Source: Squalus acanthias | Lineage: Eukaryota | NCBI GenBank assembly: GCA_030390025.1 | Contig: CM059453.1 | Coordinates: 6,634,001 to 6,698,000, forward strand | Direction of reading: 5' to 3' | Length of the DNA: 64,000 nucleotides | Shown: piece by piece, positions 1 to 64,000 of the stretch | How the letters are laid out: every line of letters starts with the position of its first letter | Position numbering within the stretch: the stretch's first letter is position 1 | Notes under the pieces: model-generated | What the model was told of the DNA's origin: nothing | The model's database searches: none | The model's input: the letters and a program-made list of their open reading frames with translations, nothing else | Made by a program: the position numbers and the translations under genes

Positions 1-355
1 AGCACTGTCGGAGGGGCAGTACTGAGGGAGTGCTGCACTGTCGGAGCTGCCGTCTTTCGGATGAGACGTTAAAGCAAGGCCCTGTCTTCCCTGCAGGTGA
101 ACGTAAAAGATGCCATTGCCACTATTTCGAAGAAGAGCAGAGAATTTTCCCCGGTGTTATTGAACAATATTTATCACTCAATCAACATAACAAAAACAGA
201 TGATCGGGTCATTATCAAATTGCTGTTTTTGGGAACTTGCTGTGCACAAATTGGCGGCCACGTTTCCTACATTACGCCAGCGACCACACTTCAAATGTAC
301 TTCATTGGCTGTAAATCACATTGGGACGTCCTAAAAGGCGCTATAGAAATGCAAG
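1..355 (+). mobile_element. Deu-domain SINE (SacSINE1/AmnSINE-like), truncated by window start
   Basis: Core gcagtactgagggagtgctgcactgtcggag...gccgtctttcggatgagacgttaaa; equivalent to the copy at 34795-35836. Family name from recall of the consensus. Confidence 0.75.
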
Positions 356-777
356 TGGGATCAGATGATTTGTTTTAGCTGCATACAGGTCCTCTTCACT
401 TTGAGCTGACTGGTTTGATGGAGCCCCTCTCACACCAGTGTTTCTATATTTGTCTTGGCTCTGTAACAGAAGGTATTGCGTTAGATGTGGAGGTACTGAA
501 CCGTGTGAGAGTGCGCTTACTGTACCAGAATAACTCGTTTTATTCCATCACTGCCGCCATTCTAATTATCCTGTTACGCTACTTCTGCCTCCAAAAGGAA
601 ACCTTGGGCTTCTGCTAGCCCCGAGGACCGGCACGCAAAGAGTTATTGCCCCCTCCTTAACACTTAGCCGACTGATTTAGATAGCGTCGCGAACGTTCTG
701 AGGAGCGGTACCAAACAACATTTGAGACCGACCAATAATGTCCCTTTATAAATGTATTAGGTTCATTTCCCACTTAC

Positions 778-1035
778 ATTGTACAGAAATTTGTGTGGAG
801 CTGTTTGCGGTACCCAGGTTATTTTCAGCCACGCATCAATACTCCCCCTCATCTTCAGAACTAATGCTGTGAAATATCGGCTTTCGTTCACCGGTGGAAG
901 ACCTGCTGATCTCTTTATCATCTCGGAGCAATGTTAAACTGACAGGCGGGATCCCCAGGGCCGTTCAGTATAATAATAACGATCTTCCTTCCACTGTTAC
1001 AACAGAGCAATTATCGCTTGGTTTCCACAGTGCAT
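778..1035 (-). pseudogene. B1 third Ig (C2) exon with two stop codons
   Basis: AG/GT-bounded 258-nt phase 1-1 exon reading VEGRSLLLY*...DEGEY*CVAENNLG. Confidence 0.85.
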
Positions 1036-1844
1036 CTGAAACACGCAAGAACATTGGTGTTACAGGAAAATGTCGGAGCAGAAGTTTAGAAACCAATCCG
1101 GTTGAAAACCAACGAAGAATATTAAAGCAGATCTGGTGTTTATATTGTCAACTGTAAATTGAAAAGCCAGCTTGAGATTGTTGTTGTTCCATCGACAAGC
1201 TTATTTAGATCTGAAGCATGCTTTAACTCAACCTTTCCTCCTCTTCTCTTCAAGGAGTTGTAGTGACTTCCTGGATGTGGTTCTGCTCCACCGATACGTC
1301 AATCAAGCGGCCATTCCTCCCAGAGCAAGAACAGTGGGCTCTCACATCCCTTAAGCAGAGCTGTTGAGGCCAATTGTAGTAACCCGACCATCGCCCCAGC
1401 CAACTCGACACAGACCATCTGTGTCAGGTACTCTCTGGCTGCAACTATATCAGGAATTAGGAGCCTTTGGAATAACATTTGACGTAAAAGACAACGATGG
1501 AGCGACCAATATTACTCTATGGGTCTGTGTCAATGTTAAACAATAGAACTTACAATAAATCTCGGACAGTCAATTTGATTAATTGATTATAGAAACATAC
1601 GCCATTCTGCACTTCGAGTCTGTTCCACGAATCAATTAGATCATGGTTAATCCATATCGTAACTCCTTCTACCCGCCTTTGCTTTATTGTAACCCTTAAT
1701 AGCCTTAACAAATAAAAAATCTATCCATCACAGTTTTGACATTTTCAATTTTCCAGGCCAGCTATCACTCCCCTGAGAATAAGGACAAGTTTGGATCCAA
1801 TCTACCAACAGGATAGCAGAATGAAGGTTACAGCAGTTACTTAC

Positions 1845-2150
1845 AGTCCAGATGTAAGTGTTTCTTGAACGGTAACCACGACACCATCAACAACAAGCTT
1901 ACATCCCATCCTTTTCCCTTTACGGTCCAGTGATGGAGTGAACGTGAATGTTGATGAAACCGTCCAGGAACCATTGACATTTTTCCACTGTGTCTTGAAG
2001 ATTTAATCTCTTGCAGTGAATGAAGTTTATCCTCGTCCTGAATCCACATCAGTTCATGTTTGGCGGACGGGAAACTGGTGGTGACTGAGCAGGTCAAATG
2101 TGCTGTTTGTCCAGCAATCAGTTCCCCAGAGACTGATATCCATGACTTAT
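1845..2150 (-). pseudogene. B1 second Ig (C2-set) exon, internally frameshifted
   Basis: ELIAGQTAHLTCSVTT..W; its middle reads out of frame compared with the intact paralog at 37706-38002. Confidence 0.85.
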
Positions 2151-2814
2151 CTGTAAGGAGAGAAAGAAATTCGCGTCACAGTGGCTTGCAATACAAAAAA
2201 AAGTGGAGTGAAAGTCAAGGCGATTCAGCCCAACGCCTGAGATAATATCTTGAATAAATATTACTTTTTTTTGCACTTGATCTCTTGTGACGGACACGAA
2301 GTCGATGGGCCGAATGATCTCCTTCTGTGCCGTTATGATTCTATGGTGCAGGGGAAGGAGCCAATTGGCAGTTATTACTTAACGGTTAAGGAATCAATCG
2401 GTTGATGTATGTGTTCCTGCACCGAATTATCACCCACTATATCACATGAATTATTCATTGCTGGCCTGTTTCTTATAGTTCAGTCACCACTCTATTGCAC
2501 ACAAGTGATTTAACTCAACATTAGGTCTGACAAACATAGAAAACTGGGTCCAAGATTATGTTCCATATCTGCAGTTGGGATAGAATCTTGGATACTCTTA
2601 TACTAATGGCTCAGTGTCACTTGAAACGCTTAATTTACCCTATGAGGCACAGGGGTGAATTTAACACTTGCTTCTCATTAATTTGACCTCGTTTAATGTC
2701 GTGTAGGGAGCCCTGCAGATGGTCTTCAGGGAGAGGAAAAGGTTAACTATCCTCGTTTGTTTCCATTAACAACAGAGCGAAAGTGCAAAGATATCAAAAG
2801 AAAGCAAGACCCGG

Positions 2815-3060
2815 TTAGGGGTTCAAGCCGCACTTCAGAGACTAAAGCACAAGCTGTAGCCTGGCACTCCATTGCAGTACTGATGCAATGCTACAATGCT
2901 GGATATGCCATCTTATGGATGAAACGTTAAACCGATGTCCCGTCTTCCCTCACAGGTGGATGTAAAATATCCCAATGTATTATTTCAAATGCCCCGTGTC
3001 CTGGTTAACATGTTGCATCAACCAGCACCTAAAACAAATCATCTGATCCCTATTGCATTG
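2815..3060 (+). mobile_element. Degenerate Deu-domain SINE (paralog at ~38660-38910)
   Basis: gcagtactgatgcaatgctacaatg...gatgaaacgttaaaccga core. Confidence 0.65.
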
Positions 3061-3264
3061 CCGAGATATCGCTCCTATCCTTAAATGTTGTCCACTTATT
3101 CCCTCTCAGAAGTACAAACACTGACATTTTTGTCTTGAATCCACTAAGGATTGAATTTTGACCCGCCCGTCTTTACATCTGAATACAACATTTTGTGTTT
3201 CTCTTTCTAACTGAACATTAAAGCATACTTCTGTAAGTGTGTAAGAATGGCAGTGCTGAATATC

Positions 3265-4870
3265 TGTTCAGGTCAAAACATAACAAGTCAACTGGTTCAG
3301 ATGGGATGCATCCTCGGTTGCTCAAAAGCTAGGATGGATATAGCAGAAGCTCTGACCACAATCTTTCAATCCTCCTTGGATATTGGAGTGGTACCAGAAG
3401 ACTAGAGCATTTCAAATTTTACACCGCTGTTCAAAAAAGTGGAGACGGATGAACCTTGTAACTAAAGCTTAATCAGTCTAACGTCAGTGGTGGGAAAGCT
3501 AATTAAGTCAACTGTGAAGGACGAGATTAATTCTCACTTGGAGACGCATGGATTTATTAGGGACAGCCAGCAGGGCTTTGTTAAAGACAAATCGTGACTG
3601 ACTATCCTGATTGAGTTCTTTGATGAAGTAATAGAGAGGGTTGATGAAGGTAATGCAGTAGATGTTGTATATGTGGACGTTCAAAAGGCATTAGATGAAG
3701 TAACTCATAACAGATTATTCGGAAAATAGAAGAACAGTGTATTTAAAGGATGGTGCCCACGTGATTACGAAATTGGTTAAGGGATATGAGGCAGAGAGTC
3801 GTGGTGAACGGCTGCTTTTCTGATATGAGCGAAGTATGCTGTGGGATCCGCCAGGGGGTCGATATTAGGACCATTGCTATTCTTGTTCTATATAAATGAT
3901 CTGGACGTGGGTATTGGGAGTAACGTTTCGAAGTTTGCTGGTGAGACAAAATTTGGCAACGTATTATATGTTGAGCATGATTATAGCAGACTTCAGAAGG
4001 ACATCTACAGACTGTTAAAATGGCCAGGCACATGGCAGATGCAACTTACTGCGGATAAGTGTGAAGCAGAAATGCACTTTGGGAGAAATATATGGAGAGA
4101 TCACATACTCTAAATAGTACTATTTTGAGGGAGGCTGCAAGAACAGAGGGACATGGGGTACATATTGACAAATCTTTGAAGATGGCAGGGTAAATTGATA
4201 AGGCGTTTAAAAAGAAAGTTCATAGGATACTTCGGTTCTTTTTACATAGGGCATTGAAAACAAAAACAAGGAAGTCATGCTCAAGTTTCACAAACCTCTG
4301 GTTTGGCCTCAGCTGGAGTTTTGTGTGCAGTTCTCGGCACTACACTTGAGGAAGGAGATCAAGGCCTTGGAGGAGGTACAGAAGAAGTTTGCCAGGTTAA
4401 TACCAGGGACGAGGAAGTTCAGATACGTGAAGAGATTGGAGAAGTTGGGCTTGTTCTCCTTGTAGCAGAAAAGGATAACGGGAGACCTAACAGTGTTATT
4501 CAAAAGTGAGGGGTTTTGATAGAATAATTAAGGAGAAACCATTTCCTCTGGCTTTTGGGTTGGTAAACAAAGATCTCACATTTAAACCAATTGGCATAAT
4601 ATCTCGTGAGGAAATGGGGAAAAATGTCTTCTCCCAGAGGGTTGCTAAGATTTAGAATGCACCACCTGAAAGGATGGTGGAATCCGTTTCAATGGGGAAT
4701 TTTTAAAAGCAATTGGAGCTGTCCTAAAACAAGGCTGATTTACAGGGTTCTGTGGAAAAAGATGGGGAGTGGGACTGAATTGTATAGCTGTTTCAGAGAG
4801 CCGGCACAGGCGTGGTGGGCCGAATGGCCTTCTTCTGTGCTGTAAAATTCTATGATTCAATGATTCTATT
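3265..4870 (+). mobile_element. 5'-truncated, degenerate CR1 LINE (RT fragment plus 3' tail)
   Basis: GSILGPLLFLFYINDL..SKFA, PQLEFCVQF, RLEKLGLFSL, and a (tctatgat)n-like tail. Confidence 0.9.
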
Positions 4871-5028
4871 CTACAACACACTCATTGGTATCATGCAGTG
4901 TACCAGCCCTGCCGCTGTAGCCTGTGACTTCGGCCAAGAGTCACAAGAAATATTTACATTTAAGCTCAAGTTAAATGGCACTGAGGAGATGGACGATAAA
5001 CTAAAAAGGAACAATTCAAAAAACATAC

Positions 5029-5408
5029 ATAAAACAGAAAGGGTGATCTTAGACCCGGTAGAATATCCTTCTATATTATTGTGGGCGGTGATGACCTTCA
5101 ATATAAAATAATAGGCACCTTGATCGCGCTTGCTGATGTCCTTTAACCTTAAAGAACATTGTTTCTTTATAAATTCGCTGGTGAACTCAGCTCGACCGCT
5201 ATATTTCAAGGGCACTTTGTCTGAATCCCGGGAATCATAGATAATCGAGACCCCTGAATTTCCAGGATGAGGACCACCCTTTAACCACATACCCTGTGGA
5301 CTGCGTCCAGAGGAGGGATAATCAGATGTACACTGATCTCTGCAAATGACCCGTTCACCGCCGACACCTTCCACGGCACCTTCACAGACCATCGTGAACT
5401 ATGGACAA
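5029..5408 (-). pseudogene. B1 V-set Ig exon, frameshifted
   Basis: ORFs 5281..5553 and 4871..5392 each carry part of the domain; 380 nt between AG and GT. Confidence 0.88.
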
Positions 5409-6659
5409 CTGATGAAAAAATAGAAATTATACACTCATTGAAATCCGCAATAATATAGCAATTAAAAAAAACCCTGACCGACAAGTTAAAAACTATTATT
5501 TTAACTTTTAAACACCCACTAACATATTCATTAGTACATCTAATGAAATGCATGCAATTTTCTCCAAAACTCTTTACATTTTATTCAATATTACATTGCA
5601 AACCAATAATTCATAGTGCAATTATCAAATGAATCCTTTATAATACCTAATAAAGTTCTGAATAAAATATACATTAAATACCCACAGTCTGAGTGCACAA
5701 ATTATTGACTAACCATGTGCTATGGCTAAAACATTGTTATTTCGTGTGAAATAAATTATTAAAAATGAAAATTTTACTTCGCTAAATATCAGAATGGAAA
5801 TAAATCTAACACTCTTCATGACTGGTGCAGTTTGACGATGTCAAAATGACATAAATTGTTTTTATCTCAGATATAAGTGATGTAGTTTCTGTGTTCGGTT
5901 CGCCAGTAATATATTGGAGTTCGTAATGAATCGAATCACAATATTATGAGGTCAGCTGTTCGCCACCCACCAATCACTGGGAACCGTGGTAGATCACACA
6001 GCTTTCGCCACTCCTCAAATGTTGGTGATCTAAACTGCTGGAATACTGGGACTCCTTAAATATAACAGTTTATATCAGTGTGTGGCCAACTGTTGCACGA
6101 TATATGAGGCTCACTTACTGCTAAAGAACCCTGAGCAGAGATATATCCAGCCACCTCATCATCTGCACAGTTGCAGGACAGGCAGTGGCACTTTAGATTG
6201 CAAGATCTAAAATTGCCTTCTACATCAACTTTAGACGCCTCGACTCTCAACGTCCACACACTGAGCTAATTATCAGCGCTTGAACTGCGAGCGTTTCAAG
6301 TCTGAATCTGTGGTTAGTTATGTAGCCGTTGTCGACAGACGTGTGGGTTGATCACCTTCAGTAGTTCGGGGGCACAACACGTATCTGAAATGTCAAATGT
6401 TCAATTGTTTCTCAGAAAACAGTTACAAGAGCGTAAACTGTCATTTTTATAAGTGACTTCAGCTCTTTATATTAACATTCCAGCGAGCTGAAATCTGCTG
6501 AAATTAACTCATTGAGATCCGAATTGCTACAATGAGAGGTTTATGAAGATTCTGACTTTAGTGTTAGAACTGTGAGGTGTGACTTGAGCTTTTAGATTCG
6601 AGTCTCAGCGCTGCTGGAAAGAATGTGGATATTTTTTATCTACGGGAACAAATCCCTGC

Positions 6660-6843
6660 GATGTGTTTTCAGAACCAGGTCTCAGCTTGGCTTTACTGAC
6701 TAGTTTAGGGATGTGTGTTCAGACACAGGTCTCAGCTTGGCTTTACTGACTAGTTTAGGGATGTGTGTTCAGACCCAGGTCTCAGCTTGGCTTTACTGAC
6801 TAGTTCAGGAATGTTTGTGCAGACCCAGGTCTCAGATTGCTTT
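6660..6843. repeat. 50-bp tandem repeat, ~3.5 copies
   Basis: atgtgtgttcagacccaggtctcagcttggctttactgactagtttaggg at 6661, 6711, 6761 and 6811; paralog at 42488-42671. Confidence 0.9.
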
Positions 6844-7499
6844 AACAATAAAATAAGCCATAATGTCTGGTCAATCCCAGAGTGGCGTTTGGGGCAATGC
6901 AACCTGCTCAATGAAGCTCCACACAAGGCCTAGTTTGCTGAGCTTCCTTCCTACATTTCAATTCTTCACTGTTTACAGGCCACTAAGGACATGCATTTTT
7001 TGCTAAAGTTCATCTCTTATTATCGTTACTTTCTGAATTTGTACCTAATACCTTCATGTTCACTGTGCATATCTTTACAGTCTCCCTCTCGCTGTGTTCC
7101 TCTCCTATTCTCTCGGTGCCTAGTTCTAACTAGTTTAGTAAAGGTGGCAGGGATTTTCCGCTGGTGGATTAATTGCAAACGGCACACAGAATACGCTGCA
7201 AATTGTGCCAATTTAACGAGCTAAAGTTACGTTCAAGTTTCCACTCACACTTTGAAGAGCATAAGCCCCCAATGTTAACTCTCCCATGAACCTGGGCAAT
7301 TGAGCGGAATCGATGCGTGGCTGGAACAGGGGGCATTTCCACAGCATCGCAAAGCGGGGTGGGTTTCTTGAGAAATAAGCCATTCTTACGCTTCTCTGAT
7401 TGGCCAGTGAGGATGACGTGCCACCAATCTAATAAAAATTAACACAATTGCCCCATTTTTACTCAGAATCAAAAAGGTCCAAATTGTCATTAAATATAA

Positions 7500-7810
7500 G
7501 GAGAAACTTTGTGAAATTATAACATTTTTGGTCGTATCGACAATGCTCTCTCGTCCCTCCGGTGTCCACCGCTCGCGGAAGGCCTCAGGCATACCGAGAA
7601 TCACCGCATGCTCCCACTCAAGGAACACAGGAACGTGTTGGGAGGCAGGCAATCAGACCAAATGGTCCCCTGGAACGGGTGCTGCCTGGACCTGTGAATG
7701 GCCACCTTGACCAAGCCCAGGAGCTGACCCACGAGGAGGTCCGGCCAATTCCCCTCCGCACCCGGTGGCCAATGAAAATTACTGTGTCTCCCGAAATTGA
7801 CCACACTGAT
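7500..7810 (-). mobile_element. Tx1/L1-clade LINE ORF2 C-terminal fragment
   Basis: DLLVGQLLGLVKVAIHRSRQ...DCLP and LEWEHAV..G..EAFRERW.P.G...IVD resemble the Tx1 ORF2 C-terminus; paralog at ~43345-43620. Confidence 0.65.
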
Positions 7811-8652
7811 CTGTTTGGCCGAAACTATTGGTTAAATCAATTTTATCTGTGTCTGTTACAGCAATACTTGTATTTATGACAGGAACCTTAAATCCATTTC
7901 ACACGTCCCAGACCTCATAACTAAATTTCAATAAATGCACTGCAACAAATAGGGTGGAATTTGTGTTTAGTTCTGCAAAATTACTGAGCTTGAGTGTGAA
8001 TGTAAAGAGTTAAATCAATTAGAAGAAAGGCTGTTTACCACAGCGTCAAACGATTAACTGTCAAACAGATCCTATCTATGACATCAGAGATGCATATTAG
8101 AGCGCTCCTCAACGAAGGAAACGAAACCACACGTCCACAGACTGCAGCAGGCTAACTAACTGTCGTTACACCTCTGCAACATTCATCTGATATTAGCTGC
8201 CTGAAAGCTGAATATGTGTGAAATGTGAGTCAGAGTCATCTGCAAGCGTGGGCTTCGCATTCTGTCGCAGCCGCCTACATATCAGCATCATAAGTAACTG
8301 TACATTTCGTGTTTGTATGTGTTTGTTCGAGAGAGAGAGAGATAGATGTTGTTTCTGTATTAAGTATTATTTTGCAGCGGTTAAACTTACCGTAACATCA
8401 TATTCTGTTACAGTCGGTCACACGCAGCCCATGCACATGATGTGCTAGCTGCCTACCTCACCAACGGAGCTGATTGAGTGAGCACTGTTCCTACACATCG
8501 GTAGCAACCGAATCGGACTTCCCCCATAGTCTGATGCTGATTAGCAAAGAAATCCAAGATGTGACTGGAAAGAACAATGCTTAAATCTGAATGGTGTAAA
8601 TTATAAACTGGGTTCTTCATTTTGCGAGTGAAATCGGCAGCAGTGTCCAGCC

Positions 8653-8695
8653 ATGAGGAGTTGCGTGCTGCTGCCTCTCATAATGTTGACAGAAG
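8653..8695 (+). CDS. A1 signal-peptide exon ([14 protein letters not shown])
   Basis: gccATG start, hydrophobic core, phase-1 donor G|gtaca. Confidence 0.8.
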
Positions 8696-11600
8696 GTACA
8701 TTTCTGATGTTTTTTTTACAATTTCTGCAAGGGATTTATATCTTGTGGGAAAGGAGCAGCAAAATAACGAATATGAATGACTTTTTTGTTATTGATTTCA
8801 GAACTTGTGAAATAGGAATTTCATGATTGTTTAACGCGTGCATTGTTGTTGTATTATAGCGTATACAGCCTATTCAAATAATATTTAAATACAGGAATTT
8901 CAAAATAATTTTTATTGTAAAGCACATTTAATAAAATTGACTTCATATTGTTTGATTGATTCAAATGAGCTTCAATAGATGTTTAATATTTATTTTAATC
9001 AATATTTTAACATATATTTAATGAGAATTTTTATTGGGCGTTCGCTTACTTGTTAGTGGAAATGTATTCGTTTTTTAGATGAGTATTAATTTTTTATATT
9101 GCCGGTTCATAAATCTCCCATCAAATAGCTATTCCTATGGCCAATTCCATAGGTGTTGTGATTGGAAATGATTCAGTATTTTTTCTTGATTTTCAAGAGA
9201 CCTTCACTGATATTTGAATTGCTATTGTGATGGGCGACTATTTGTCAATTAACAAATACTTTAATGGATGACAAAGATGCTGAAATGCATTTTGAGTGAC
9301 TAATGAAAGGGTGTCTAAATTATTTTTCTCAGTTGTTTTTAGTGCTGAATTCTCTGTGATGATACCAAAAGCTGTGTCGGCGGTGGCCGGTTCATGTGCA
9401 GAAATCCGCTGTAGGTTTGGTTATCCAGACTATCGGAGAATCGGTGATGTGACGTGGTTAAAGAGGGAACATGCTCCTGGTAACCAAGGTTACTCCATTA
9501 TCTATGATTCTAAAGATCCATACAGGCTGCATTATAACTATCGTGGAGGAGCTGAGTTCAAGTGTAACATTGAAAAGAAACAATGTTCCCTCCTGCTAAA
9601 GGATATCAGGAAGAGTGATGAGGGTACATACGAACTCAGCATCGCGAACGCTTCGGCCTGGTCTATTAATGGACGTCGCAGTCAGCGTCCTCACGTATTT
9701 CTTTCTGTTTTAGGTGAGTATTCCATTTGATCCTTTTTTTGTACATTTTCACTCCAGTGCTTCAGTATGAATCAACCTATGTGCAAAGTGGCCATATATT
9801 ATAATATTCCTTACCGATCTCAAAGGGTAGTTGAAACAAAGGTTGCAAGGATACTGATAAGGGTCGAAGATGTCTGATATCCTAAACACAGAAGTATACA
9901 GACATTACAACAGTAAAACAGGCCATTCGGCCCAGCCAGTTTGTGTTGCTGTTGGACCTTCTCATGAGCAACACTCCGAATCGCATTTGCCTGCTCAGTT
10001 CACATATCCCTTTATTGCAATTCTTTTCCAACACGTGTCGAACCAATTAAGAAATATCCACATGAGGCTAGATTCGTACTTGTTGACTGAACCTAAAACT
10101 GACGTTGTAGGTCGTACTTACAATACATAATCCAGCAGCTCATTATTTCCAATGAAATGAAAGGTAATGAAACTAGGCCGGTAATCTGGAATGAGAGTTT
10201 TGACCAGGGCGGCCATTTCAAATTCTACTTCAATCTGCTTCTGTCTCCTCTGTCCTGTTGCTTAATAAGTTTAAGCACTTCTGTCAAATCATCCCAAAGT
10301 CTTTTTTATCCTTATTAGATCTGCCCCAATTATTAAATACTTGCTTGGTATTTATACATCCTCATACCAGCCAGAAACTACGCGAAGCCGCCCTAAATCC
10401 TTCCTCTAGTCTGGAGCCCAATAACCGCATTAACACTCCAACTGTGAACTGACTGCTGCTCTCGCTAAAATCTCCACTGATCTCGAATTTATATTATTGA
10501 TCTCTTGCCATTAAACCCAGAGCTCTAGAAACATCTTCATACACTTTCCCACTGGAAGTGCCACTTTTACTCTCTCATGAACCTGACCCCAAAATCCTCC
10601 GCTCTTCCACATCTCCCAGCTTTCTACCGTTCAAATTAGCATCTCCCAACTCATATATTCTGACCTTTAATTATATCTGCATCTTCTGTCCCCATTCTAC
10701 TATATCTCCTGTATCCGTTTGTAACTCGCTATAGTTCTCTATTTATCAACTGGGAGTTGTACTTGCAAGTTTGGCATGGGTGTCAAACTGCAGATATTGG
10801 ATTCGCCTCTAATTGTACACCACGCCCAATTTTCATTTTGATAGAATCCAATTAATTCCTGACGGGAAATTTTGACATCATTCTCTTGCGCGTCTCTCCA
10901 AATTATTGATGCACACAGTGAGTAGAAGAAATCCCACAGGACAACCCTGTGGGACACCGTACTGGATCCAGCTGTTCTGAGCAACTGCGCTTAACAGCGA
11001 CTCACTACATCGTCCCTTCTGAACAGTTTGTATTGTAATTTCTCCCTAATCCTTAAATACAAACCTCTTAATATCTTCTCCAATAATCTCCTGTGTTTAC
11101 CGTCTGCCATCGCTGCTTGATCACATTTCAAATTACTTCTTGGTGAAGCGTCTTTTGACGCCGCGAGTACTTAAAAGGCGTTGAATTAATTCAGTCTTTG
11201 TTCGTGCCTTTCCCTATCCAGCGCTCATTTACCCCGCTTTTAATTAGATCTTAATTAAAAATTAGATATTTCAGTTACGTGAAAAACTGTTCAAGTTATC
11301 ATTTATTTTTTCATTCAAATTCCACGGCTATAAATATTATTTCTGCTGAAGCCTTCTTCAAATTTACACGCGAGGAACCTGGGCTGGTTCTCCAACCCAA
11401 GGTGGTGTTACCCGTCGTTTGTCTGGTCTTTCTATGTCTTGAGCATTGTCGTTCTATATTGACGTTTCTTGACAGCAGAATCGAGATCTCTCTGGGTCTG
11501 CATTAATCACCATCACATAGGCAATTGCTGGTGCAGAACGAGGTGTACGAAAGGATGAAATATTCGTGACATTTTGAGGAGATAACGTTAATTCAAAGTC

Positions 11601-14600
11601 CAGCGTGCAAAATTTGTTCACTGGACAATATCCATAATACAAATAATTTGGAGATAATAAGACTCATGGTTATATTAAGTGTGGCCATATGTTAACCTAT
11701 GAGGCATAAAACTGCTTTACAACTGCGAAGAGTAATTCAGAATGGTGAACACACTTGCAAGACGTAGCAGAGAGAAATGAACAAAATCTGATTTTCTTGT
11801 TATTTCTATCTCAGATGTAGTTGTAAGCTATCAATCGCCCGTTTTAACATTGAAATGTACCTAACAAGCTGTTTTTCTCCCGTTTTTATAGAAAAGCCAG
11901 AGATTGCAGGTTATGGGGAATTGATCGCTGGACAAAAAGCACGATTGAAATGTTCCGTCACCCACAACTGCCCGGATGGCAAACTGAAACTGAAGTGGAT
12001 TAATTACGATGTGTCCCTTCCTCCCCCAATGGATACTCAAGATGGAGCAGAAATTAGCAATGAAAGTTCAGGTTCTCGGACAGTTTCATCCGTGATCACC
12101 TTTACACCATCATCTGCTCATGACGGGAAAATTCTGGGATGCACAATTCTAATTGATGGTATCCTAACTCCTTCGGCACAAAATCTTACCTTGGAGATTA
12201 AAGGTAAGTGTCCGATCTAAAGTAAACAGATTTATCCTGTAGGACAACGGGCTCCAAATTTTACAATTTTCCAACAAGTAATTTATTTGGGGTGAGAACT
12301 GCATCAAAGAATGCATCATGAAAAGCTTAGCCTCTGTACCAGGAGAGCTCACTTCAATAATCAAAAGTTCGGAATGCCTCTCATCTAATGCTCATCAGTC
12401 AGATTACATTAGAAACATTCATATCCATGAATCAATGATTTTGCCTACAACAGATTTTTTAATGTGATTGTTAATCTTTATTCTAAGAACTTCCAGTCAG
12501 GTTCTGAGTTTAGTCAGTCATAAATGGAAGCCATGATGCGGAGATGCCGTTGTTGGACTGGGGTGGACAAAAATGAGAGGTCGCACAAAACCAGGTTATA
12601 GTCCAACAGTTTTATTTAAAATTACGAGCTCGTAATTTTAAATAAAACTTTTGGACTATAACCTGGTGTTGTGCGACCTCTCATAAATGGAAGGAACAAA
12701 GGCCATGCCAAGTTAGGATCTGAAACGATGATACCCGATCTCAGCTCTGGGTGGGCTTAATAAGAACTTAAGAATTCGGAACAGGAGTAGGCCATACGTT
12801 CCTTCGAGCCTGTTCCGCCACTCCGGCAATCATGGCTAATCATCAATCTGAACTCCAATTTCTCGCCCGATCCCCATACCCAATATAATGAATAAAGTAG
12901 GGGCTCAATTATGCTTATTCGACAATCACATTTTGCATCAACGGCTGTTTCAGATGGACTGGAATTCCCAACGTTCTACTGCACTATAGTAGCTGTGGAA
13001 GGAAGTTCATTATTATTATACTGCACGGCCTGTGGGAAACCCCTGGTCAGTTCAAGATGTGTGAAAAATGGTGAAGAGATCAGCAGGTCTTCCACTGGTG
13101 AACTAAAGCAGATATTCCACAGCATCCGTTCTGAGGACGACGGTGAATATTGGTGCATAGCGGAAAATGCCGTGGGCACCACAAACCGTTCCACACAAAT
13201 GTCTGTACAATTTAATTATGTATTAATTTATCAATTAGATAGCAGCCTTTCAGTTCACGAACTCTGGATTAAATACCAATTTTCTCTTGCCTGCTTGCTG
13301 GAAGGCGCCCATGTGCACGAGTTAGGAATAGTTTCACCCCTTCCAGCGGAAATAGCGGGAAACTACCTCGATGGCAACAAAAATGGAAACTAACCCGGCA
13401 TCTCGCTCAGTATGACAGGAGTGGAATATGGCACAATGTCTCATAAATGCAGCAGGTCTTACATTTATGAGGTTGCGACACAAGCACATTTACTGGGACC
13501 TTTCCTCTACAACTAATTGTTCATAAATTATATTCGTCGTCCTAAATAAGCAACTTTCCAATCCTTAGAACTGACTTGCAGGAATTTGATGAGCACAAAT
13601 TCTCTCCAAAAAAAGTGTGATAAAATGTTGTTAAGCCATCTCCTGTTACTTGTATTAATGTTGATTGAATAGTGTAATATTCTCGCGAATTGGTTCTTTG
13701 AAATGTCTCCTTGAGAGCCGGACGTTCATTGAAGAATCACATCAGTCCACCACACATGAAGATGTTTAAAACAGGACACAAAGTGAAGACATTGAAATAA
13801 ATTGACCTTTTAAAACAGTGACGTTTGAGACACCTTTTTGGGTATACTATGCAGAATCAAATCTCTGAGCTAGCTCCGTCTGAGGGACCCTCACAACATC
13901 TGTCAGGAGATGTATTGATGGACTGAACACACATTTATTTAATGTTGATTTGTTCCTAACGAGCTCACCTGTTATAAGTGGAAATATAATAAAACATGAA
14001 CTGGTGCAACATAGGCTGCTTCATCTTAAAATATAACAACCAGAACTATTATTGTTATTTCAACTCATTACTTAATTTTATTTCGACACTACGGCAGTTT
14101 ACATGATCATTTACTGTTGAAGTTTCCATTTTTTGTAGATAAACCCACAATTTTAGCAGGCCCGACATGCACCAGCTCTGAGAATTGGACGAATTGTAGC
14201 TGCCGGATCAGAGCCAATCCCCCGGGAAACATCACGTGGGGCCTCAATGGGAGAATCCTCACTGGGGACAGGTCAGATGTGGAAATCATCTCCTGGGCGG
14301 TGAATAGTCGACTCATGGAGAGCTCCCTGAGACTGACTCACCCAACCGGAAACGGAAACCTGATCTCATATGTTGCAACAAACAAGCACGGTGATTCTGT
14401 CAGTAAATACCATCTCCACTCTAAGGGTACGTGTTTACTCTATCTGTAATGTAAAACTATAAGGGAGTTGGTCCACCACTGGTCAGTCACTAATTGAACG
14501 GTGTTAGTGTCAGCACATACCAGCTCCATTCAGCAGGTCCATACTGGATCTCTCTCGAATTAGTATTAGGACCGCTTTCCATCAGTGGTCAATCTCCGAC

Positions 14601-17600
14601 TGAAATGTGCGGTCGGCATTATCCATTTTAACTTTCATTCTTCTGCTACTTGTTCGGTTTATATTTTCAAGATAAGTTGAAATCATCTGAGCAGCTGAAT
14701 TAGCCAGTAATCTTGGAAAACAAATTCTTCTGATTTAAGATAAACCCTTTAGAAATTCCTAAATTATCTCAATACATGATAGCAAACTGCAATCTACACT
14801 TTTGTAGCTATATGCTCATTTCTATCTTATTCAGACTAATTTGGGGATGTAGAACCGATATTCAATAACCGAAGCGAAATTAAATTATCGCTATAGATTA
14901 TGAATCTTACCGCTGTAACTTGTGAACTTGGCGGGCCTGTATTCCGATCAGATTAAACCAACGCTTTTTCCTTGGGTGGGTTGTGGAGTGAACTTAATTT
15001 GTCAATTGAGATTTTTACATCAGTGAATCTTAATTTATTGATTCCAATTTACGCCAGGCCGCAACACAGGGATAAAAGGCTTTTACGCAAGGATCATCAG
15101 GTTTTGACAAGTGGAGTACATAATTTACAATTAGCTTTGTGATCCAATCATGAAGGAAACTTGCTTCATCACACTCATAAATGTGCTTCCAAGATTGTTG
15201 TTTAATCCCAAATTCCTAATACAGAGCAATGTTATCCGACATTTTAGGAATATACTCCAGGACAATCCTCCTCATAATAGGAGGAGGAGCCATTGGGCTT
15301 GTTATTCTAATTGCAATCGTGATCACGCTGAAGATAAAAAGGTAGGTGTGATTATTAATTATGTAGAATTAAGTTTCAACGCAAACCTGCATCAGAACGT
15401 TCATGTATCAAAATCTCCTTTAAATTAAACTCCCGTGAGAAAAGTGTGCATCAGCCGAAACTGGTCGGAAGGTCAATCATCCCTGACCATTCGCTCGCAT
15501 CTCCAAGCATCAAATACAGATTAATATTAGTGGCTGCTTGAATCAGGCTGTCTGTACATTCTTCCTGTTCCATTATAGGGGTCTGTTTCCTTCTGTTTAA
15601 AGTGGAAATTTTTGGACTTCTGATCGCTGGCGCTCTTTGTGCCAGGGAGTGTTTACAATTCCCGTGCAATCTGGATAAAGTTTTCAGCAGGCTCAAAGAA
15701 TGGGCAAACAATCCTTTCAGTTTTTTTCTGCTGCTGGTTTTATGGGGCATCCTCACACGAGCTTCCTTGTCATGACTGACTCTCAGCAAAACAATACACC
15801 AGATTGACAATTAAGCTCTATCAATCAAGCTAGTACAGCAAACAGTAAAGCAAAAAGCAAACAGTAAAATTAACGTGACACAGACGTTTACAGTCGTTGT
15901 TAAGGTTGCTTCGCTCAAGGAGTAGAAAATTAAATTTCAAAATTGGTGTGACTGAAGTGCTAAAGTATGATACAAGCAGTTATTCATGTTGCGCTTGTTA
16001 TCTTATTCTTCCCAGTGATTTAAGCTATTTCGTCTGACTAGCTTTCTTTCAAAGCTCTGGACAGACTCGCTGCTTTATATAGACAGGCTGATAATTACAT
16101 TCAGAATTGTGACCGGCTCCAACTGAATTCAAATAACACCCAATTAGGTTTACAATCGGCTGCCAATCAAATTTATCCTTCAACCAATCGGACAGGAGGT
16201 GTACAATTGAAATCTATGACGCCGCCCCTCAACAGACAATGTTTCGACAACAACCGCAACAGCATGAGCCAGAACACTCTTTTAGATTTTAATCCTTCCT
16301 GTACCATGATATATTTAAAGAAGGCAATTCCATGCTTAATAATATCAACTACTCAATGATCGCAAAAAGATTGATGAGGAATATTGATGTATTCCTAATT
16401 TCTAACTTCAATGTGTTGAAGTGGTCTACCTAATAATAGAAAGGACTGCGTTGACACATTGAACCACTTGCATCTGCTATTTTCCCAGGTTGAAATCATT
16501 AATAAACCTCCCACTGACCGTTATTTATCACACTCAACTTTCAGCTAGCGCAATCAGCACAGTATCATTAACACCAATCGTAGATACATTGAAATGCACC
16601 CCTTTTGAAATGTTGGCCTGTGGAAATTGAAATGAATTGGGTTGCGGATCTGGTCTGTGCTTTTTGGGAGAAGTAAATGACACAAGGTGCCAAATAAAAG
16701 GTTATTACATAAGATTAGGGCTCATGCTGTTGGGGGTTATATAGTTGCATGGATAGAGGATTGGTTAACAGACAGAAAACAGTGTCGGTATAAACGGATC
16801 TTTTTCAGGTTTGCAGGCTGCAACATGTAGGTTGCCGCAATGATCAGTGTTGGGGCCCCAGCTATTTAAAATCTATATTAATGATCTAGATGAAGAGACC
16901 GAGTGTAATGTATCCAATTTTTTTGCTGATACACAACTCGTGGGACAGTAAGGTGTGAGGAGACAACAAAGCGTCTGCTGAGGGATATAGATAGACTAAG
17001 TGAGTGGGCAGTAAGGTGGCAGATGGAGAATAATGTAAGGAAATGTGAGGTCATTCACTTTGGTAGGAAGAATAGCAAAACAGAATATTTTTTAAATGGT
17101 GAGAAACTTTCAAATGTTGGTGTTCAGGGAGATTTGCGTGTCCTCGTGCAAGAAACACAGAAAGCTAGCATGCAGGTACAGCAAGCAATAAGGAAGGCAA
17201 ATGGCGTGTTGGCCTTTATTGTTAGGGGGTTGGAGTCTAAGAGTAAGGAGGTTTTGCTACAATTGTACAGGGCCTTGGTGGGACCACACCTAGAGTACTG
17301 TGCACAGTTTTGGTCTCCTTATCTATGGAAGGATATATTTGCCTTGGAGGCGTGCAACGAAGGTTCACCAGATTGATTCCTGGGATGAGAGGGTTGTCTT
17401 ACGATGACAGATTGTGAAGAATGGGCCTATATTATCTGGAGTTTAGAAGAATGAGAGATGATCTCTTTGAAGCAGACAAGATTCTGTAGAGGATTGACAG
17501 GGTAGATGCTGTCAGGCTGTATCTCCTGGCTGGAGTCTCTAGAAATAGGGGGCATAGTCTCAGGATAAGTGGTAGGCCATTTAAGACGGAGATGAGGAGT

Positions 17601-20600
17601 AATTTCTTCGCTCAGAGGGTTGTGAATCTTTGGAATTCTCAGCCCCAGAGGGTAGTGAATGCAGAGTTTTGGATTATATTCAAGGCTGAGATAGATAGAT
17701 TGTTGGACTCTTGGGGAATCAAGGGATATGGAGATTGGGCGGGAAAATGGAGTGCAGTTCGAAGATCAGCCATGATCTTTTTGAATGGCGGAAAAGTCTA
17801 GAGGGGCCGTATGGCCGACTCCTGCTCCTATTTCTTATTTCTTATGTTCTTAAGTCTTTCCTGTCCCCCTCACGTCCTTCATCGCGCAGGCGCAGTGTGC
17901 TTTCACTAAACATTCCAGTTAATTAATAGAAGTGCCTCATTTGCATTTGTTATTATTCAGGAAGAAACATGGAGAAGCTGCACGTGTCTCCGATGCACAC
18001 GATGATTTGGTGATTTACAGTACGGTGCAGAAGGCACTAAACGATGACGTAAGTGATGCCAAGCTGGGCTGACAATTGTAGGATGTTTGGTGTACTTTCA
18101 ACCGGCAAGTGACCAATAAAGGTCAATACCCATCAGATAAACGGGAGTTACAGAAACGTGTTGGCCTTTAATGGAGGATTAACCGCCTCACGTCGCGAAG
18201 AGTGCAACAGAGCTACAAACTTTACATTAAGTGACCTACTAAATACATTTAGAAAGTATTTCTCACATTGGCGTTCCTTCTCAAAGCAAATTATTTCTTT
18301 AAGAATGCGTTTCCAATGTTATTTTACCTCCTGCCAATTAGGTTTCACGTGTTAAATGTCCAACACGATCACAAAGTGTTGGCGACACAGAGGGGATAAA
18401 CATTTTAGTTCCTCAGGTGCAACTCCGAATTGCATCTTGCTGCCGATGTGGTTCCCATGTTCCTCACCTTTCATTCAGAAGGTTGTGGCTTCAAGCTTCG
18501 CTCCAGCATTTGAACCTATAATCTGGGCTGAAACTTCATTTCAAAACTGAAGGAGTGCAACATTGCCTGAAGTCCCGTTCTTTCGATTAGATGTTAAACG
18601 TGGCCACCTTTGTTTCCTCCTATGGAGGGAAACGATCTTATGGTGCTACTGTGGGGAAGTTTGACAGTTTTCCCAGTGCCCTTGCAAACATTTCTCCCTC
18701 GATGAACACCAGCTAAAACGGATTAATTCGCCATTCATCCCATTAACTGGTTGTTGCATTTTTTCTACAACAGCGGCAAGAATTCAAAATGTATTATTTG
18801 CATAGCATCGATTCGGTCTTAATAATCACAGAATCATGCAGTCCAGAATGAGGCCATTCAGCCCATGGTGCCTGTGCTGGCTGTTTGAAAGAGCTAAATA
18901 ATTAGTCACACTACACTGATTTTGCCCTTAGCCCTGATTTAATTTGTTTTTCATATTCACGCATATATCCATTTCCCTTTTTATAGACACTATTGAATCT
19001 ACTGCCAGCGCCATAGAGGCAGCTCATTCCAAATCATTTGGTTCTTGTCCCAAATATCTTCAATCTGTGTCCATTGGTTAGCTACGTTCCTGCCAGTGGA
19101 AACAATTTCTCTAAATGTTGTATCAAAATTCTGCAGAATTTTGATCACCAATATCTAATCTCCCTTTAACATTCTCTACACTAAGCAGAACAATCCCAGT
19201 TTCCCTGGACTCTCCGTTTAAGTGCAGTTCCTCATTCATCCTATAATTCTAGCAAATTTGCTCTGTACCCTCTCGAAGGCATTGACATCGTTTTGACAGT
19301 GTTATGCACAAAATTGGTGAAATACGTCAGCCGAGGGCCAACCACTGATGTATAAAGGTTCAGAATATTTTCCTTGTTTTCATAATCTGTACCTCAATTT
19401 TAAAAACCCGGATCACGTATGTTATTTAGAATCCTTAGAATTATTTTACAGCACAGAAGGCGGCCATTCGGCCCGTTGTACCTGTGCCGGCTCTTTGAAA
19501 GAGGTTTCCAATTTAATCCCACACCCAAGCGATATCGACTCGTCCGGATATACAATTGCATTTTCTTTATTTCTTATAGAATCATAGAACAATAGAAGAT
19601 ATGAGCAGGATTAGGCCATTTGGCCCCTCTAGCCTGCTCCACCATTCAATGCGATCATGGCTGATCATCCAAATTCACTACCCTGTCCCTGCTTTCTCCC
19701 CATATCCCTTGATCCCTTTAGCCTTAAGAAATATATCCAACACCTTCTTGAATCTATTTAATGTATTGTCCTCTACTGCCTTCTATGGCAGAGAATTCCA
19801 CAGGTTCACCACTCTCTGGGTGAATAAATTCCTCCTCATTTCTGTCCTAAACGGCTTACCCCTTATCCTTCGACTGTGGCCCCTGGTTTTGGTCTCCCCG
19901 ACCATCGGGAACATCCTTCCTGCATCTAGTTTGTCCTGTCCTGTCAGAATTTTATAAGTTTCAATGAGATCCCCTCTCATTCTTTTAAACTCCAGCGAGT
20001 ATAAGCCCAATCGACCCAATCTCTCTTCATACGTCATTCCTGCCATGACAGGTGAAACTTCGCTGAACACCTTCCATGGCAAGAACATCTTTCCTCAGAT
20101 AAGGCGATCTAAACTGCACACAGTACTCAAGGTGTGGTCTCACCAAGGCCCTGCAGAACTGCAGCAAGACATCCTTGTTCCTGTACTAAAACCCTCTCCC
20201 TATGAAGGCCAACATACCATTTGCCTTCTTAACCGCCTGCTGCACCTGCATGCTTACCTTGAGCGACTGGTGCACATGGGCACCCAGATCTCGTTGCACT
20301 TCCCCTTCTCCCAATCTATTGCCATTCAGATAATAATCTGCCTTTCTGTTTTTGAGACCAAAGTGGATAACCTCGCATTTATCCACGTTATATTGCATCT
20401 GCCACGCTTCTGTCCAATCACCCAACCTGTCCAAATCATCCTGGAGTTTCTCTGCATCCTCCTAGCAGCACACACGCCCACCTAGTTTTGTGTCGTCTGT
20501 AAACTTGAAGATATTACATCTAGCTCCCTTTTACAGATCATTAATATATATTGTGAATAGCTGGGGTCCAAGGACCGCTCCCTGCGGTACCCCACTAGTC

Positions 20601-22586
20601 ACTGCCTGCCACTCGGAAAAAGACCCGTTTATTGCAACTCTTTGCGTTCTGTCTGCCAACCAGTTCTCTATCCATTTCAATACCTTGCCCCCAATCCCAT
20701 GTGCCTTAACTTTACACGCAAAAGGTAAATCATGCTTGACTAATCTACTGGAATGCGGGACCTTATCAAAAGCCTTTTGGAAGTACAAATACACGACATC
20801 CATTGGTTCTCCCTTTTCTAGTTTAGCAGTTACATCCTCAAAAAATTCCAGCAGATTAGTCAAGCATGATTTACCTTTTGTAAATCAATGTTGACTTTGT
20901 CCGATCCTGTCACTGTTTTTCAATTGCTCAGCTATTACATCTTTTATAATGGACTCCAGCATTTTCCCCACTACCGATGTCAGTCTTACCAGTCTGTAAT
21001 TCCCCGTTTTCTCTCTACCACCCTTTTTCAATAGTGGGGTAATATTAGCTACCCTCCAATCCATGGGTACTGTTCCAGATTCCATCGAATGTTGGAAGAT
21101 GATCAGCAATGCATCTACTATTGCTAGAGCCACTTCCTTAAGTACCCTAGGATTTAGATTATCAGGCCCTGGGGATTTATCGGCCTTCAATCCCTTCAAT
21201 TTCCCTACCACCATTTCCCTACAAATACTGATTTCTTTCAATTCCTCACTTTCATCAGACCATATGTTCCCCAACATCTCTGGTGAGTTTATTTGTGTCC
21301 TCCTTCGTGAAGACAGAACAAAAATATGTATTTAATTGGCCTGACATTTCTTTGTTCCCCATTATAATTTCCCCTGTTTCTGACTGCAAGGGACCTATGC
21401 TTGATTTCACTAATCTTTTTCTCTTCACATATCTATACAAGCTTTTACAGTCAGTTTTTATTTTCCCTGTAAGCTTACTCTGGTATTCTATTTTCCCCTT
21501 CTCAATTAATCTCTTTGTCCTCCTTTGTTCAATCTTAAACTGCTCCCAATCCACAGGGTTACTGCTTTTTCTGGCCAATTTATATGCCGTCTCCTTGGAT
21601 CTTATGCTATCCCTAATTTCCCTTGTTAGCAATGGTTGAGTCACGCTTTTTGTTTTATTCTTATGCCAAACTGGGATGAACAAATTCAGTAGTTTGTCCA
21701 TGCGGGCTTTGAATGTTTGCCATTGCCTATCCACCGTCAACCTATTGAGAGGCAGTGCCCAATCAATCCTAACCATCTCGCACCTCATACCATCGTAGTT
21801 TACTTTATTTAAATTCAGGACCCTACTCTCTGAGTCAACTACTTCATTCTCCATCCTAATGGAGAATTCTATCATATTATGATCGCTCCGACCCAAGGGG
21901 CCTCGCACAACAAGATTGCTAATTAATCCTTTCTCATTGCATAATACCCAGTCTACGATGGGCTAATCTCTGGTTGGTTCCTCGCATTATTGGTCCAGGA
22001 ACCCATCTCGTAAACACTCCAGGAATTCCTTCTCCATAGTATTGTTACTAATTTGGTTAGCCCAATCTATATGTAGATTAAAGTCAACCAAGATGACTGC
22101 TGTGCCCTTATTGCACACTTCTCTAATTTCCCTTTTAATGCCATCCCCAACCTCCGCATTACTGTTTGGAGGTCTATATATCAGTCCCACTGACGTTTTC
22201 TGCCTCTTGTTGTTTCTCAGTTCAACCCATACAGATTCCACTTCATCAGAGCTAATATCATTCCATCATGTCTTAACAACGCTCATCTCATGGATCAGTT
22301 CCATTAGAAAACTTACAAGGGAAAAAATAGTTTGATTTCTTCTGGTGCAGACAGCACACTCCCATCGCATTCTAATCCATATCTGCAATAGTTCCATATC
22401 TAACACAAATACCTTCCATTACAGAGGGACGATCAGTGTACAGAGGTTGGTCGTGGCGCCGCACAATCGACTAAACCAGCTCAGAATGTCGAGATTGCGT
22501 ACGCGACCGTCAATGTCTCCAACTTCCGCAAACATGATCAATATATTCAAAATGAGGAGACCAGCGAATATGCAGCAATTAAATAG
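8653..22586 (+). CDS. Siglec/MAG/CD22-like inhibitory receptor A1, spliced. Exons 8653-8695, 9333-9713, 11892-12203, [12954-13211 donor lost], 14139-14426, 15248-15341, 17961-18048, 22425-22586; 455 aa if the bracketed exon is skipped
   Basis: Kozak gccATG leader and phase-compatible AG/GT exons. Siglec-type V domain (GSCAEIRC...CSL) and C2 with CSVTHNCP. Membrane-proximal domain [13 protein letters not shown] resembles MAG domain 5 and Siglec-5. Uncharged TM; ITIM-type motifs VIYSTV, IAYATV and terminal SEYAAIK*. Confidence 0.85.
9333..9713 (+). CDS. A1 V-set Ig exon
   Basis: 381-nt open phase 1-1 exon within ORF 9296..9730; donor gtgagt. Confidence 0.92.
11892..12203 (+). CDS. A1 C2-set Ig exon (domain 2)
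   Basis: 312 nt, open; [32 protein letters not shown]; donor gtaagt. Confidence 0.92.
12531..12693. mobile_element. Penelope-type terminal-repeat insertion forming a 112-bp palindrome, with 13-bp target-site duplication
   Basis: Arms 12573-12628 and 12629-12684 (2 mismatches). tcataaatggaag at 12518-12530 and 12681-12693; single copy at the empty site ~49523. Arms match 27457-27510. Confidence 0.85.
12954..13211 (+). pseudogene. A1 third Ig exon: open frame but splice donor mutated (GT to TT)
   Basis: GTACAAT|ttaatt here versus GTACAAT|gtaggt at 50053 and GTACAAT|gtaagt in B1/B2; C-strand Trp position reads TGT. Confidence 0.75.
14139..14426 (+). CDS. A1 membrane-proximal Ig exon
   Basis: 288 nt, open; F-strand Cys replaced by Tyr (ISYVATN versus ISCVVAN in A2). 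Confidence 0.88.
15248..15341 (+). CDS. A1 transmembrane exon ([32 protein letters not shown])
   Basis: 94-nt phase 1-2 exon; 23-residue hydrophobic stretch followed by a basic stop-transfer sequence. Confidence 0.9.
16683..17853 (+). mobile_element. 5'-truncated CR1 LINE, unit 1 only
   Basis: [36 protein letters not shown], and a (cttatgtt) tail. Confidence 0.9.
17961..18048 (+). CDS. A1 cytoplasmic exon 1 with ITIM VIYSTV
   Basis: ttcag|G AAG AAA...GAT GAC|gtaagt, phase 2-0. Confidence 0.88.
18470..19400. mobile_element. Old Deu-SINE (+) followed by a decayed CR1 3' end (-); diverged counterpart at ~58900-59880
   Basis: gaaggagtgcaacattgcc...gatgttaaacg core, then aggccattcagccc tail on the minus strand. 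Confidence 0.55.
19578..22264 (-). mobile_element. CR1 LINE, ORF2 from mid-endonuclease through RT and 3' tail, fragmented
   Basis: ORF pieces [57 protein letters not shown]. Confidence 0.95.
22425..22586 (+). CDS. A1 terminal cytoplasmic exon with IAYATV (ITIM) and SEYAAI (ITIM/ITSM-like)
   Basis: ttacag|AGG GAC...GAA TAT GCA GCA ATT AAA TAG; resembles Siglec C-terminal TEYSEIK; AATAAA at 22667-22672. Confidence 0.9.
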   Translation, partial: RDDQCTEVGRGAAQSTKPAQNVEIAYATVNVSNFRKHDQYIQNEETSEYAAIK

Positions 22587-22967
22587 AACTGAATGTTAAC
22601 AGGCGTTATACTATCAGCGCGGATGATCTTGAAACTGACAATACTTTAAAGCACCTGATGACGGAAAATAAATCAAACATTGATTTGCAACAAGTACTAT
22701 GAGAATTGTGGTCTTTCAGAAAATCGGTCCCATGTTTTGATTTACGTTCCCAAAGTCGAGTTCATTGGCATAGAGTTGACAGTGTGACTTTTTCAACAAT
22801 GTATCTTATCAAATGTTTTATCTATTCTTTGAAAATAACAATTTTACAAAACATGTCTAACATCGTCTCTGTCTGTTAATCTATTGAAATCGATTGGCCG
22901 CAGTGTGAACCCACACAACCGGGGACCGGTTTGCCAAAAAAGCTTGCAATGAAACACCAGAGACAAT

Positions 22968-25250
22968 GGCCCTGAATTTTCGATCAGTGGCTTCCTGCGG
23001 GCGGATGCCTCCGATCGGAAAAAAATCTACCAACTTACCTGCTGGTTCCGTCGATACGGAGGCTTGCGATCCTGGGCCTCTCCTCTTCGAAATGCGCAGA
23101 GGCCCAAATATCCCAGCGGCGCATGCGCTTCGCAAGATCCCCTCTGATCACGTGGGCCAGGCGAACCAATGGAAGAATGGAATCCCCCTCCATCCTTTTG
23201 ACTGTTCCTGAAGCACAGAACTGTCAAAAGTATGCATGGGGATGACTTCAAAAATGCACCAACACACTGAAATAAATAAAGAAAAACTAACACAAATGTA
23301 AAATTAATTAAAATGCAATTTTATTAAATATTTTAAACAAAACTTTATTTTTTTAAAAATTAAATTTAAATGTTTTAAAGCAGCTACAAATAACTTTACA
23401 TTATTGAAAAGGTTTTTCAATATTTAAAAGGTTTTAAAAATATTGTTAATGTTATTTTAAACTATTATACTGGACGTATTCATTCTATGGCCTTTCATCG
23501 GCATAAGTTGCGCAAAAAGCGCAATTCTCCACTCGCAGAGGCACAACTCCCGGTGATGCGGAGGATCTGTCAAGAAGATTCTTGACAGATCGCAAGTGCC
23601 GGGTATTAGCGCATTCGCTTCGCATGCCTAAACCCGGAAGTTGCGCGGCCACTACGGGTGCGTACACACCCATAGTGGACGCAAAATTCGGCGCCTTAAA
23701 ATCAGATGCTAAATTAGAGCGATCCAGAATTATGCACATAGACGAGTTCTGGCAGAGATCCAAATAATTTTAAGTTGTAAGCCCTGGTATTGTATTTTCT
23801 GAGTTGACAGAGTTTGCCATCGTAATCGCTTTGAGATGTGCTGTAATTCCAGATTTCTGGAACTTGCGAACTGTCAACGTAAGTATTGACAGGCCATCTG
23901 CAGGTGCTGCGATGACGCAATCGTTGGCGCAGAGTTGGGCTTTTTGCCCAATTGACCCCCCAGCAATTGTTCATGTAAGTCTTACGAATGATGCAAGCGA
24001 AGAACCTGTTTACATCAGCGTAAGGACATATCTAAGGCTTAAATAAAACATTTCAAAATCCAGATTGTATGCACATACACTGAATTAAATGTGTTTATGC
24101 AAATACTGGCCCGATACCTATTTTGAAGATGTATGAAATTATCAAATAAATATATTTTTGTTGGCCCTGAATTTGCGGTCGGAGGCGTACTTCCGGAGCA
24201 CACCTCTCACCTGCGAAACATTTCTGAACTTACCATTGGCTCCACAGCAACGGAGAGTTCGGATCCTGTGCCTCGTTGCGTACGCCTGCTAAAGGCTCCT
24301 GGATCCCAGGGACGCAGACAGTCCGGAAGCGTCCATGGGATCGTGCAGGCCGGGTCCTCCAAAGAGAATGGCGGATTCCATTGCAGTCATTTACGAAGGG
24401 AATCCGCTGATGAAGTGCAACGGAATCCACAAATAATTATACAATTCAGACTACTCTAATTATAATTAATGTTCTTTTTTTCAAATTTTATTCAAAGTCC
24501 CTCAATCACACCAAACAAAATAAATAAATATTTTTTCGAAAAATAATTTTAAACATGTTAAGCCGGGCCAATATTTGCATAACCGAATTTTAACTGTCTG
24601 TGCATCATTTTTTTCAATTTTACATTTTTAAATCAAGATTTATTTTAACAGTTACGCAATTGAAAGCAAGCCCTGCGCCTGCGTTTGCCAACCATCCGTG
24701 TTTCGTGGGCAATTGCTGGGCAGTAGTTCGGTAAATAGCTCAACTGTACGCCAGTGAATGTGATTTATCTGTCGGTTTTTTGGATCTGTCAAGGCGTACC
24801 TGGACAGATCGCAAGTTCCGTGTTTGCGCGCATGCGAATACATTTGTAGACTCGGTATTTGCGGGGTCGAAACTGAAGGATTAGGATGGCACAGGCTGAG
24901 CGTATGCCGTCAAAGACAGCATAAATTCTGGCCCATTGAGTTTGGTGGAATGAATTTTATTATAAATACAATTCCAATTCTGTTAATTGTGTAAGTTTCA
25001 CATTTGGGATTCCACTGCATGTCATTAGGGAATTCAATTCGTAAATGACTGCAATGGAATTCTCGTTTGTCATTGGAGGACCAGGCCCATGTGATCGCAG
25101 TACGCTTCCACACTGCCTGTGCCCCTGAGGATCGTGAGCCATTCGGCTACCCTTCGGCACGAGATCTGAGATCGCAACTTTTCACAGCCTGGCTCCAGCA
25201 GGTACCTTCGTAATTATATGGCGAGTCGGAGTCGTATTTCCAACCCATCA
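22968..25250. mobile_element. Cluster of non-autonomous TIR/MITE-like repeats (~22968-23695, 24163-24933, inverted partial 24935-25250)
   Basis: Ends ggccctgaattt...aaattc(t/g)g; AT-rich centres; shared internal gggacgcag...ggtcctccaa...cagtcattt segment, also at 28823-29532. Confidence 0.5.
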
Positions 25251-26360
25251 TTTTTTCGGACGTATTTGATTTGAGCAGTGATTGTGCATCTGGGTTAAAA
25301 AAAAACTCAGGACCTGTCAATCTGATTTCCGCCCACTCACGAAAACACGTGACTTTCTGCTTTTTTTGACGATTTAATTGGCTCCAATCAGGCTCCACCC
25401 ACATAGCTAGCCATGCACCCAGGTGAAATTGCGGGAGGGTGTAATTACAGTTTGATCAGTTCACACAGACAGGTTCCATTGGAAATGAGCCCAAAGGAAG
25501 TTATGGTGGGAAATGTTGACAGTAATTGCATCAGATGCATTTTTGAAATATTTTCTTATTCGATCTTCTGAGTCACTCGACGCGTGGCAGGTCAGAGAGT
25601 CAGTTCTCCATGACGTTTCTCATGAGGACTTCTCATTGCGAGTTTGCTTCCTCTATCTCCTCTTTCGCTACTCTCACTCTCTCGTTCACTCGTTCTCTGT
25701 TCTCTTGTGCTTCTCACCCATTAAATCTTTCCACTTCTGTCTCGCCGCCGTCCAATTCTCTATATTTCTGTCACTTTCTTATGTCCTTTCAGTGTCATTG
25801 GTATTGCATGGTACGGTTGCGGAAAGGAGTCACCATTGCCTGTATTTTGAATTTGTCCTGACATATTCAGGGAAAATGCGGCGACAACAATTCCCTTCCC
25901 ATCTGTTCCCCAATCACTTATGTTTCCCCAATCTCTTCAATCCAATCACATCGCCTACCCCGTCAACTTCCCACAACTCCCTCACTTTTCTATAATCGCC
26001 ACAGTACAAAATTACCCATTAATCTGTCAACTTTGACTTGCTCCTTTATTAACCGTCCGTTCACGAGAATAGTTTCTCACAAGGGTAAAGTCAGAGCTCC
26101 CTCTCTCGCAGCTTGTTTTCCCGGGCTCCATTCCCTGACGTTCCGATCCTCCTTTCCTCTTTCTTCCGCTAAAAGATGCATTGTTTGACTTCAAAATCAA
26201 CCTTTTTTTTAGGAAAGGAAAATATCTTACAATATAGAAATAAACCAGAAAGATAGCCGAGAATAGATAAATAGATCGATAGATAGATAGTTAGATAGAC
26301 AGCTAGAAAGATAGATCGTCATAACGGCAAAGAATGAGGCCATCAGCCGGAAAAGTCGTG

Positions 26361-26418
26361 CCCTCCATCGGGGAATTGAACCGCGGTCTCCCACGTAACA
26401 GGCGGGGATAGTCTCCCC
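26361..26418 (-). tRNA. tRNA-Asp-derived partial/pseudo-tRNA (anticodon reads GTT), cut by the assembly gap
   Basis: Reverse complement tatccccgcctgttacgtgggagaccgcggttcaattccccgatggaggg matches the 3' part of vertebrate tRNA-Asp(GTC); TTTT lies just downstream. Confidence 0.8.
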
Positions 26419-27099
26419 NNNNNNNNNNNNNNNNNNNNNNNNNNNNNNNNNNNNNNNNNNNNNNNNNNNNNNNNNNNNNNNNNNNNNNNNNNNNNNNNNN
26501 NNNNNNNNNNNNNNNNNNNNNNNNNNNNNNNNNNNNNNNNNNNNNNNNNNNNNNNNNNNNNNNNNNNNNNNNNNNNNNNNNNNNNNNNNNNNNNNNNNNN
26601 NNNNNNNNNNNNNNNNNNNNNNNNNNNNNNNNNNNNNNNNNNNNNNNNNNNNNNNNNNNNNNNNNNNNNNNNNNNNNNNNNNNNNNNNNNNNNNNNNNNN
26701 NNNNNNNNNNNNNNNNNNNNNNNNNNNNNNNNNNNNNNNNNNNNNNNNNNNNNNNNNNNNNNNNNNNNNNNNNNNNNNNNNNNNNNNNNNNNNNNNNNNN
26801 NNNNNNNNNNNNNNNNNNNNNNNNNNNNNNNNNNNNNNNNNNNNNNNNNNNNNNNNNNNNNNNNNNNNNNNNNNNNNNNNNNNNNNNNNNNNNNNNNNNN
26901 NNNNNNNNNNNNNNNNNNNNNNNNNNNNNNNNNNNNNNNNNNNNNNNNNNNNNNNNNNNNNNNNNNNNNNNNNNNNNNNNNNNNNNNNNNNNNNNNNNNN
27001 NNNNNNNNNNNNNNNNNNNNNNNNNNNNNNNNNNNNNNNNNNNNNNNNNNNNNNNNNNNNNNNNNNNNNNNNNNNNNNNNNNNNNNNNNNNNNNNNNNN
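26419..27099. other. Assembly gap (681 N)
   Basis: Run of N. Confidence 1.
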
Positions 27100-27456
27100 T
27101 TAGTAATCCTTTGTTCAAATCATCAATTACACTCCGCCACAAAAGTAGAGCTGTGGATTCTGCTTTAATTTGTTTCATACTAATGGACATTCCAATTAGA
27201 TCGGCCGAGCTCATGTTAATAATCTACACCGATGTCTTTTCAATGTGCTGTTTAGAATTCCAACGGTATTCTGACACAGTGACATCTCAACACTAGTTTC
27301 TCCCTAGCACCGATCCTCAGAATGCCATTTCAAGTTTTATATGTTTTTAACATTCGTAATTTATTGTCACACTGTATCAATCTGAGGCTAGTATATTATT
27401 CATGCACAAGTATCACACTGCGCCATTTAAAGCCACTCCTGTACTTGTAGATAAGT

Positions 27457-28575
27457 GAGAAGTCGCACAACACCAGGTTATAGTCCAACAGTTTTATTTC
27501 AAATCACAAGCTTTTGGAGCGGCTGCTCCTTCGTCAGGTGAAGTAAAGGAATACAAATCGACAAAGCATATATAGATAGAGAACAATGCATGTGTAACGT
27601 ACAATGGTAGACGACTACATTTAATCCTCCTGACTGCCTTTTGTCACACCTCGGCAGATAAACAATCAGGTCAGCCAGGAAGGCAAAACAGCAAAGACAT
27701 AGCAAGATACAACTGAGGCAATGAGGTGGGGTTACAGGGGATCTAATGTGTCAAAAGCTGCAGTCTGTAGGGAAAACGATAAACTTTAAAATGTTTCCTT
27801 TTTTTTTACTGGAAATCACATCTGTGAACAAGCCAACGATGACTCGAGTCTGGATGACTCTTCGTCATGTATCGTGACATGAACACAAGATCCCGGTTGA
27901 GACCGTCCTCATGAGTGCGGAACTTGGCTATCAGTTTCTGCTCGATGATTTTGCGTTGTCGTGTGTCTCTAAGGCCACCTTGGAGAACACTTACCCGCTG
28001 ATCCGAGGCTGAATGTCCTTGACTGCTGAAGTGTTCCCCGACTTGGAGGTAACAATCGTGCCTGGCGATTGTTGCACGGTGTCCGTTCATACGTTGTCTG
28101 AGTGTGTGCATGGTCTCGCCGATGTACCATGCCGCGGTGCATTCTTTCCTGCAACGTTTCAGGTAGACAATGTTGGCCGAGTCACATGAGTATGTACCAT
28201 GTACCTGGTGGGTAGTGTCCTCACGTGTGATGATGGTATCTGTGTTGATGATCTGGCATGTCTTGCAGACGTTGCCGTGGCAGGGTTGTGTGGTGTCGTG
28301 CTCGCTGTTATCCAGAAAGCTGGGTAATTTGCTGTGAACGATGGTACTTTTGAGGTTAGGCGGCTGTTTGAAGGCAAGTAGTGGAGGCGTGGGCATGGCC
28401 TTAGCAAGGTGTTCGTCGTCATCGATGACACGTTGAAGGCTGCAAAGAACATGGCGTAGTTTCTCAGCTCCGGGGAAGTACTGGAAGACGTAGGGTACCC
28501 TATTGGTTGTGTCCGGTGTTTGCCTTCTAAGGAGATCTGTGCGATTTTTCGCTGTGGCCCGTCGGAACTTGTACC
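27457..28575 (-). mobile_element. Penelope-like retroelement 3' portion with GIY-YIG endonuclease and terminal repeat
   Basis: ORF 27806..28693: CxxC, NIVY...WYIGET..LRQRMNGHR..HF...EQKLIAKF..GLN. Terminal repeat with a hammerhead-like motif at 27505-27540. Confidence 0.92.
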
Positions 28576-28822
28576 TGGTCGAACAATATATTTTAAATGC
28601 TGTAAATTTTCCATTTCTTATCATCCAAAAAAATCTCGAATAATCAAAGAGAAGAATTCCATCTGTGTCCCTTGAATGAAACTTTGAGCTCATCGATTTT
28701 CATTTTGACTTTTCATGAATTCCTGCACTGCTGCTTGTTGAAAATGAAGAGCCAGCAATAAGCTAATGCGAATATTGTCGATTATTATTAATAGTTTTAA
28801 TTCAGGAAAAGACTGGGCCTAA

Positions 28823-29532
28823 TGGGGAAGAAATTGCGCTTTGTGGTGTTCCTCCAGAGTACGCCGCCGACCGGTGAAAGAATTAGGCACCTACCTGATG
28901 GCAGCAAGGTTGCGAAAACTTGCTGTCAGATAATGGGAGGCGGAGGGCAATAAAAGGGCTTAAAGATCCCAGGGACGCAGGCGGTGCGGAAGTGTACCTG
29001 GGGTCGTGGGCCAGGTCCTCCAATCACAAAGCAGAATTCGATTTTAATCATTTCCGAAGGGATACCAGTAATGAGATGTAATAGAATCACAAAACCAGGC
29101 GAATTACAATTTACAGAATTGGAATTTAGATCGTAATTAGCATCATTCCACCAACCTCACTAAAAATTTATTTTTTCATAATAATTTTCAACATCTTTAA
29201 AACTATAATCTGGGCCAATATTTGCGGAAACTCATTTTATGCAGTGTATGTGTATAATTTACGGCATTAACATGTTTCAATCATGCCTGAAAAATCCCCT
29301 TACGCAGATGCAAACATACCCTTCGCCTGTGCGCATCAACCGTAAAATTTCCATGTGTATTTTAAGGCCAGCAATTGCTTTCTCTTGGTCAGCGCGGCTG
29401 GCCTGTCAACACGTACGCTGACAGACAGCAAGATCCAGAAAGCGCATGCAGAAATCCCGAACTTGCGGTGGATTTCAAAGGAGGAATTGCACCGTAACAA
29501 ACCCCGCAACACCAACTACAAAATCCGGGCCA
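28823..29532 (+). mobile_element. MITE-like repeat, same family as 24163-24933
   Basis: Shared atcccagggacgcag...ggtcctccaa segment and aaaatccgggcc end. Confidence 0.5.
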
Positions 29533-32204
29533 ATATACAATATTGTGGCTAAAGGGCACTGTGTGTGAAACTTGAGAGAACTAATTTTTACATCGCCTAC
29601 CTTCACCAATTGAAAAATAACTCAGTGAAATGCGATGGGATCTCTTTTTTTGATAACTTTAAGAGTTTGAGATGGAGAGTTTGAGCAGTGCCTCGGATAG
29701 GGAATAGGACAAATATCAAAATGGGTCATCTTTAATTCATCGTTAAACTGACAGTAATTCAGAGCGAGGTTACAAAGGCGTGAAACTATTTAAACGTCAC
29801 ACTTCTGCAGGAGAGCTGTTGAACTGCGACTGTTGTAAACCAAACAGAGACAAGAGATGCACCGTGTGATGTGCGCATTGGCACCTGCAATGGTTCCTTA
29901 AGATTATTCCCAATTTGTATTCCCAGTGAAATCGAAAAGAGTTGAACACTGATCGCATACAAGCCAAAAGTATTTGCTAATGGATCCAATCTAGCAGTGT
30001 GCACTGTTTATAAATGGGAAAAAGCGCCATTAAATATACGTCACAGGCTGAAATCTAACGAAGAGGTTCGAATGTGTACATGAACAGATACGCAACAATG
30101 CCTTGTTTTGGGTGGTTTATATGTAGAATAACGGTTACCCGGGAATGAGTTACAAGGTGGAATCTAATCGAAGGTTTCGTGTGGTTTATATATAGAAAGT
30201 GCTGTGCAACCAATTGATTTATTATGTACTAATTGCCTTGCTGGTTTATATCAGAGCTAACACATGCGTTCTGATGGTGAAGTCTGCGCCAGGTGTAAAG
30301 CGGTCCCATGCTTCAAGCGCAGGTCTTTGCAAGCCTGGCAGCGGCCGCACTTTGAATGACATCGACGATAAATGGAAATAAACAGCCAGTGAAGCAATTT
30401 CTGATCACTGCCGAGTGACGCCTTCCAACCTGATAACCGTACCCGTATCTTGGCTTAGTAAGTCCAGGGCGAGGCACAACTGTGAGCACTGAGTCAATTG
30501 GCAGCCACTACGCTTGAGTTTACAATGTTCACTGGATCCAAGAGAACAATTGAATGTACAATAACCGTGCGCTAGCCAAATTAGATATTCATCGCAGGCG
30601 GTAGCGTAAAACTGGCATTAACGCATTGCAGGGAATCAAATAGTAAGAGGGGCGTATGACTGGCGGACGTTCCGTTTTGCACTTCCGCCCAAGAAAAATC
30701 CTACTCCAACGTGTTCTGAAACGGAAGGATACATTGGGAACAGACAAGAACAGTCAGTTAGTTGTAAGTAGCATTAGATCTCCCGTCTACTGACAGTGTA
30801 TAATGGAATCAAATACAGTGGACCCACCGCGCCACATACTGGACGTAGCCAGATACTGCACATCCATCCGAACTCGCCATAATAACTATATTTGCATGTC
30901 GCTGACACACAGAATGTAAAGGTAAGAGAGACCAGAGTGAGTCACTCTATCCCCGTATGCTGTGTTTCCCAACACTGATTCTGTTTAAATCGAAGCAGAA
31001 ATCCTTCTTGGTATCGCTGTACCACGAGTTCTTTGTGTATCTGTACCACGTGTTCTTTTTTTCTCTGTACCAGGTGTTCTTATTGGATCGGTACCAAGTG
31101 TTCTAGGTGTATCTGTACCACGTGTTCTTTGTCTACCTGTACCCCGTTTTATTTCTGTATCTGTACCACGTTTCCTCTTTTATATGCTGCACGTGTTGTT
31201 TCTCTTGCAAAGAGACGAGCGAATATGCAGCTATTAAATTTACCTGAAAAGGACCAGAACTTAGAGAGGACGTTTCTCTGAATCTCAAAATTTTAGTTTC
31301 TTTGTCTAAACGAACCAATTGTAACAACGAAGAGATACGACACGTTTTTGCAATCAAGACATTGGAAACACTCGTTGTTCTTGCTTTCAGTATTTGCCCC
31401 AGTATTCTCCACTTCAAACTTGAACCATAGCTGGAGTTCGATTTCACCATATTTTCGCTTAAGCTACTTTTTTTGCAGATGCCTCCCTTCACTACGAGGT
31501 TTGTCCCGAGGCCCAATACCCCGGAGTCTACTCCTGTCCTCACAGGATATTGAAAAGTCTACTTGCAGCACGGCTCACTGAACAGCGATAAATACTGTGG
31601 TTGAATTGCCCCTCTCTGACCAAGGGATCCGAGTCCATTTGAATTCCCTGAGCCAAGATTGATCAATGAACGAATTGATTACTTTCGGAGCTGCAGTGCT
31701 CAACTGCATCGATTAAAGCCATTGAGAGCAATTGTGCGATGCAGCGCACTGCCATCCCGGGTAACCTAAAGCTGATTTATTTGCGAAGACGGAAGCGTCC
31801 GCGGACGAAGGAATGGGGAGTAACGGGAAACCGTGCACTCTGGTCTCCATAATGCTACATTTCCGAGTGTCCAACCGATAGATACAGTGCAAGGGAAATC
31901 TGACGGATACTTCACAGCCTTCTCATCGGATTAGACATGTTAAACACGCTGTTCACTGATGGAAGTTTTGGACCAATGGGTGCAGTGCAGTCCCATGTTG
32001 CGGCCTCTGAGCACAATAAAATTCAAGTTACTGCCTTTGTGTTGACTATTGCCTGTTATTGAATCACTCTGAGCTGCTTCCAACGCTATTATTCAATGTA
32101 TTAATAGACTATTAATCAGGAGAGCCAACCGGGTTATTGAAGCGATTTCACTATAAGAATGATTTGTAAATATTTTTTGGGCAATTTGCAGGACCACATA
32201 ATGT

Positions 32205-32690
32205 ATGTGTTACTGGAGTAGTAAACCAGAGGTCTGGACGAATGATCCAGAGACATGAGTTCAAATCCGCACGGCAGCTGGGGGAATTTCAATTCAGTTA
32301 ATTAAATAAATCTGGAATAGAAAGCTAGTATCAGTAATGCTGACTATGAAACTAACCGATTGTCGGAAAAACCCAATTCGTTCACTAATGTCCTTTAGGG
32401 CAGGAAATCTGCCGTCCTTACCCGGTCTGGCCTACATGTGACTCCCAAAACACAGCAATGTGGTTAACTCTTAACTGCCCTCTGAAATGGCGGAGCAAGC
32501 AACTCAGTTAAGGGCAATTAGTGATAGGCAATAAATGCTGGCCTTGACAGCGACGCCCACATCCCGTGAATGAATAAACAAAAATATTGCACCTGTTCAA
32601 AAGGCGCCTCAGCACACCATTCTCAAGGGAAACTAGGGATGGGCAATAAATGCCGGATTTGCCAGAAACGCCCCCTGCCGAGAGTTATTT
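32205..32690 (+). mobile_element. tRNA-derived SINE with LINE-type 3' tail (tail duplicated)
   Basis: B-box-like gagttcaaatcc; tail gggcaatta.gat.ggcaataaatgctggcc...gacgcccacatccc shared with the LINE at 58160-58640. Confidence 0.7.
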
Positions 32691-33739
32691 TAAAAATGTT
32701 CCTGCATTTTTCCCACGGCCAATTTTCCAATTATGCCCCCTTCTGAACATGTTGTTTCTTGTTGAAATGTGATTCCCGCCGGTAGCTCTCAAATAATCAG
32801 ATCTTAGCTGGCAAGACTCAAAGCGATTATCGGCGGGATTTTTAACAGGAGCGGGAGCCCTGACTGACCTTTAAGTGCCTAGCACATTACAGCTAGGCAG
32901 CGGACAGACTAATTGCTGTATTGGTCCTTGGTTTTTCAGAATTTTGGACAGTCTACAATGGGAATTTATATTGCAGTTTGTTGTAATTTCGCTGATTCCT
33001 CCTGCAGCCCGAGCTCTTGCTTGTTCCATGTTCTGTGTGAATGAAGGCTTCTCAATCCAACATCGCCAGGTAGTGGCAGGGCGAGAGCATTACACAGGCG
33101 ATCTGTCACTGTATCATCAGACACATCTGAGTCCAACACGGGTAGAAATCCCGCATCTTGCGCAGACAAACTGCTAGTTTACCTCACCCTCCCCAACATA
33201 GACTGTTGAAGTATGTACAGGTGCGTTAACCGAAGCAGATTTGGGTGGAAAATGTGCTCTGCTTGATGCGATGCACTTGCTTCCTTTGTCCATTAGATGG
33301 CGTTCGCTGTGATCTGGTCGGTTTGCGCACATCCTGTCGATGGAATGAACAGCGCCAATTCCATTTGAACCACTTTGCAGAGAAAGCAGAGGAAGCTTCA
33401 TTTAGCTGAGTGGAATCTTAACCAGAAAACGTAGTGAAGCTTGTAAAGTTCCTGTTGGAATACCTGTTCCTATTAGCAATACATCCTGTGTGTATTAGGT
33501 AGAATTATATTAAAGAGTGGCGATTTAACAAGTTGAATCTTTGCTTCACTTCATGCTTCTAACCTGGTTGCCGTTTGTACACAGTTACGGGGCCTCGTTT
33601 AACATCTAATCGAAAGAACAGGTCTTCCCGCAATGTTGCACCCTTCACGGTCATTTTATGGCAATCAGCGTGCTTTTTTAATTTAACTGGGACTTTGGAA
33701 TGTGTTACACTCTGCCGGCAAATAAGTTATTGTAAAATA

Positions 33740-34295
33740 AATACAAAACCATATTATTGTGGATGCTGGAAATCTGAAATGAAAACAGAAAATGCTGGAA
33801 ATACAAAGCAGCTCAGGCAGCATCCGTGGAGAGAGCAACAGAGTTAACGTTTAAGGTCGGTGAATTTTCATGAGAACTAGAAGAGGTTAGAGATGTAATA
33901 GGTTGTAAGCAAGTGCAGAGGCAGGGAAAGGGGGAGGGGAGGAAAGAACAAGAGCGAAGTTCTGTGATAGGGTGACGGCAGTCGAGATTAAATGACAAAA
34001 AGCATGATGGTGCGAGGTGAAAGTTTATGGTATGGGACAAGTAAATAAACAAAAGGTGGATTTAGAGGAGATGTAAATGGGCATAGCAGAATCATCAGCA
34101 AAAGCTTCCGTCCGAAAAAATGCGGGCAGAGATTATGAACTGAAATTGTGGAACTCAATGTTGAGTCCGGAAGGCTGTAAAGTGCCTAATCGAAAGATGA
34201 GGAGCTGTTCCTTGAGGTTCCATTGAGCTTTATTGGAACAATGTAGGAAGTGGAGGACAGAGAGGTCAGAGTGGGAATGGGGAGCTGAATTAAAG
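33740..34295 (-). mobile_element. Second Penelope-like family fragment (GIY-YIG C-terminus plus terminal repeat)
   Basis: KEQLLIFRLGTLQPSGLNIEF in ORF 34133..34474; ggatgctggaaatctgaaat...gcagcatc terminal sequence. Confidence 0.75.
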
Positions 34296-34794
34296 TTTGT
34301 TTCTTGCTGTCCCATTCGGTTGTGACTGCAGTGACAGTAATCCAGAGAACCAAATTTCAAATCCAAACATGGCAGTTTCAGAATGTGAATGCAGGTTTTA
34401 CAAATCAGCACGTAAAAAAGCTGGAATCCCTGAGTGTGACCTTGCAGCTGTTGAATGCCACTCAGTCGAATCAAACTCAGTGCAGCCTTGGATGAGAATT
34501 AAATACATTTTTTGCCATCGTATGTCTAGGTAGCGTGTCGAAAAATATTCTAAGCATGAAGCTCAAGTTGAATTACTCGCAGTCCCACCTCTTTATAATT
34601 CCATCCTTTCAGAAGGAAAGCGATGTAATCAGAATAAATATTTATGAAAGTTTAGCTGCTGTAGTGAAGGAACCTGTGGTAGTTGACAGTAAGGTGAAGG
34701 TTTATTACACTGGGCTGGGAGACGGTGCAAATCTAAGCCCACAAACGAAAGAGAGAGTCAACGCTATCCGGCAGGGCTTTTTAACCACATAATG

Positions 34795-35836
34795 GGGAGG
34801 GGTCCCCCTCCAGAGACTTGAGCACACAAATCTAGGCTGACACTCCAGTGCAGTACTGAGGGAGCGCTGCACTGTCGGACGGGCAGTACTGAAGGAGGGC
34901 CGCACTGTTGGAGGGGCAGTGCTGGGGAAGCGCCGCACTATTGGAGGGACACTAATAGGGGAGCGCTGCACAGTGGGAGGGGCAGTACTGAGGGAGCGCT
35001 GCACTGTCGGCGTGGCAGTCCTGAGGGAGCGTGGCATTGTCGGAGCACTGTCGCAGGGCCAATACTGAGGGAGCGCCACCCTGTCGGAGGGGCAGTACTG
35101 AGTGAGCGCTGCACTGTCGGAGGGGCAGTACAGAGGGAGTGCCGCACTGTCGGAGGGGCAGTACTGAGGGAGCGCTGCACTGTCGGAGGGGCAGTACTGA
35201 GGGAGCGCTGCACTGTCGGAGGGGCAGTACTGAGTGAGCGCTGCACTGTCGGAGGGGCAGTACTGAGGGAGCGCTGCACTGTCGGAGGGGCAGTACTGAG
35301 GGAGCGCCGCACTGTCGGAGGGGCAGTACTGAGTGAGCGCTGCACTGTCGGAGGGGCAGTACAGAGGGAGTGCCGCACTGTCGGAGGGGCAGTACTGAGG
35401 GAGCGCTGCACTGTCGGAGGGGCAGTACTGAGGGAGCGCTGCACTGTCGGAGGGGCAGTACTGAGTGAGCGCTGCACTGTCGGAGGGGCAGTACTGAGGG
35501 AGCGCTGCACTGTCGGAGGGGCAGTACTGAGGGAGCGCCGCGCTTTCGGAGGGGCAGTAATGAGGGAGCGCTGCACTGTCGGAGTTGCCGCCTTTCAGAT
35601 GAGAAGTTAAAGCAAGGCCCCATCTGCCCTCACAGGTGGACTGAAAGATCCAATTGCCACTATTTCGAAGAAGAGCAGGGGAAAAATCTGGTCACTATCA
35701 AATTGCTGTTTTTGGGAGCTTACTGTGCGCAAATTCGCTGCCACGTTTCCTAAATTACAACAGTGTCCTCACTTCGAAAGTACTTCATTGGCTGTAAATC
35801 ATTTGGGACTTCCTAAATGGCGCTATAGAAATGCAA
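34795..35836 (+). mobile_element. Deu-domain SINE with an expanded internal 33-bp minisatellite (~22 units, ~34850-35585)
   Basis: Repeated cagtactgagggagcgctgcactgtcggagggg, which gives the 11-aa periodic ORFs; SINE head and body flank the array. Confidence 0.85.
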
Positions 35837-37705
35837 TTCTTTCTGTTCTTTTTGTTCCGAAATGAAATAAATGTTCGAACTGGGAAATAGTTATTTTATT
35901 ATTAAAGCAGATGAAAAAGTTTAAAATTACATTGACCATTCACGCCCCCTTCCTGCACAGTTTCGGAAGTATGTTTGGAGTGAACAATCTAGGGGTTGTA
36001 AATCAAATCGTCTCACAAAGAGATTTAAAAATATTAGCTAGTACTCTCTGAGAGATCTCCTTTATCACAGCACTACCTGGAGTGCGCGTTTCTGTTCTAA
36101 CTCATAAAAAACAATTGTGTGAAGATGTTGACCAGTTCCATCTGTCAGAATAGTGTGAATGCCGCTGATTTTAATTTGCTTTTAATTGCGGCTTATTCAC
36201 TGGAATCCTCGTGCTGGAGATATCGCTCCTGCTTTCGAGCGTTTCAAACACTGACAGCTGCATACAGGACCTCTTCACTTTGAGCTGACTGGTTTGATGG
36301 AGCCCCTCTCACTCCAGTGTTTCTATACTTGTCTTGTCTCTTTAACAGAAAGTAGTGCGTTAGATGTGGAGGTACTGAACCTGGTGAGACTGCGCTTACT
36401 ATTCCAGAATAACCCTCTTTATTCCATCACTGCCACCATTCTAATTGTCCTATTCAGCTCCTTCTGCCTCGAAAAGGAAACCTTGGGCTTCCGCTGGCCC
36501 CGAGTACTGGCGCGCCAAGAGTATTGCCCCCGCCTCAACACTTAGACGACTGATTTAAATAGCGCCGCGAACATTCAGAGGAGCGGTACCAAACAACATT
36601 TGAGACCGACCATTAATGTCCCTTTGAACATTTAATAGGTTCACATAACACTTACATTGTACAGAAATCTGTGAGAAGCTGTTTGCGGTGCCCAGGTTAT
36701 TTTCAGCCACGCACCAATACTCCCCGTCATCTCCAGAACTAATGCTGTGAAATATCTGCTTCAGTTCACCGGTGGAAGACCTGCTGACCTCTGTACCATC
36801 TCGGAGCAACGTTAATCTGACCGGCGGGTAACTCATGGTCGTTCAGTATAATAATAATGAACTTCCTTCCACTGTTACTACAGAGGAATTGACGCTTGGT
36901 TTCGAAAGTGCATCTGAAACACGCAAGATCATTGGTGTTATCGGAAAATGTCGGAACAGGTAGTCAAAAAACAATCCGGGTGACAACCAACGAAGAATAT
37001 TGAAGCAGATTTGGTGGTTATATTGTCAACTGTAAATTGAAAAGCCAGCTTGAGATTGTTGATGTTCCCCCGACAAGCTTATTTAGATCTGAACCATGCT
37101 TTAACTCAAACATTCCTCCTCTTGTCTTCAAAGATTTGTATTGACTGCCTGGACGTGGTTCTGCCCCACCGATAAGTCAATCAAGCGGCCATTCCTCCGA
37201 AAGCAAGACCAGTGGACTGTCACATCCCTTCAACAGACCTGTTGAGGCCAATTGTAGTAACCGGACCACCACCCCAGCCAACTCGACAAAAACCCTGTGT
37301 CAACTACACTCTGGCTGCAACTATATCAGGAATTAGGAACCTTTGGAATAATATTTGACGTAAACGAAAACCACGGAGCCAATATGTACCCCATGGGTCT
37401 GTGTCAATGTTAAATAATACAACTTACAATAAATCTCATACAGTCAATTTGATTAATTGATTGTAGAAATATAGGCCATTCAGCACTTCCAGGCTGTTGC
37501 ACTAATAAATTACTCATGGTTAATCCATATCGTAACTCCTTCTACCCGCGTTTCCTTTATACGGTTACCTAAAAAAAAAATCTATACATCGCAGTTTTGA
37601 AATTTTCAATTTTCCAGGCCAGCTATCACTCCATTGAGAATAAAGACAAGTTTGGATCCTATTTACCAACAGGATGGCAGAATGAAGGGTACAGCAGTTA
37701 CTTAC

Positions 37706-38002
37706 AGTCCAGTGTAAGTGTTTCTTGAACGGTACCATCAACTACAAGCTTACATCCCAGACTTTTCCCTTTATGGTCCAGTGATGGTGCAAAGGTGAAA
37801 GTTGATGAAACCGTCCAGGAACCCTCGAAACTTTCGCCATTATGTCTTGAAGGTTTTGTCTCTTGCAGTGAAGGAAGTTTATCCTCGTCCTGAATCCACA
37901 TCAGTTCAGGTTTGGCAGACTGGCAAATGGTGGTGACTGAGCAGGTCAAATGTGCTGGTTGTCCAGCAATCAGTTCCCCAGAGACTGGCATCCATGACTT
38001 AT
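37706..38002 (-). pseudogene. B2 second Ig (C2-set) exon, still open
   Basis: 297 nt; ORF 37698..37991 ELIAGQPAHLTCSVTTIC...W...DHKGKSLGC. Confidence 0.85.
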
Positions 38003-39109
38003 CTGTAAGGAGAGAATGAAATTCGAGTTACAGTGGCTTTCAGAATAATAAAAATATGGAGTGAAGTTCAAGGCGATTCAGCCCAACGCCTGAGATAATA
38101 CCTTGAATATTTTTTTTTTTGCATTTCATCTCTTGTGACGGACACGGACTCGATGGACCGAATGACCTCCTTCTGTGCCATTATGACTATATGGTGCAGG
38201 GGAAGGAGCCTATTGTCAGTTATCACTTAATAGTTACGGAATCAATCGGTTGATATATGTCTTCCTGAACCTAATTATCACCAACTATATAACATGAATT
38301 ATTCATTGTTGGCCAATTTCTTATAGATCAGTCACCACTCTATTGCACACACGTATTTCAACTCAAAATTAGGTCTGACAAACATAGAAAACTGGTTCCA
38401 AGATTATGTTCCATATCTGCAGTTGGGATAGAATCTAGGATATTCTTAGACTAATGGCTCAGTGTGACGTGAAACGCTTAATTTACCCTATGAGGAACAG
38501 GGGTGAATTTAACTCTTGCTGATAATTAATTTGACCTAATTTAAGGTCGTGATAGGAGCGCTGCAGATTGTCTTCAGGGAGAGGAAAAGGTTAACTATCT
38601 TCGTTTATTCCCATTAACAACAGCGGGAAAGTGCAAATATATCAGAGAAAGCAAGACCCGTTTCGGGGTTTAAGCCCCACTTCAGAGACTAAAGCTTAAG
38701 CTGTAGCCTGACACTCCATTGCAGTACTGAAGCATTGCTACAATGCTGGAGATGCCATCTTATGGATGAAACGTTAAACCGATGTCCCGGCTTCCCTCAC
38801 AGGTGGATGATAAAGGTCCTAATGTATTATTTCAAATGTCCCGTGTCCTGGTTAATATTTTGCATCAACCAGCTCCTAAAACAGATCATCTGGTCACTAT
38901 TGCATTGCTGAGATATCCCTCCTATACTTAAATCTTATCCACTTATTCTCCTCAGAATTACAAACCTTGACATTTTTGTCCCGAATCCACGAAGGATTGA
39001 ATATTGATCCGCCAGTCTGTACATCTGAATACAACATTTAGTGTTTATCTTTCTAACTGAACATTACAGCGAGCTTCTGTAATTGTGTAAGAATGGCAGT
39101 GCTGAATAT

Positions 39110-40710
39110 CTGTTCAGGTCAAAACATAACAAGTCAACTGGTCCAAATGGGATGCATCCTAGGTTGTTCAAAAGCTAGGATGGATATAGCAGAAGCTCTG
39201 ACCACAATCTTTCAATCCTCCTTGGATATTGGAGTGATACCACAAGATTAGAGCATTTTGAAATGTTACACCGCTGTTCAAAAAAGTGGAGACGGATGAA
39301 CCTGGGAACTAAAGCTTAATCAGTCTAACGTCAGTGTTGGGAAAGCTAAATAAGTCCACTGTGAAGGACGAGATTAATTCTCACTTTCAGAAGCATGGAT
39401 TTATTAGGGACAGCCAGCAGGGCTTTGTTAAAGGCAAATCGTGACTGACTATCCTGATTGAGTTATTTGGTGAAGTAATAGAGAGGGTTGATGAAGGTAG
39501 TGCAGTAGCTGTTGTATATGTGGACGTTCAAAAGGCATTAGATGAAGTAACTCATAACAGACTATTCGGAAAAAAGAAGAACAGTGTATTTAAGGGATGG
39601 TGGCAACGTGATTACGAAATCGGTTAAGGGATATAGGCAGAGAGTCGTAGTGAACGGTTGCTTTTCTAACAGGAGCGAGGTATGCTGTGGGATCGGCCAG
39701 AGGGTCGATATTAGGACCATTGCTATTCTTGTTCTATATAAATGATCTGCACTTGGGATATGGGAGTTACGTTTCAAAGTTTTCAGGTGATACAAAACTG
39801 GGCAACGTATTAAATAGTGGGCATGATCGTAGAAGAGTTTAGGAGGACATCTACAGAATGTTAAAATGGGCAGGCACATGGCAGATGCAATTTACTGCGG
39901 ATAAGTGTGAAGCACAAATGCACTTTGGGAGAAATATATGGAGAGGCAACATACTCTAACTAGTACTATTTTGAGGTAGGCTGCAAGAACAGAGGGACAT
40001 GGGGTACATATTGGCAAATCTTTGAAGATGGCAGGGTAAATTGATAAGGCGTTTAAAAAGAAAGCACATAGGATACTTCGGTTCTTTTTACAGAGGGGCG
40101 TTGAAAACAAAAATAAGGAAGTCATGCTCAAGTTTCACAAATCTCTGGTTTGGCCTCAGCTGGAGTTTTGTGTCCAATTCTCGGCTCTACACTTGAGGAA
40201 GGAGATCAAGCCTTGGAGGAGGTAAAGAAGAAGTTTGCCAGGATAATACAAGGGACGAGGATGTTCAGATATGTGTAGAGATTGGAGAAGCTGGGCTTGT
40301 TCTCCTTAAAGCAGATAAGGATAACGGGAGACCTAACAGTGCTATTCAAAATTGAAGGGTTTTGATAGAATAATTAAGGAGAAACCATTTCCTCTGGCAT
40401 TTGGGTTGGTAATCAAAGTTCTCACATTTAAACCAATTGGCATAATAACTCGTGGGGAAATGGGGAGAAATTTCTTCACCCAGAGGGTTGCTAAGATTTA
40501 GAATGCACCACCTGAAAGACTTGTGGAATCCGATTCAATGGAAAAAATTTAAAAGCAATTGGAGCTGTCCTAAAAAGAAGGTTGATTTACAGGGTTCTGT
40601 GGAAAAAGATGGGAGTGGAACTAAATTCTATAGCTCTTTCAAAGAGCCGGCACAGGCGTGGTGGGCCGAATCGTCTCCTTCTGTGCTTTAAGATTCTATG
40701 ATTCTATTCT
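39110..40710 (+). mobile_element. CR1 LINE fragment, duplicate of 3265-4870
   Basis: Same sequence and same intronic position as in unit 1. Confidence 0.9.
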
Positions 40711-40866
40711 ATAACACACCCATGGGTATCATGCAGTGCACCAGCCCTGCAGCTGTAGCCTGTGACTTGGGCCAAGAGTAACAAGACATCTTTACATTTA
40801 AGCTCAAGTTAAATGGCACTGAGGAGATCGAAGATAAACTACAAAGGAACAATTCAAAAAACTTAC

Positions 40867-41247
40867 GTAAAACAGAAAGCGTGACCTTAGACCTGGAAGA
40901 ATATCGTTCTATATTATTCTGGGCGGTGATGATCTTCAATATGAAATAATAGGCACCTTGATCGCGCTTGCTGATGTCCTTTAACCGTAAGGAACATTGT
41001 TTCTTTATAACTTCGCCGGTGAACTCAGCTCGACCGCTATATTTCAAGGGCACTTTGTCTAAATCCATGGAATCAGAAATAATCGAGACCCTGAGGTTCC
41101 AGGATCAGGACCCCCCTTTAACCACATACTCTGTGGACTGCGTCCAAAGGCGGGATAATCAAATGTACACGGGATCTCTGCACATGACCCGTTCACCGCC
41201 GACACCTTTTATCGGCATCCTCACAGACCATCGTGAACTGTGGACAA
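40867..41247 (-). pseudogene. B2 V-set Ig exon, frameshifted
   Basis: Corrected frame reads GSCAEIPCTFDYP...MWLK...CSLRLKDISKRDQGAYYFILKI. Confidence 0.88.
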
Positions 41248-42487
41248 CTGGTGAAAAAATAGAAATTATAGACGCATTGAAATCTGCAATAATATAGCAA
41301 TTTAATCGTACTCTGACCGTCAAGTTAAATACTATTAATTTAACCTTTAAAGACCCACTAACATATTCATTAGTACATCTAATGAAATTCGTGCAATTTT
41401 CTACAAAACTCTTTAAATTGTATTAAATATTCCATTGCAAACCAATAAACCATAGCGTAATTATCAAATCAATCCTATATAATACACAACAAAAGTTCCG
41501 AATAAAATGTACAGTAAATACGCACTGTGTGAATGCACAAATCATTGGCTAATCGCATGCTATGTCTAAAACATTGTTATTTTTTCTGACATAAATTATT
41601 AAAAATGAATATTTTACCTTGGCTAAATATCAGAATGGAAATAAATCGAATGCTCTTCATGACTGGAGCTGGTTGACGATATCAAAATGACATAAATTGT
41701 TGTTATCTCAGATATAAGTGATGTAGTTTCTGTTTTCGGTTCGACAGTAATATATTGAAGTTCGTAATGAATTGAATCAGAGTATTAGGAGTTCAGCTGT
41801 TCGCCACCCACCAATCATTGGGAACCGTGGTAGCTCACATAGCTTTCGCCACTCATCAAATGTTGTTGATCTAAACTGCTGGAAATCTTGGACTCCTCAA
41901 ATATAACAGTTTACATTAGTGTGTGGCCCGCTGTTGCAGGATATATGAGGCTCACTTACTGCTAAAGAACCCTGAGCAGAGATGCACCCAGCGCTCTCAT
42001 CATCTGCACATTTACAGTACAGTCAGTGGCACTTTAGTTTCCAATAGCTAAAATAGCCTCGGCATGAACTTTAGACGCCTCGACTCTAAACTCCCACACA
42101 CTGAGCTATTTATCAGCGCATTAACTGCGAGTGTTTCAAGTCTGAAGCTGTGGTTATTTCTGTAGCCGTTGTCGACAGACGTGTGGCTTGATCACGTTCA
42201 GTGGTTCGGGGGCACATCACGTATCTGTTCAAGTGTTTCTCAGTTTACAGTTTCAAGAGCGAAATGTGCCATTTTTAGAAGTGACTTCAGCTGTTTATAT
42301 TAACAGTCCTACGAGCTGAAATCTGCTGCAATTAACTCATTCAGATCCGAATTGCGACGATGACAGGTTTATGAAGTTTCTGACTTTAGTTTTAGAACTG
42401 TGAGGTGTGACTTGAGCTTTTAGATTCGAGTCTCAGAGCTGCTGGAAAGAATGTGGACATTTTTATCTACGGGAACATATCTCTGCG

Positions 42488-42671
42488 ATGTGTTTTCACA
42501 CCCAGGTCTCAGCTTGGCTTCACTGACTAGTTTAGGGATGTGTGTTCACACCCAGGTCACAGCTTGGCTTTACTGACCATTTCAGGGATGTGTGTTCAGA
42601 CCCAGGTCTCAACTTGGCTTTACTGACTAGTTATGGAATGTGTGTTCAGACCCAGGTTTCAGTTTGCTTTA
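42488..42671. repeat. 50-bp tandem repeat, paralog of 6660-6843
   Basis: Same unit, ~3.5 copies. Confidence 0.9.
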
Positions 42672-43344
42672 ACAATAAAATAAGCCACAATGTCTGGTCA
42701 ATCCCAGAGTGGCGGTTGGTGCAATGCAACATGCTCAATGAATCTCCACACAAGGCCCAGTTTGCTCAGCTTCCTCCTACATTTCACGTCTTCACTGTTT
42801 ACAGGCCACGAAGGACATGCTTGTTTTTCGAAAGTTCATCTCTGATTACCGTTACTTTCTCAATTTGCACCTAATCTCTGTCCATATCTTTACTGTCTCC
42901 CTGTCGCTGTCTTCCTCTTCCATTCTCGAGGGTGCCTAGATATACCTAGTTTAGTAAAGGTGGCAGGGATTTTCCTCTCGTGGCTTAATTGAAAACTACA
43001 CCCAGAATACGCTGGAAATTGTGCCAATTTCGACTAGCTGAAGTTACGTTCAAGTTTCCACTCACACTCATTAGCATAAGCCCCGAATGTAAACTCTCAC
43101 ATGAACCTGGGCAATTGAGCGTAATCGATGCGTGACTGAAATAGGGGGCACTTGTACAGCATCACAAAGCGGGGTGGGTTTCTGTTGAAATGAGCCAATC
43201 TTACGCTTCTCTGATTGGCCAGTGAGGATGACGTGTCACCAATCTAATAAAAATTAACGCAATTGCCCCATTTTTACGCAGAATCAAAAAGATCCAAATT
43301 GTCATTAACTATAAGGAGAAACTTTGTGAAATGATATCATTTTT

Positions 43345-43620
43345 GGCCGTATCGACAATGCTCTCTCGTCCCTCCGGTGTCCACCGCTCGCGGAAGGACT
43401 CAGGCATATCGGGAATCACCGCATGCTCCCACTCCAGGGACACAGGAACGTGTTGCGAGGCAGGCAGTCAGACCAAATGTTCCCCTGGACCGGTTACTGC
43501 CTGGACCTGTGAATGGCCACCTTGGCCAAGCCCAAGAGCTGACCCACGAGGAGGTCCGGCGACTTCCCCTCCGCACCAGGTGGCCAATGAGAATTACTGT
43601 GTCTCCCTATATTGACCACA
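43345..43620 (-). mobile_element. Tx1-clade LINE fragment, duplicate of 7500-7810
   Basis: Near-identical to the unit 1 copy. Confidence 0.65.
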
Positions 43621-43707
43621 CTGATCTGTTTGGCCGAAACTAACGGTTCAATCAATTTTATCTGTGTCTGTTACAGCAACATTTGTATTTACGACAGGAA
43701 CCTTTAT

Positions 43708-44560
43708 TCCATTTCACACGTCCCAGACCTCATAACTAACTTTTTATAAATGCACTGCAACAAATAGGGTGGAATTTGTGTTCAGTACTGCAAAATTACT
43801 GAGCATAAGTGTAAATGTAAAGAGTTAAATCAATTAGAAGAAAGGCTGTTTACCACAGCGTAACACGGTTAACTGTCAAACAGATCCTATCTATGACGTC
43901 AGAGATGCATGTGTAGCGCTCCTTAAAGAAAGTAACGAAACCACACGTTCACAGACTGCAGCAAGCTAAATAATTGTAGTTAACCACTCTCCATCATTCA
44001 TCTCGTATTAGCTAGCAGAAAGCTGAATATGTGTGAAATGTGAGTCAGAGGCGTCCGCAAGCGTGGGCGGTGCCATTCTGACACAGACGCCAATATATCA
44101 ATATCATAAGTAAAAGTACATTTGTTGTTTGTGTGTGTTTATTAGAGAGAGCGAGATGTTGTTTCTGTATTAAGTACTCTTTAGCAACTGTTAAACATAA
44201 CATAACATCATATTCTGTTACAGTCGGTCACACGCTGACCATGTACAAGATGTGCTGGCTGCCTATCTCACCAACGGACCTGATTGAGTGAGCACTGTTC
44301 CTACAGATCGTTAGGAATCGAAACGGACTTCCGCGATAGTCTAATCCTGATTAGCAAAGAAATCCAAGATGTGACTGGAAAGAAGAATGCTGAAATCTGA
44401 ATGGGTTTAATTGTGAAATAGGTTCTTAAATTTGAGAATGAATTCGGCAGCAGATTCCAGCCATGAGGAGTTGTGCGCTCGTTTCGTAGATTTTCACTTC
44501 AGTGCTTAAGGATAAATCAATCTATGTGCAAAGTGGGCAAATATTATAATATCCCTGATC
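43708..44560 (+). pseudogene. Vestigial extra copy of the A-gene promoter and leader start
   Basis: Repeats 7893-8670 and 44899-45670. gccATGAGGAGTTGTGCG (ATG at 44463) is joined to sequence resembling the intron after the V exon (compare 9746-9810). Confidence 0.75.
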
Positions 44561-45655
44561 GGGTGGGAAACCTGTGGGAGGGCTCAGCCCAGCATACAAC
44601 ACCGCGCCCGATGTTCATTCACCTCGAATTCAAATAATAAATCAACTGATGACTGATTCTGGTGAAGTTGATTTTAAGATCTGAGACTCTTGTCCCCAAT
44701 TGGAATAATTAGTTCGATCCTGAACACACGTCAATTTCATTCCACTTGCTCCCAGTGAAATTTGGAGAAAAAATGGCTGAGAATTACTATGTATCGAGGA
44801 TTCTGCCCACACTGATCATGTTGCAGGACCTGTTGTTTCAATCATTTTCAGCTGCATATTTTCCAGCGGTGTTTGCATTTTCGACAAAAAGGTTCAAGTC
44901 CATTTTACACGTCCCAGACCTCAAACCTAAATTGCAATAAAAGCACTGCAACAAATAGGGTAGATTTTCTATTATGTTCTGCAAAGTTAGCAAGCTTGAG
45001 TGTGAATGTAAAGACTTAATTTAAGCAGATGAAAGGATATCTACCACAGCGTCAAACGGTTTACTGTGGAACAGCTCCAATCTATGACGTCAGAGATGCA
45101 TATGTCGTGCTCCTCAACGAAAGTGACGAAACCGCACGTCCACAGACTGCAGCAAGCTAACTTACTGTCGTTACACCTCTGCATCATTCATCTCGGATGA
45201 GCTGCCAGGAAGCTGAATATGTATGAAATGTGATTCAAATGCATCTGCAAGCGTGGGCTGCACATTCTGTCGCAGCCGCCGACATATCAGCATCATAAGT
45301 AACTGTACATTTGGTGTTTGTATGTGTTTGTTCGAGAGAGAGAGAGAGAGATGTTGTTTCTGTATTAAGTATTATTTTGCAACGGTTAAACATACCATGA
45401 CATCTTATTCTGTAACAGTCGGTCACAGGCAGCCCATGTACATGATGTGCCAGCTGCCTACCTCACCAACGGAGCTGATTCTGTGAGCACTGATCCTGGA
45501 GATCAGTATGCTCGAATCGGACTTCCCCGATAGTCTGATGCTGATTAGCAAAGAAATCCAAGATATGACTGGAAAGAAGAATGCTGAAATCTGAATGGTG
45601 TTAATTGTGAATTGGGTTCTTCATTTTGCGAGTGAAATCGGCAACAGTTCCAGCC

Positions 45656-48600
45656 ATGAGGAGTTGCACGTTGCTGCCTCTCATAATGTTGACAGAAGGT
45701 ACATTTCAGATTTTTTTTTACAATTTCTGCAAGTGATAAATATCTTGTGGGAAAGGAACAGCATAATAACGAATATGAATGATTTTTTTGTTATTCATTT
45801 CAGAACTTGTGAAATAGGAATGTCATGATTGTTTAACACTTGCGTTGTTGTTGTATTATAGCGTATACAGCCTATTCAAATAATATTTAAATACAGGATT
45901 TTCAACTTATTTTTATTGTAAAGCACATTTAATAAAATTTACTTCATATTGATTGAGTGATTTAGAGGAGATTCATCCGATGATTAATATTTATTTTGAT
46001 CAATATTTTAATACCTATTCAATGAGAATATTTATTCGGCGTTCGCTTACTTGTTAGTGGATATGTATTCGTTTTTTAGATGAGTATTAAATATGTTGTT
46101 TATGTATATTACCGGATCATAAATCTCCCATCAAATAGGTATTCCTATGGCCATTTCCATAGGTGTTGTAATTGGAAATGATTCAGTATTTTTTCTTGAT
46201 TTTTAAAAGACTGATATTTTATTTGCTATTGTGATGGGCGATTATTTGTCAATTAACAAATACTTTAATGGATTATAAAGATGCTGAAATGCATTTTCAA
46301 TGACTAATTAAAGGGTGTCTAATTTATTTTTCTCAGTTGTTTTTAGTGCTGAATTCTCTGTGATGATACCAAAAGCTGTGTCGGCGGTGGCCGGTTCATG
46401 TGCAGAGATCCGGTGTACGTTTGATTATCCAGACGATCGGAGAATCGGTGATGTGACGTGGTTAAAGAAGGAACATGCTCCTGGTATCCCTGGCTTCTCC
46501 ATTATCTATGATTCTAAAGATCCATACAAGCAGCATTATAACTATCGTGGAAGAGCTGAGTTCAAGTGTAACATTGAAAAGAATCAATGTTCCCTCCTGC
46601 TAAAGGATATCAGGAAGAGTGATGAGGGTACATACGAACTCAGCTTCGAGTTCTCTTCGGCCTGGTATATTAATGGATGTCGCAATCAGCGTCCTCACGT
46701 ATTTCTTTCTGTTTTAGGTGAGTTTTCCCTTTGTTCCTTTTGTACATTTTCACTCCAGTGCTTCAGTATGAATCAACGTATGTGCAAAGTGGACACATAT
46801 TGTAATATCCCTGACGCATCTCAAAGGGTAGTTGAAACAATGGGTGCAGGGATACTGATAAGGGTCGCAGATGTCTGATATCCTAAACACAGAAGTATAT
46901 AGAAATTACAGCAGTAAAACAGGCCGTTTGGACCAGACAGTCCGTGTTGCTGTTTGACCTTCACATCAGCAACACTCCAAATTGCATTTGCCTGCTAAGT
47001 TCCCATATCCCTTTATTGCAATTCCCTTCCAACACGTGTCGAACCTATTAAGAAATGTTCACATGAGGATAGATTAGTACTTGCTTACTGAACCTAAAAC
47101 TGACGTTGTAGGTCGTTCTTCCAATACATAAACCAGCAACTCTTTATTTCCAATGAAATGAAAGATAATGAAACGAGGGCGATTGTTAGAATGGGTGACT
47201 TATCTGGAATGAGAGTTTTGACCACGTTGGCCATTTCAAATTCTACTTCAGTCAGCTTCTACCTATCTGTCGTGTTGCTTAATAAGTTTAAGCACATCTA
47301 TCAAATCGTCCCAAAGTCTGTTTTAGCCTTATAATATCTGCCCCAATTATTAAATACTTGCTTGGTATTTATACATCCTCATACCAGCCAGAAACCACGC
47401 GAATCCGCCCTAAATCCTTCCTATAGTCTGGTGCCCAATACCCGCATTCTTACTCCAAATGTGAACTGACGACGGCTCTCGTTAGAATCTCCACTATTCT
47501 CGAATTTATATTATTGATCTCTTGCCATTAAACCCAGAGCTCCAGAAACATCTTCATACACTTTCCCACTGGAGGTGCCACTTTTACTGTCTCATGAACC
47601 TGACCCCAAATTCCTCTGCTGATTCCACATCTCCCAGCTTCCTACGGTTCAAATTAACATCTACCACATCATATTTTCTGACCTTTAATTATATCTGCCT
47701 CTTATGTCCCCATTCTACTATATCTCCAGTATCTTTTTGTAACATCGCTTAAGTTTTCTAGTTATCAACTGGGAGTTGTACTTGCAAGGTTGGCATGGGT
47801 GTCAATCTGGCGATATTGGATGCGCCTCTAATTGTCCACCCCGCCCAATTTTCATTTTGATGAAATCCAATTAATTCCTGCCGGGAAATTTTGACATTTT
47901 TCTCTTTAGCGCCTTCTCCAAATTATTGATGCACACAGTGAGTAGAAACAATCCCACAGTACAACCCTATGGGAAACCGTACTGGGATCCAACTTTTCTG
48001 AACAACTGCGCCTAACAGCGACTCGCTGCATCGTCCCTTTTAAACAGTTTGTATTGCAAGTTCTACCATATCCTTAAATCCAAACGTTTAATATCTTCTG
48101 CAATAATCTCCTCTGTTTACCGTCGGTAATGACTGCTTGATTACATTTCAAGTTACTTTTTGGTGAAGCGTCTTTTGACGTACGAGGACTTAAAAGGCGT
48201 TGAATTAATGCAGTCTTTGTTCGTGCCTTTCCCTGTCCAACGCTCATTTACCCCGCTTTTAATTAGATCTTAATTAAAAATTAGATATTTCAGTAACGTG
48301 AAAATCAGTTCAAGCTATAATTTATTTGTTCATTCAAATCCCAAGGCTACAAATACTATTTCTGCGGAAGCCTTCTTCAGATTTACACGCAAGGAACCTG
48401 CTCTGCTTCTCCCACACACGATGGTGTTTCCCGTCGTTTGTCTGGTCTGTCTATGTCTTGAGCATTATCGTTCTATGTTGACGTTTCTTGACAACAGAAT
48501 CGAGATCTGTCTGGGTCTGCATTAATCACCATCACATAGGCAATTGCTGGTGCAGAACAAGGTATGCGATAGGATGAAATATTCGTGACATTTGAGGAAT

Positions 48601-51600
48601 TAACGTTGATTCGAAGTCCAGCGTGCAAAATTTGTTCACTGGACAATATCCATGATACAAATAATTTGGATATATAACGACTAATAGTTATTTAAGTGGG
48701 GCCATTTGTTACCTGATGAGGCATAAAACTGCATTACAACTGCGAGGAGTAATTCAGAATGGTGACACAGTTGCAACACGTGGCAGAGAAAAATGAGCAA
48801 AATGTGATTTTCTTGTTATTTCTTTCTCAGATTTAGTTGTAAGCCCATTTTAAAATTGAAATGTACCTAACAAGCTGGTTTTCTCCCGTTTTTATAGAAA
48901 AGCCAGAGATTTCAGGTGATGGGGAATTGATCGCTGGACAAACTGCACGATTGAACTGTTCCATCACGCACAACTGCCCGGAAGGCAACCTGAAACTGAA
49001 GTGGATTAATTACAATGTGTTCCCTTCTCCCCCAATGGATACTCAAGTTGGAGCAGAAATTAGAAATGAAAGTTCAGGTTCTCGGACAGTTTCATCCGTG
49101 ATCACCTTAAAACCATCATCTGCTCATGAAGGAAAAATTATGGGATGCACAATTCTAATTGATGATATCCCAACTCCTTCTGTACAAAATATTACCTTGG
49201 AGATGAAAGGTAAGTATCCGGTGTAAAGTAAACAGACTTATCCTGTCGGACAACGGGCTCCAAATCTGCAATTTTAGCACAAGTAATTTATTAGGGGTTA
49301 GAACTGCATCAGAGGATGAATCATGAAAAGCTCAGCCTCTGTACCAGTAGAGCTTACCTCGATAACCAAACGTTCGGAATGGCTCTCATCTAATTCTCAT
49401 CATTCAGATTACATTAGAATCATTCATATCCATGAATCAATTATGGTGCCTACAACAGATTTTTTAATGTGATTGTTAATAATTATTCTATGAACTTCCA
49501 GTCATGTTCTGAGTTTAGTCAGTCATAAATGGAAGCAACAAAGGCCATGCCGAGTTAAGATCTAAAGCTATGACACCAGATCTCAGCTCTGGTTGAGCTT
49601 AATAAGAACTTAAGAATTAGGAACAGGAGTAGGCCATACGGCCCTTCGAGCCTGCTCCGCCACTCCGGCAATCATGGCTGATAATCGAAGTTAACTCCAA
49701 TTTCCCGCCTGATCCACATACCCATTATAATGAATTAATTAGGAGCTCAATTATGCTTATTCGACCGTCACGTTTTGCATTAACGTCTGATTCAGAGGGA
49801 CTGGACATCAGAACCGTCAACTGCTCTATAGTTGCTGTGGAAGGAAGTTCATTCTTATTTTCCTGCACGGCCTGTGGGAAACCCCTGGTCAGTTGAAAAT
49901 GTGTGAAAAATGGGGTAGAGATCAGCAGGTCTTCCACTGGTGAACTAAAGCAGATATTGCGCAACATTCGTTCAGAGGACGGCGGTGAATATTGGCGCCT
50001 AGCTGAAAATGCCCTGGGCACCACAAAACGTTCCACATAAATTTCTGTACAATGTAGGTATGTATTAATTTATCAATTAGACAGTAGCCTTTCATGTCAC
50101 GAACTATGGATTAAATTCCAATTCTCTCTTGCCTGCTTGCTAGAAGGCTCCCATGTGTATGAGTTTGGGACAGTTTCACCCCTTCCCGCGGAAATAGCGG
50201 CAAACTACCTCGACGGCTTCAATAATGGAAACTAACCTGGCATCTCGCTCAGTATGACAGGAGTGGAATATCGCACAATGCCTCATAAATGCAGCAGGTC
50301 TTACATTTATGAGGTTGCGACACAAGCACATTTACTGGGATATTTAATCGACAACTAATTGTTCATAAATTATACTCATCATCTGAAATAAACAATCCTT
50401 AGAGCCGGCTTGCAGCAATTTGATGAGTACCAATTATTTCCAAAAAAAGTGAGATAAAATGGTGTTCAGCCAACTCCTGTTACTTGTATTAACGTTGAGT
50501 TAATAGTGTAATATTCTCGCGTCTTGGTTCTTTGAAATGTCGCCTTGTGAGCCGGACGTTTATTGAAGAATCACGTCAGTCCACCATAAATGAAGATGTT
50601 TAAAACAGTACACAAAGTGAAGACATTGAAATAAATTGAACTTTTAAAACATTGACGGGTGAGACACCTTTGTGGGCTATTATACATGATCAAATCTCTG
50701 AGCTAGCTCCGTCTGAGGGTCCCTCACAACATCTGTCATGAGATGCATTGATGGACTGAACACTCATTGGATTTAATATGGAATTGTTCCTAACGAGCTC
50801 ACCTGTTATAAGTAAAAATATAATAAGCCATGAACTGGTGCAACATAGATTGCTTCATCTTAAAATATAACAACCAGAACTATTATTGTTATTTCAACTC
50901 ATTACTTCATTGTATTTTGACACTACAACTGTTTTCATGATCATTTCCTATTGAAGTTTCCATATTTTTTTTAGGTAAACCCACAATTTTAGCAGGCCCG
51001 ACATGCACCAACTCTGAGAATTGGACGGATTGTAGCTGCCGGATCAGAGCCAATCCCCCGGGAAACATTACGTGGGGCCTCAATGGGAGAATCCTCACTG
51101 GGGACAGGTCAGATGTGGAAATCATCTCCTGGGCGGTGAATAGTCACCGAATGGAGAGCTCCCTGAGACTGACTCACCCACCCAGAACCGGAAACCTGAT
51201 CTCATGTGTTGTTGCAAACGAGCACGGTGAATCTGTCAGTATATATGATCTCCACTCTAAGGGTACGTTTTTAATCTATCTGTAATGTAAAACTATAAGG
51301 GAGTTGGTACATCACTGGTCAGTCACTAACTGAACGGTGTTAGTGTCAGCAAATACCAGCTCCAGTCAGCAGGTCCATACGGAATCTAACTCGAATTAGT
51401 GTTAGGACCTATTTTCAATCAACAACTGAAAGGTGCGGTCGGCATTATCCATTTAAACTTTCAGTCTTCTGAAACTGGCTCGGTTTATATTTTTAGATAT
51501 GATGAAATTATCTGAACACCAGAAGTAGCCAGTGATCTTGGAAAACAAATTCTTCTGAATTAAGATAAACACTTTTGAAAATCCAAATTACTCTTAATAC

Positions 51601-54600
51601 ATGATAGCAAACTGCAATCTGCCCTAATTGTATGTACATGATCATTTCTATCTTGTTCAGACTCATTTAAGTATGTAAAGCCGATATTTAATAACCCATG
51701 TGAAACTGAATTATCTCTATAGATTATAAATCTTACCGCTGTAACTGGTGACCTTAGCGTTCCGGTATTATGATTGGTTTATGCCCCCTGTTTTTCCGAG
51801 GGTGGGTTGTCGCGCTAACTTCATTTTTCAAATATGATTTTCCCACCAGCGAATCTTAAATTATTTATTTCAAATTTACGCCAGGCCGCAACACAGGAAT
51901 AAAATGCTTTTACGCAAGGCTGAGACAAGCACGATTTACCTTTTGTAAATCCATGTTGACTTTGTCCGATCCTGTCACTGTTTTTCAAATGCTCAGCTAT
52001 TACATCCTTTATAATGGACTCTAGCATTTCCCCCACTACCGATGTCAGGCTTTCCGGTCTGTAATTCCCGCTTTATCTCTACCACCCTTTTTGAATAGTG
52101 GGGTAACATTAGCTACCCACCAATTCATGGGTACAGTTTCAGATTCCATCGAATGTTGGAAGATGACCAGCAATGCATCTATTATTTCTAGGGCCACTTC
52201 CTTAAGTACGCTAGGATGTAGATTATCAGGCCCTGGGGATTTATCGGCCTTCAATCCCGTCAATTTCGCTCACACCATTTCCCTGCAAATACTGCTTAAT
52301 TTCAGTTCCTCCCTTTCATCGAACCCTATGTTCTCTAACATCTCTGGGAGGTTATTTGTGTCCTCCTTTGTGAAGACAGAACCAAAATCTGCATTTACTT
52401 GGTCTTCCATTACTTTGTTCCCCATTATAACTTCCCCTGCTTCTGACTGCAAGGGACCTGCACTTGATTTCACTTAACTTTTTCTTTTCTCATATCTATA
52501 AAAGCTGGTACAGTCAGTTTTTATGTTCCCAGCAAGCTTACGTTCATATTCTATTTTCCCCTTCTTAATAAATCCCTTTGTCCTCTTTTGTTAAATCCTA
52601 AACTGCTCCCAATCCTCAAGATTACCGCTTTTTCCGGCCAATGTGTATGCCCTCTCCTTGAATCTTACGCTATCCCTAATTTCCCTTTGTTAGACACAGT
52701 TGAGTCTATATTTTTGTTGTATTCGTATGCCACACTGGGATGAACAAATTCTGTAGTTCATCCATGTAGTCTTTGAATGTTTGCCATTGCCTATCCACCA
52801 TCAACCCCTTGAGTGACATTCCCCAATCAATCCTACCAATTCGCGCCTCATACCATCGTAGTTTCCTTTATTTCAATTCAGGTCCCTTGTCTCTGATTCA
52901 ACTACTTCACTCTCCATCCTAATGAAGAATTATATCATATTATGATCACTCTGACCCAAGGGGCCTCGTGCAACAAGATGGCTAATTAATCCTTTCTCGT
53001 TACATAATACCCAGTCTAAGATGGCCTGATCTCTGGTTGGTTCCTCGACATATTGTTCCAGAAAACCATCCCATAAACATTCTAGGAATTCCTCCTCCAC
53101 AGTATTTTTACTAATTTGGTTAGCCCAATCTATATGCAAATTAAAGTCACCCATGATGACTGCTGTGCCCTTACTGCATGCCTCTCTAATTTCACTTTTA
53201 ATGCCGTCCCCGACCTCCGTATTACTATTTGGAGGTCTATATACCACTCCCACTGACGTTTTCTGCCCCTTGTTATTTCTTAGTTCTACCCATACAGATT
53301 CCGCATCATCAGAACTAATATCCTTCCTTTCAATGGTGTTAATCCCCTCTTTAACCAGCAATGCTACCCCAACTCCCTTTCTTTTTTGCCTATCTTTCTT
53401 AAATAACGAATAACCCTGGATTTTGAGTTCCCAGCCTTGTCCACCCTGGAGCCATGTTTCTGTAATCCCAATCAAATCATATTCATTTACCTCTATTGGC
53501 GCAGCTAATTCGACCACCTTGTTCCGAATGCTCCTTGCATTAAGACACAAAGTCTTCAGACTTGTTTTTTTTTAACGCTCTCAGACCTATATGAATTATT
53601 ATTTACTGTGACCATGTTTGATTTAAACCGTTGAGTTCTTTGCCTTCTACTTTAGTTATTCTCCTTCCTGTCTTTTGCTTTTATCCTTGTTTCCCATCAC
53701 TCTGTCTCCCTGCTCTGGTTTCCAACCCGCTGCCACCTTAGTTTAAACCCTCCCCAACAGCACTAGCAAACACTCCCCCGAGGACATCGGTCCCGGCCCT
53801 GCCCAGGTGCAAACCGTCCCGTTTGTACTGGTCCCACCTCCCCCATACCCGTTTCCAATGTCCAAGGAATTTGAATCCCTCCCCCTTGCACCATTCCTCC
53901 AGCTATGTATTCATTTGAAACATCCTCCTATTACTACTCTGACTAGCACGTGGCACTGGTAGCAATCCTAAGATTACTACCTTTGAGGTCCTATTTTTAA
54001 ATTACGTCCTATCTCCCTCTATTCTGCTTTTAGGTCCTTATCCCGTTTTTTACCTATATCGTTGAAGCCTAAGTGCACCACAACAACTGGCTGGTCGCCC
54101 TCCCCCTCCAAAATGTTCCGTAGCCGCTCCGAGACGTCCTTGAACCTTGCACCAGGGAGGCAACACACCATCCTGGAGTCTCGTTTGCGGCCGCAGAAAC
54201 GCCTATCTATTCCCCTTACAATTGAATCGCCTATCACTATAGCTCTTCCACACTTTTTCCTCCCAGCCTGTGCAGCAGAGCCACCTATGGTGCGAGGAAG
54301 TTGGCTGCTGCCGCCTACCCCTGCTAAGTCATCCCCCCCCAACAGCATCCAAAGTGGTATATCTGTTTGAGAGGGGGAAGGCCACAGGGGAACCCTGCAC
54401 TACTTGCCTGCAGCTCTTATTCTCGCTGGTGGTCACCCTTTCACTTCCTGCCTGTACACTCTTTACTTGCGGTGTGACCAACTCCCTAAACGTGTTATCC
54501 ACGATGTTCTCAGCATCGCGAATGCTCCAATATGCATCCATCTGCAGCTCCAGCGCCGCAATGTGGTCCGTCAGTAGCTGCAGCTGGATACATTTCCCAC

Positions 54601-57600
54601 ACACATGGTCGTCAGGGATACAGGAAGCGTCGCTGATTTCCCACATATAGCAGGAGGAGCATATCACGGGGCAGAGCTCTCCTGCCATGATTTACCCTTT
54701 AATTAATTAATTACAATTAAACTGATTGAATGCCACCAATTTCAATTCAATTAAATGATATACTTAAGAGCCTTTGCTTAACAGCCGTCCCCGCTACACC
54801 ACAGAGACTCTAGAAACTATAAACCACAGAATTTAAGTATGGAAAAAAGGAGAAAGAGAGAAATACTCACCAACCAATCACTTACCTGCTTTCTGCTGAT
54901 GTCACTCTTCGATTACTTTTTACTTCTTTACACTCACCGGTCCGTTGCAGCTCACCTTTGAAATCTCCCGAGGTTTGGCGCTCTCCAGCCGCTCTCGTTC
55001 ACCTTTGAAATCTCCCGAGGTTTGGCGCTCTCCAGCCGCTCTCGCTCACCTTTGAAATCTCCCGAGGTTTGGCGCTCTCCAGCCGCTCTCGCTCACCTTT
55101 GAAATCTCCCGAGGTTTGGCGCTCTCCAGCCGCTCTCGCTCACCTTTGAAATCTCCCGAGGTTTGGCGCTCTCCAGCCGCTCTCGCTCACCTTTGAAATC
55201 TCCCGAGGTTTGGCGCTCTCCAGCCGCTATCCGCTTTAATTAATTGAACTTAAATTAAATCAAATCAATCCCACCAATTATACTATAATTAAATGATATA
55301 GGGCCCTTGTTTACCAACTTTCCCCGCTACACCACAGAGACCCTAGAAACTTTAAATCACAAAATTTAAGTTTGGAAAAAAGAGTTAAAGAGAAATACTC
55401 ACCAACTTCTGTGTTTCTAAGCGGAGTGCCTCACTTTCCATTAGCTTTCTGATCCAAACATAAAGGAAACTTGATACCTCACACACAAAAATTTGCTTCG
55501 AAGATTGTTGTTTAAATCCAATTCCTTAAGGTACAGCAATGTTTCTTTCCAATTTTTTAGGAATATTCTCCAGGACAATTGTTCTCATCATAAGAGGAGG
55601 AGCCACTGGGATTTTTTTTCTAATTGCAGTCGTGCTCCTGCTGAAGATACAAAGGTATGAGTGATTCCTAATTACATAGAATGAAGTTTTAAAGGGGATC
55701 CTGCATCAGAAATTTCGTGTATAAAAAGGTCGTTGAAATTAATCTCCCGTGAGTAGAGTGAGCAAATGCCTGAATCGAAGCTGAAAGGAGGTGGGTCAAT
55801 CGTCCCCTGACCAGTCGCTCGCATCTCCCAGCATCAGCTATGGAGTAATATTAGTGTCTGATTCAATGGGGCTATCTCTGCATTCTTCTTGTTATATTAT
55901 TGCGGTTTGTTTCCTTATAGATAACTGACATTTTTGGACTTCTGATCGCTGTCGCGCTATGCGCCAGGGATTGTTTTCGCCTACCGTGTAATCTAGATAA
56001 AATTCGCAGTATGCTCAAAGAATGGACAGAGAAACCCTTCCAGTTAGTTTCTGCTGCTGGTTTTACGGGGCACCCTCACTCAAGCCTCCTTGCCATGTCA
56101 GGCTCCCAGCACAACACTAAACCAGGTTGATATTAAGTTCTAACAATCAAGCAAGTCCAGCAAACAGTAAAACAACAAACAAATAGTCAAATTAACGTGA
56201 CACATATGTTTACAGTAGTGGTTAAGTTTGTTTGGATCCAGGAGTAGAATATTATATTTCAAAATTGGGTGTGACTGATGTGCTAAAGTATGATATAAGG
56301 GATTATTTATGTTGGGCTTGTTATCTTATTCTTACCAGTGACTTAATATATTTGGCATGACTAGCTCTCACTGAAAGATCTCGACAGAATCCCCGCTTAT
56401 AATGGATATGCTGATAATTAGCTTCAAGGAGGTGAACGGCTCCAAGTGAATTCCAATTATATCTATTCGGATTATAATGTGCTGCAAACCAAAATTACTC
56501 TTCAACAAATCACAAACGATGTTTACAATTGAAATCAGTGACGGGCTCCTCAGGTAGGGGCCCTCCATAACAGATAATGATTCGGCAACAAAAATAACAA
56601 GATGAGTTCGAATACTCTTGTGAGTTTTGCTGGATTATAACCCTTCCTGTACCATGCTAAGTAATATATAAATGCTTCTTTCAGTGATACTGAGGAAGGA
56701 TCTCAAAGTGGTTATTGAGGAATATCGATTTATTCCCCATTTCACACTCAAATTTTGATATATATTAATAACTTGGACATGGGGGTACAGGGCACAATTT
56801 CGAAATTTGCAGATGACAGCGAACATGGAAGTGTAGTGAACAGTGAGGAAGATAGTAATAGAGTTCAAAGGGACAGAGACAGGCTTGTGGAATGGGTGGA
56901 CACATGGCAGATGAAAGTCAACACAGAAAACTGTGAGGTGTTAGATTTGGGTAGGGAGAATGAGAAGAGACAAGACATGCGAAATGGTACAATTTTAAAG
57001 GGGGTGCAGTAACAGAGAGACGTGGTGCTGCTTGTGCACGACACTTTGTAATTGGCAGGACAGGTTAATAAAGCATCAATAAAGATTATGGAAGCCTGGA
57101 CTTTATAAATAGTTGCACAGAGTACAAAAGCCAGAAAGTTGTGCTCACCCGATAGAAAACATTGGTTCGGCCCCAGCTGGAGTATTCTGTCCAATTCTGA
57201 GTACCACACTATCGGAAGGAGGTGAAGGCTTTGGAGAGGGTGCAGAAGAGATTTACTAGAATGGTTCCAGGGATGAGGGATTACAGTTATGTGGATAGGC
57301 TGGAGAAGCAGGGCCTGTTCTCCTTAGAGCAGCGAAATAAATAGGAGATTTGATAGACCTGTTCAAAATCATGGAAGGTTTAGATAAAGTAAATAACGAT
57401 AAATTGATTACAATGCCTGAAATTTCGTTAACCAGAGACAGAGGTTTAAGGCGATTGGCGAATGAACCAGAGGCGACATGAGGACAAAATTAATTTAAGC
57501 AAAAAGTGGTTAGCATTTGAAATGCACTGACCGAAAGGGTTATAGATCTAGTAATCATAGATTGTAATGTGTTTGCACGTTGAAACTCTTCCATCTGCTA

Positions 57601-60115
57601 CTTAATAAGTTGTTAAAATACTGAATGATCCTCCTATGTCCTATCAGCACAATCAGCTTTCACCATGAGCAAGCAACTCCGCGCCATTAACCAGCTTCAT
57701 TGATAAAGTCAACAGTTCCCTTTTGAAATGTAGGCAGATTGATAATTGAAAAGAATTGCAGAGCGGACGTGGTCTGTGCTAATCAGAAAACGTAAAAGAT
57801 ATAGGTCTCTCCTGACCTACGAACGTCCTTCACAGTATACATTAAGTAAACATACCAGTTATCTATGAAATGTGCGTTATTGTTATTTGTTATTATTTAG
57901 GAAGAAGAGCAGTGAGACTGCATGCGTGCCGAAAACGACTAGTGGTGCGATGGTGTACACTGGGGTTCTAAACGGCGAGGTAAGTGAAGCCAAGCTGGAG
58001 TGACAATTGTAGGATGTTTGGTGTGTTTTCAACCAGCGAGTGACCCAGAACAGGCAAAGCCCAATAGATAAATGGGACTTTCAGAAATTTGGTCCCTAGT
58101 GTTTTAAGGGGGTAATAGCCACTAAGAGTGAAGTATATCGACGGACTCTATAGATAGTTTTTTTTATTCGTTCTAGGGATGTGGGCGTGGCTGGCAAAGC
58201 CAGCATGTATTGCCTATCCCTAATTGCCCTTGAACATGTGGTGGTGAGCCGCCTTCTTGAACCGCTGCAGTCCGCGTTCTGAAGCTGCTCCCATAGTGCT
58301 GTTAGGGAGGGAGCTCCAGTATTTTGACCTAGCGACAATAAGGAATGGCGATATATTTCCAAGTCAGGATGGTGTGTGACTTGGAGGGGAACTTGGAGGT
58401 AATGGTGTTCCCAAGCACCTGCTGGCCTTGTCCTTCTAGCTGGTAGAGGTTGCGGGTTTGGGAGTTGCTGCCGAAGAAGCCTTGGTGAGTTGCTGCAGTG
58501 CATTTTGTAGATGGCACACACTGCAGCCACGGTGCGCCGGTGGTGGAGGGAATGAATGTTAAATGTGGTGGATGGGGTGCCACTCAAGCGGGCTGCTTTG
58601 TCCTGGATGGTGTCGATTTTGTACAGTGTTGGGGCTGCACTACCTGTAGATAGCGCCTTCGTAAGTGGAATTAGGGTGTATTTCCCACGTTGCTATTTCT
58701 ATTCAAAACAAACTCTTTCAAAAATAATGCGTTCCCCAACTTACCTTACCCAATTCCCGTTACCATTAGGTCACATGAGGTTAAATATTCAACGCAGTCA
58801 CAGAAGCTGTCAGATGTATCAGAGGGATCCATATTACTCAGGATTATGTTCAATTTCCGAACTGCACCTCACTGTCGATGTGGCCCAATTGTCCATCACC
58901 TTTAAGGCGGAAGGATTTGGGTTTAAGCTTCACTCCGGCATTTGAACGGTCAGTGCAACACTGAGGGAGAGCTGCATTGCCAGTGGTACGTCTTTTGAGA
59001 CTTTAAAACGCGCTCCCGTTTGCTTCTTCCTGTGGAGGGAAGCGAAATCACGTTCTTATTGTGGAATCGGAAGAATGTTCTCCCCGTACCCTTGCAAGCA
59101 TTTCTCCCAATAAACACAATCTAAAAAAGATTAATTCGCCATTTGTCTAATTTACTGGTTGCTGCATGTTGCTCCAACAGTGATTATACTTTAAAAGTGA
59201 TCCATTGACTAGCAACGCTTTGCTATTATTAAACATGGAATCACACAGCACAGAAGAGGCCATTCAGGCCACCGTGTCAGTGTTGGATCATGGAAAGATC
59301 TAACCAAGTCTTCATGTGAGCCCTGCTCTTTCCCCATCGCCCCTGAAAATGTTCCCCTTTTCAAGTATGTATCCAAGTCACCTTTGAAAGTTACAATTCA
59401 GTCTGCCTCTACCATTCTTGCAGGCAATACATTCCAGATCATACGAACTCGCAGCGTGAAAAAAGTCTCCCTCTCGTTATTTTGCCAATCAGCTTAAAAT
59501 TGAGTCCTCTGGTAACCGACACTCCTGCCAGCGGAAACAGTTTCTCCGATTTACTCCATCAAAAACATTAATAACTTTGAAATCCTCTTTTAAATCTCCC
59601 CAAACCTTTTCTGTTCTAAGAACATCAATCGCCGCTTCTCCAGTCTCTCCGCATAATTGAAGACCCGTAACCCTGGCAGGATTCTAGTAAATCTCCTCTG
59701 CAAATTCTGTATGTCTTGACATCTTTCCTAATGCGTGTACTTGACACAATGCTCCAGCTGAGATCAAACCAGTGATTTTTACAGGTTTAGCGTAACTGCC
59801 TTGATTTTGTACTCGATGAATTTATTATAAATCTATGAGTCCCGAATGCATTTAAACAGCCTCAGCAACTTCCTCTGATATAAATTTGGAAGATATTTAT
59901 TTCTAGCATCAAGACCTCACAACGCATATCTCATGAATGAGCGCCATTAGAAAAGTTACCAGAGATTATATAGTTAGCTGTGCTCTGGTGCAGACAGCGC
60001 ACTCCCATCGTGTTCAACTTTAAATCTGCAATAGCTCCATATCTAACACGAATTTCTTCCATTACAGAGGGACGATTACGTGAGCCCCGCAATCGATGCA
60101 ACCAGCTCAGAATGA
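45656..60115 (+). CDS. Siglec-like receptor A2, candidate activating paralog (or pseudogene). Exons 45656-45698, 46337-46717, 48898-49209, [49796-50053 with stops], 50975-51262, 55561-55654, 57901-57979, 60068-60115; 414 aa if the bracketed exon is skipped
   Basis: All unbracketed exons are open with AG/GT sites and compatible phases. TM carries Arg (AGA 55593-55595). Last exon is frameshifted to RDDYVSPAIDATSSE*. Confidence 0.7.
46337..46717 (+). CDS. A2 V-set Ig exon
   Basis: 381 nt, open, within ORF 46315..46878. Confidence 0.9.
48898..49209 (+). CDS. A2 C2-set Ig exon (domain 2)
   Basis: 312 nt, open; CSITHNCP. Confidence 0.9.
49796..50053 (+). pseudogene. A2 third Ig exon, disabled
   Basis: TGA at 49894-49896, TAA at 50038-50040, F-strand Cys to Arg (EYWRLA); AG and GT retained. 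Confidence 0.88.
50975..51262 (+). CDS. A2 membrane-proximal Ig exon
   Basis: 288 nt, open, all Cys retained (GPTC..CSC...ISCV). Confidence 0.88.
51922..55405 (-). mobile_element. CR1 LINE 5' half: 5'UTR, ORF1 (Zn finger, coiled coil, SGNH esterase), ORF2 APE endonuclease; 3'-truncated at KGKSCL
   Basis: ORFs 54329..54688 (CSSC..CGKC), 54019..54348 (IGDSIVR..HLGFND), 52930..53550 (CLNARS, ITETWL, YRPP, GDFN, SDHN). Confidence 0.93.
54952..55228. repeat. 47-bp tandem repeat, ~6 copies, in the CR1 5' region
   Basis: tcacctttgaaatctcccgaggtttggcgctctccagccgctctcgc starting at 54952, 54999, 55046, 55093, 55140 and 55187. Confidence 0.95.
55561..55654 (+). CDS. A2 transmembrane exon with intramembrane Arg (GIFSRTIVLIIRGGATGIFFLIAVVLLLKIQR)
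   Basis: 94-nt phase 1-2 exon; GGA in A1 (15280-15282) is AGA here. Confidence 0.88.
56700..57550 (+). mobile_element. Degenerate CR1 RT fragment, unit 2 only
   Basis: IYINNLD..ISKFADD..LVEWVDTWQM. Confidence 0.85.
57901..57979 (+). CDS. A2 cytoplasmic exon 1 (RKKSSETACVPKTTSGAMVYTGVLNGE)
   Basis: tttag|G AAG AAG...GAG|gtaagt; homologous to 17961-18048 and 9 nt shorter. Confidence 0.82.
58160..58640 (-). mobile_element. LINE 3' end (CR1/L2-like RT C-terminus and tail)
   Basis: NIHSLHHRRTVAAVCAIYKMHC; tail shared with the SINE at 32205-32690. Confidence 0.75.
60068..60115 (+). CDS. A2 terminal exon, frameshift-truncated; ancestral ILYVTV and CEYAPI motifs lie out of frame downstream
   Basis: 13 nt between GAT and CAATCG versus 30 nt in A1; TGA at 60113-60115. 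Confidence 0.82.
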   Translation, partial: RDDYVSPAIDATSSE

Positions 60116-60208
60116 AGAGATTTTGTACGTGACTGTCAATGTCTCACACATCCGCAATCATGAACCATATAGCCCAAATGAGGAGACTTGCGAATATGCA
60201 CCAATTAA

Positions 60209-60772
60209 ACATAAGAAATAGGAGCGGGAGTAGGCCAATCGGCCCCTCGAGCCTGCTCCACCAATCAATAAGATCATGGCTGCTCTGATCTTGGCGTCAA
60301 CTTCACTTTCCTGCCTGTTCCCCATAACCCTTGACTCCCCTATAGCTCAAATATCTGTTTATCTCTGCCTTGAATATATTGAATGACTCAGCCTCCACAG
60401 TTCTCTGGGGCAGAGTATTCCAAAGATTCAGCACATTCTGAGAGAATAAATTCCTCCAAAAAGCCACCTTAAATGGGCGACGCCTTATCCTGAATCTATG
60501 CCCCCTAGTTGTAGATTCTCCCGCGAGGGGAAACATCCTCTCAGCATCAACCCTGTCAAACCCCCTCAGAATCTTAGATGTTTCATTAAGATCACCTCTC
60601 ATTCTTCGAAACTCCAATGAGTATAGGCCCAACCTGCTCAATCTTTCCTCATAAGACAATCCCTTCATCCCAGGAATCAACCTAGTGAACCATCTCTGAA
60701 CTTCCTCCAATGTAAGTATATCCCTCCTGAAATAAGGAGACCAAAACTGTACGCAGTACTCCAGTACATAAG
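60209..60772 (-). mobile_element. 5'-truncated CR1 inserted at the ancestral stop codon of A2
   Basis: ORF 60303..60710; acataag at 60209-60215 and 60766-60772, followed by TGA. Confidence 0.88.
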
Positions 60773-62966
60773 TGAAAGTTAACTGTTAGCGCGGATGGTC
60801 TTGAAACTGACAATGCCTGAACACACCTGATGTTATGAAGTAAAACAGACACCATTACAATACAATGAGGACTATGAGAATGGAGATCTTTCAGAAAATA
60901 AGTGGATTTTTTTGATTTATATTCACAATTTCGTTGTACCTGAAATAAAGTAGGGAGTGTGAATTTTTTGTCAATGTAATTGTTCAACATTTTACTCTAT
61001 TCTGTGAAAATTACTATTTTACAAACTATTTCTAACATCGTCTTTGTCTGTTAATCTGCTGAATTGCATTGGCCCACAGTATGAACCCTTAAAACCGTGT
61101 AGCAGGTGTCAAAACAATTACAATTAAACATCCAGAAAATACACTTTATTTGCTACTGCGCCTGAAAATCAGGTGCGAATTTCAAGTGAAGCATGAATAT
61201 GGGCGTAGACGGGTTCTGGCGAGAGTTCCAGATAATTGTCAATACTCATTCATCTGGACGTATTTGATTTGTGCCCCGATTGTGAACCTGAACAAGTATT
61301 CCCAGGGCATTTCAGTCAGTTTTCCGCTCACCTAGCACAACACTCAAGTTCCTACTTGTTTCCCCTAGTTATATCAGCACAATTCAGGCAAATTGGCCGA
61401 ATCAGAGCTAAAGAATTTTAAACGTAAGTGAGCTAGGTCCACGACCACTTATGCTCAATTTTTTCCTTCATCTTGTACGCAGTTTCAAGTTTTAATTTTA
61501 CCCAATCAGGTTCCGCCGACAAAGCTGGCCTTGCACCCAGGAAGTAATTGCAAGATTGCGCTGATTCTGAAAGGCTCATACAGTTGCGCTCATTTTCTTA
61601 GGTGCAAAGTCAGGAGTAGTCATATTTATTTTCCTCATATCAAAACAAAGTGAATTTCTAAGTCAGAGACTGCTGTACACCAATTGAACTATTAAATGTT
61701 TCAGTATCATACTTTTCGTCATTTTCTGTTATTTTAAATCAGTTTACTCACAGGTGAAGGACTGGTTACCCTTAAGAAATAAGTTTTTTGCTGATTAATC
61801 CATTTAAAGCTATATGAATAAAACTGCACCAGGATACATTCTTAGAAGGAATACATTTTAATGGTAAAAACGATACAATTCCATTCTGTTACGATGCCCG
61901 ATTATACTGGTTCATGCACGATCTTACGTTTGTGATCTGCAAACGAATTTTAACGGAAATCTGAAGCCTAACGAAACCAGCGCAATTTCAAGCGCAACAT
62001 TTCCTCTTTTGGGCGAAATCTGCGAATTGCAACCGAATACTTGAAATTGTTCCGATTAAGTTTGGTATTTCTATATTTCAATGGTAAATGCACATCTCCA
62101 CCTATAAACCAGAAGTACTTTATGGAAATGTGACTCACTAATTATAACGTGCTTCGATTGGTGGAGCTGCATTGCTTCAACTTCCGGGAGGGTGTAATTA
62201 CAGTTTGATCAGTTCACACAGACAGGTCCCTTTAGAAATAAGGGCACAGGAACTTACGATGGTGCATGTTTCAAATATTTTATTATTCGATCTCCCCTGT
62301 CACACCTCTCATGGCAGGTCAGAGAGTGTGGTCTCTCTTAACTCTCTCTGCGAACTTCTGGTTGCCAATTTGCACCCTCTATCGCCTCTTCCGCTTCGCT
62401 CTCCCTCTCTCGTTCAAACGTTCTCTGCTCTCTTTTGCTATTCCCCGATTAACTTTTTTTCACTTCCATTTCGCCCCCTTCCGATTCTCTATATTGTGGA
62501 ATAATTTGTTTATTATTAATAGACATCCAAATATGTGGTTTTAAATCGCCTGGGCAACCGGAAACTCCAAATTTCACCCCGAGCTCAAGTTGAAAATCTA
62601 CAACGATGCCTTTTAAACGTGCTGTTTAGAATTCCTACTCTTTATTTGAACACAGTGACATTTGAAAACTAGTTTGTCGTTCGTACTGATTATCAGAGTG
62701 TCACTTCAAGTTGTGTATGTGTGTTCGAATGACACAAAATGTCATTTGAAGGCTAGTTTAGCACTCGCAAGTTATTATTACCCTAACAGTGTTACTCTGA
62801 GGCTAGTAAATTATTCATGCACAACTATCACCACAGTGCCATTTCAGAATCAATCCTGTATTTGTACATCATTATCATACAATACAATATCATTTCACTG
62901 CTGGTAATGTTCCATTTCATATCATGCACTTATAACTCGGGGAACTAAAAGATGAACTCGGTCAAA

Positions 62967-64000
62967 GAACATAAGAACATAAGAAATAGGAGCAGGAGTA
63001 GACCAATCGGCCCCTCGAGCCTGCTCCGCCATTCAATGAGTTCATGGCTGATCTGATCCAACCTCAACTCTAAAGAACACAACAAGCAGGAGTAGGACCA
63101 GGGCACTCGGCTCCGCCACCCACAGGGCCTTGACCGATTCGAACTCAATCTCATGTCCAATTTCCAGCCCGCTCCCCGTAACCCCTGATTCCCTTTACTT
63201 CTAAGAAACGGTCTATTTCTGTTTTAAATTTATTTAATGAAGTAGCTTCCACAGCTTCCTGAGGTAGCAAATTCCAGAGACCCACTACCCTCTGAGTGAA
63301 AAAGTTTCTCCTCATCTCAGTTTTGAAAGAGGAGCCCCTTATTCTAAGATTATGTCCCCTAGTTCTAGTGTCACCCATCATTGGGAACATCCTCAACGCG
63401 TCCACCCGATCAAGCCCCTTCACAATCTTATATGTTTCAATAAGATCGCCTCTCATTCTTCTGAACTCCAATGAGTAGAGTCCCAATCTACTCAACCTCT
63501 CCTCGTATGTCCACCCCCTCATCCCCGGAATTAACCGAGTGAACCTTCTTTGTACTGCCTTGAGAGCAAGTATGTCTTTTCTTAAGTATGGACACCAAAA
63601 CTGGATGCAGTACTCCAGGTGCGGTCTCACCAATACCCTATACAACTGCAGCAATACCTCCCTGTTTTTATATTCTAACCCCCTAGCAATAAAAGCCAAC
63701 ATTCCATTGACTTTCTTGATCACCTGCTGCACCTGCATACTAACTTTTTGATTTTCTTGCACCAATACCCCCAGATCCCTTTGTACTGCAGTACTTTCCA
63801 GTTTCTCGCCATTAAGATAATAACTTGCTCTCTGATTTTTCCTGCTAAAGTGCATAACCTCACATTTTCCAATATGGTATTGCATCTGCCAAATCTCTGC
63901 CCACTCTCCCAGCCTGTCTATAACCCCTTGTAGGTTTTTTATGTTCTCCTCACTCTCTACTTTCCCTCCCATCTTTGTATCATCTGCAAACTTTGATATG
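62967..64000 (-). mobile_element. Young CR1 LINE, open RT C-terminus, runs off the window
   Basis: Uninterrupted 273-aa ORF 63151..63972; (cttatgtt)n tail. Confidence 0.95.

What the first reader, a model, noticed from the sequence alone, without database searches (positions are those of the whole stretch)
8653..60115. Candidate paired inhibitory/activating Siglec-like receptors (A1/A2) generated by tandem duplication in a probable shark
Seen: A1 and A2 share closely similar V-C2-C2 ectodomains. A1 has an uncharged TM and three tyrosine motifs (VIYSTV, IAYATV, SEYAAI). A2 shows three concordant changes: TM Gly to Arg (LIIRGGATG), first ITIM degraded to MVYTGV, and a 17-nt deletion that ends the protein before the two distal motifs. 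Known: mammalian pairs such as Siglec-5/14, Siglec-11/16, LILRB/LILRA and PIR-B/A use this design, with a basic TM residue recruiting DAP12 or FcR-gamma. Inference: an independent inhibitory-to-activating conversion in this lineage. Caveat: A2 is only intact if exon 49796-50053 is skipped, so it could be a decaying pseudogene.
Basis: partly seen in the sequence, partly recalled or inferred. Interest (0 to 1): 0.9.

Follow-up and report, generated by a model that had tools for sequence, protein, structure and literature searches.

The report
Shark Siglec-like inhibitory/Arg-bearing receptor pair
Two neighbouring shark immune-receptor genes have similar outer parts, but one keeps its inhibitory tail while the other has gained a membrane arginine and lost that tail, so it is either a young activating partner or a gene that has just begun to decay.

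Summary
A1 is an intact V-C2-C2 Siglec-like gene with three tyrosine motifs. A2 has a GGA>AGA (Gly>Arg) change in the membrane exon, MVYTGV as its first motif, and a net 17-nt loss that stops translation before the distal motifs.

Only a 14.7-kb 5' block was copied recently (10.6% non-coding mismatch). The membrane and tail exons are 21-29% diverged, so A2 is a chimera.

The assembly gap lies between genes, and its flanks are colinear with the sequence downstream of A2.

The stop-containing exon is dead in both copies: A1 has lost its donor (GT>TT). Skipping it is therefore the shared state.

The four 5' coding exons have 0 indels where 5.9 are expected (P=0.003). The neighbouring B pseudogenes do carry frameshifts.

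Against an activating role:
- the Arg replaces a Gly kept in 11 of 11 shark homologues;
- basic residues two positions upstream co-occur with ITIM tails;
- the old ITIM frame is still open;
- no A2-specific RNA was seen.

A cleaner activating/inhibitory pair is annotated in Mustelus asterias. First readers flagged similar pairs at 8 or more other places in this genome (unchecked).

Verdict: partly supported.

The parts
8653..8695 (+). A1 exon 1 (ATG, signal peptide [14 protein letters not shown], phase-1 donor)
   Evidence: The peptide resembles the N-termini of P0013 and P0002.
9333..9713 (+). A1 V-set exon (Siglec-type; Ser at the place of the sialic-acid Arg)
11892..12203 (+). A1 first C2 exon
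   Evidence: (Siglec-8 domain 2, MAG).
12954..13213 (+). A1 relic I-set exon ('exon X'). The frame is open, the ancestral donor GT is now TT, and the core Trp is now Cys.
   Evidence: Mismatch to the A2 copy is 31 of 260.
14139..14426 (+). A1 second C2 exon
   Evidence: 74% to P0006.
15248..15341 (+). A1 membrane exon, uncharged core ([10 protein letters not shown]...)
17961..18048 (+). A1 cytoplasmic exon with VIYSTV
22425..22586 (+). A1 last exon with IAYATV and SEYAAI, then the stop
45656..45698 (+). A2 exon 1
46337..46717 (+). A2 V-set exon
48898..49209 (+). A2 first C2 exon
49796..50053 (+). A2 relic I-set exon. Splice sites are intact, there are two in-frame stops (TGA, TAA), and the second Cys is now Arg.
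   Evidence: No RNA contig lies on it in run X3.
50975..51262 (+). A2 second C2 exon
51923..55419 (-). CR1/L2-like LINE fragment (ORF1, endonuclease, start of RT), cut at its own 3' side. It sits exactly where A1/A2 identity falls from 87.5% to 76.5%.
55561..55654 (+). A2 membrane exon. The Arg codon AGA is at 55593-55595.
57901..57979 (+). A2 cytoplasmic exon with MVYTGV. It is 9 nt shorter than in A1 and still in frame.
   Evidence: No tblastn hit at E below 1e-3.
60068..60115 (+). A2 last exon as read after the net 17-nt loss, ending in TGA
60084..60221 (+). Former reading frame of the A2 last exon. It is still open and holds ILYVTV (60120-60137) and CEYAPI (60189-60206).
   Evidence: (60% to P0156, E 1.6e-11).
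377..15092 (.). Young copied block, unit 1: the 5' halves of head-to-head genes B1 and A1
36256..51919 (.). Young copied block, unit 2: the 5' halves of B2 and A2
26419..27099 (.). Assembly gap between genes, with colinear flanks

Best explanation
A1 and A2 are neighbouring members of a large shark family of Siglec-type Ig receptors whose V domain lacks the sialic-acid arginine.

A1 is an ordinary inhibitory member: signal, V, C2, C2, an uncharged membrane helix, and a tail with two ITIMs and one ITIM/ITSM-like motif.

A2 is a chimera. Its 5' half (promoter side, signal, V and both C2 exons) was overwritten fairly recently by a 14.7-kb copy shared with A1. Its membrane and tail exons come from an older paralogue that carried an inhibitory tail for most of its history.

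In that older 3' half, two late changes removed inhibition and added a charge. A net 17-nt loss puts the two distal motifs out of frame, and Gly>Arg lies about seven residues into the membrane helix. The first motif is also degenerate.

I commit to A2 being a still-used, non-inhibitory derivative. With exon X skipped, as it must be in A1, it yields a V-C2-C2 receptor. Its membrane Arg could dock onto an Asp-bearing ITAM adaptor and so oppose A1.

Shown: the gene structures, the chimeric history, and the constraint on the ectodomain exons. Inferred: exon skipping in A2, surface expression, adaptor coupling and activation.
For: Gene models: all splice borders are AG/GT and the frames are open. 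Each A1 junction has the same neighbours as in shark gene models P0002, P0156, P0013 and P0158.

Constraint on the ectodomain exons: in 6281 aligned columns, non-coding DNA has 530 mismatches in 4997 nt and 29 gap events. The four 5' coding exons (1024 nt) have 72 mismatches and 0 gap events against 5.9 expected, P=0.003. Exon versus intron mismatch gives Fisher P=0.0004.

Internal control: the V exons of B1 and B2 lie inside the same copied block and show three 1-nt gaps and broken frames.

Exon X: it is neutral-like (31 of 260, P=0.47 against introns) and disabled differently in each copy. Skipping is therefore the shared state. P0002, P0156 and P0158 show that V-C2-C2 is a natural layout.

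Lesions are confined to the signalling end. The former tail frame is still 60% identical to Pristiophorus P0156, and NEETCEYAPIK is identical. The tail was therefore selected until recently.

Mechanism is plausible. In passages of PMC1440944, a polyleucine helix with one well-placed basic residue was enough for assembly in three of four receptors tested, and FcR-gamma partners carry Arg in the N-terminal part of the helix.

Sharks have the design. Mustelus P0087 has a membrane Arg, a 12-residue tail and no ITIM. Its numbered neighbour P0004, with an ITIM tail, shares 286 of 371 identical residues up to the membrane.

RNA: in 1 of 4 runs (X3), six short contigs lie only on the V, C2 and C2 exons. 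None lies on exon X or on introns apart from repeats.
Against: - No read or contig shows A2's membrane exon, its tail or any junction. One search listed no joints.
- The X3 contigs mix A2-type and A1-type letters, so they may come from an allele, a paralogue or another species. Runs X1, X2 and X4 show only repeats, plus traces in one intron for X4.
- Exon X of A2 keeps a usable acceptor and donor. If it is included, translation stops early.
- The Arg replaces a Gly present in 11 of 11 homologous shark sequences, which fall into six 90% clusters. It is unique and could be a fresh damaging change.
- P0002 (Arg) and P0157 (Lys) have a basic residue two places upstream together with ITIM tails. 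A basic residue near this border is therefore no proof of activation.
- A2 does not use the dedicated Arg-bearing membrane exon seen in Mustelus and Cetorhinus, and the window holds none.
- dN/dS between A1 and A2 is 1.4, not different from 1 (P=0.30).
- The ectodomains differ at 54 of 324 residues, far from the near-identity of classical pairs.
- In passages of PMC4016189 (2014), no FcR-gamma homologue was found in sharks. I did not test for adaptors here.
Confidence: 0.45

Rival explanations
1. A2 is a gene that has just died. The frameshift in the last exon and the Gly>Arg in the membrane helix are its first disabling hits. Exon X, with intact splice sites and two stops, adds a premature stop to its transcripts.
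For: - The Arg sits at a Gly kept in 11 of 11 homologues.
- The former ITIM frame is still open and conserved, as expected soon after a frameshift.
- The cytoplasmic exon with MVYTGV no longer matches homologues at E below 1e-3.
- Both neighbouring B genes are pseudogenes: V-exon frameshifts and two stops in the B2 tail exon.
- No A2-specific RNA was found.
- dN/dS is about 1.4 and not significant.
Against: - There are zero indels in 1024 nt of 5' coding exons against 5.9 expected. The B V exons in the same block have three.
- All 12 splice borders of A2 are intact, including 5 in the old 3' part where neutral mismatch is 21-24%.
- The damage is confined to the signalling end.
Confidence: 0.37
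2. A2 is still inhibitory, or dual. An alternative acceptor (AG at 60109-60110, exon starting at 60111, phase 0) would read NEEILYVTV...CEYAPIK in frame. The Arg then merely sits at the helix border, as in ITIM-bearing relatives.
For: - The former frame is open for 45 codons with both motifs.
- P0002 and P0157 combine a basic residue near this border with ITIM tails.
- First readers noted other Arg-plus-ITIM receptors in this genome (unchecked).
Against: - The alternative acceptor has no pyrimidine tract ahead of it (sequence).
- The canonical acceptor, shared with A1, is strong.
- The hydrophobic run before the Arg (TIVLII) places it inside the helix, not at its edge.
Confidence: 0.1
3. A2 mainly makes a truncated soluble V-C2 product, or a transcript destroyed by surveillance, because exon X is spliced in.
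For: The exon X acceptor and its phase-1 donor (exon end 50053, followed by GTAGGT) are intact in A2.
Against: - The C2-2 exon downstream shows no indel and 20 of 288 mismatches, below the intron rate.
- No X3 contig lies on exon X, while the flanking exons are covered.
Confidence: 0.08

Closest known systems
Human Siglec-5 / Siglec-14 and Siglec-11 / Siglec-16 paired receptors. Search listing and abstracts of PMC4042635 and PMC5701461 were seen; details are recalled.
   Same: Neighbouring Siglec-type genes. The 5' part encoding the outer domains is kept or made similar by a copying event. The 3' part is divergent. One partner has ITIMs; the other has a basic membrane residue and a short tail.
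   Different: - Here the outer parts are only 83% identical in protein, not near-identical.
- The copied tract is one 14.7-kb block ending at a truncated LINE, not a short conversion tract.
- The V domain lacks the sialic-acid Arg.
- Adaptor coupling is untested.
- The Arg is a unique single-base change in an inhibitory-type membrane exon.
Activating KIR and Ly49 formed again and again from inhibitory homologues. Title and abstract start of PMC2213150 were seen; the rest is recalled.
   Same: The route is the same: an inhibitory gene gains a charged membrane residue and loses its ITIM tail by truncation. Such forms are young and short-lived.
   Different: A different Ig family and lineage. No population or functional data exist here.
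Mustelus asterias XP_078093181.1 (P0087) and XP_078093182.1 (P0004). Cetorhinus maximus XP_078392811.1 (P0050) has the same membrane type.
   Same: The same shark Siglec-like family. One gene has a membrane Arg and a short motif-less tail; the other has ITIMs. The outer parts are closely alike.
   Different: - Those use a separate membrane-exon type (FPIRV..., tail ...MNSH) shared by two species, so it is older and conserved. A2 has a one-off Arg in the ITIM-type exon.
Siglecs without the essential arginine (for example human Siglec-XII, named in the abstract of PMC8615218 seen as non-sialic-acid-binding)
   Same: Siglec-type V domain with the key Arg replaced.
   Different: Here the loss is family-wide in this window, according to first-reader note s1-888103. 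I checked A1 and A2 only.
Skate MDIR families of activating/inhibitory receptors (passages of PMC3031540)
   Same: They show that activating/inhibitory Ig-receptor multigene families already exist in cartilaginous fish.
   Different: CD300/TREM-like V domains, not Siglec-type.

Membership tests
Siglec (I-type lectin) family | N-terminal V-set domain most similar to Siglec V domains | tested here: met
   PDB phmmer: sialoadhesin 2.7e-12 (A1) and 3.4e-14 (A2), followed by MAG and Siglec-7, -5, -8, -10. JAML, nectin-4 and others also appear in the list. Pfam: V-set plus Ig_CD22, at or above cut-off for both.
Siglec (I-type lectin) family | Siglec cysteine pattern: two Cys in the first strand region, one Cys in the strand before the F strand, and no Cys after the F-strand Tyr | tested here: met
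   Alignment to sialoadhesin puts query C..C and the later C on its three Cys. Both lack a Cys after GTY. Which strands these are is recalled, not tested.
Siglec (I-type lectin) family | Essential arginine on the F strand that binds the sialic-acid carboxylate | tested here: not met
   A2 GTYELSFE aligns without gaps to sialoadhesin GTYNFRFE, so Ser stands at the Arg. A1 reads GTYELSIA. That this Arg is the essential one is recalled.
Siglec (I-type lectin) family | Binding of sialylated glycans | not testable with these tools
   Needs glycan arrays with recombinant ectodomains.
Siglec (I-type lectin) family | C2-set domains after the V domain, the first with the extra Cys pair | tested here: met
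   The first C2 exon matches Siglec-8 domain 2 (2.8e-4) and MAG (5.8e-4), with lkCsvthnC aligned to LTCSVPWAC. Pfam scores are below cut-off. Homologues match strongly.
CD33-related-type inhibitory Siglec | Membrane-proximal ITIM plus a distal ITIM-like motif in the tail | tested here: met
   This holds for A1 only: VIYSTV, IAYATV and SEYAAI are in frame. In A2 none is canonical and in frame. The consensus is recalled. Orthology to mammalian CD33-related genes was not tested.
Paired activating receptor (adaptor-coupled) | Outer domains closely similar to a neighbouring inhibitory receptor | tested here: met
   270 of 324 residues are identical, and 912 of 981 nt in the three Ig exons.
Paired activating receptor (adaptor-coupled) | Lys or Arg inside the membrane helix | tested here: met
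   Arg at 55593-55595, seventh residue after the Ser-Arg border. The best 19-residue hydropathy window still scores 2.39 and includes it.
Paired activating receptor (adaptor-coupled) | Short tail without ITIM | tested here: inconclusive
   True on the canonical splice model. The junctions were not seen in RNA, and the former ITIM frame is open.
Paired activating receptor (adaptor-coupled) | Transcribed as an intact mRNA | tested here: inconclusive
   no joints. Exon-only contigs appear in 1 of 4 runs and are not clearly from A2.
Paired activating receptor (adaptor-coupled) | The basic residue is conserved in relatives of the same type | tested here: not met
   Gly in 11 of 11 homologous sequences. 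None of them is an orthologue, and the window's species is absent from the protein collections.
Paired activating receptor (adaptor-coupled) | Association with DAP12, FcR-gamma or a like adaptor through a membrane Asp | not testable with these tools
   A 2014 survey found no FcR-gamma in sharks (PMC4016189 passages).

The most novel reading that the evidence does not exclude
A2 is an activating receptor caught at birth. An inhibitory shark Siglec-like gene had its ligand-binding half overwritten by its neighbour's. It was then switched by one Gly>Arg base change and one 17-nt loss. This would be an independent, very early-branching re-invention of the Siglec-5/14 design, made by the route known for KIR. 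It sits in a family that has given up the sialic-acid arginine and so probably reads another ligand.
Probability: 0.25. Interest if true: 0.75.

Novelty: new member of a known kind. Interest (0 to 1): 0.5.

Why it matters
Paired inhibitory/activating receptors are a hallmark of fast host-pathogen arms races in mammals. For Siglecs they are described, as far as my searches reach, only in mammals. Searches found no paper on shark Siglec pairs.

A shark locus with the same layout would show that this design, and the way it is made, recurs across the jawed vertebrates. The layout is a similar outer half, a divergent signalling half, a membrane Arg and a lost ITIM tail. It is made by a copy of the 5' half, a point change and a frameshift.

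Two points give concrete things to test. The family lacks the sialic-acid arginine. A cleaner pair sits in the public Mustelus annotation. The open questions are what these receptors bind and which adaptor, if any, sharks use.

If A2 is instead a fresh pseudogene, the locus is an ordinary snapshot of birth and death in an immune multigene family.

Tried and rejected
Simple recent tandem duplication of the whole gene: rejected. Identity is 87.5-89% only up to 15092/51919, and 68-77% over the membrane, tail and downstream DNA.

The 88% match 20858-22264 to 51923-53327 first looked like a moved intron piece or a sign of two alternative membrane/tail cassettes. It is two copies of one minus-strand CR1/L2-like LINE, carrying endonuclease and RT frames.

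A dedicated Arg-type membrane exon hidden in an intron, as in Mustelus and Cetorhinus: none found in six frames.

A third gene between the units: no Ig exon lies in 23000-36100. The stray SEYAAI at 31218 lies beside a 24-nt tandem array and has no other homology.

dN/dS as a test of function: no power. It is 1.4 over the ectodomain (P=0.30), with counts of 12 to 3 in the membrane exon and 16 to 5 in the former tail frame.

Dating the frameshift from stops in the former frame: by my estimate about 0.3-0.7 stops are expected, so there is no power.

RNA: the run search gave 5 runs with shares of 0.05-0.06. Laying 4 of the 5 on 46000-51999 gave no joints.

Protein search with P0002 gave 6 proteins at E of 1e-20 or below among 5122 candidates, none from the window's species. 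I ran no further search on P0156.

Literature: searches returned nothing useful. The 2025 review PMC13358205 has no passage on sharks or fish Siglecs.

Supplements were not opened. Supplementary file 9 of the whale-shark paper (PMC8455134) may list Siglec families, and I did not see it.

Structure prediction and fold search were not run, because the sequence matches were clear enough.

The spliced proteins were never joined. Each exon was searched or compared on its own, and only exon lengths were added up.


Full report
**What is in the window**

The window has one N run, 26419-27099.

A self-comparison shows a tandem repeat with a period of about 36 kb:
- 377-8669, 7773-12531 and 12681-15092 match 36256-44479, 44778-49536 and 49523-51919 at 89.1, 88.8 and 87.5%.
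- The rest matches far less well: 15109-16311 to 55419-56659 at 76.5%; 17893-18156 to 57833-58087 at 72%; 22264-22583 to 59907-60209 at 77%; 22605-22961 to 60778-61136 at 73%.

Each unit holds two head-to-head Ig-receptor genes. B lies on the minus strand and A on the plus strand.

**The gap**

The gap lies between the A1 stop (22586) and the 3' end of B2 (36175). No exon of A1 or A2 is near it.

Its two flanks match successive places downstream of A2 in the same order and strand: 25426-25766 to 62179-62495 and 27205-27452 to 62579-62869. The join across the gap is therefore consistent with the paralogous unit. Its length stays unknown. I did not try to fill it.

**The observation**

Pairwise alignment of each exon with its splice borders gives these models:
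- A1: 8653-8695, 9333-9713, 11892-12203, 14139-14426, 15248-15341, 17961-18048, 22425-22586.
- A2: 45656-45698, 46337-46717, 48898-49209, 50975-51262, 55561-55654, 57901-57979, 60068-60115.

All borders are AG/GT. The phases agree (1, 1, 1, 1, 2, 0). The lengths sum to multiples of three.

The membrane exon differs at 15 of 90 in-frame bases. One of these turns GGA into AGA.

The cytoplasmic exon of A2 is 9 nt shorter but still in frame, and reads MVYTGV where A1 reads VIYSTV.

The last exon of A2 is a net 17 nt shorter and stops after RDDYVSPAIDATSSE.

Every search and comparison was made exon by exon.

**What family**

Solved structures: the V exons match the sialoadhesin V-set domain best (E 2.7e-12 and 3.4e-14). 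MAG and Siglec-7, -5, -8, -10 and CD33 follow, together with other V-set proteins such as JAML and nectin-4.

Pfam gives V-set and Ig_CD22.

The three cysteines of the sialoadhesin V domain are matched, and neither protein has a Cys after the F-strand Tyr. At the sialoadhesin Arg in GTYNFRFE, A2 has Ser (GTYELSFE), and so does A1.

The first C2 exon matches Siglec-8 domain 2 and MAG.

A search of 1.84 billion representatives with the A1 V exon gave 249 proteins at E of 1e-3 or below. The full-length N-terminal matches are shark and ray gene models. They are named Siglec-8, -12, -13, -14, MAG-like or sialoadhesin-like, and come from Heterodontus, Heptranchias, Pristiophorus, Mustelus, Cetorhinus, Stegostoma, Chiloscyllium, Narcine and Hypanus.

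The best identity is 52-54%. A word-based search with P0002 found only 6 proteins at E of 1e-20 or below. The window's own species is therefore not in these collections.

**A1 is a typical inhibitory member**

Its exon peptides line up with those models junction by junction. Its three motifs correspond to conserved ones in P0156, P0013, P0157 and P0006.

**Exon X**

In A2 it has an acceptor and a phase-1 donor, but also two in-frame stops, and its second Cys is now Arg.

In A1 (12954-13213) the frame is open. However, the donor GT is now TT, no good phase-1 GT lies nearby, and the core Trp is now Cys.

Its A1/A2 mismatch is 31 of 260, the same as introns (P=0.47).

The exon is thus dead in both copies, by different lesions. 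V-C2-C2 is the layout of P0002, P0156 and P0158 as well. This lowers, but does not remove, the risk that A2 includes the exon.

**History**

The young block is 14.7 kb and holds the 5' halves of both B and A. It ends at 15092/51919, about 150 nt before the membrane exon of A1.

At that very point A2 carries 3.5 kb (51923-55419) of a minus-strand CR1/L2-like LINE. The fragment has ORF1, the endonuclease and the start of RT, but lacks the LINE's own 3' part. The end of the young block is therefore a non-homologous break, not a normal LINE insertion.

The 88% match between 20858-22264 and 51923-53327 is only two copies of this LINE family.

Beyond the break, non-coding mismatch is 208 of 966, 33 of 139, 33 of 161 and 108 of 372.

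A2 is therefore a chimera of a young 5' half and an old 3' half.

The former frame of the A2 last exon is still open from 60084 to 60221. It reads ILYVTV and CEYAPI, and is 60% identical to Pristiophorus P0156, with NEETCEYAPIK identical. That tail was kept by selection until late.

**Is A2 alive?**

For:
- From 8600 to 15092, non-coding DNA has 530 mismatches in 4997 nt and 29 gap events, 26 of them not multiples of three. The four coding exons (1024 nt) have 72 mismatches and no gap event, against 5.9 expected (P=0.003).
- Nonsynonymous and synonymous rates are both below the intron rate (P=0.005 and 0.006).
- The B V exons in the same block carry three 1-nt gaps and broken frames, and the B2 tail exon has two stops. 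Decay is therefore visible where it happens.

Against:
- dN/dS is 1.4 (58.5 nonsynonymous against 12.5 synonymous changes) and not different from 1.
- The 3' exons are too short for any such test.

**The arginine**

Of the 168 proteins held at that point, the 11 whose membrane region aligns with A2's membrane exon at a score of 45 or more all have Gly at the Arg position. These 11 fall into six 90% clusters. Ten of the 11 have ITIM tails; the eleventh is a short-tail isoform, P0154.

P0002 has Arg, and P0157 has Lys, two residues upstream, each together with ITIMs. A basic residue at this border is therefore not diagnostic.

On the other hand, the hydrophobic run TIVLII precedes the A2 Arg. 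The best 19-residue window still scores 2.39, against 3.01 in A1.

Passages of PMC1440944 state three things. FcR-gamma partners carry Arg in the N-terminal part of the helix. DAP12 partners of type I carry Lys near the centre. A polyleucine helix with one placed basic residue can be enough for assembly.

A 2014 survey reported no FcR-gamma homologue in sharks (PMC4016189 passages). I could not test adaptors here.

**A cleaner shark pair**

Mustelus asterias P0087 (XP_078093181.1) has a membrane Arg in a different helix type and a 12-residue tail with no ITIM. P0004 (XP_078093182.1) has ITIMs.

The two share 286 of 371 identical residues in one segment and 284 of 407 in another. They part at the membrane.

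Cetorhinus P0050 has the same helix type.

That the Mustelus genes are neighbours is inferred from accession order and one contig length.

The window holds no exon of that helix type.

**RNA**

The run search returned 5 runs, with shares of 0.05-0.06. I laid 4 of them on 46000-51999.

Their size and longest records look like transcriptomes, but the tool marks 'RNA' as a guess.

Runs X1, X2 and X4 cover only two high-copy repeat pieces, 49601-49662 and 51926-51998. X4 also has traces at 46800-47199.

X3, from another coded organism, has six short contigs on 46397-46467, 48895-48982 and 50976-51211. It has none on exon X and none on introns apart from the repeats. No joints were listed.

At A1/A2-differing places these contigs are mostly A2-like. 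One (50976-51140) is A1-like at 3 of 3 such places and has further differences.

This is weak support for transcripts of this gene type without exon X. It says nothing about A2's membrane exon or tail.

**Verdict**

I put 0.45 on A2 being a used, non-inhibitory and possibly adaptor-coupled derivative. Within that, about 0.25-0.3 is for true activation. I put 0.37 on a freshly dead gene, 0.10 on a still inhibitory or dual form, and 0.08 on a truncated product through exon X.

Literature searches found no paper on shark Siglec pairs. Activating/inhibitory Ig families in skates are known (PMC3031540 passages).

First readers of this scan noted similar candidate pairs at eight or more other places of this genome. 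None of those has been checked.

Noticed in passing
window 761-5443 (-) and 36175-41290 (-): Genes B1 and B2 are Siglec-like and lie head-to-head with A1 and A2. Both look like pseudogenes. Their V exons carry different 1-nt gaps that break the frame. The B2 tail exon (36175-36363) has two in-frame stops, one of them replacing the Tyr of the last motif.
   Followed up: partly
window 16715-17835 (+), 19594-22264 (-), 51821-54700 (-), 60208-60764, 63172-63918: Several copies of one CR1/L2-like LINE family. The copy in the A2 intron keeps an ORF1 with an esterase-like motif and a full endonuclease, but lacks its RT and 3' end. Another fragment sits right after the former stop of A2.
   Followed up: partly
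window 49601-49662 and 51926-51998: Two short repeat pieces are present at depths of thousands in the contigs of all four runs laid. They are probably parts of a highly expressed or very abundant SINE/LINE tail.
   Followed up: no
window 34850-35584: A 33-nt tandem array. The longest row has 16.4 copies at 92% match. It lies just outside the 5' end of the young copied block of unit 2.
   Followed up: no
window 31017-31235: A 24-nt tandem array (6.5 copies) is followed by a stray open frame ending in SEYAAI. No shark homologue matches it, so it is probably chance.
   Followed up: partly
proteins P0087 / P0004 (Mustelus asterias), P0050 / P0045 (Cetorhinus maximus): Public gene models with consecutive accession numbers form what looks like a true activating/inhibitory Siglec-like pair. 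The Arg-bearing membrane segment and the ...MNSH tail are shared by both species.
   Followed up: partly
proteins P0002 (Heterodontus) and P0157 (Heptranchias): Arg or Lys sits two residues before the GGG of the membrane helix, together with intact ITIM tails. This is a possible dual design, or merely a border residue.
   Followed up: no
window 57955-60085 (A2 tail): On the canonical splice model the short A2 tail has two tyrosines, YTGV and YVSP, seven residues apart. The spacing is ITAM-like but the +3 residues are not.
   Followed up: no
window 9333-9713 vs 46337-46717: Eight of the 18 residue differences between the two V domains cluster in two short stretches, positions 50-53 and 103-110 of the exon peptide. 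If the fold is Siglec-like, these may line the binding face. Their location in the fold was not checked.
   Followed up: no

What the first reader, a model, noticed from the sequence alone, without database searches (positions are those of the whole stretch)
55561..55654. A2 transmembrane Arg sits at the position used by FcR-gamma-coupled receptors
Seen: in TIVLII-R-GGATGIFFLIAVVLLL-K the Arg is near the outer end of the helix, followed by 16 uncharged residues, and differs from A1 by one base (GGA to AGA). Known: LILRA, FcalphaRI, GPVI and NKp46 have an outer-leaflet Arg (NLIR-type motif) that pairs with FcR-gamma, whereas mammalian activating Siglecs use DAP12. Inference: A2 may use FcR-gamma/CD3zeta rather than DAP12.
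Basis: partly seen in the sequence, partly recalled or inferred. Interest (0 to 1): 0.7.

Follow-up and report, generated by a model that had tools for sequence, protein, structure and literature searches.

The report
Shark Siglec-like receptor switched to "on"
A shark immune-receptor gene belongs to a group of 11 copies that gained a membrane arginine and lost their inhibitory tail motifs, likely making them activating partners of near-identical inhibitory receptors that likely signal through the FcR-gamma chain, but this copy has two stop codons and is probably broken.

Summary
In detail: exon 55561-55654 (AG..GT) encodes Arg (AGA, 55593-55595) followed by 16 uncharged residues; A1 has GGA. 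It is not a private change. Of 41 paralogous membrane exons examined, 11 form one clade (100/100) with this Arg, and all 11 lack ITIMs; A2's 41-residue tail lost them through a remodelled exon and a shared frameshift. This module sits on scattered ectodomain lineages. A2's first three Ig exons are 98-99.5% identical to those of an ITIM gene, as in paired receptors. The genome has a single-ITAM FcR-gamma gene and a CD3-zeta membrane exon, whose Asp lies at matching depth. Against: binding is untested, the NxxR Asn is absent, Arg-plus-ITIM paralogs exist, the clade is one event and too shallow to show selection, and I recall (unchecked) that DAP12-coupled Siglec-14 also has an outer Arg. The scan noted similar Arg helices elsewhere in this cluster; those belong to an older, separate subfamily. 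Verdict: new variant of a known kind, moderate interest.

The parts
45656..45698 (+). A2 signal-peptide exon (ATG, 14 codons plus 1 base, GT donor)
   Evidence: tblastn with the N-terminus of shark protein P0011, E 5e-5; donor read from the printed sequence
46337..46717 (+). A2 V-set Ig exon, open; Ser at the place of the sialic-acid-binding Arg
   Evidence: Pfam V-set 9.6e-13 and Ig_CD22 2.9e-9; best PDB match sialoadhesin 3e-14, alignment shown
48898..49209 (+). A2 second Ig exon, open
49796..50053 (+). A2 third Ig exon, broken: stops at 49894-49896 and 50038-50040, second Ig Cys changed to Arg; splice sites intact; 258 nt, same phase at both ends
50975..51262 (+). A2 membrane-proximal Ig exon, open
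55561..55654 (+). A2 transmembrane exon (the finding)
55593..55595 (+). Arg codon AGA, codon 11 of the exon
57901..57979 (+). A2 tail exon 1, 79 nt against 88 nt in ITIM paralogs; frame kept; the ITIM VIYSTV of A1 reads MVYTGV
60068..60115 (+). A2 tail exon 2 up to its new stop; a net 17-nt deletion leaves the downstream ILYVTV and CEYAPI motifs (to about 60212) out of frame
15248..15341 (+). A1 transmembrane exon, Gly11 (comparison gene)
17961..18048 (+). A1 tail exon 1 with ITIM VIYSTV
22425..22586 (+). A1 tail exon 2 with IAYATV and SEYAAI motifs
12954..13211 (+). A1 third Ig exon, open, but its donor reads TT

Best explanation
A2 carries a signalling module, a membrane Arg plus an ITIM-free tail, shared by 11 paralogs in a shark Siglec-like gene cluster; it likely arose once from an inhibitory gene and likely signals by pairing with the FcR-gamma (or CD3-zeta) dimer, while A2 itself has two stop codons and is probably a dead copy. 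Shown: the Arg, the ITIM loss, one clade of signalling halves, scattered ectodomain origins, a near-identical ITIM partner, and an FcR-gamma gene with its Asp at matching depth. Inferred: the Arg faces the two Asp residues of the adaptor dimer in the outer leaflet, this lets the complex leave the ER, and ligand binding triggers the adaptor's ITAM and Syk-type kinases, countering the ITIM twin. Recombination or gene conversion would keep moving the module onto new ligand-binding fronts, and many products decay. A2 could make protein only if its third Ig exon is skipped, which would keep the frame.
For: 11 of 11 Arg-clade tails lack an ITIM; 25 of the 26 genes with the 88-nt tail exon have at least one. 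All 11 share the 16-nt gap in tail exon 2. The clade has 100/100 support on membrane exon plus intron. On V plus second Ig exon, the 10 members with data need 6 state changes, and holding them together is rejected, p-AU 6e-9. A2's V, second and third Ig exons are 99.5, 99.0 and 98.0% identical to those of ITIM gene C30:7470369. FcR-gamma: membrane exon, best PDB match FcR-gamma 1.3e-11 ahead of zeta 2.7e-9, three further exons giving one ITAM. Depth 16 versus 15 and 15. Outer Arg pairs with gamma/zeta, central Lys with DAP12 (PMC13107469, passages). The same route is described for KIR and Ly49 (PMC2213150, abstract and section 7). All 11 also have Leu26 where 28 of the other 29 have Thr.
Against: The 11 of 11 match is one event. 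The clade's internal length of about 0.25 changes per site gives a 0.55 chance of keeping the Arg without selection. Membrane-exon dN/dS is 1.25 on few changes. No NxxR Asn. Three paralogs have Arg11 and one has Arg10 in front of ITIM tails. A horn-shark protein (P0012) with Arg two places further out and a sevengill-shark protein (P0089) with Lys there keep Tyr-motif tails. So outer basic residues may be merely tolerated. The short-window scan can leave the Arg outside the core. Only 1 of 11 clade members (C30:6242399) has four clean Ig exons. Recalled and unchecked: Siglec-14 has an outer Arg yet binds DAP12.
Confidence: 0.45

Rival explanations
1. The Arg is a tolerated change at the membrane surface in a lineage that had already lost its ITIMs. 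The clade is a set of non-signalling decoys or decaying duplicates that need no adaptor.
For: GGA to AGA is one transition. Arg also occurs at positions 10, 11 and 13 in other branches, some with ITIMs and some broken. Two Gly11 genes (C152:460004, C3212:2699621) have altered or truncated tails without the Arg. 10 of 11 clade members have a lesion in an Ig exon. Retention of the Arg is not significant. Short-window scans place the helix after the Arg.
Against: Arg gain, Leu26, the remodelled tail exon and the frameshift all mark one stem. The module sits on several ectodomain lineages, in three cases as sister to an ITIM gene. No charged residue occurs at positions 14-27 in 40 exons. A separate subfamily has an Arg in a similar register in several sharks.
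Confidence: 0.3
2. The clade is activating but couples to DAP12 or DAP10, as activating mammalian Siglecs do.
For: Siglec-14, -15 and -16 use a membrane Lys or Arg with DAP12 (PMC6890642, PMC9404585, PMC13358205, passages). I recall that the Arg of Siglec-14 lies near the outer end; the source papers were not held and one search found no passage. NKG2D uses Arg with DAP10.
Against: The review states that DAP12 partners have a central Lys and that the NKG2D Arg is mid-membrane. Here the Arg matches gamma/zeta depth. No DAP10-family match passed the cut-off among 45 candidates; this is weak, since the ITAM search also missed the known FcR-gamma ITAM.
Confidence: 0.15
3. The short tail signals on its own through its retained Tyr residues, with the Arg secondary.
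For: 7 of 11 tails keep a Tyr in tail exon 1; A2 and its twin have a second Tyr in a YxxP context. Tail exon 1 lost 9 nt in frame, and its dN/dS is 0.61.
Against: 4 of 11 tails stop before any Tyr. The motifs fit neither ITAM nor ITIM (for ITIM; ITAM by inspection).
Confidence: 0.1

Closest known systems
Rhesus KIR3DH, and recurrent activating KIR and Ly49 (PMC2213150, abstract and section 7 read)
   Same: One origin of a signalling half, a frameshift that removes the ITIMs, Ig domains that are not monophyletic, and short-lived activating copies derived from inhibitory genes.
   Different: Different receptor family and lineage. Here the Arg appears to come from a Gly codon of the family's own inhibitory helix, not from a borrowed KIR2DL4-type helix. 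That KIR2DL4 has an outer Arg and binds FcR-gamma is recalled.
NxxR-type FcR-gamma partners: LILRA2, PIR-A, NKp46, GPVI, OSCAR, CD89, Xenopus XFL TM1 (PMC2413239 and PMC13107469, passages read)
   Same: Arg near the outer end of a single helix, a short tail without ITIM, membership of a paired family.
   Different: No Asn at minus 3. The helix is derived from a Gly-rich inhibitory helix. The ectodomain is Siglec-like with a V-set domain. Binding is not shown.
Primate paired Siglec-5/14 and Siglec-11/16 (PMC13358205, passages read)
   Same: Siglec-type ectodomain nearly identical between an ITIM gene and a charged-helix gene.
   Different: Those couple to DAP12 and bind sialic acid. A2 has Ser at the essential Arg site, the family has at least 41 membrane exons, and A2 is broken.
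Older Arg-helix subfamily of the same cluster (G000:C30 near 6910814 and 7137075; relatives P0020 basking shark, P0024 smooth-hound)
   Same: Arg 17 residues before the next charged residue in three of the four, and an ectodomain of the same general build.
   Different: The helix is only 20-28% identical to A2's, the V domain is of the other (B) type, and it is shared across shark species. A2's Arg was not seen at position 11 in any of 9 A-type proteins from other sharks.

Membership tests
FcR-gamma-coupled NxxR-type receptors | Arg near the outer end of the helix, at the depth of the adaptor Asp | tested here: met
   16 uncharged residues to the inner Lys, against 15 for this genome's FcR-gamma and zeta Asp; whether it lies in the core or at the surface is borderline in the same call
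FcR-gamma-coupled NxxR-type receptors | Asn three residues before the Arg (NxxR) | tested here: not met
   Leu at that position in 39 of 40 exons, Pro in 1; motif defined in PMC2413239
FcR-gamma-coupled NxxR-type receptors | Short tail without ITIM | tested here: met
   41 residues, 0 ITIM; predicted from splice sites, not from RNA
FcR-gamma-coupled NxxR-type receptors | Adaptor gene present in the species | tested here: met
   FcR-gamma on C1222 with one ITAM; zeta-type membrane exon on C5
FcR-gamma-coupled NxxR-type receptors | Arg-dependent physical association with FcR-gamma | not testable with these tools
   Needs co-expression experiments
DAP12-coupled receptors | Centrally placed Lys | tested here: not met
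   No charged residue at positions 14-27 in 40 exons; rule from PMC13107469; Siglec-14 recalled as an exception
DAP12-coupled receptors | DAP12 or DAP10 gene present | tested here: inconclusive
   0 of 45 DAP10-family candidates over the cut-off; the ITAM search missed even FcR-gamma
Siglecs | N-terminal V-set domain of Siglec type with the extra cysteines | tested here: met
   Pfam Ig_CD22; best PDB match sialoadhesin with aligned cysteines
Siglecs | Essential sialic-acid-binding Arg on the F strand | tested here: not met
   Ser in A2; Arg in only 3 of 36 V exons
Siglecs | Sialic acid binding | not testable with these tools
   Needs a glycan assay
Paired activating/inhibitory receptors | Near-identical ectodomain with an ITIM-bearing partner | tested here: met
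   98-99.5% over three exons with C30:7470369; sisters in the ectodomain tree, 100/99
Paired activating/inhibitory receptors | Intact reading frame in A2 | tested here: not met
   Two stops in the third Ig exon; the partner gene has two stops in that exon too
Paired activating/inhibitory receptors | Opposite signalling shown in cells | not testable with these tools
   Needs reporter assays

The most novel reading that the evidence does not exclude
Sharks built FcR-gamma-coupled activating Siglec-like receptors twice in one cluster: an old Arg helix shared across sharks and a young one made by a single Gly-to-Arg change plus ITIM loss. The young clade, A2 included, works mainly as three-Ig receptors that skip a dispensable third Ig exon. 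This would be Siglec-family activation through FcR-gamma in a lineage once reported to lack that chain.
Probability: 0.2. Interest if true: 0.7.

Novelty: new variant of a known kind. Interest (0 to 1): 0.45.

Why it matters
If binding is shown, a Siglec-type family would use FcR-gamma rather than DAP12, and the KIR/Ly49 rule that old adaptors repeatedly recruit activating receptors from inhibitory ones would extend to the oldest jawed-vertebrate lineage. The one-codon Gly/Arg pair and an identified shark FcR-gamma make this directly testable. The FcR-gamma gene also corrects a 2014 statement that cartilaginous fish lack it (PMC4016189, passages). The general design is well known, and this copy is probably broken, which limits the interest.

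Tried and rejected
1) An open frame at 34496-34789 with ITIM-like motifs looked like A1's tail and tracked the Gly genes. It was rejected once shark protein tails located the real tail exons. 2) RNA: no RNA holder was listed. Laying three possible RNA runs on 48800-51400 gave only two short contigs about 90% alike on the second Ig exon, repeat matches, and no joints; this says nothing on expression or exon skipping. 3) Complex modelling of the A2 helix with the FcR-gamma dimer was not available; nothing was folded. 4) DAP10/DAP12 searches were uninformative. 5) dN/dS per exon did not show that the third Ig exon is uniquely free: 0.76 in 7 broken Arg genes against 0.47 in 24 ITIM genes, while V and second Ig exons are near or above 1 in all classes. 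6) A PDB search with the A2 helix gave only chance matches, E above 3. 7) The position of the Siglec-14 Arg could not be checked. 8) A crude scan for the signal exon missed it; homology found it. In one search the A1 residues before the membrane exon were read out of frame; only its helix was used. 9) Literature searches on shark Siglecs and adaptors listed no paper on this cluster. Most subscription papers are not held and no supplements were read, so prior description is not excluded.

Full report
Setting. The window is a tandem duplication, about 1-35.5 kb against 35.5-64 kb, in a 3.7-Gb genome. The closest proteins are all from sharks. Each unit holds a plus-strand gene (A1, A2) and a minus-strand gene (B). 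A2 has a signal exon, four Ig exons, the membrane exon and two tail exons. Its V domain matches Pfam Ig_CD22 and sialoadhesin best in the PDB, but has Ser at the essential Arg. It is Siglec-like, not a canonical Siglec.

Observation. Confirmed. The Arg is codon 11 of a 94-nt exon with proper splice sites, 16 uncharged residues precede Lys28, and A1 has GGA. Whether the Arg lies inside the hydrophobic core is borderline in a crude scan with recalled scales.

Family. A DNA search with the exon gave 40 matches, a lower bound; A1 was not among them. I analysed these 40 plus A1. Arg11 occurs in 14 of the 40 full-length exons; the 41st has a 6-nt deletion. Eleven form one clade, 100/100. All 11 have an altered first tail exon and a shared 16-nt gap in the second, and none has an ITIM in frame. 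Of 26 genes with the 88-nt first tail exon, 25 have at least one ITIM. These 25 include three Arg11 genes from another branch and one Arg10 gene. The other four genes are one Gly11 gene with an uncertain donor and three Arg10 genes with frameshifted V exons, whose last tail exon lies about 12 kb downstream and carries a stop. All tails are predicted from splice sites and homology to shark proteins, not from RNA.

Pairing. On V plus second Ig exon (36 genes with both), the 10 Arg-clade genes scatter: 6 state changes, and one clade is rejected at p-AU 6e-9. A2's V, second and third Ig exons are 99.5, 99.0 and 98.0% identical to ITIM gene C30:7470369, against 93.9, 91.6 and 88.7% to A1. So A2's partner is that gene, not A1. 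This matches what PMC2213150 (abstract, section 7) describes for KIR3DH: one signalling half, ITIMs lost by frameshift, mixed Ig domains.

Adaptor. The Pfam zeta family finds two membrane exons in the genome. The one on C1222 matches FcR-gamma best and is followed by three exons that give a single ITAM. The one on C5 reads like CD3-zeta (type assigned from recalled features; its tail was not found in the 10 kb examined). Both keep Cys and Asp, with 15 uncharged residues to the inner basic residue, against 16 for A2's Arg. PMC13107469 (passages) says CD89, NKp30 and NKp46 use an Arg in the upper helix with gamma or zeta, that DAP12 partners have a central Lys, and that correct placement of the basic residue can suffice. 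PMC2413239 (passages) defines the NxxR motif, which A2 lacks, and shows that dependence on FcR-gamma varies. PMC4016189 (passages) reported no FcR-gamma in cartilaginous fish; this genome contradicts that. DAP12 and DAP10 presence is unresolved. Reviews confirm that Siglecs pair with DAP12 through Lys or Arg (passages of PMC6890642, PMC9404585, PMC13358205, PMC8198044). I recall, unchecked, that the Siglec-14 Arg is near the outer end, which would weaken the depth argument. PMC4536121 and PMC13233462 (passages) added nothing specific.

Is the Arg selected? Not shown. The association is one event. The clade is shallow, with a 0.55 chance of keeping the codon's meaning neutrally. Arg also occurs at positions 10, 11 and 13 elsewhere, and two A-type proteins from other sharks have a basic residue two places further out with Tyr-motif tails. 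In favour: Arg11, Leu26 and the tail changes mark one stem, and no charge occurs at positions 14-27. A separate subfamily in the same cluster has an Arg 17 residues before the next charge, with relatives in basking shark and smooth-hound; a catshark model has a similar helix. Those helices are 20-28% identical to A2's, and 0 of 9 A-type proteins from other sharks have Arg11. This points to an independent, younger origin, on a thin sample.

Is A2 alive? Its third Ig exon has two stops with intact splice sites, which would likely trigger decay of the message. That exon is broken in 8 of 11 clade members, and in 7 it is the only damaged Ig exon. It is broken in 6 of 25 ITIM genes, and broken, partial or absent in 19 of 41 overall, against 1 of 41 for the second and 3 of 41 for the fourth Ig exon. 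Several lesions are shared, so these counts are not independent. The V exon was out of reach for 4 ITIM genes. The exon is 258 nt with equal phases, and 5 of 11 related shark protein models lack this domain, so skipping is plausible but unshown. I put the chance that A2 makes protein near 0.3. One clade member, C30:6242399, has four clean Ig exons; its signal exon was not checked.

Verdict. A real feature and a coherent activating-type module in a large paired family; I put about 0.7 on activation and 0.45 on activation through FcR-gamma or zeta. The design is known from KIR, LILR, XFL and Siglec pairs. What is new is the lineage, the probable adaptor and a second, recent origin within one cluster. 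Searches listed no paper on it; supplements were not read. Earlier notes of this scan reached a similar reading for the older subfamily; they are not independent support.

Noticed in passing
G000:C1222, about 13,850-25,700, minus strand (L154, L162, L163): FcR-gamma gene with membrane exon, two short exons and a last exon forming one ITAM (signal exon not sought); a 2014 survey (PMC4016189) reported no FcR-gamma in cartilaginous fish.
   Followed up: yes
G000:C30:6841743, 246189, 206089, 7297628: Arg at position 11 (AGA or CGA) or 10 in front of ITIM tails, possible dual-function receptors; the three Arg11 genes have Ig-exon lesions, while 7297628 has four clean Ig exons.
   Followed up: partly
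G000:C30:6867279, 7679320, 7321010: The only 3 of 36 V exons with Arg at the Siglec sialic-acid site all belong to the Arg/short-tail clade; all three have a 1-nt deletion in the third Ig exon.
   Followed up: no
window 12954-13211 and about 14140-14427: A1's third Ig exon has a TT donor and its fourth Ig exon has Tyr for the second Cys, so A1 may also be damaged or skip an exon.
   Followed up: partly
window 41260-36175, minus strand: Gene B2 runs V, two further Ig exons, then directly a tail exon with stops; no membrane-proximal Ig or membrane exon was seen between them. B1 at the left end looks similar.
   Followed up: partly
window 34496-34789, plus strand: Open frame with ITIM-like motifs, repeated at about 26 strong matches on C30; not the tail of the A genes, function unexplained.
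   Followed up: partly
G000:C30:7510370 and 7470369: An A1/A2-like pair 820 kb away; A2's front resembles the ITIM gene there while its membrane exon is identical to the Arg gene, a sign of recent exchange or of a duplicated haplotype in the assembly.
   Followed up: partly
window 54950-55228: A 47-bp tandem repeat, 5.9 copies at 99%, in the intron just before the A2 membrane exon; this intron is about 4.3 kb against roughly 0.8 kb in most paralogs and holds retroelement-like sequence.
   Followed up: no
window 46337-46717 and paralogs: V exons have dN/dS of 1.2-1.3 (2.35 in a subset of 7), a hint of diversifying selection on the ligand-binding domain.
   Followed up: no
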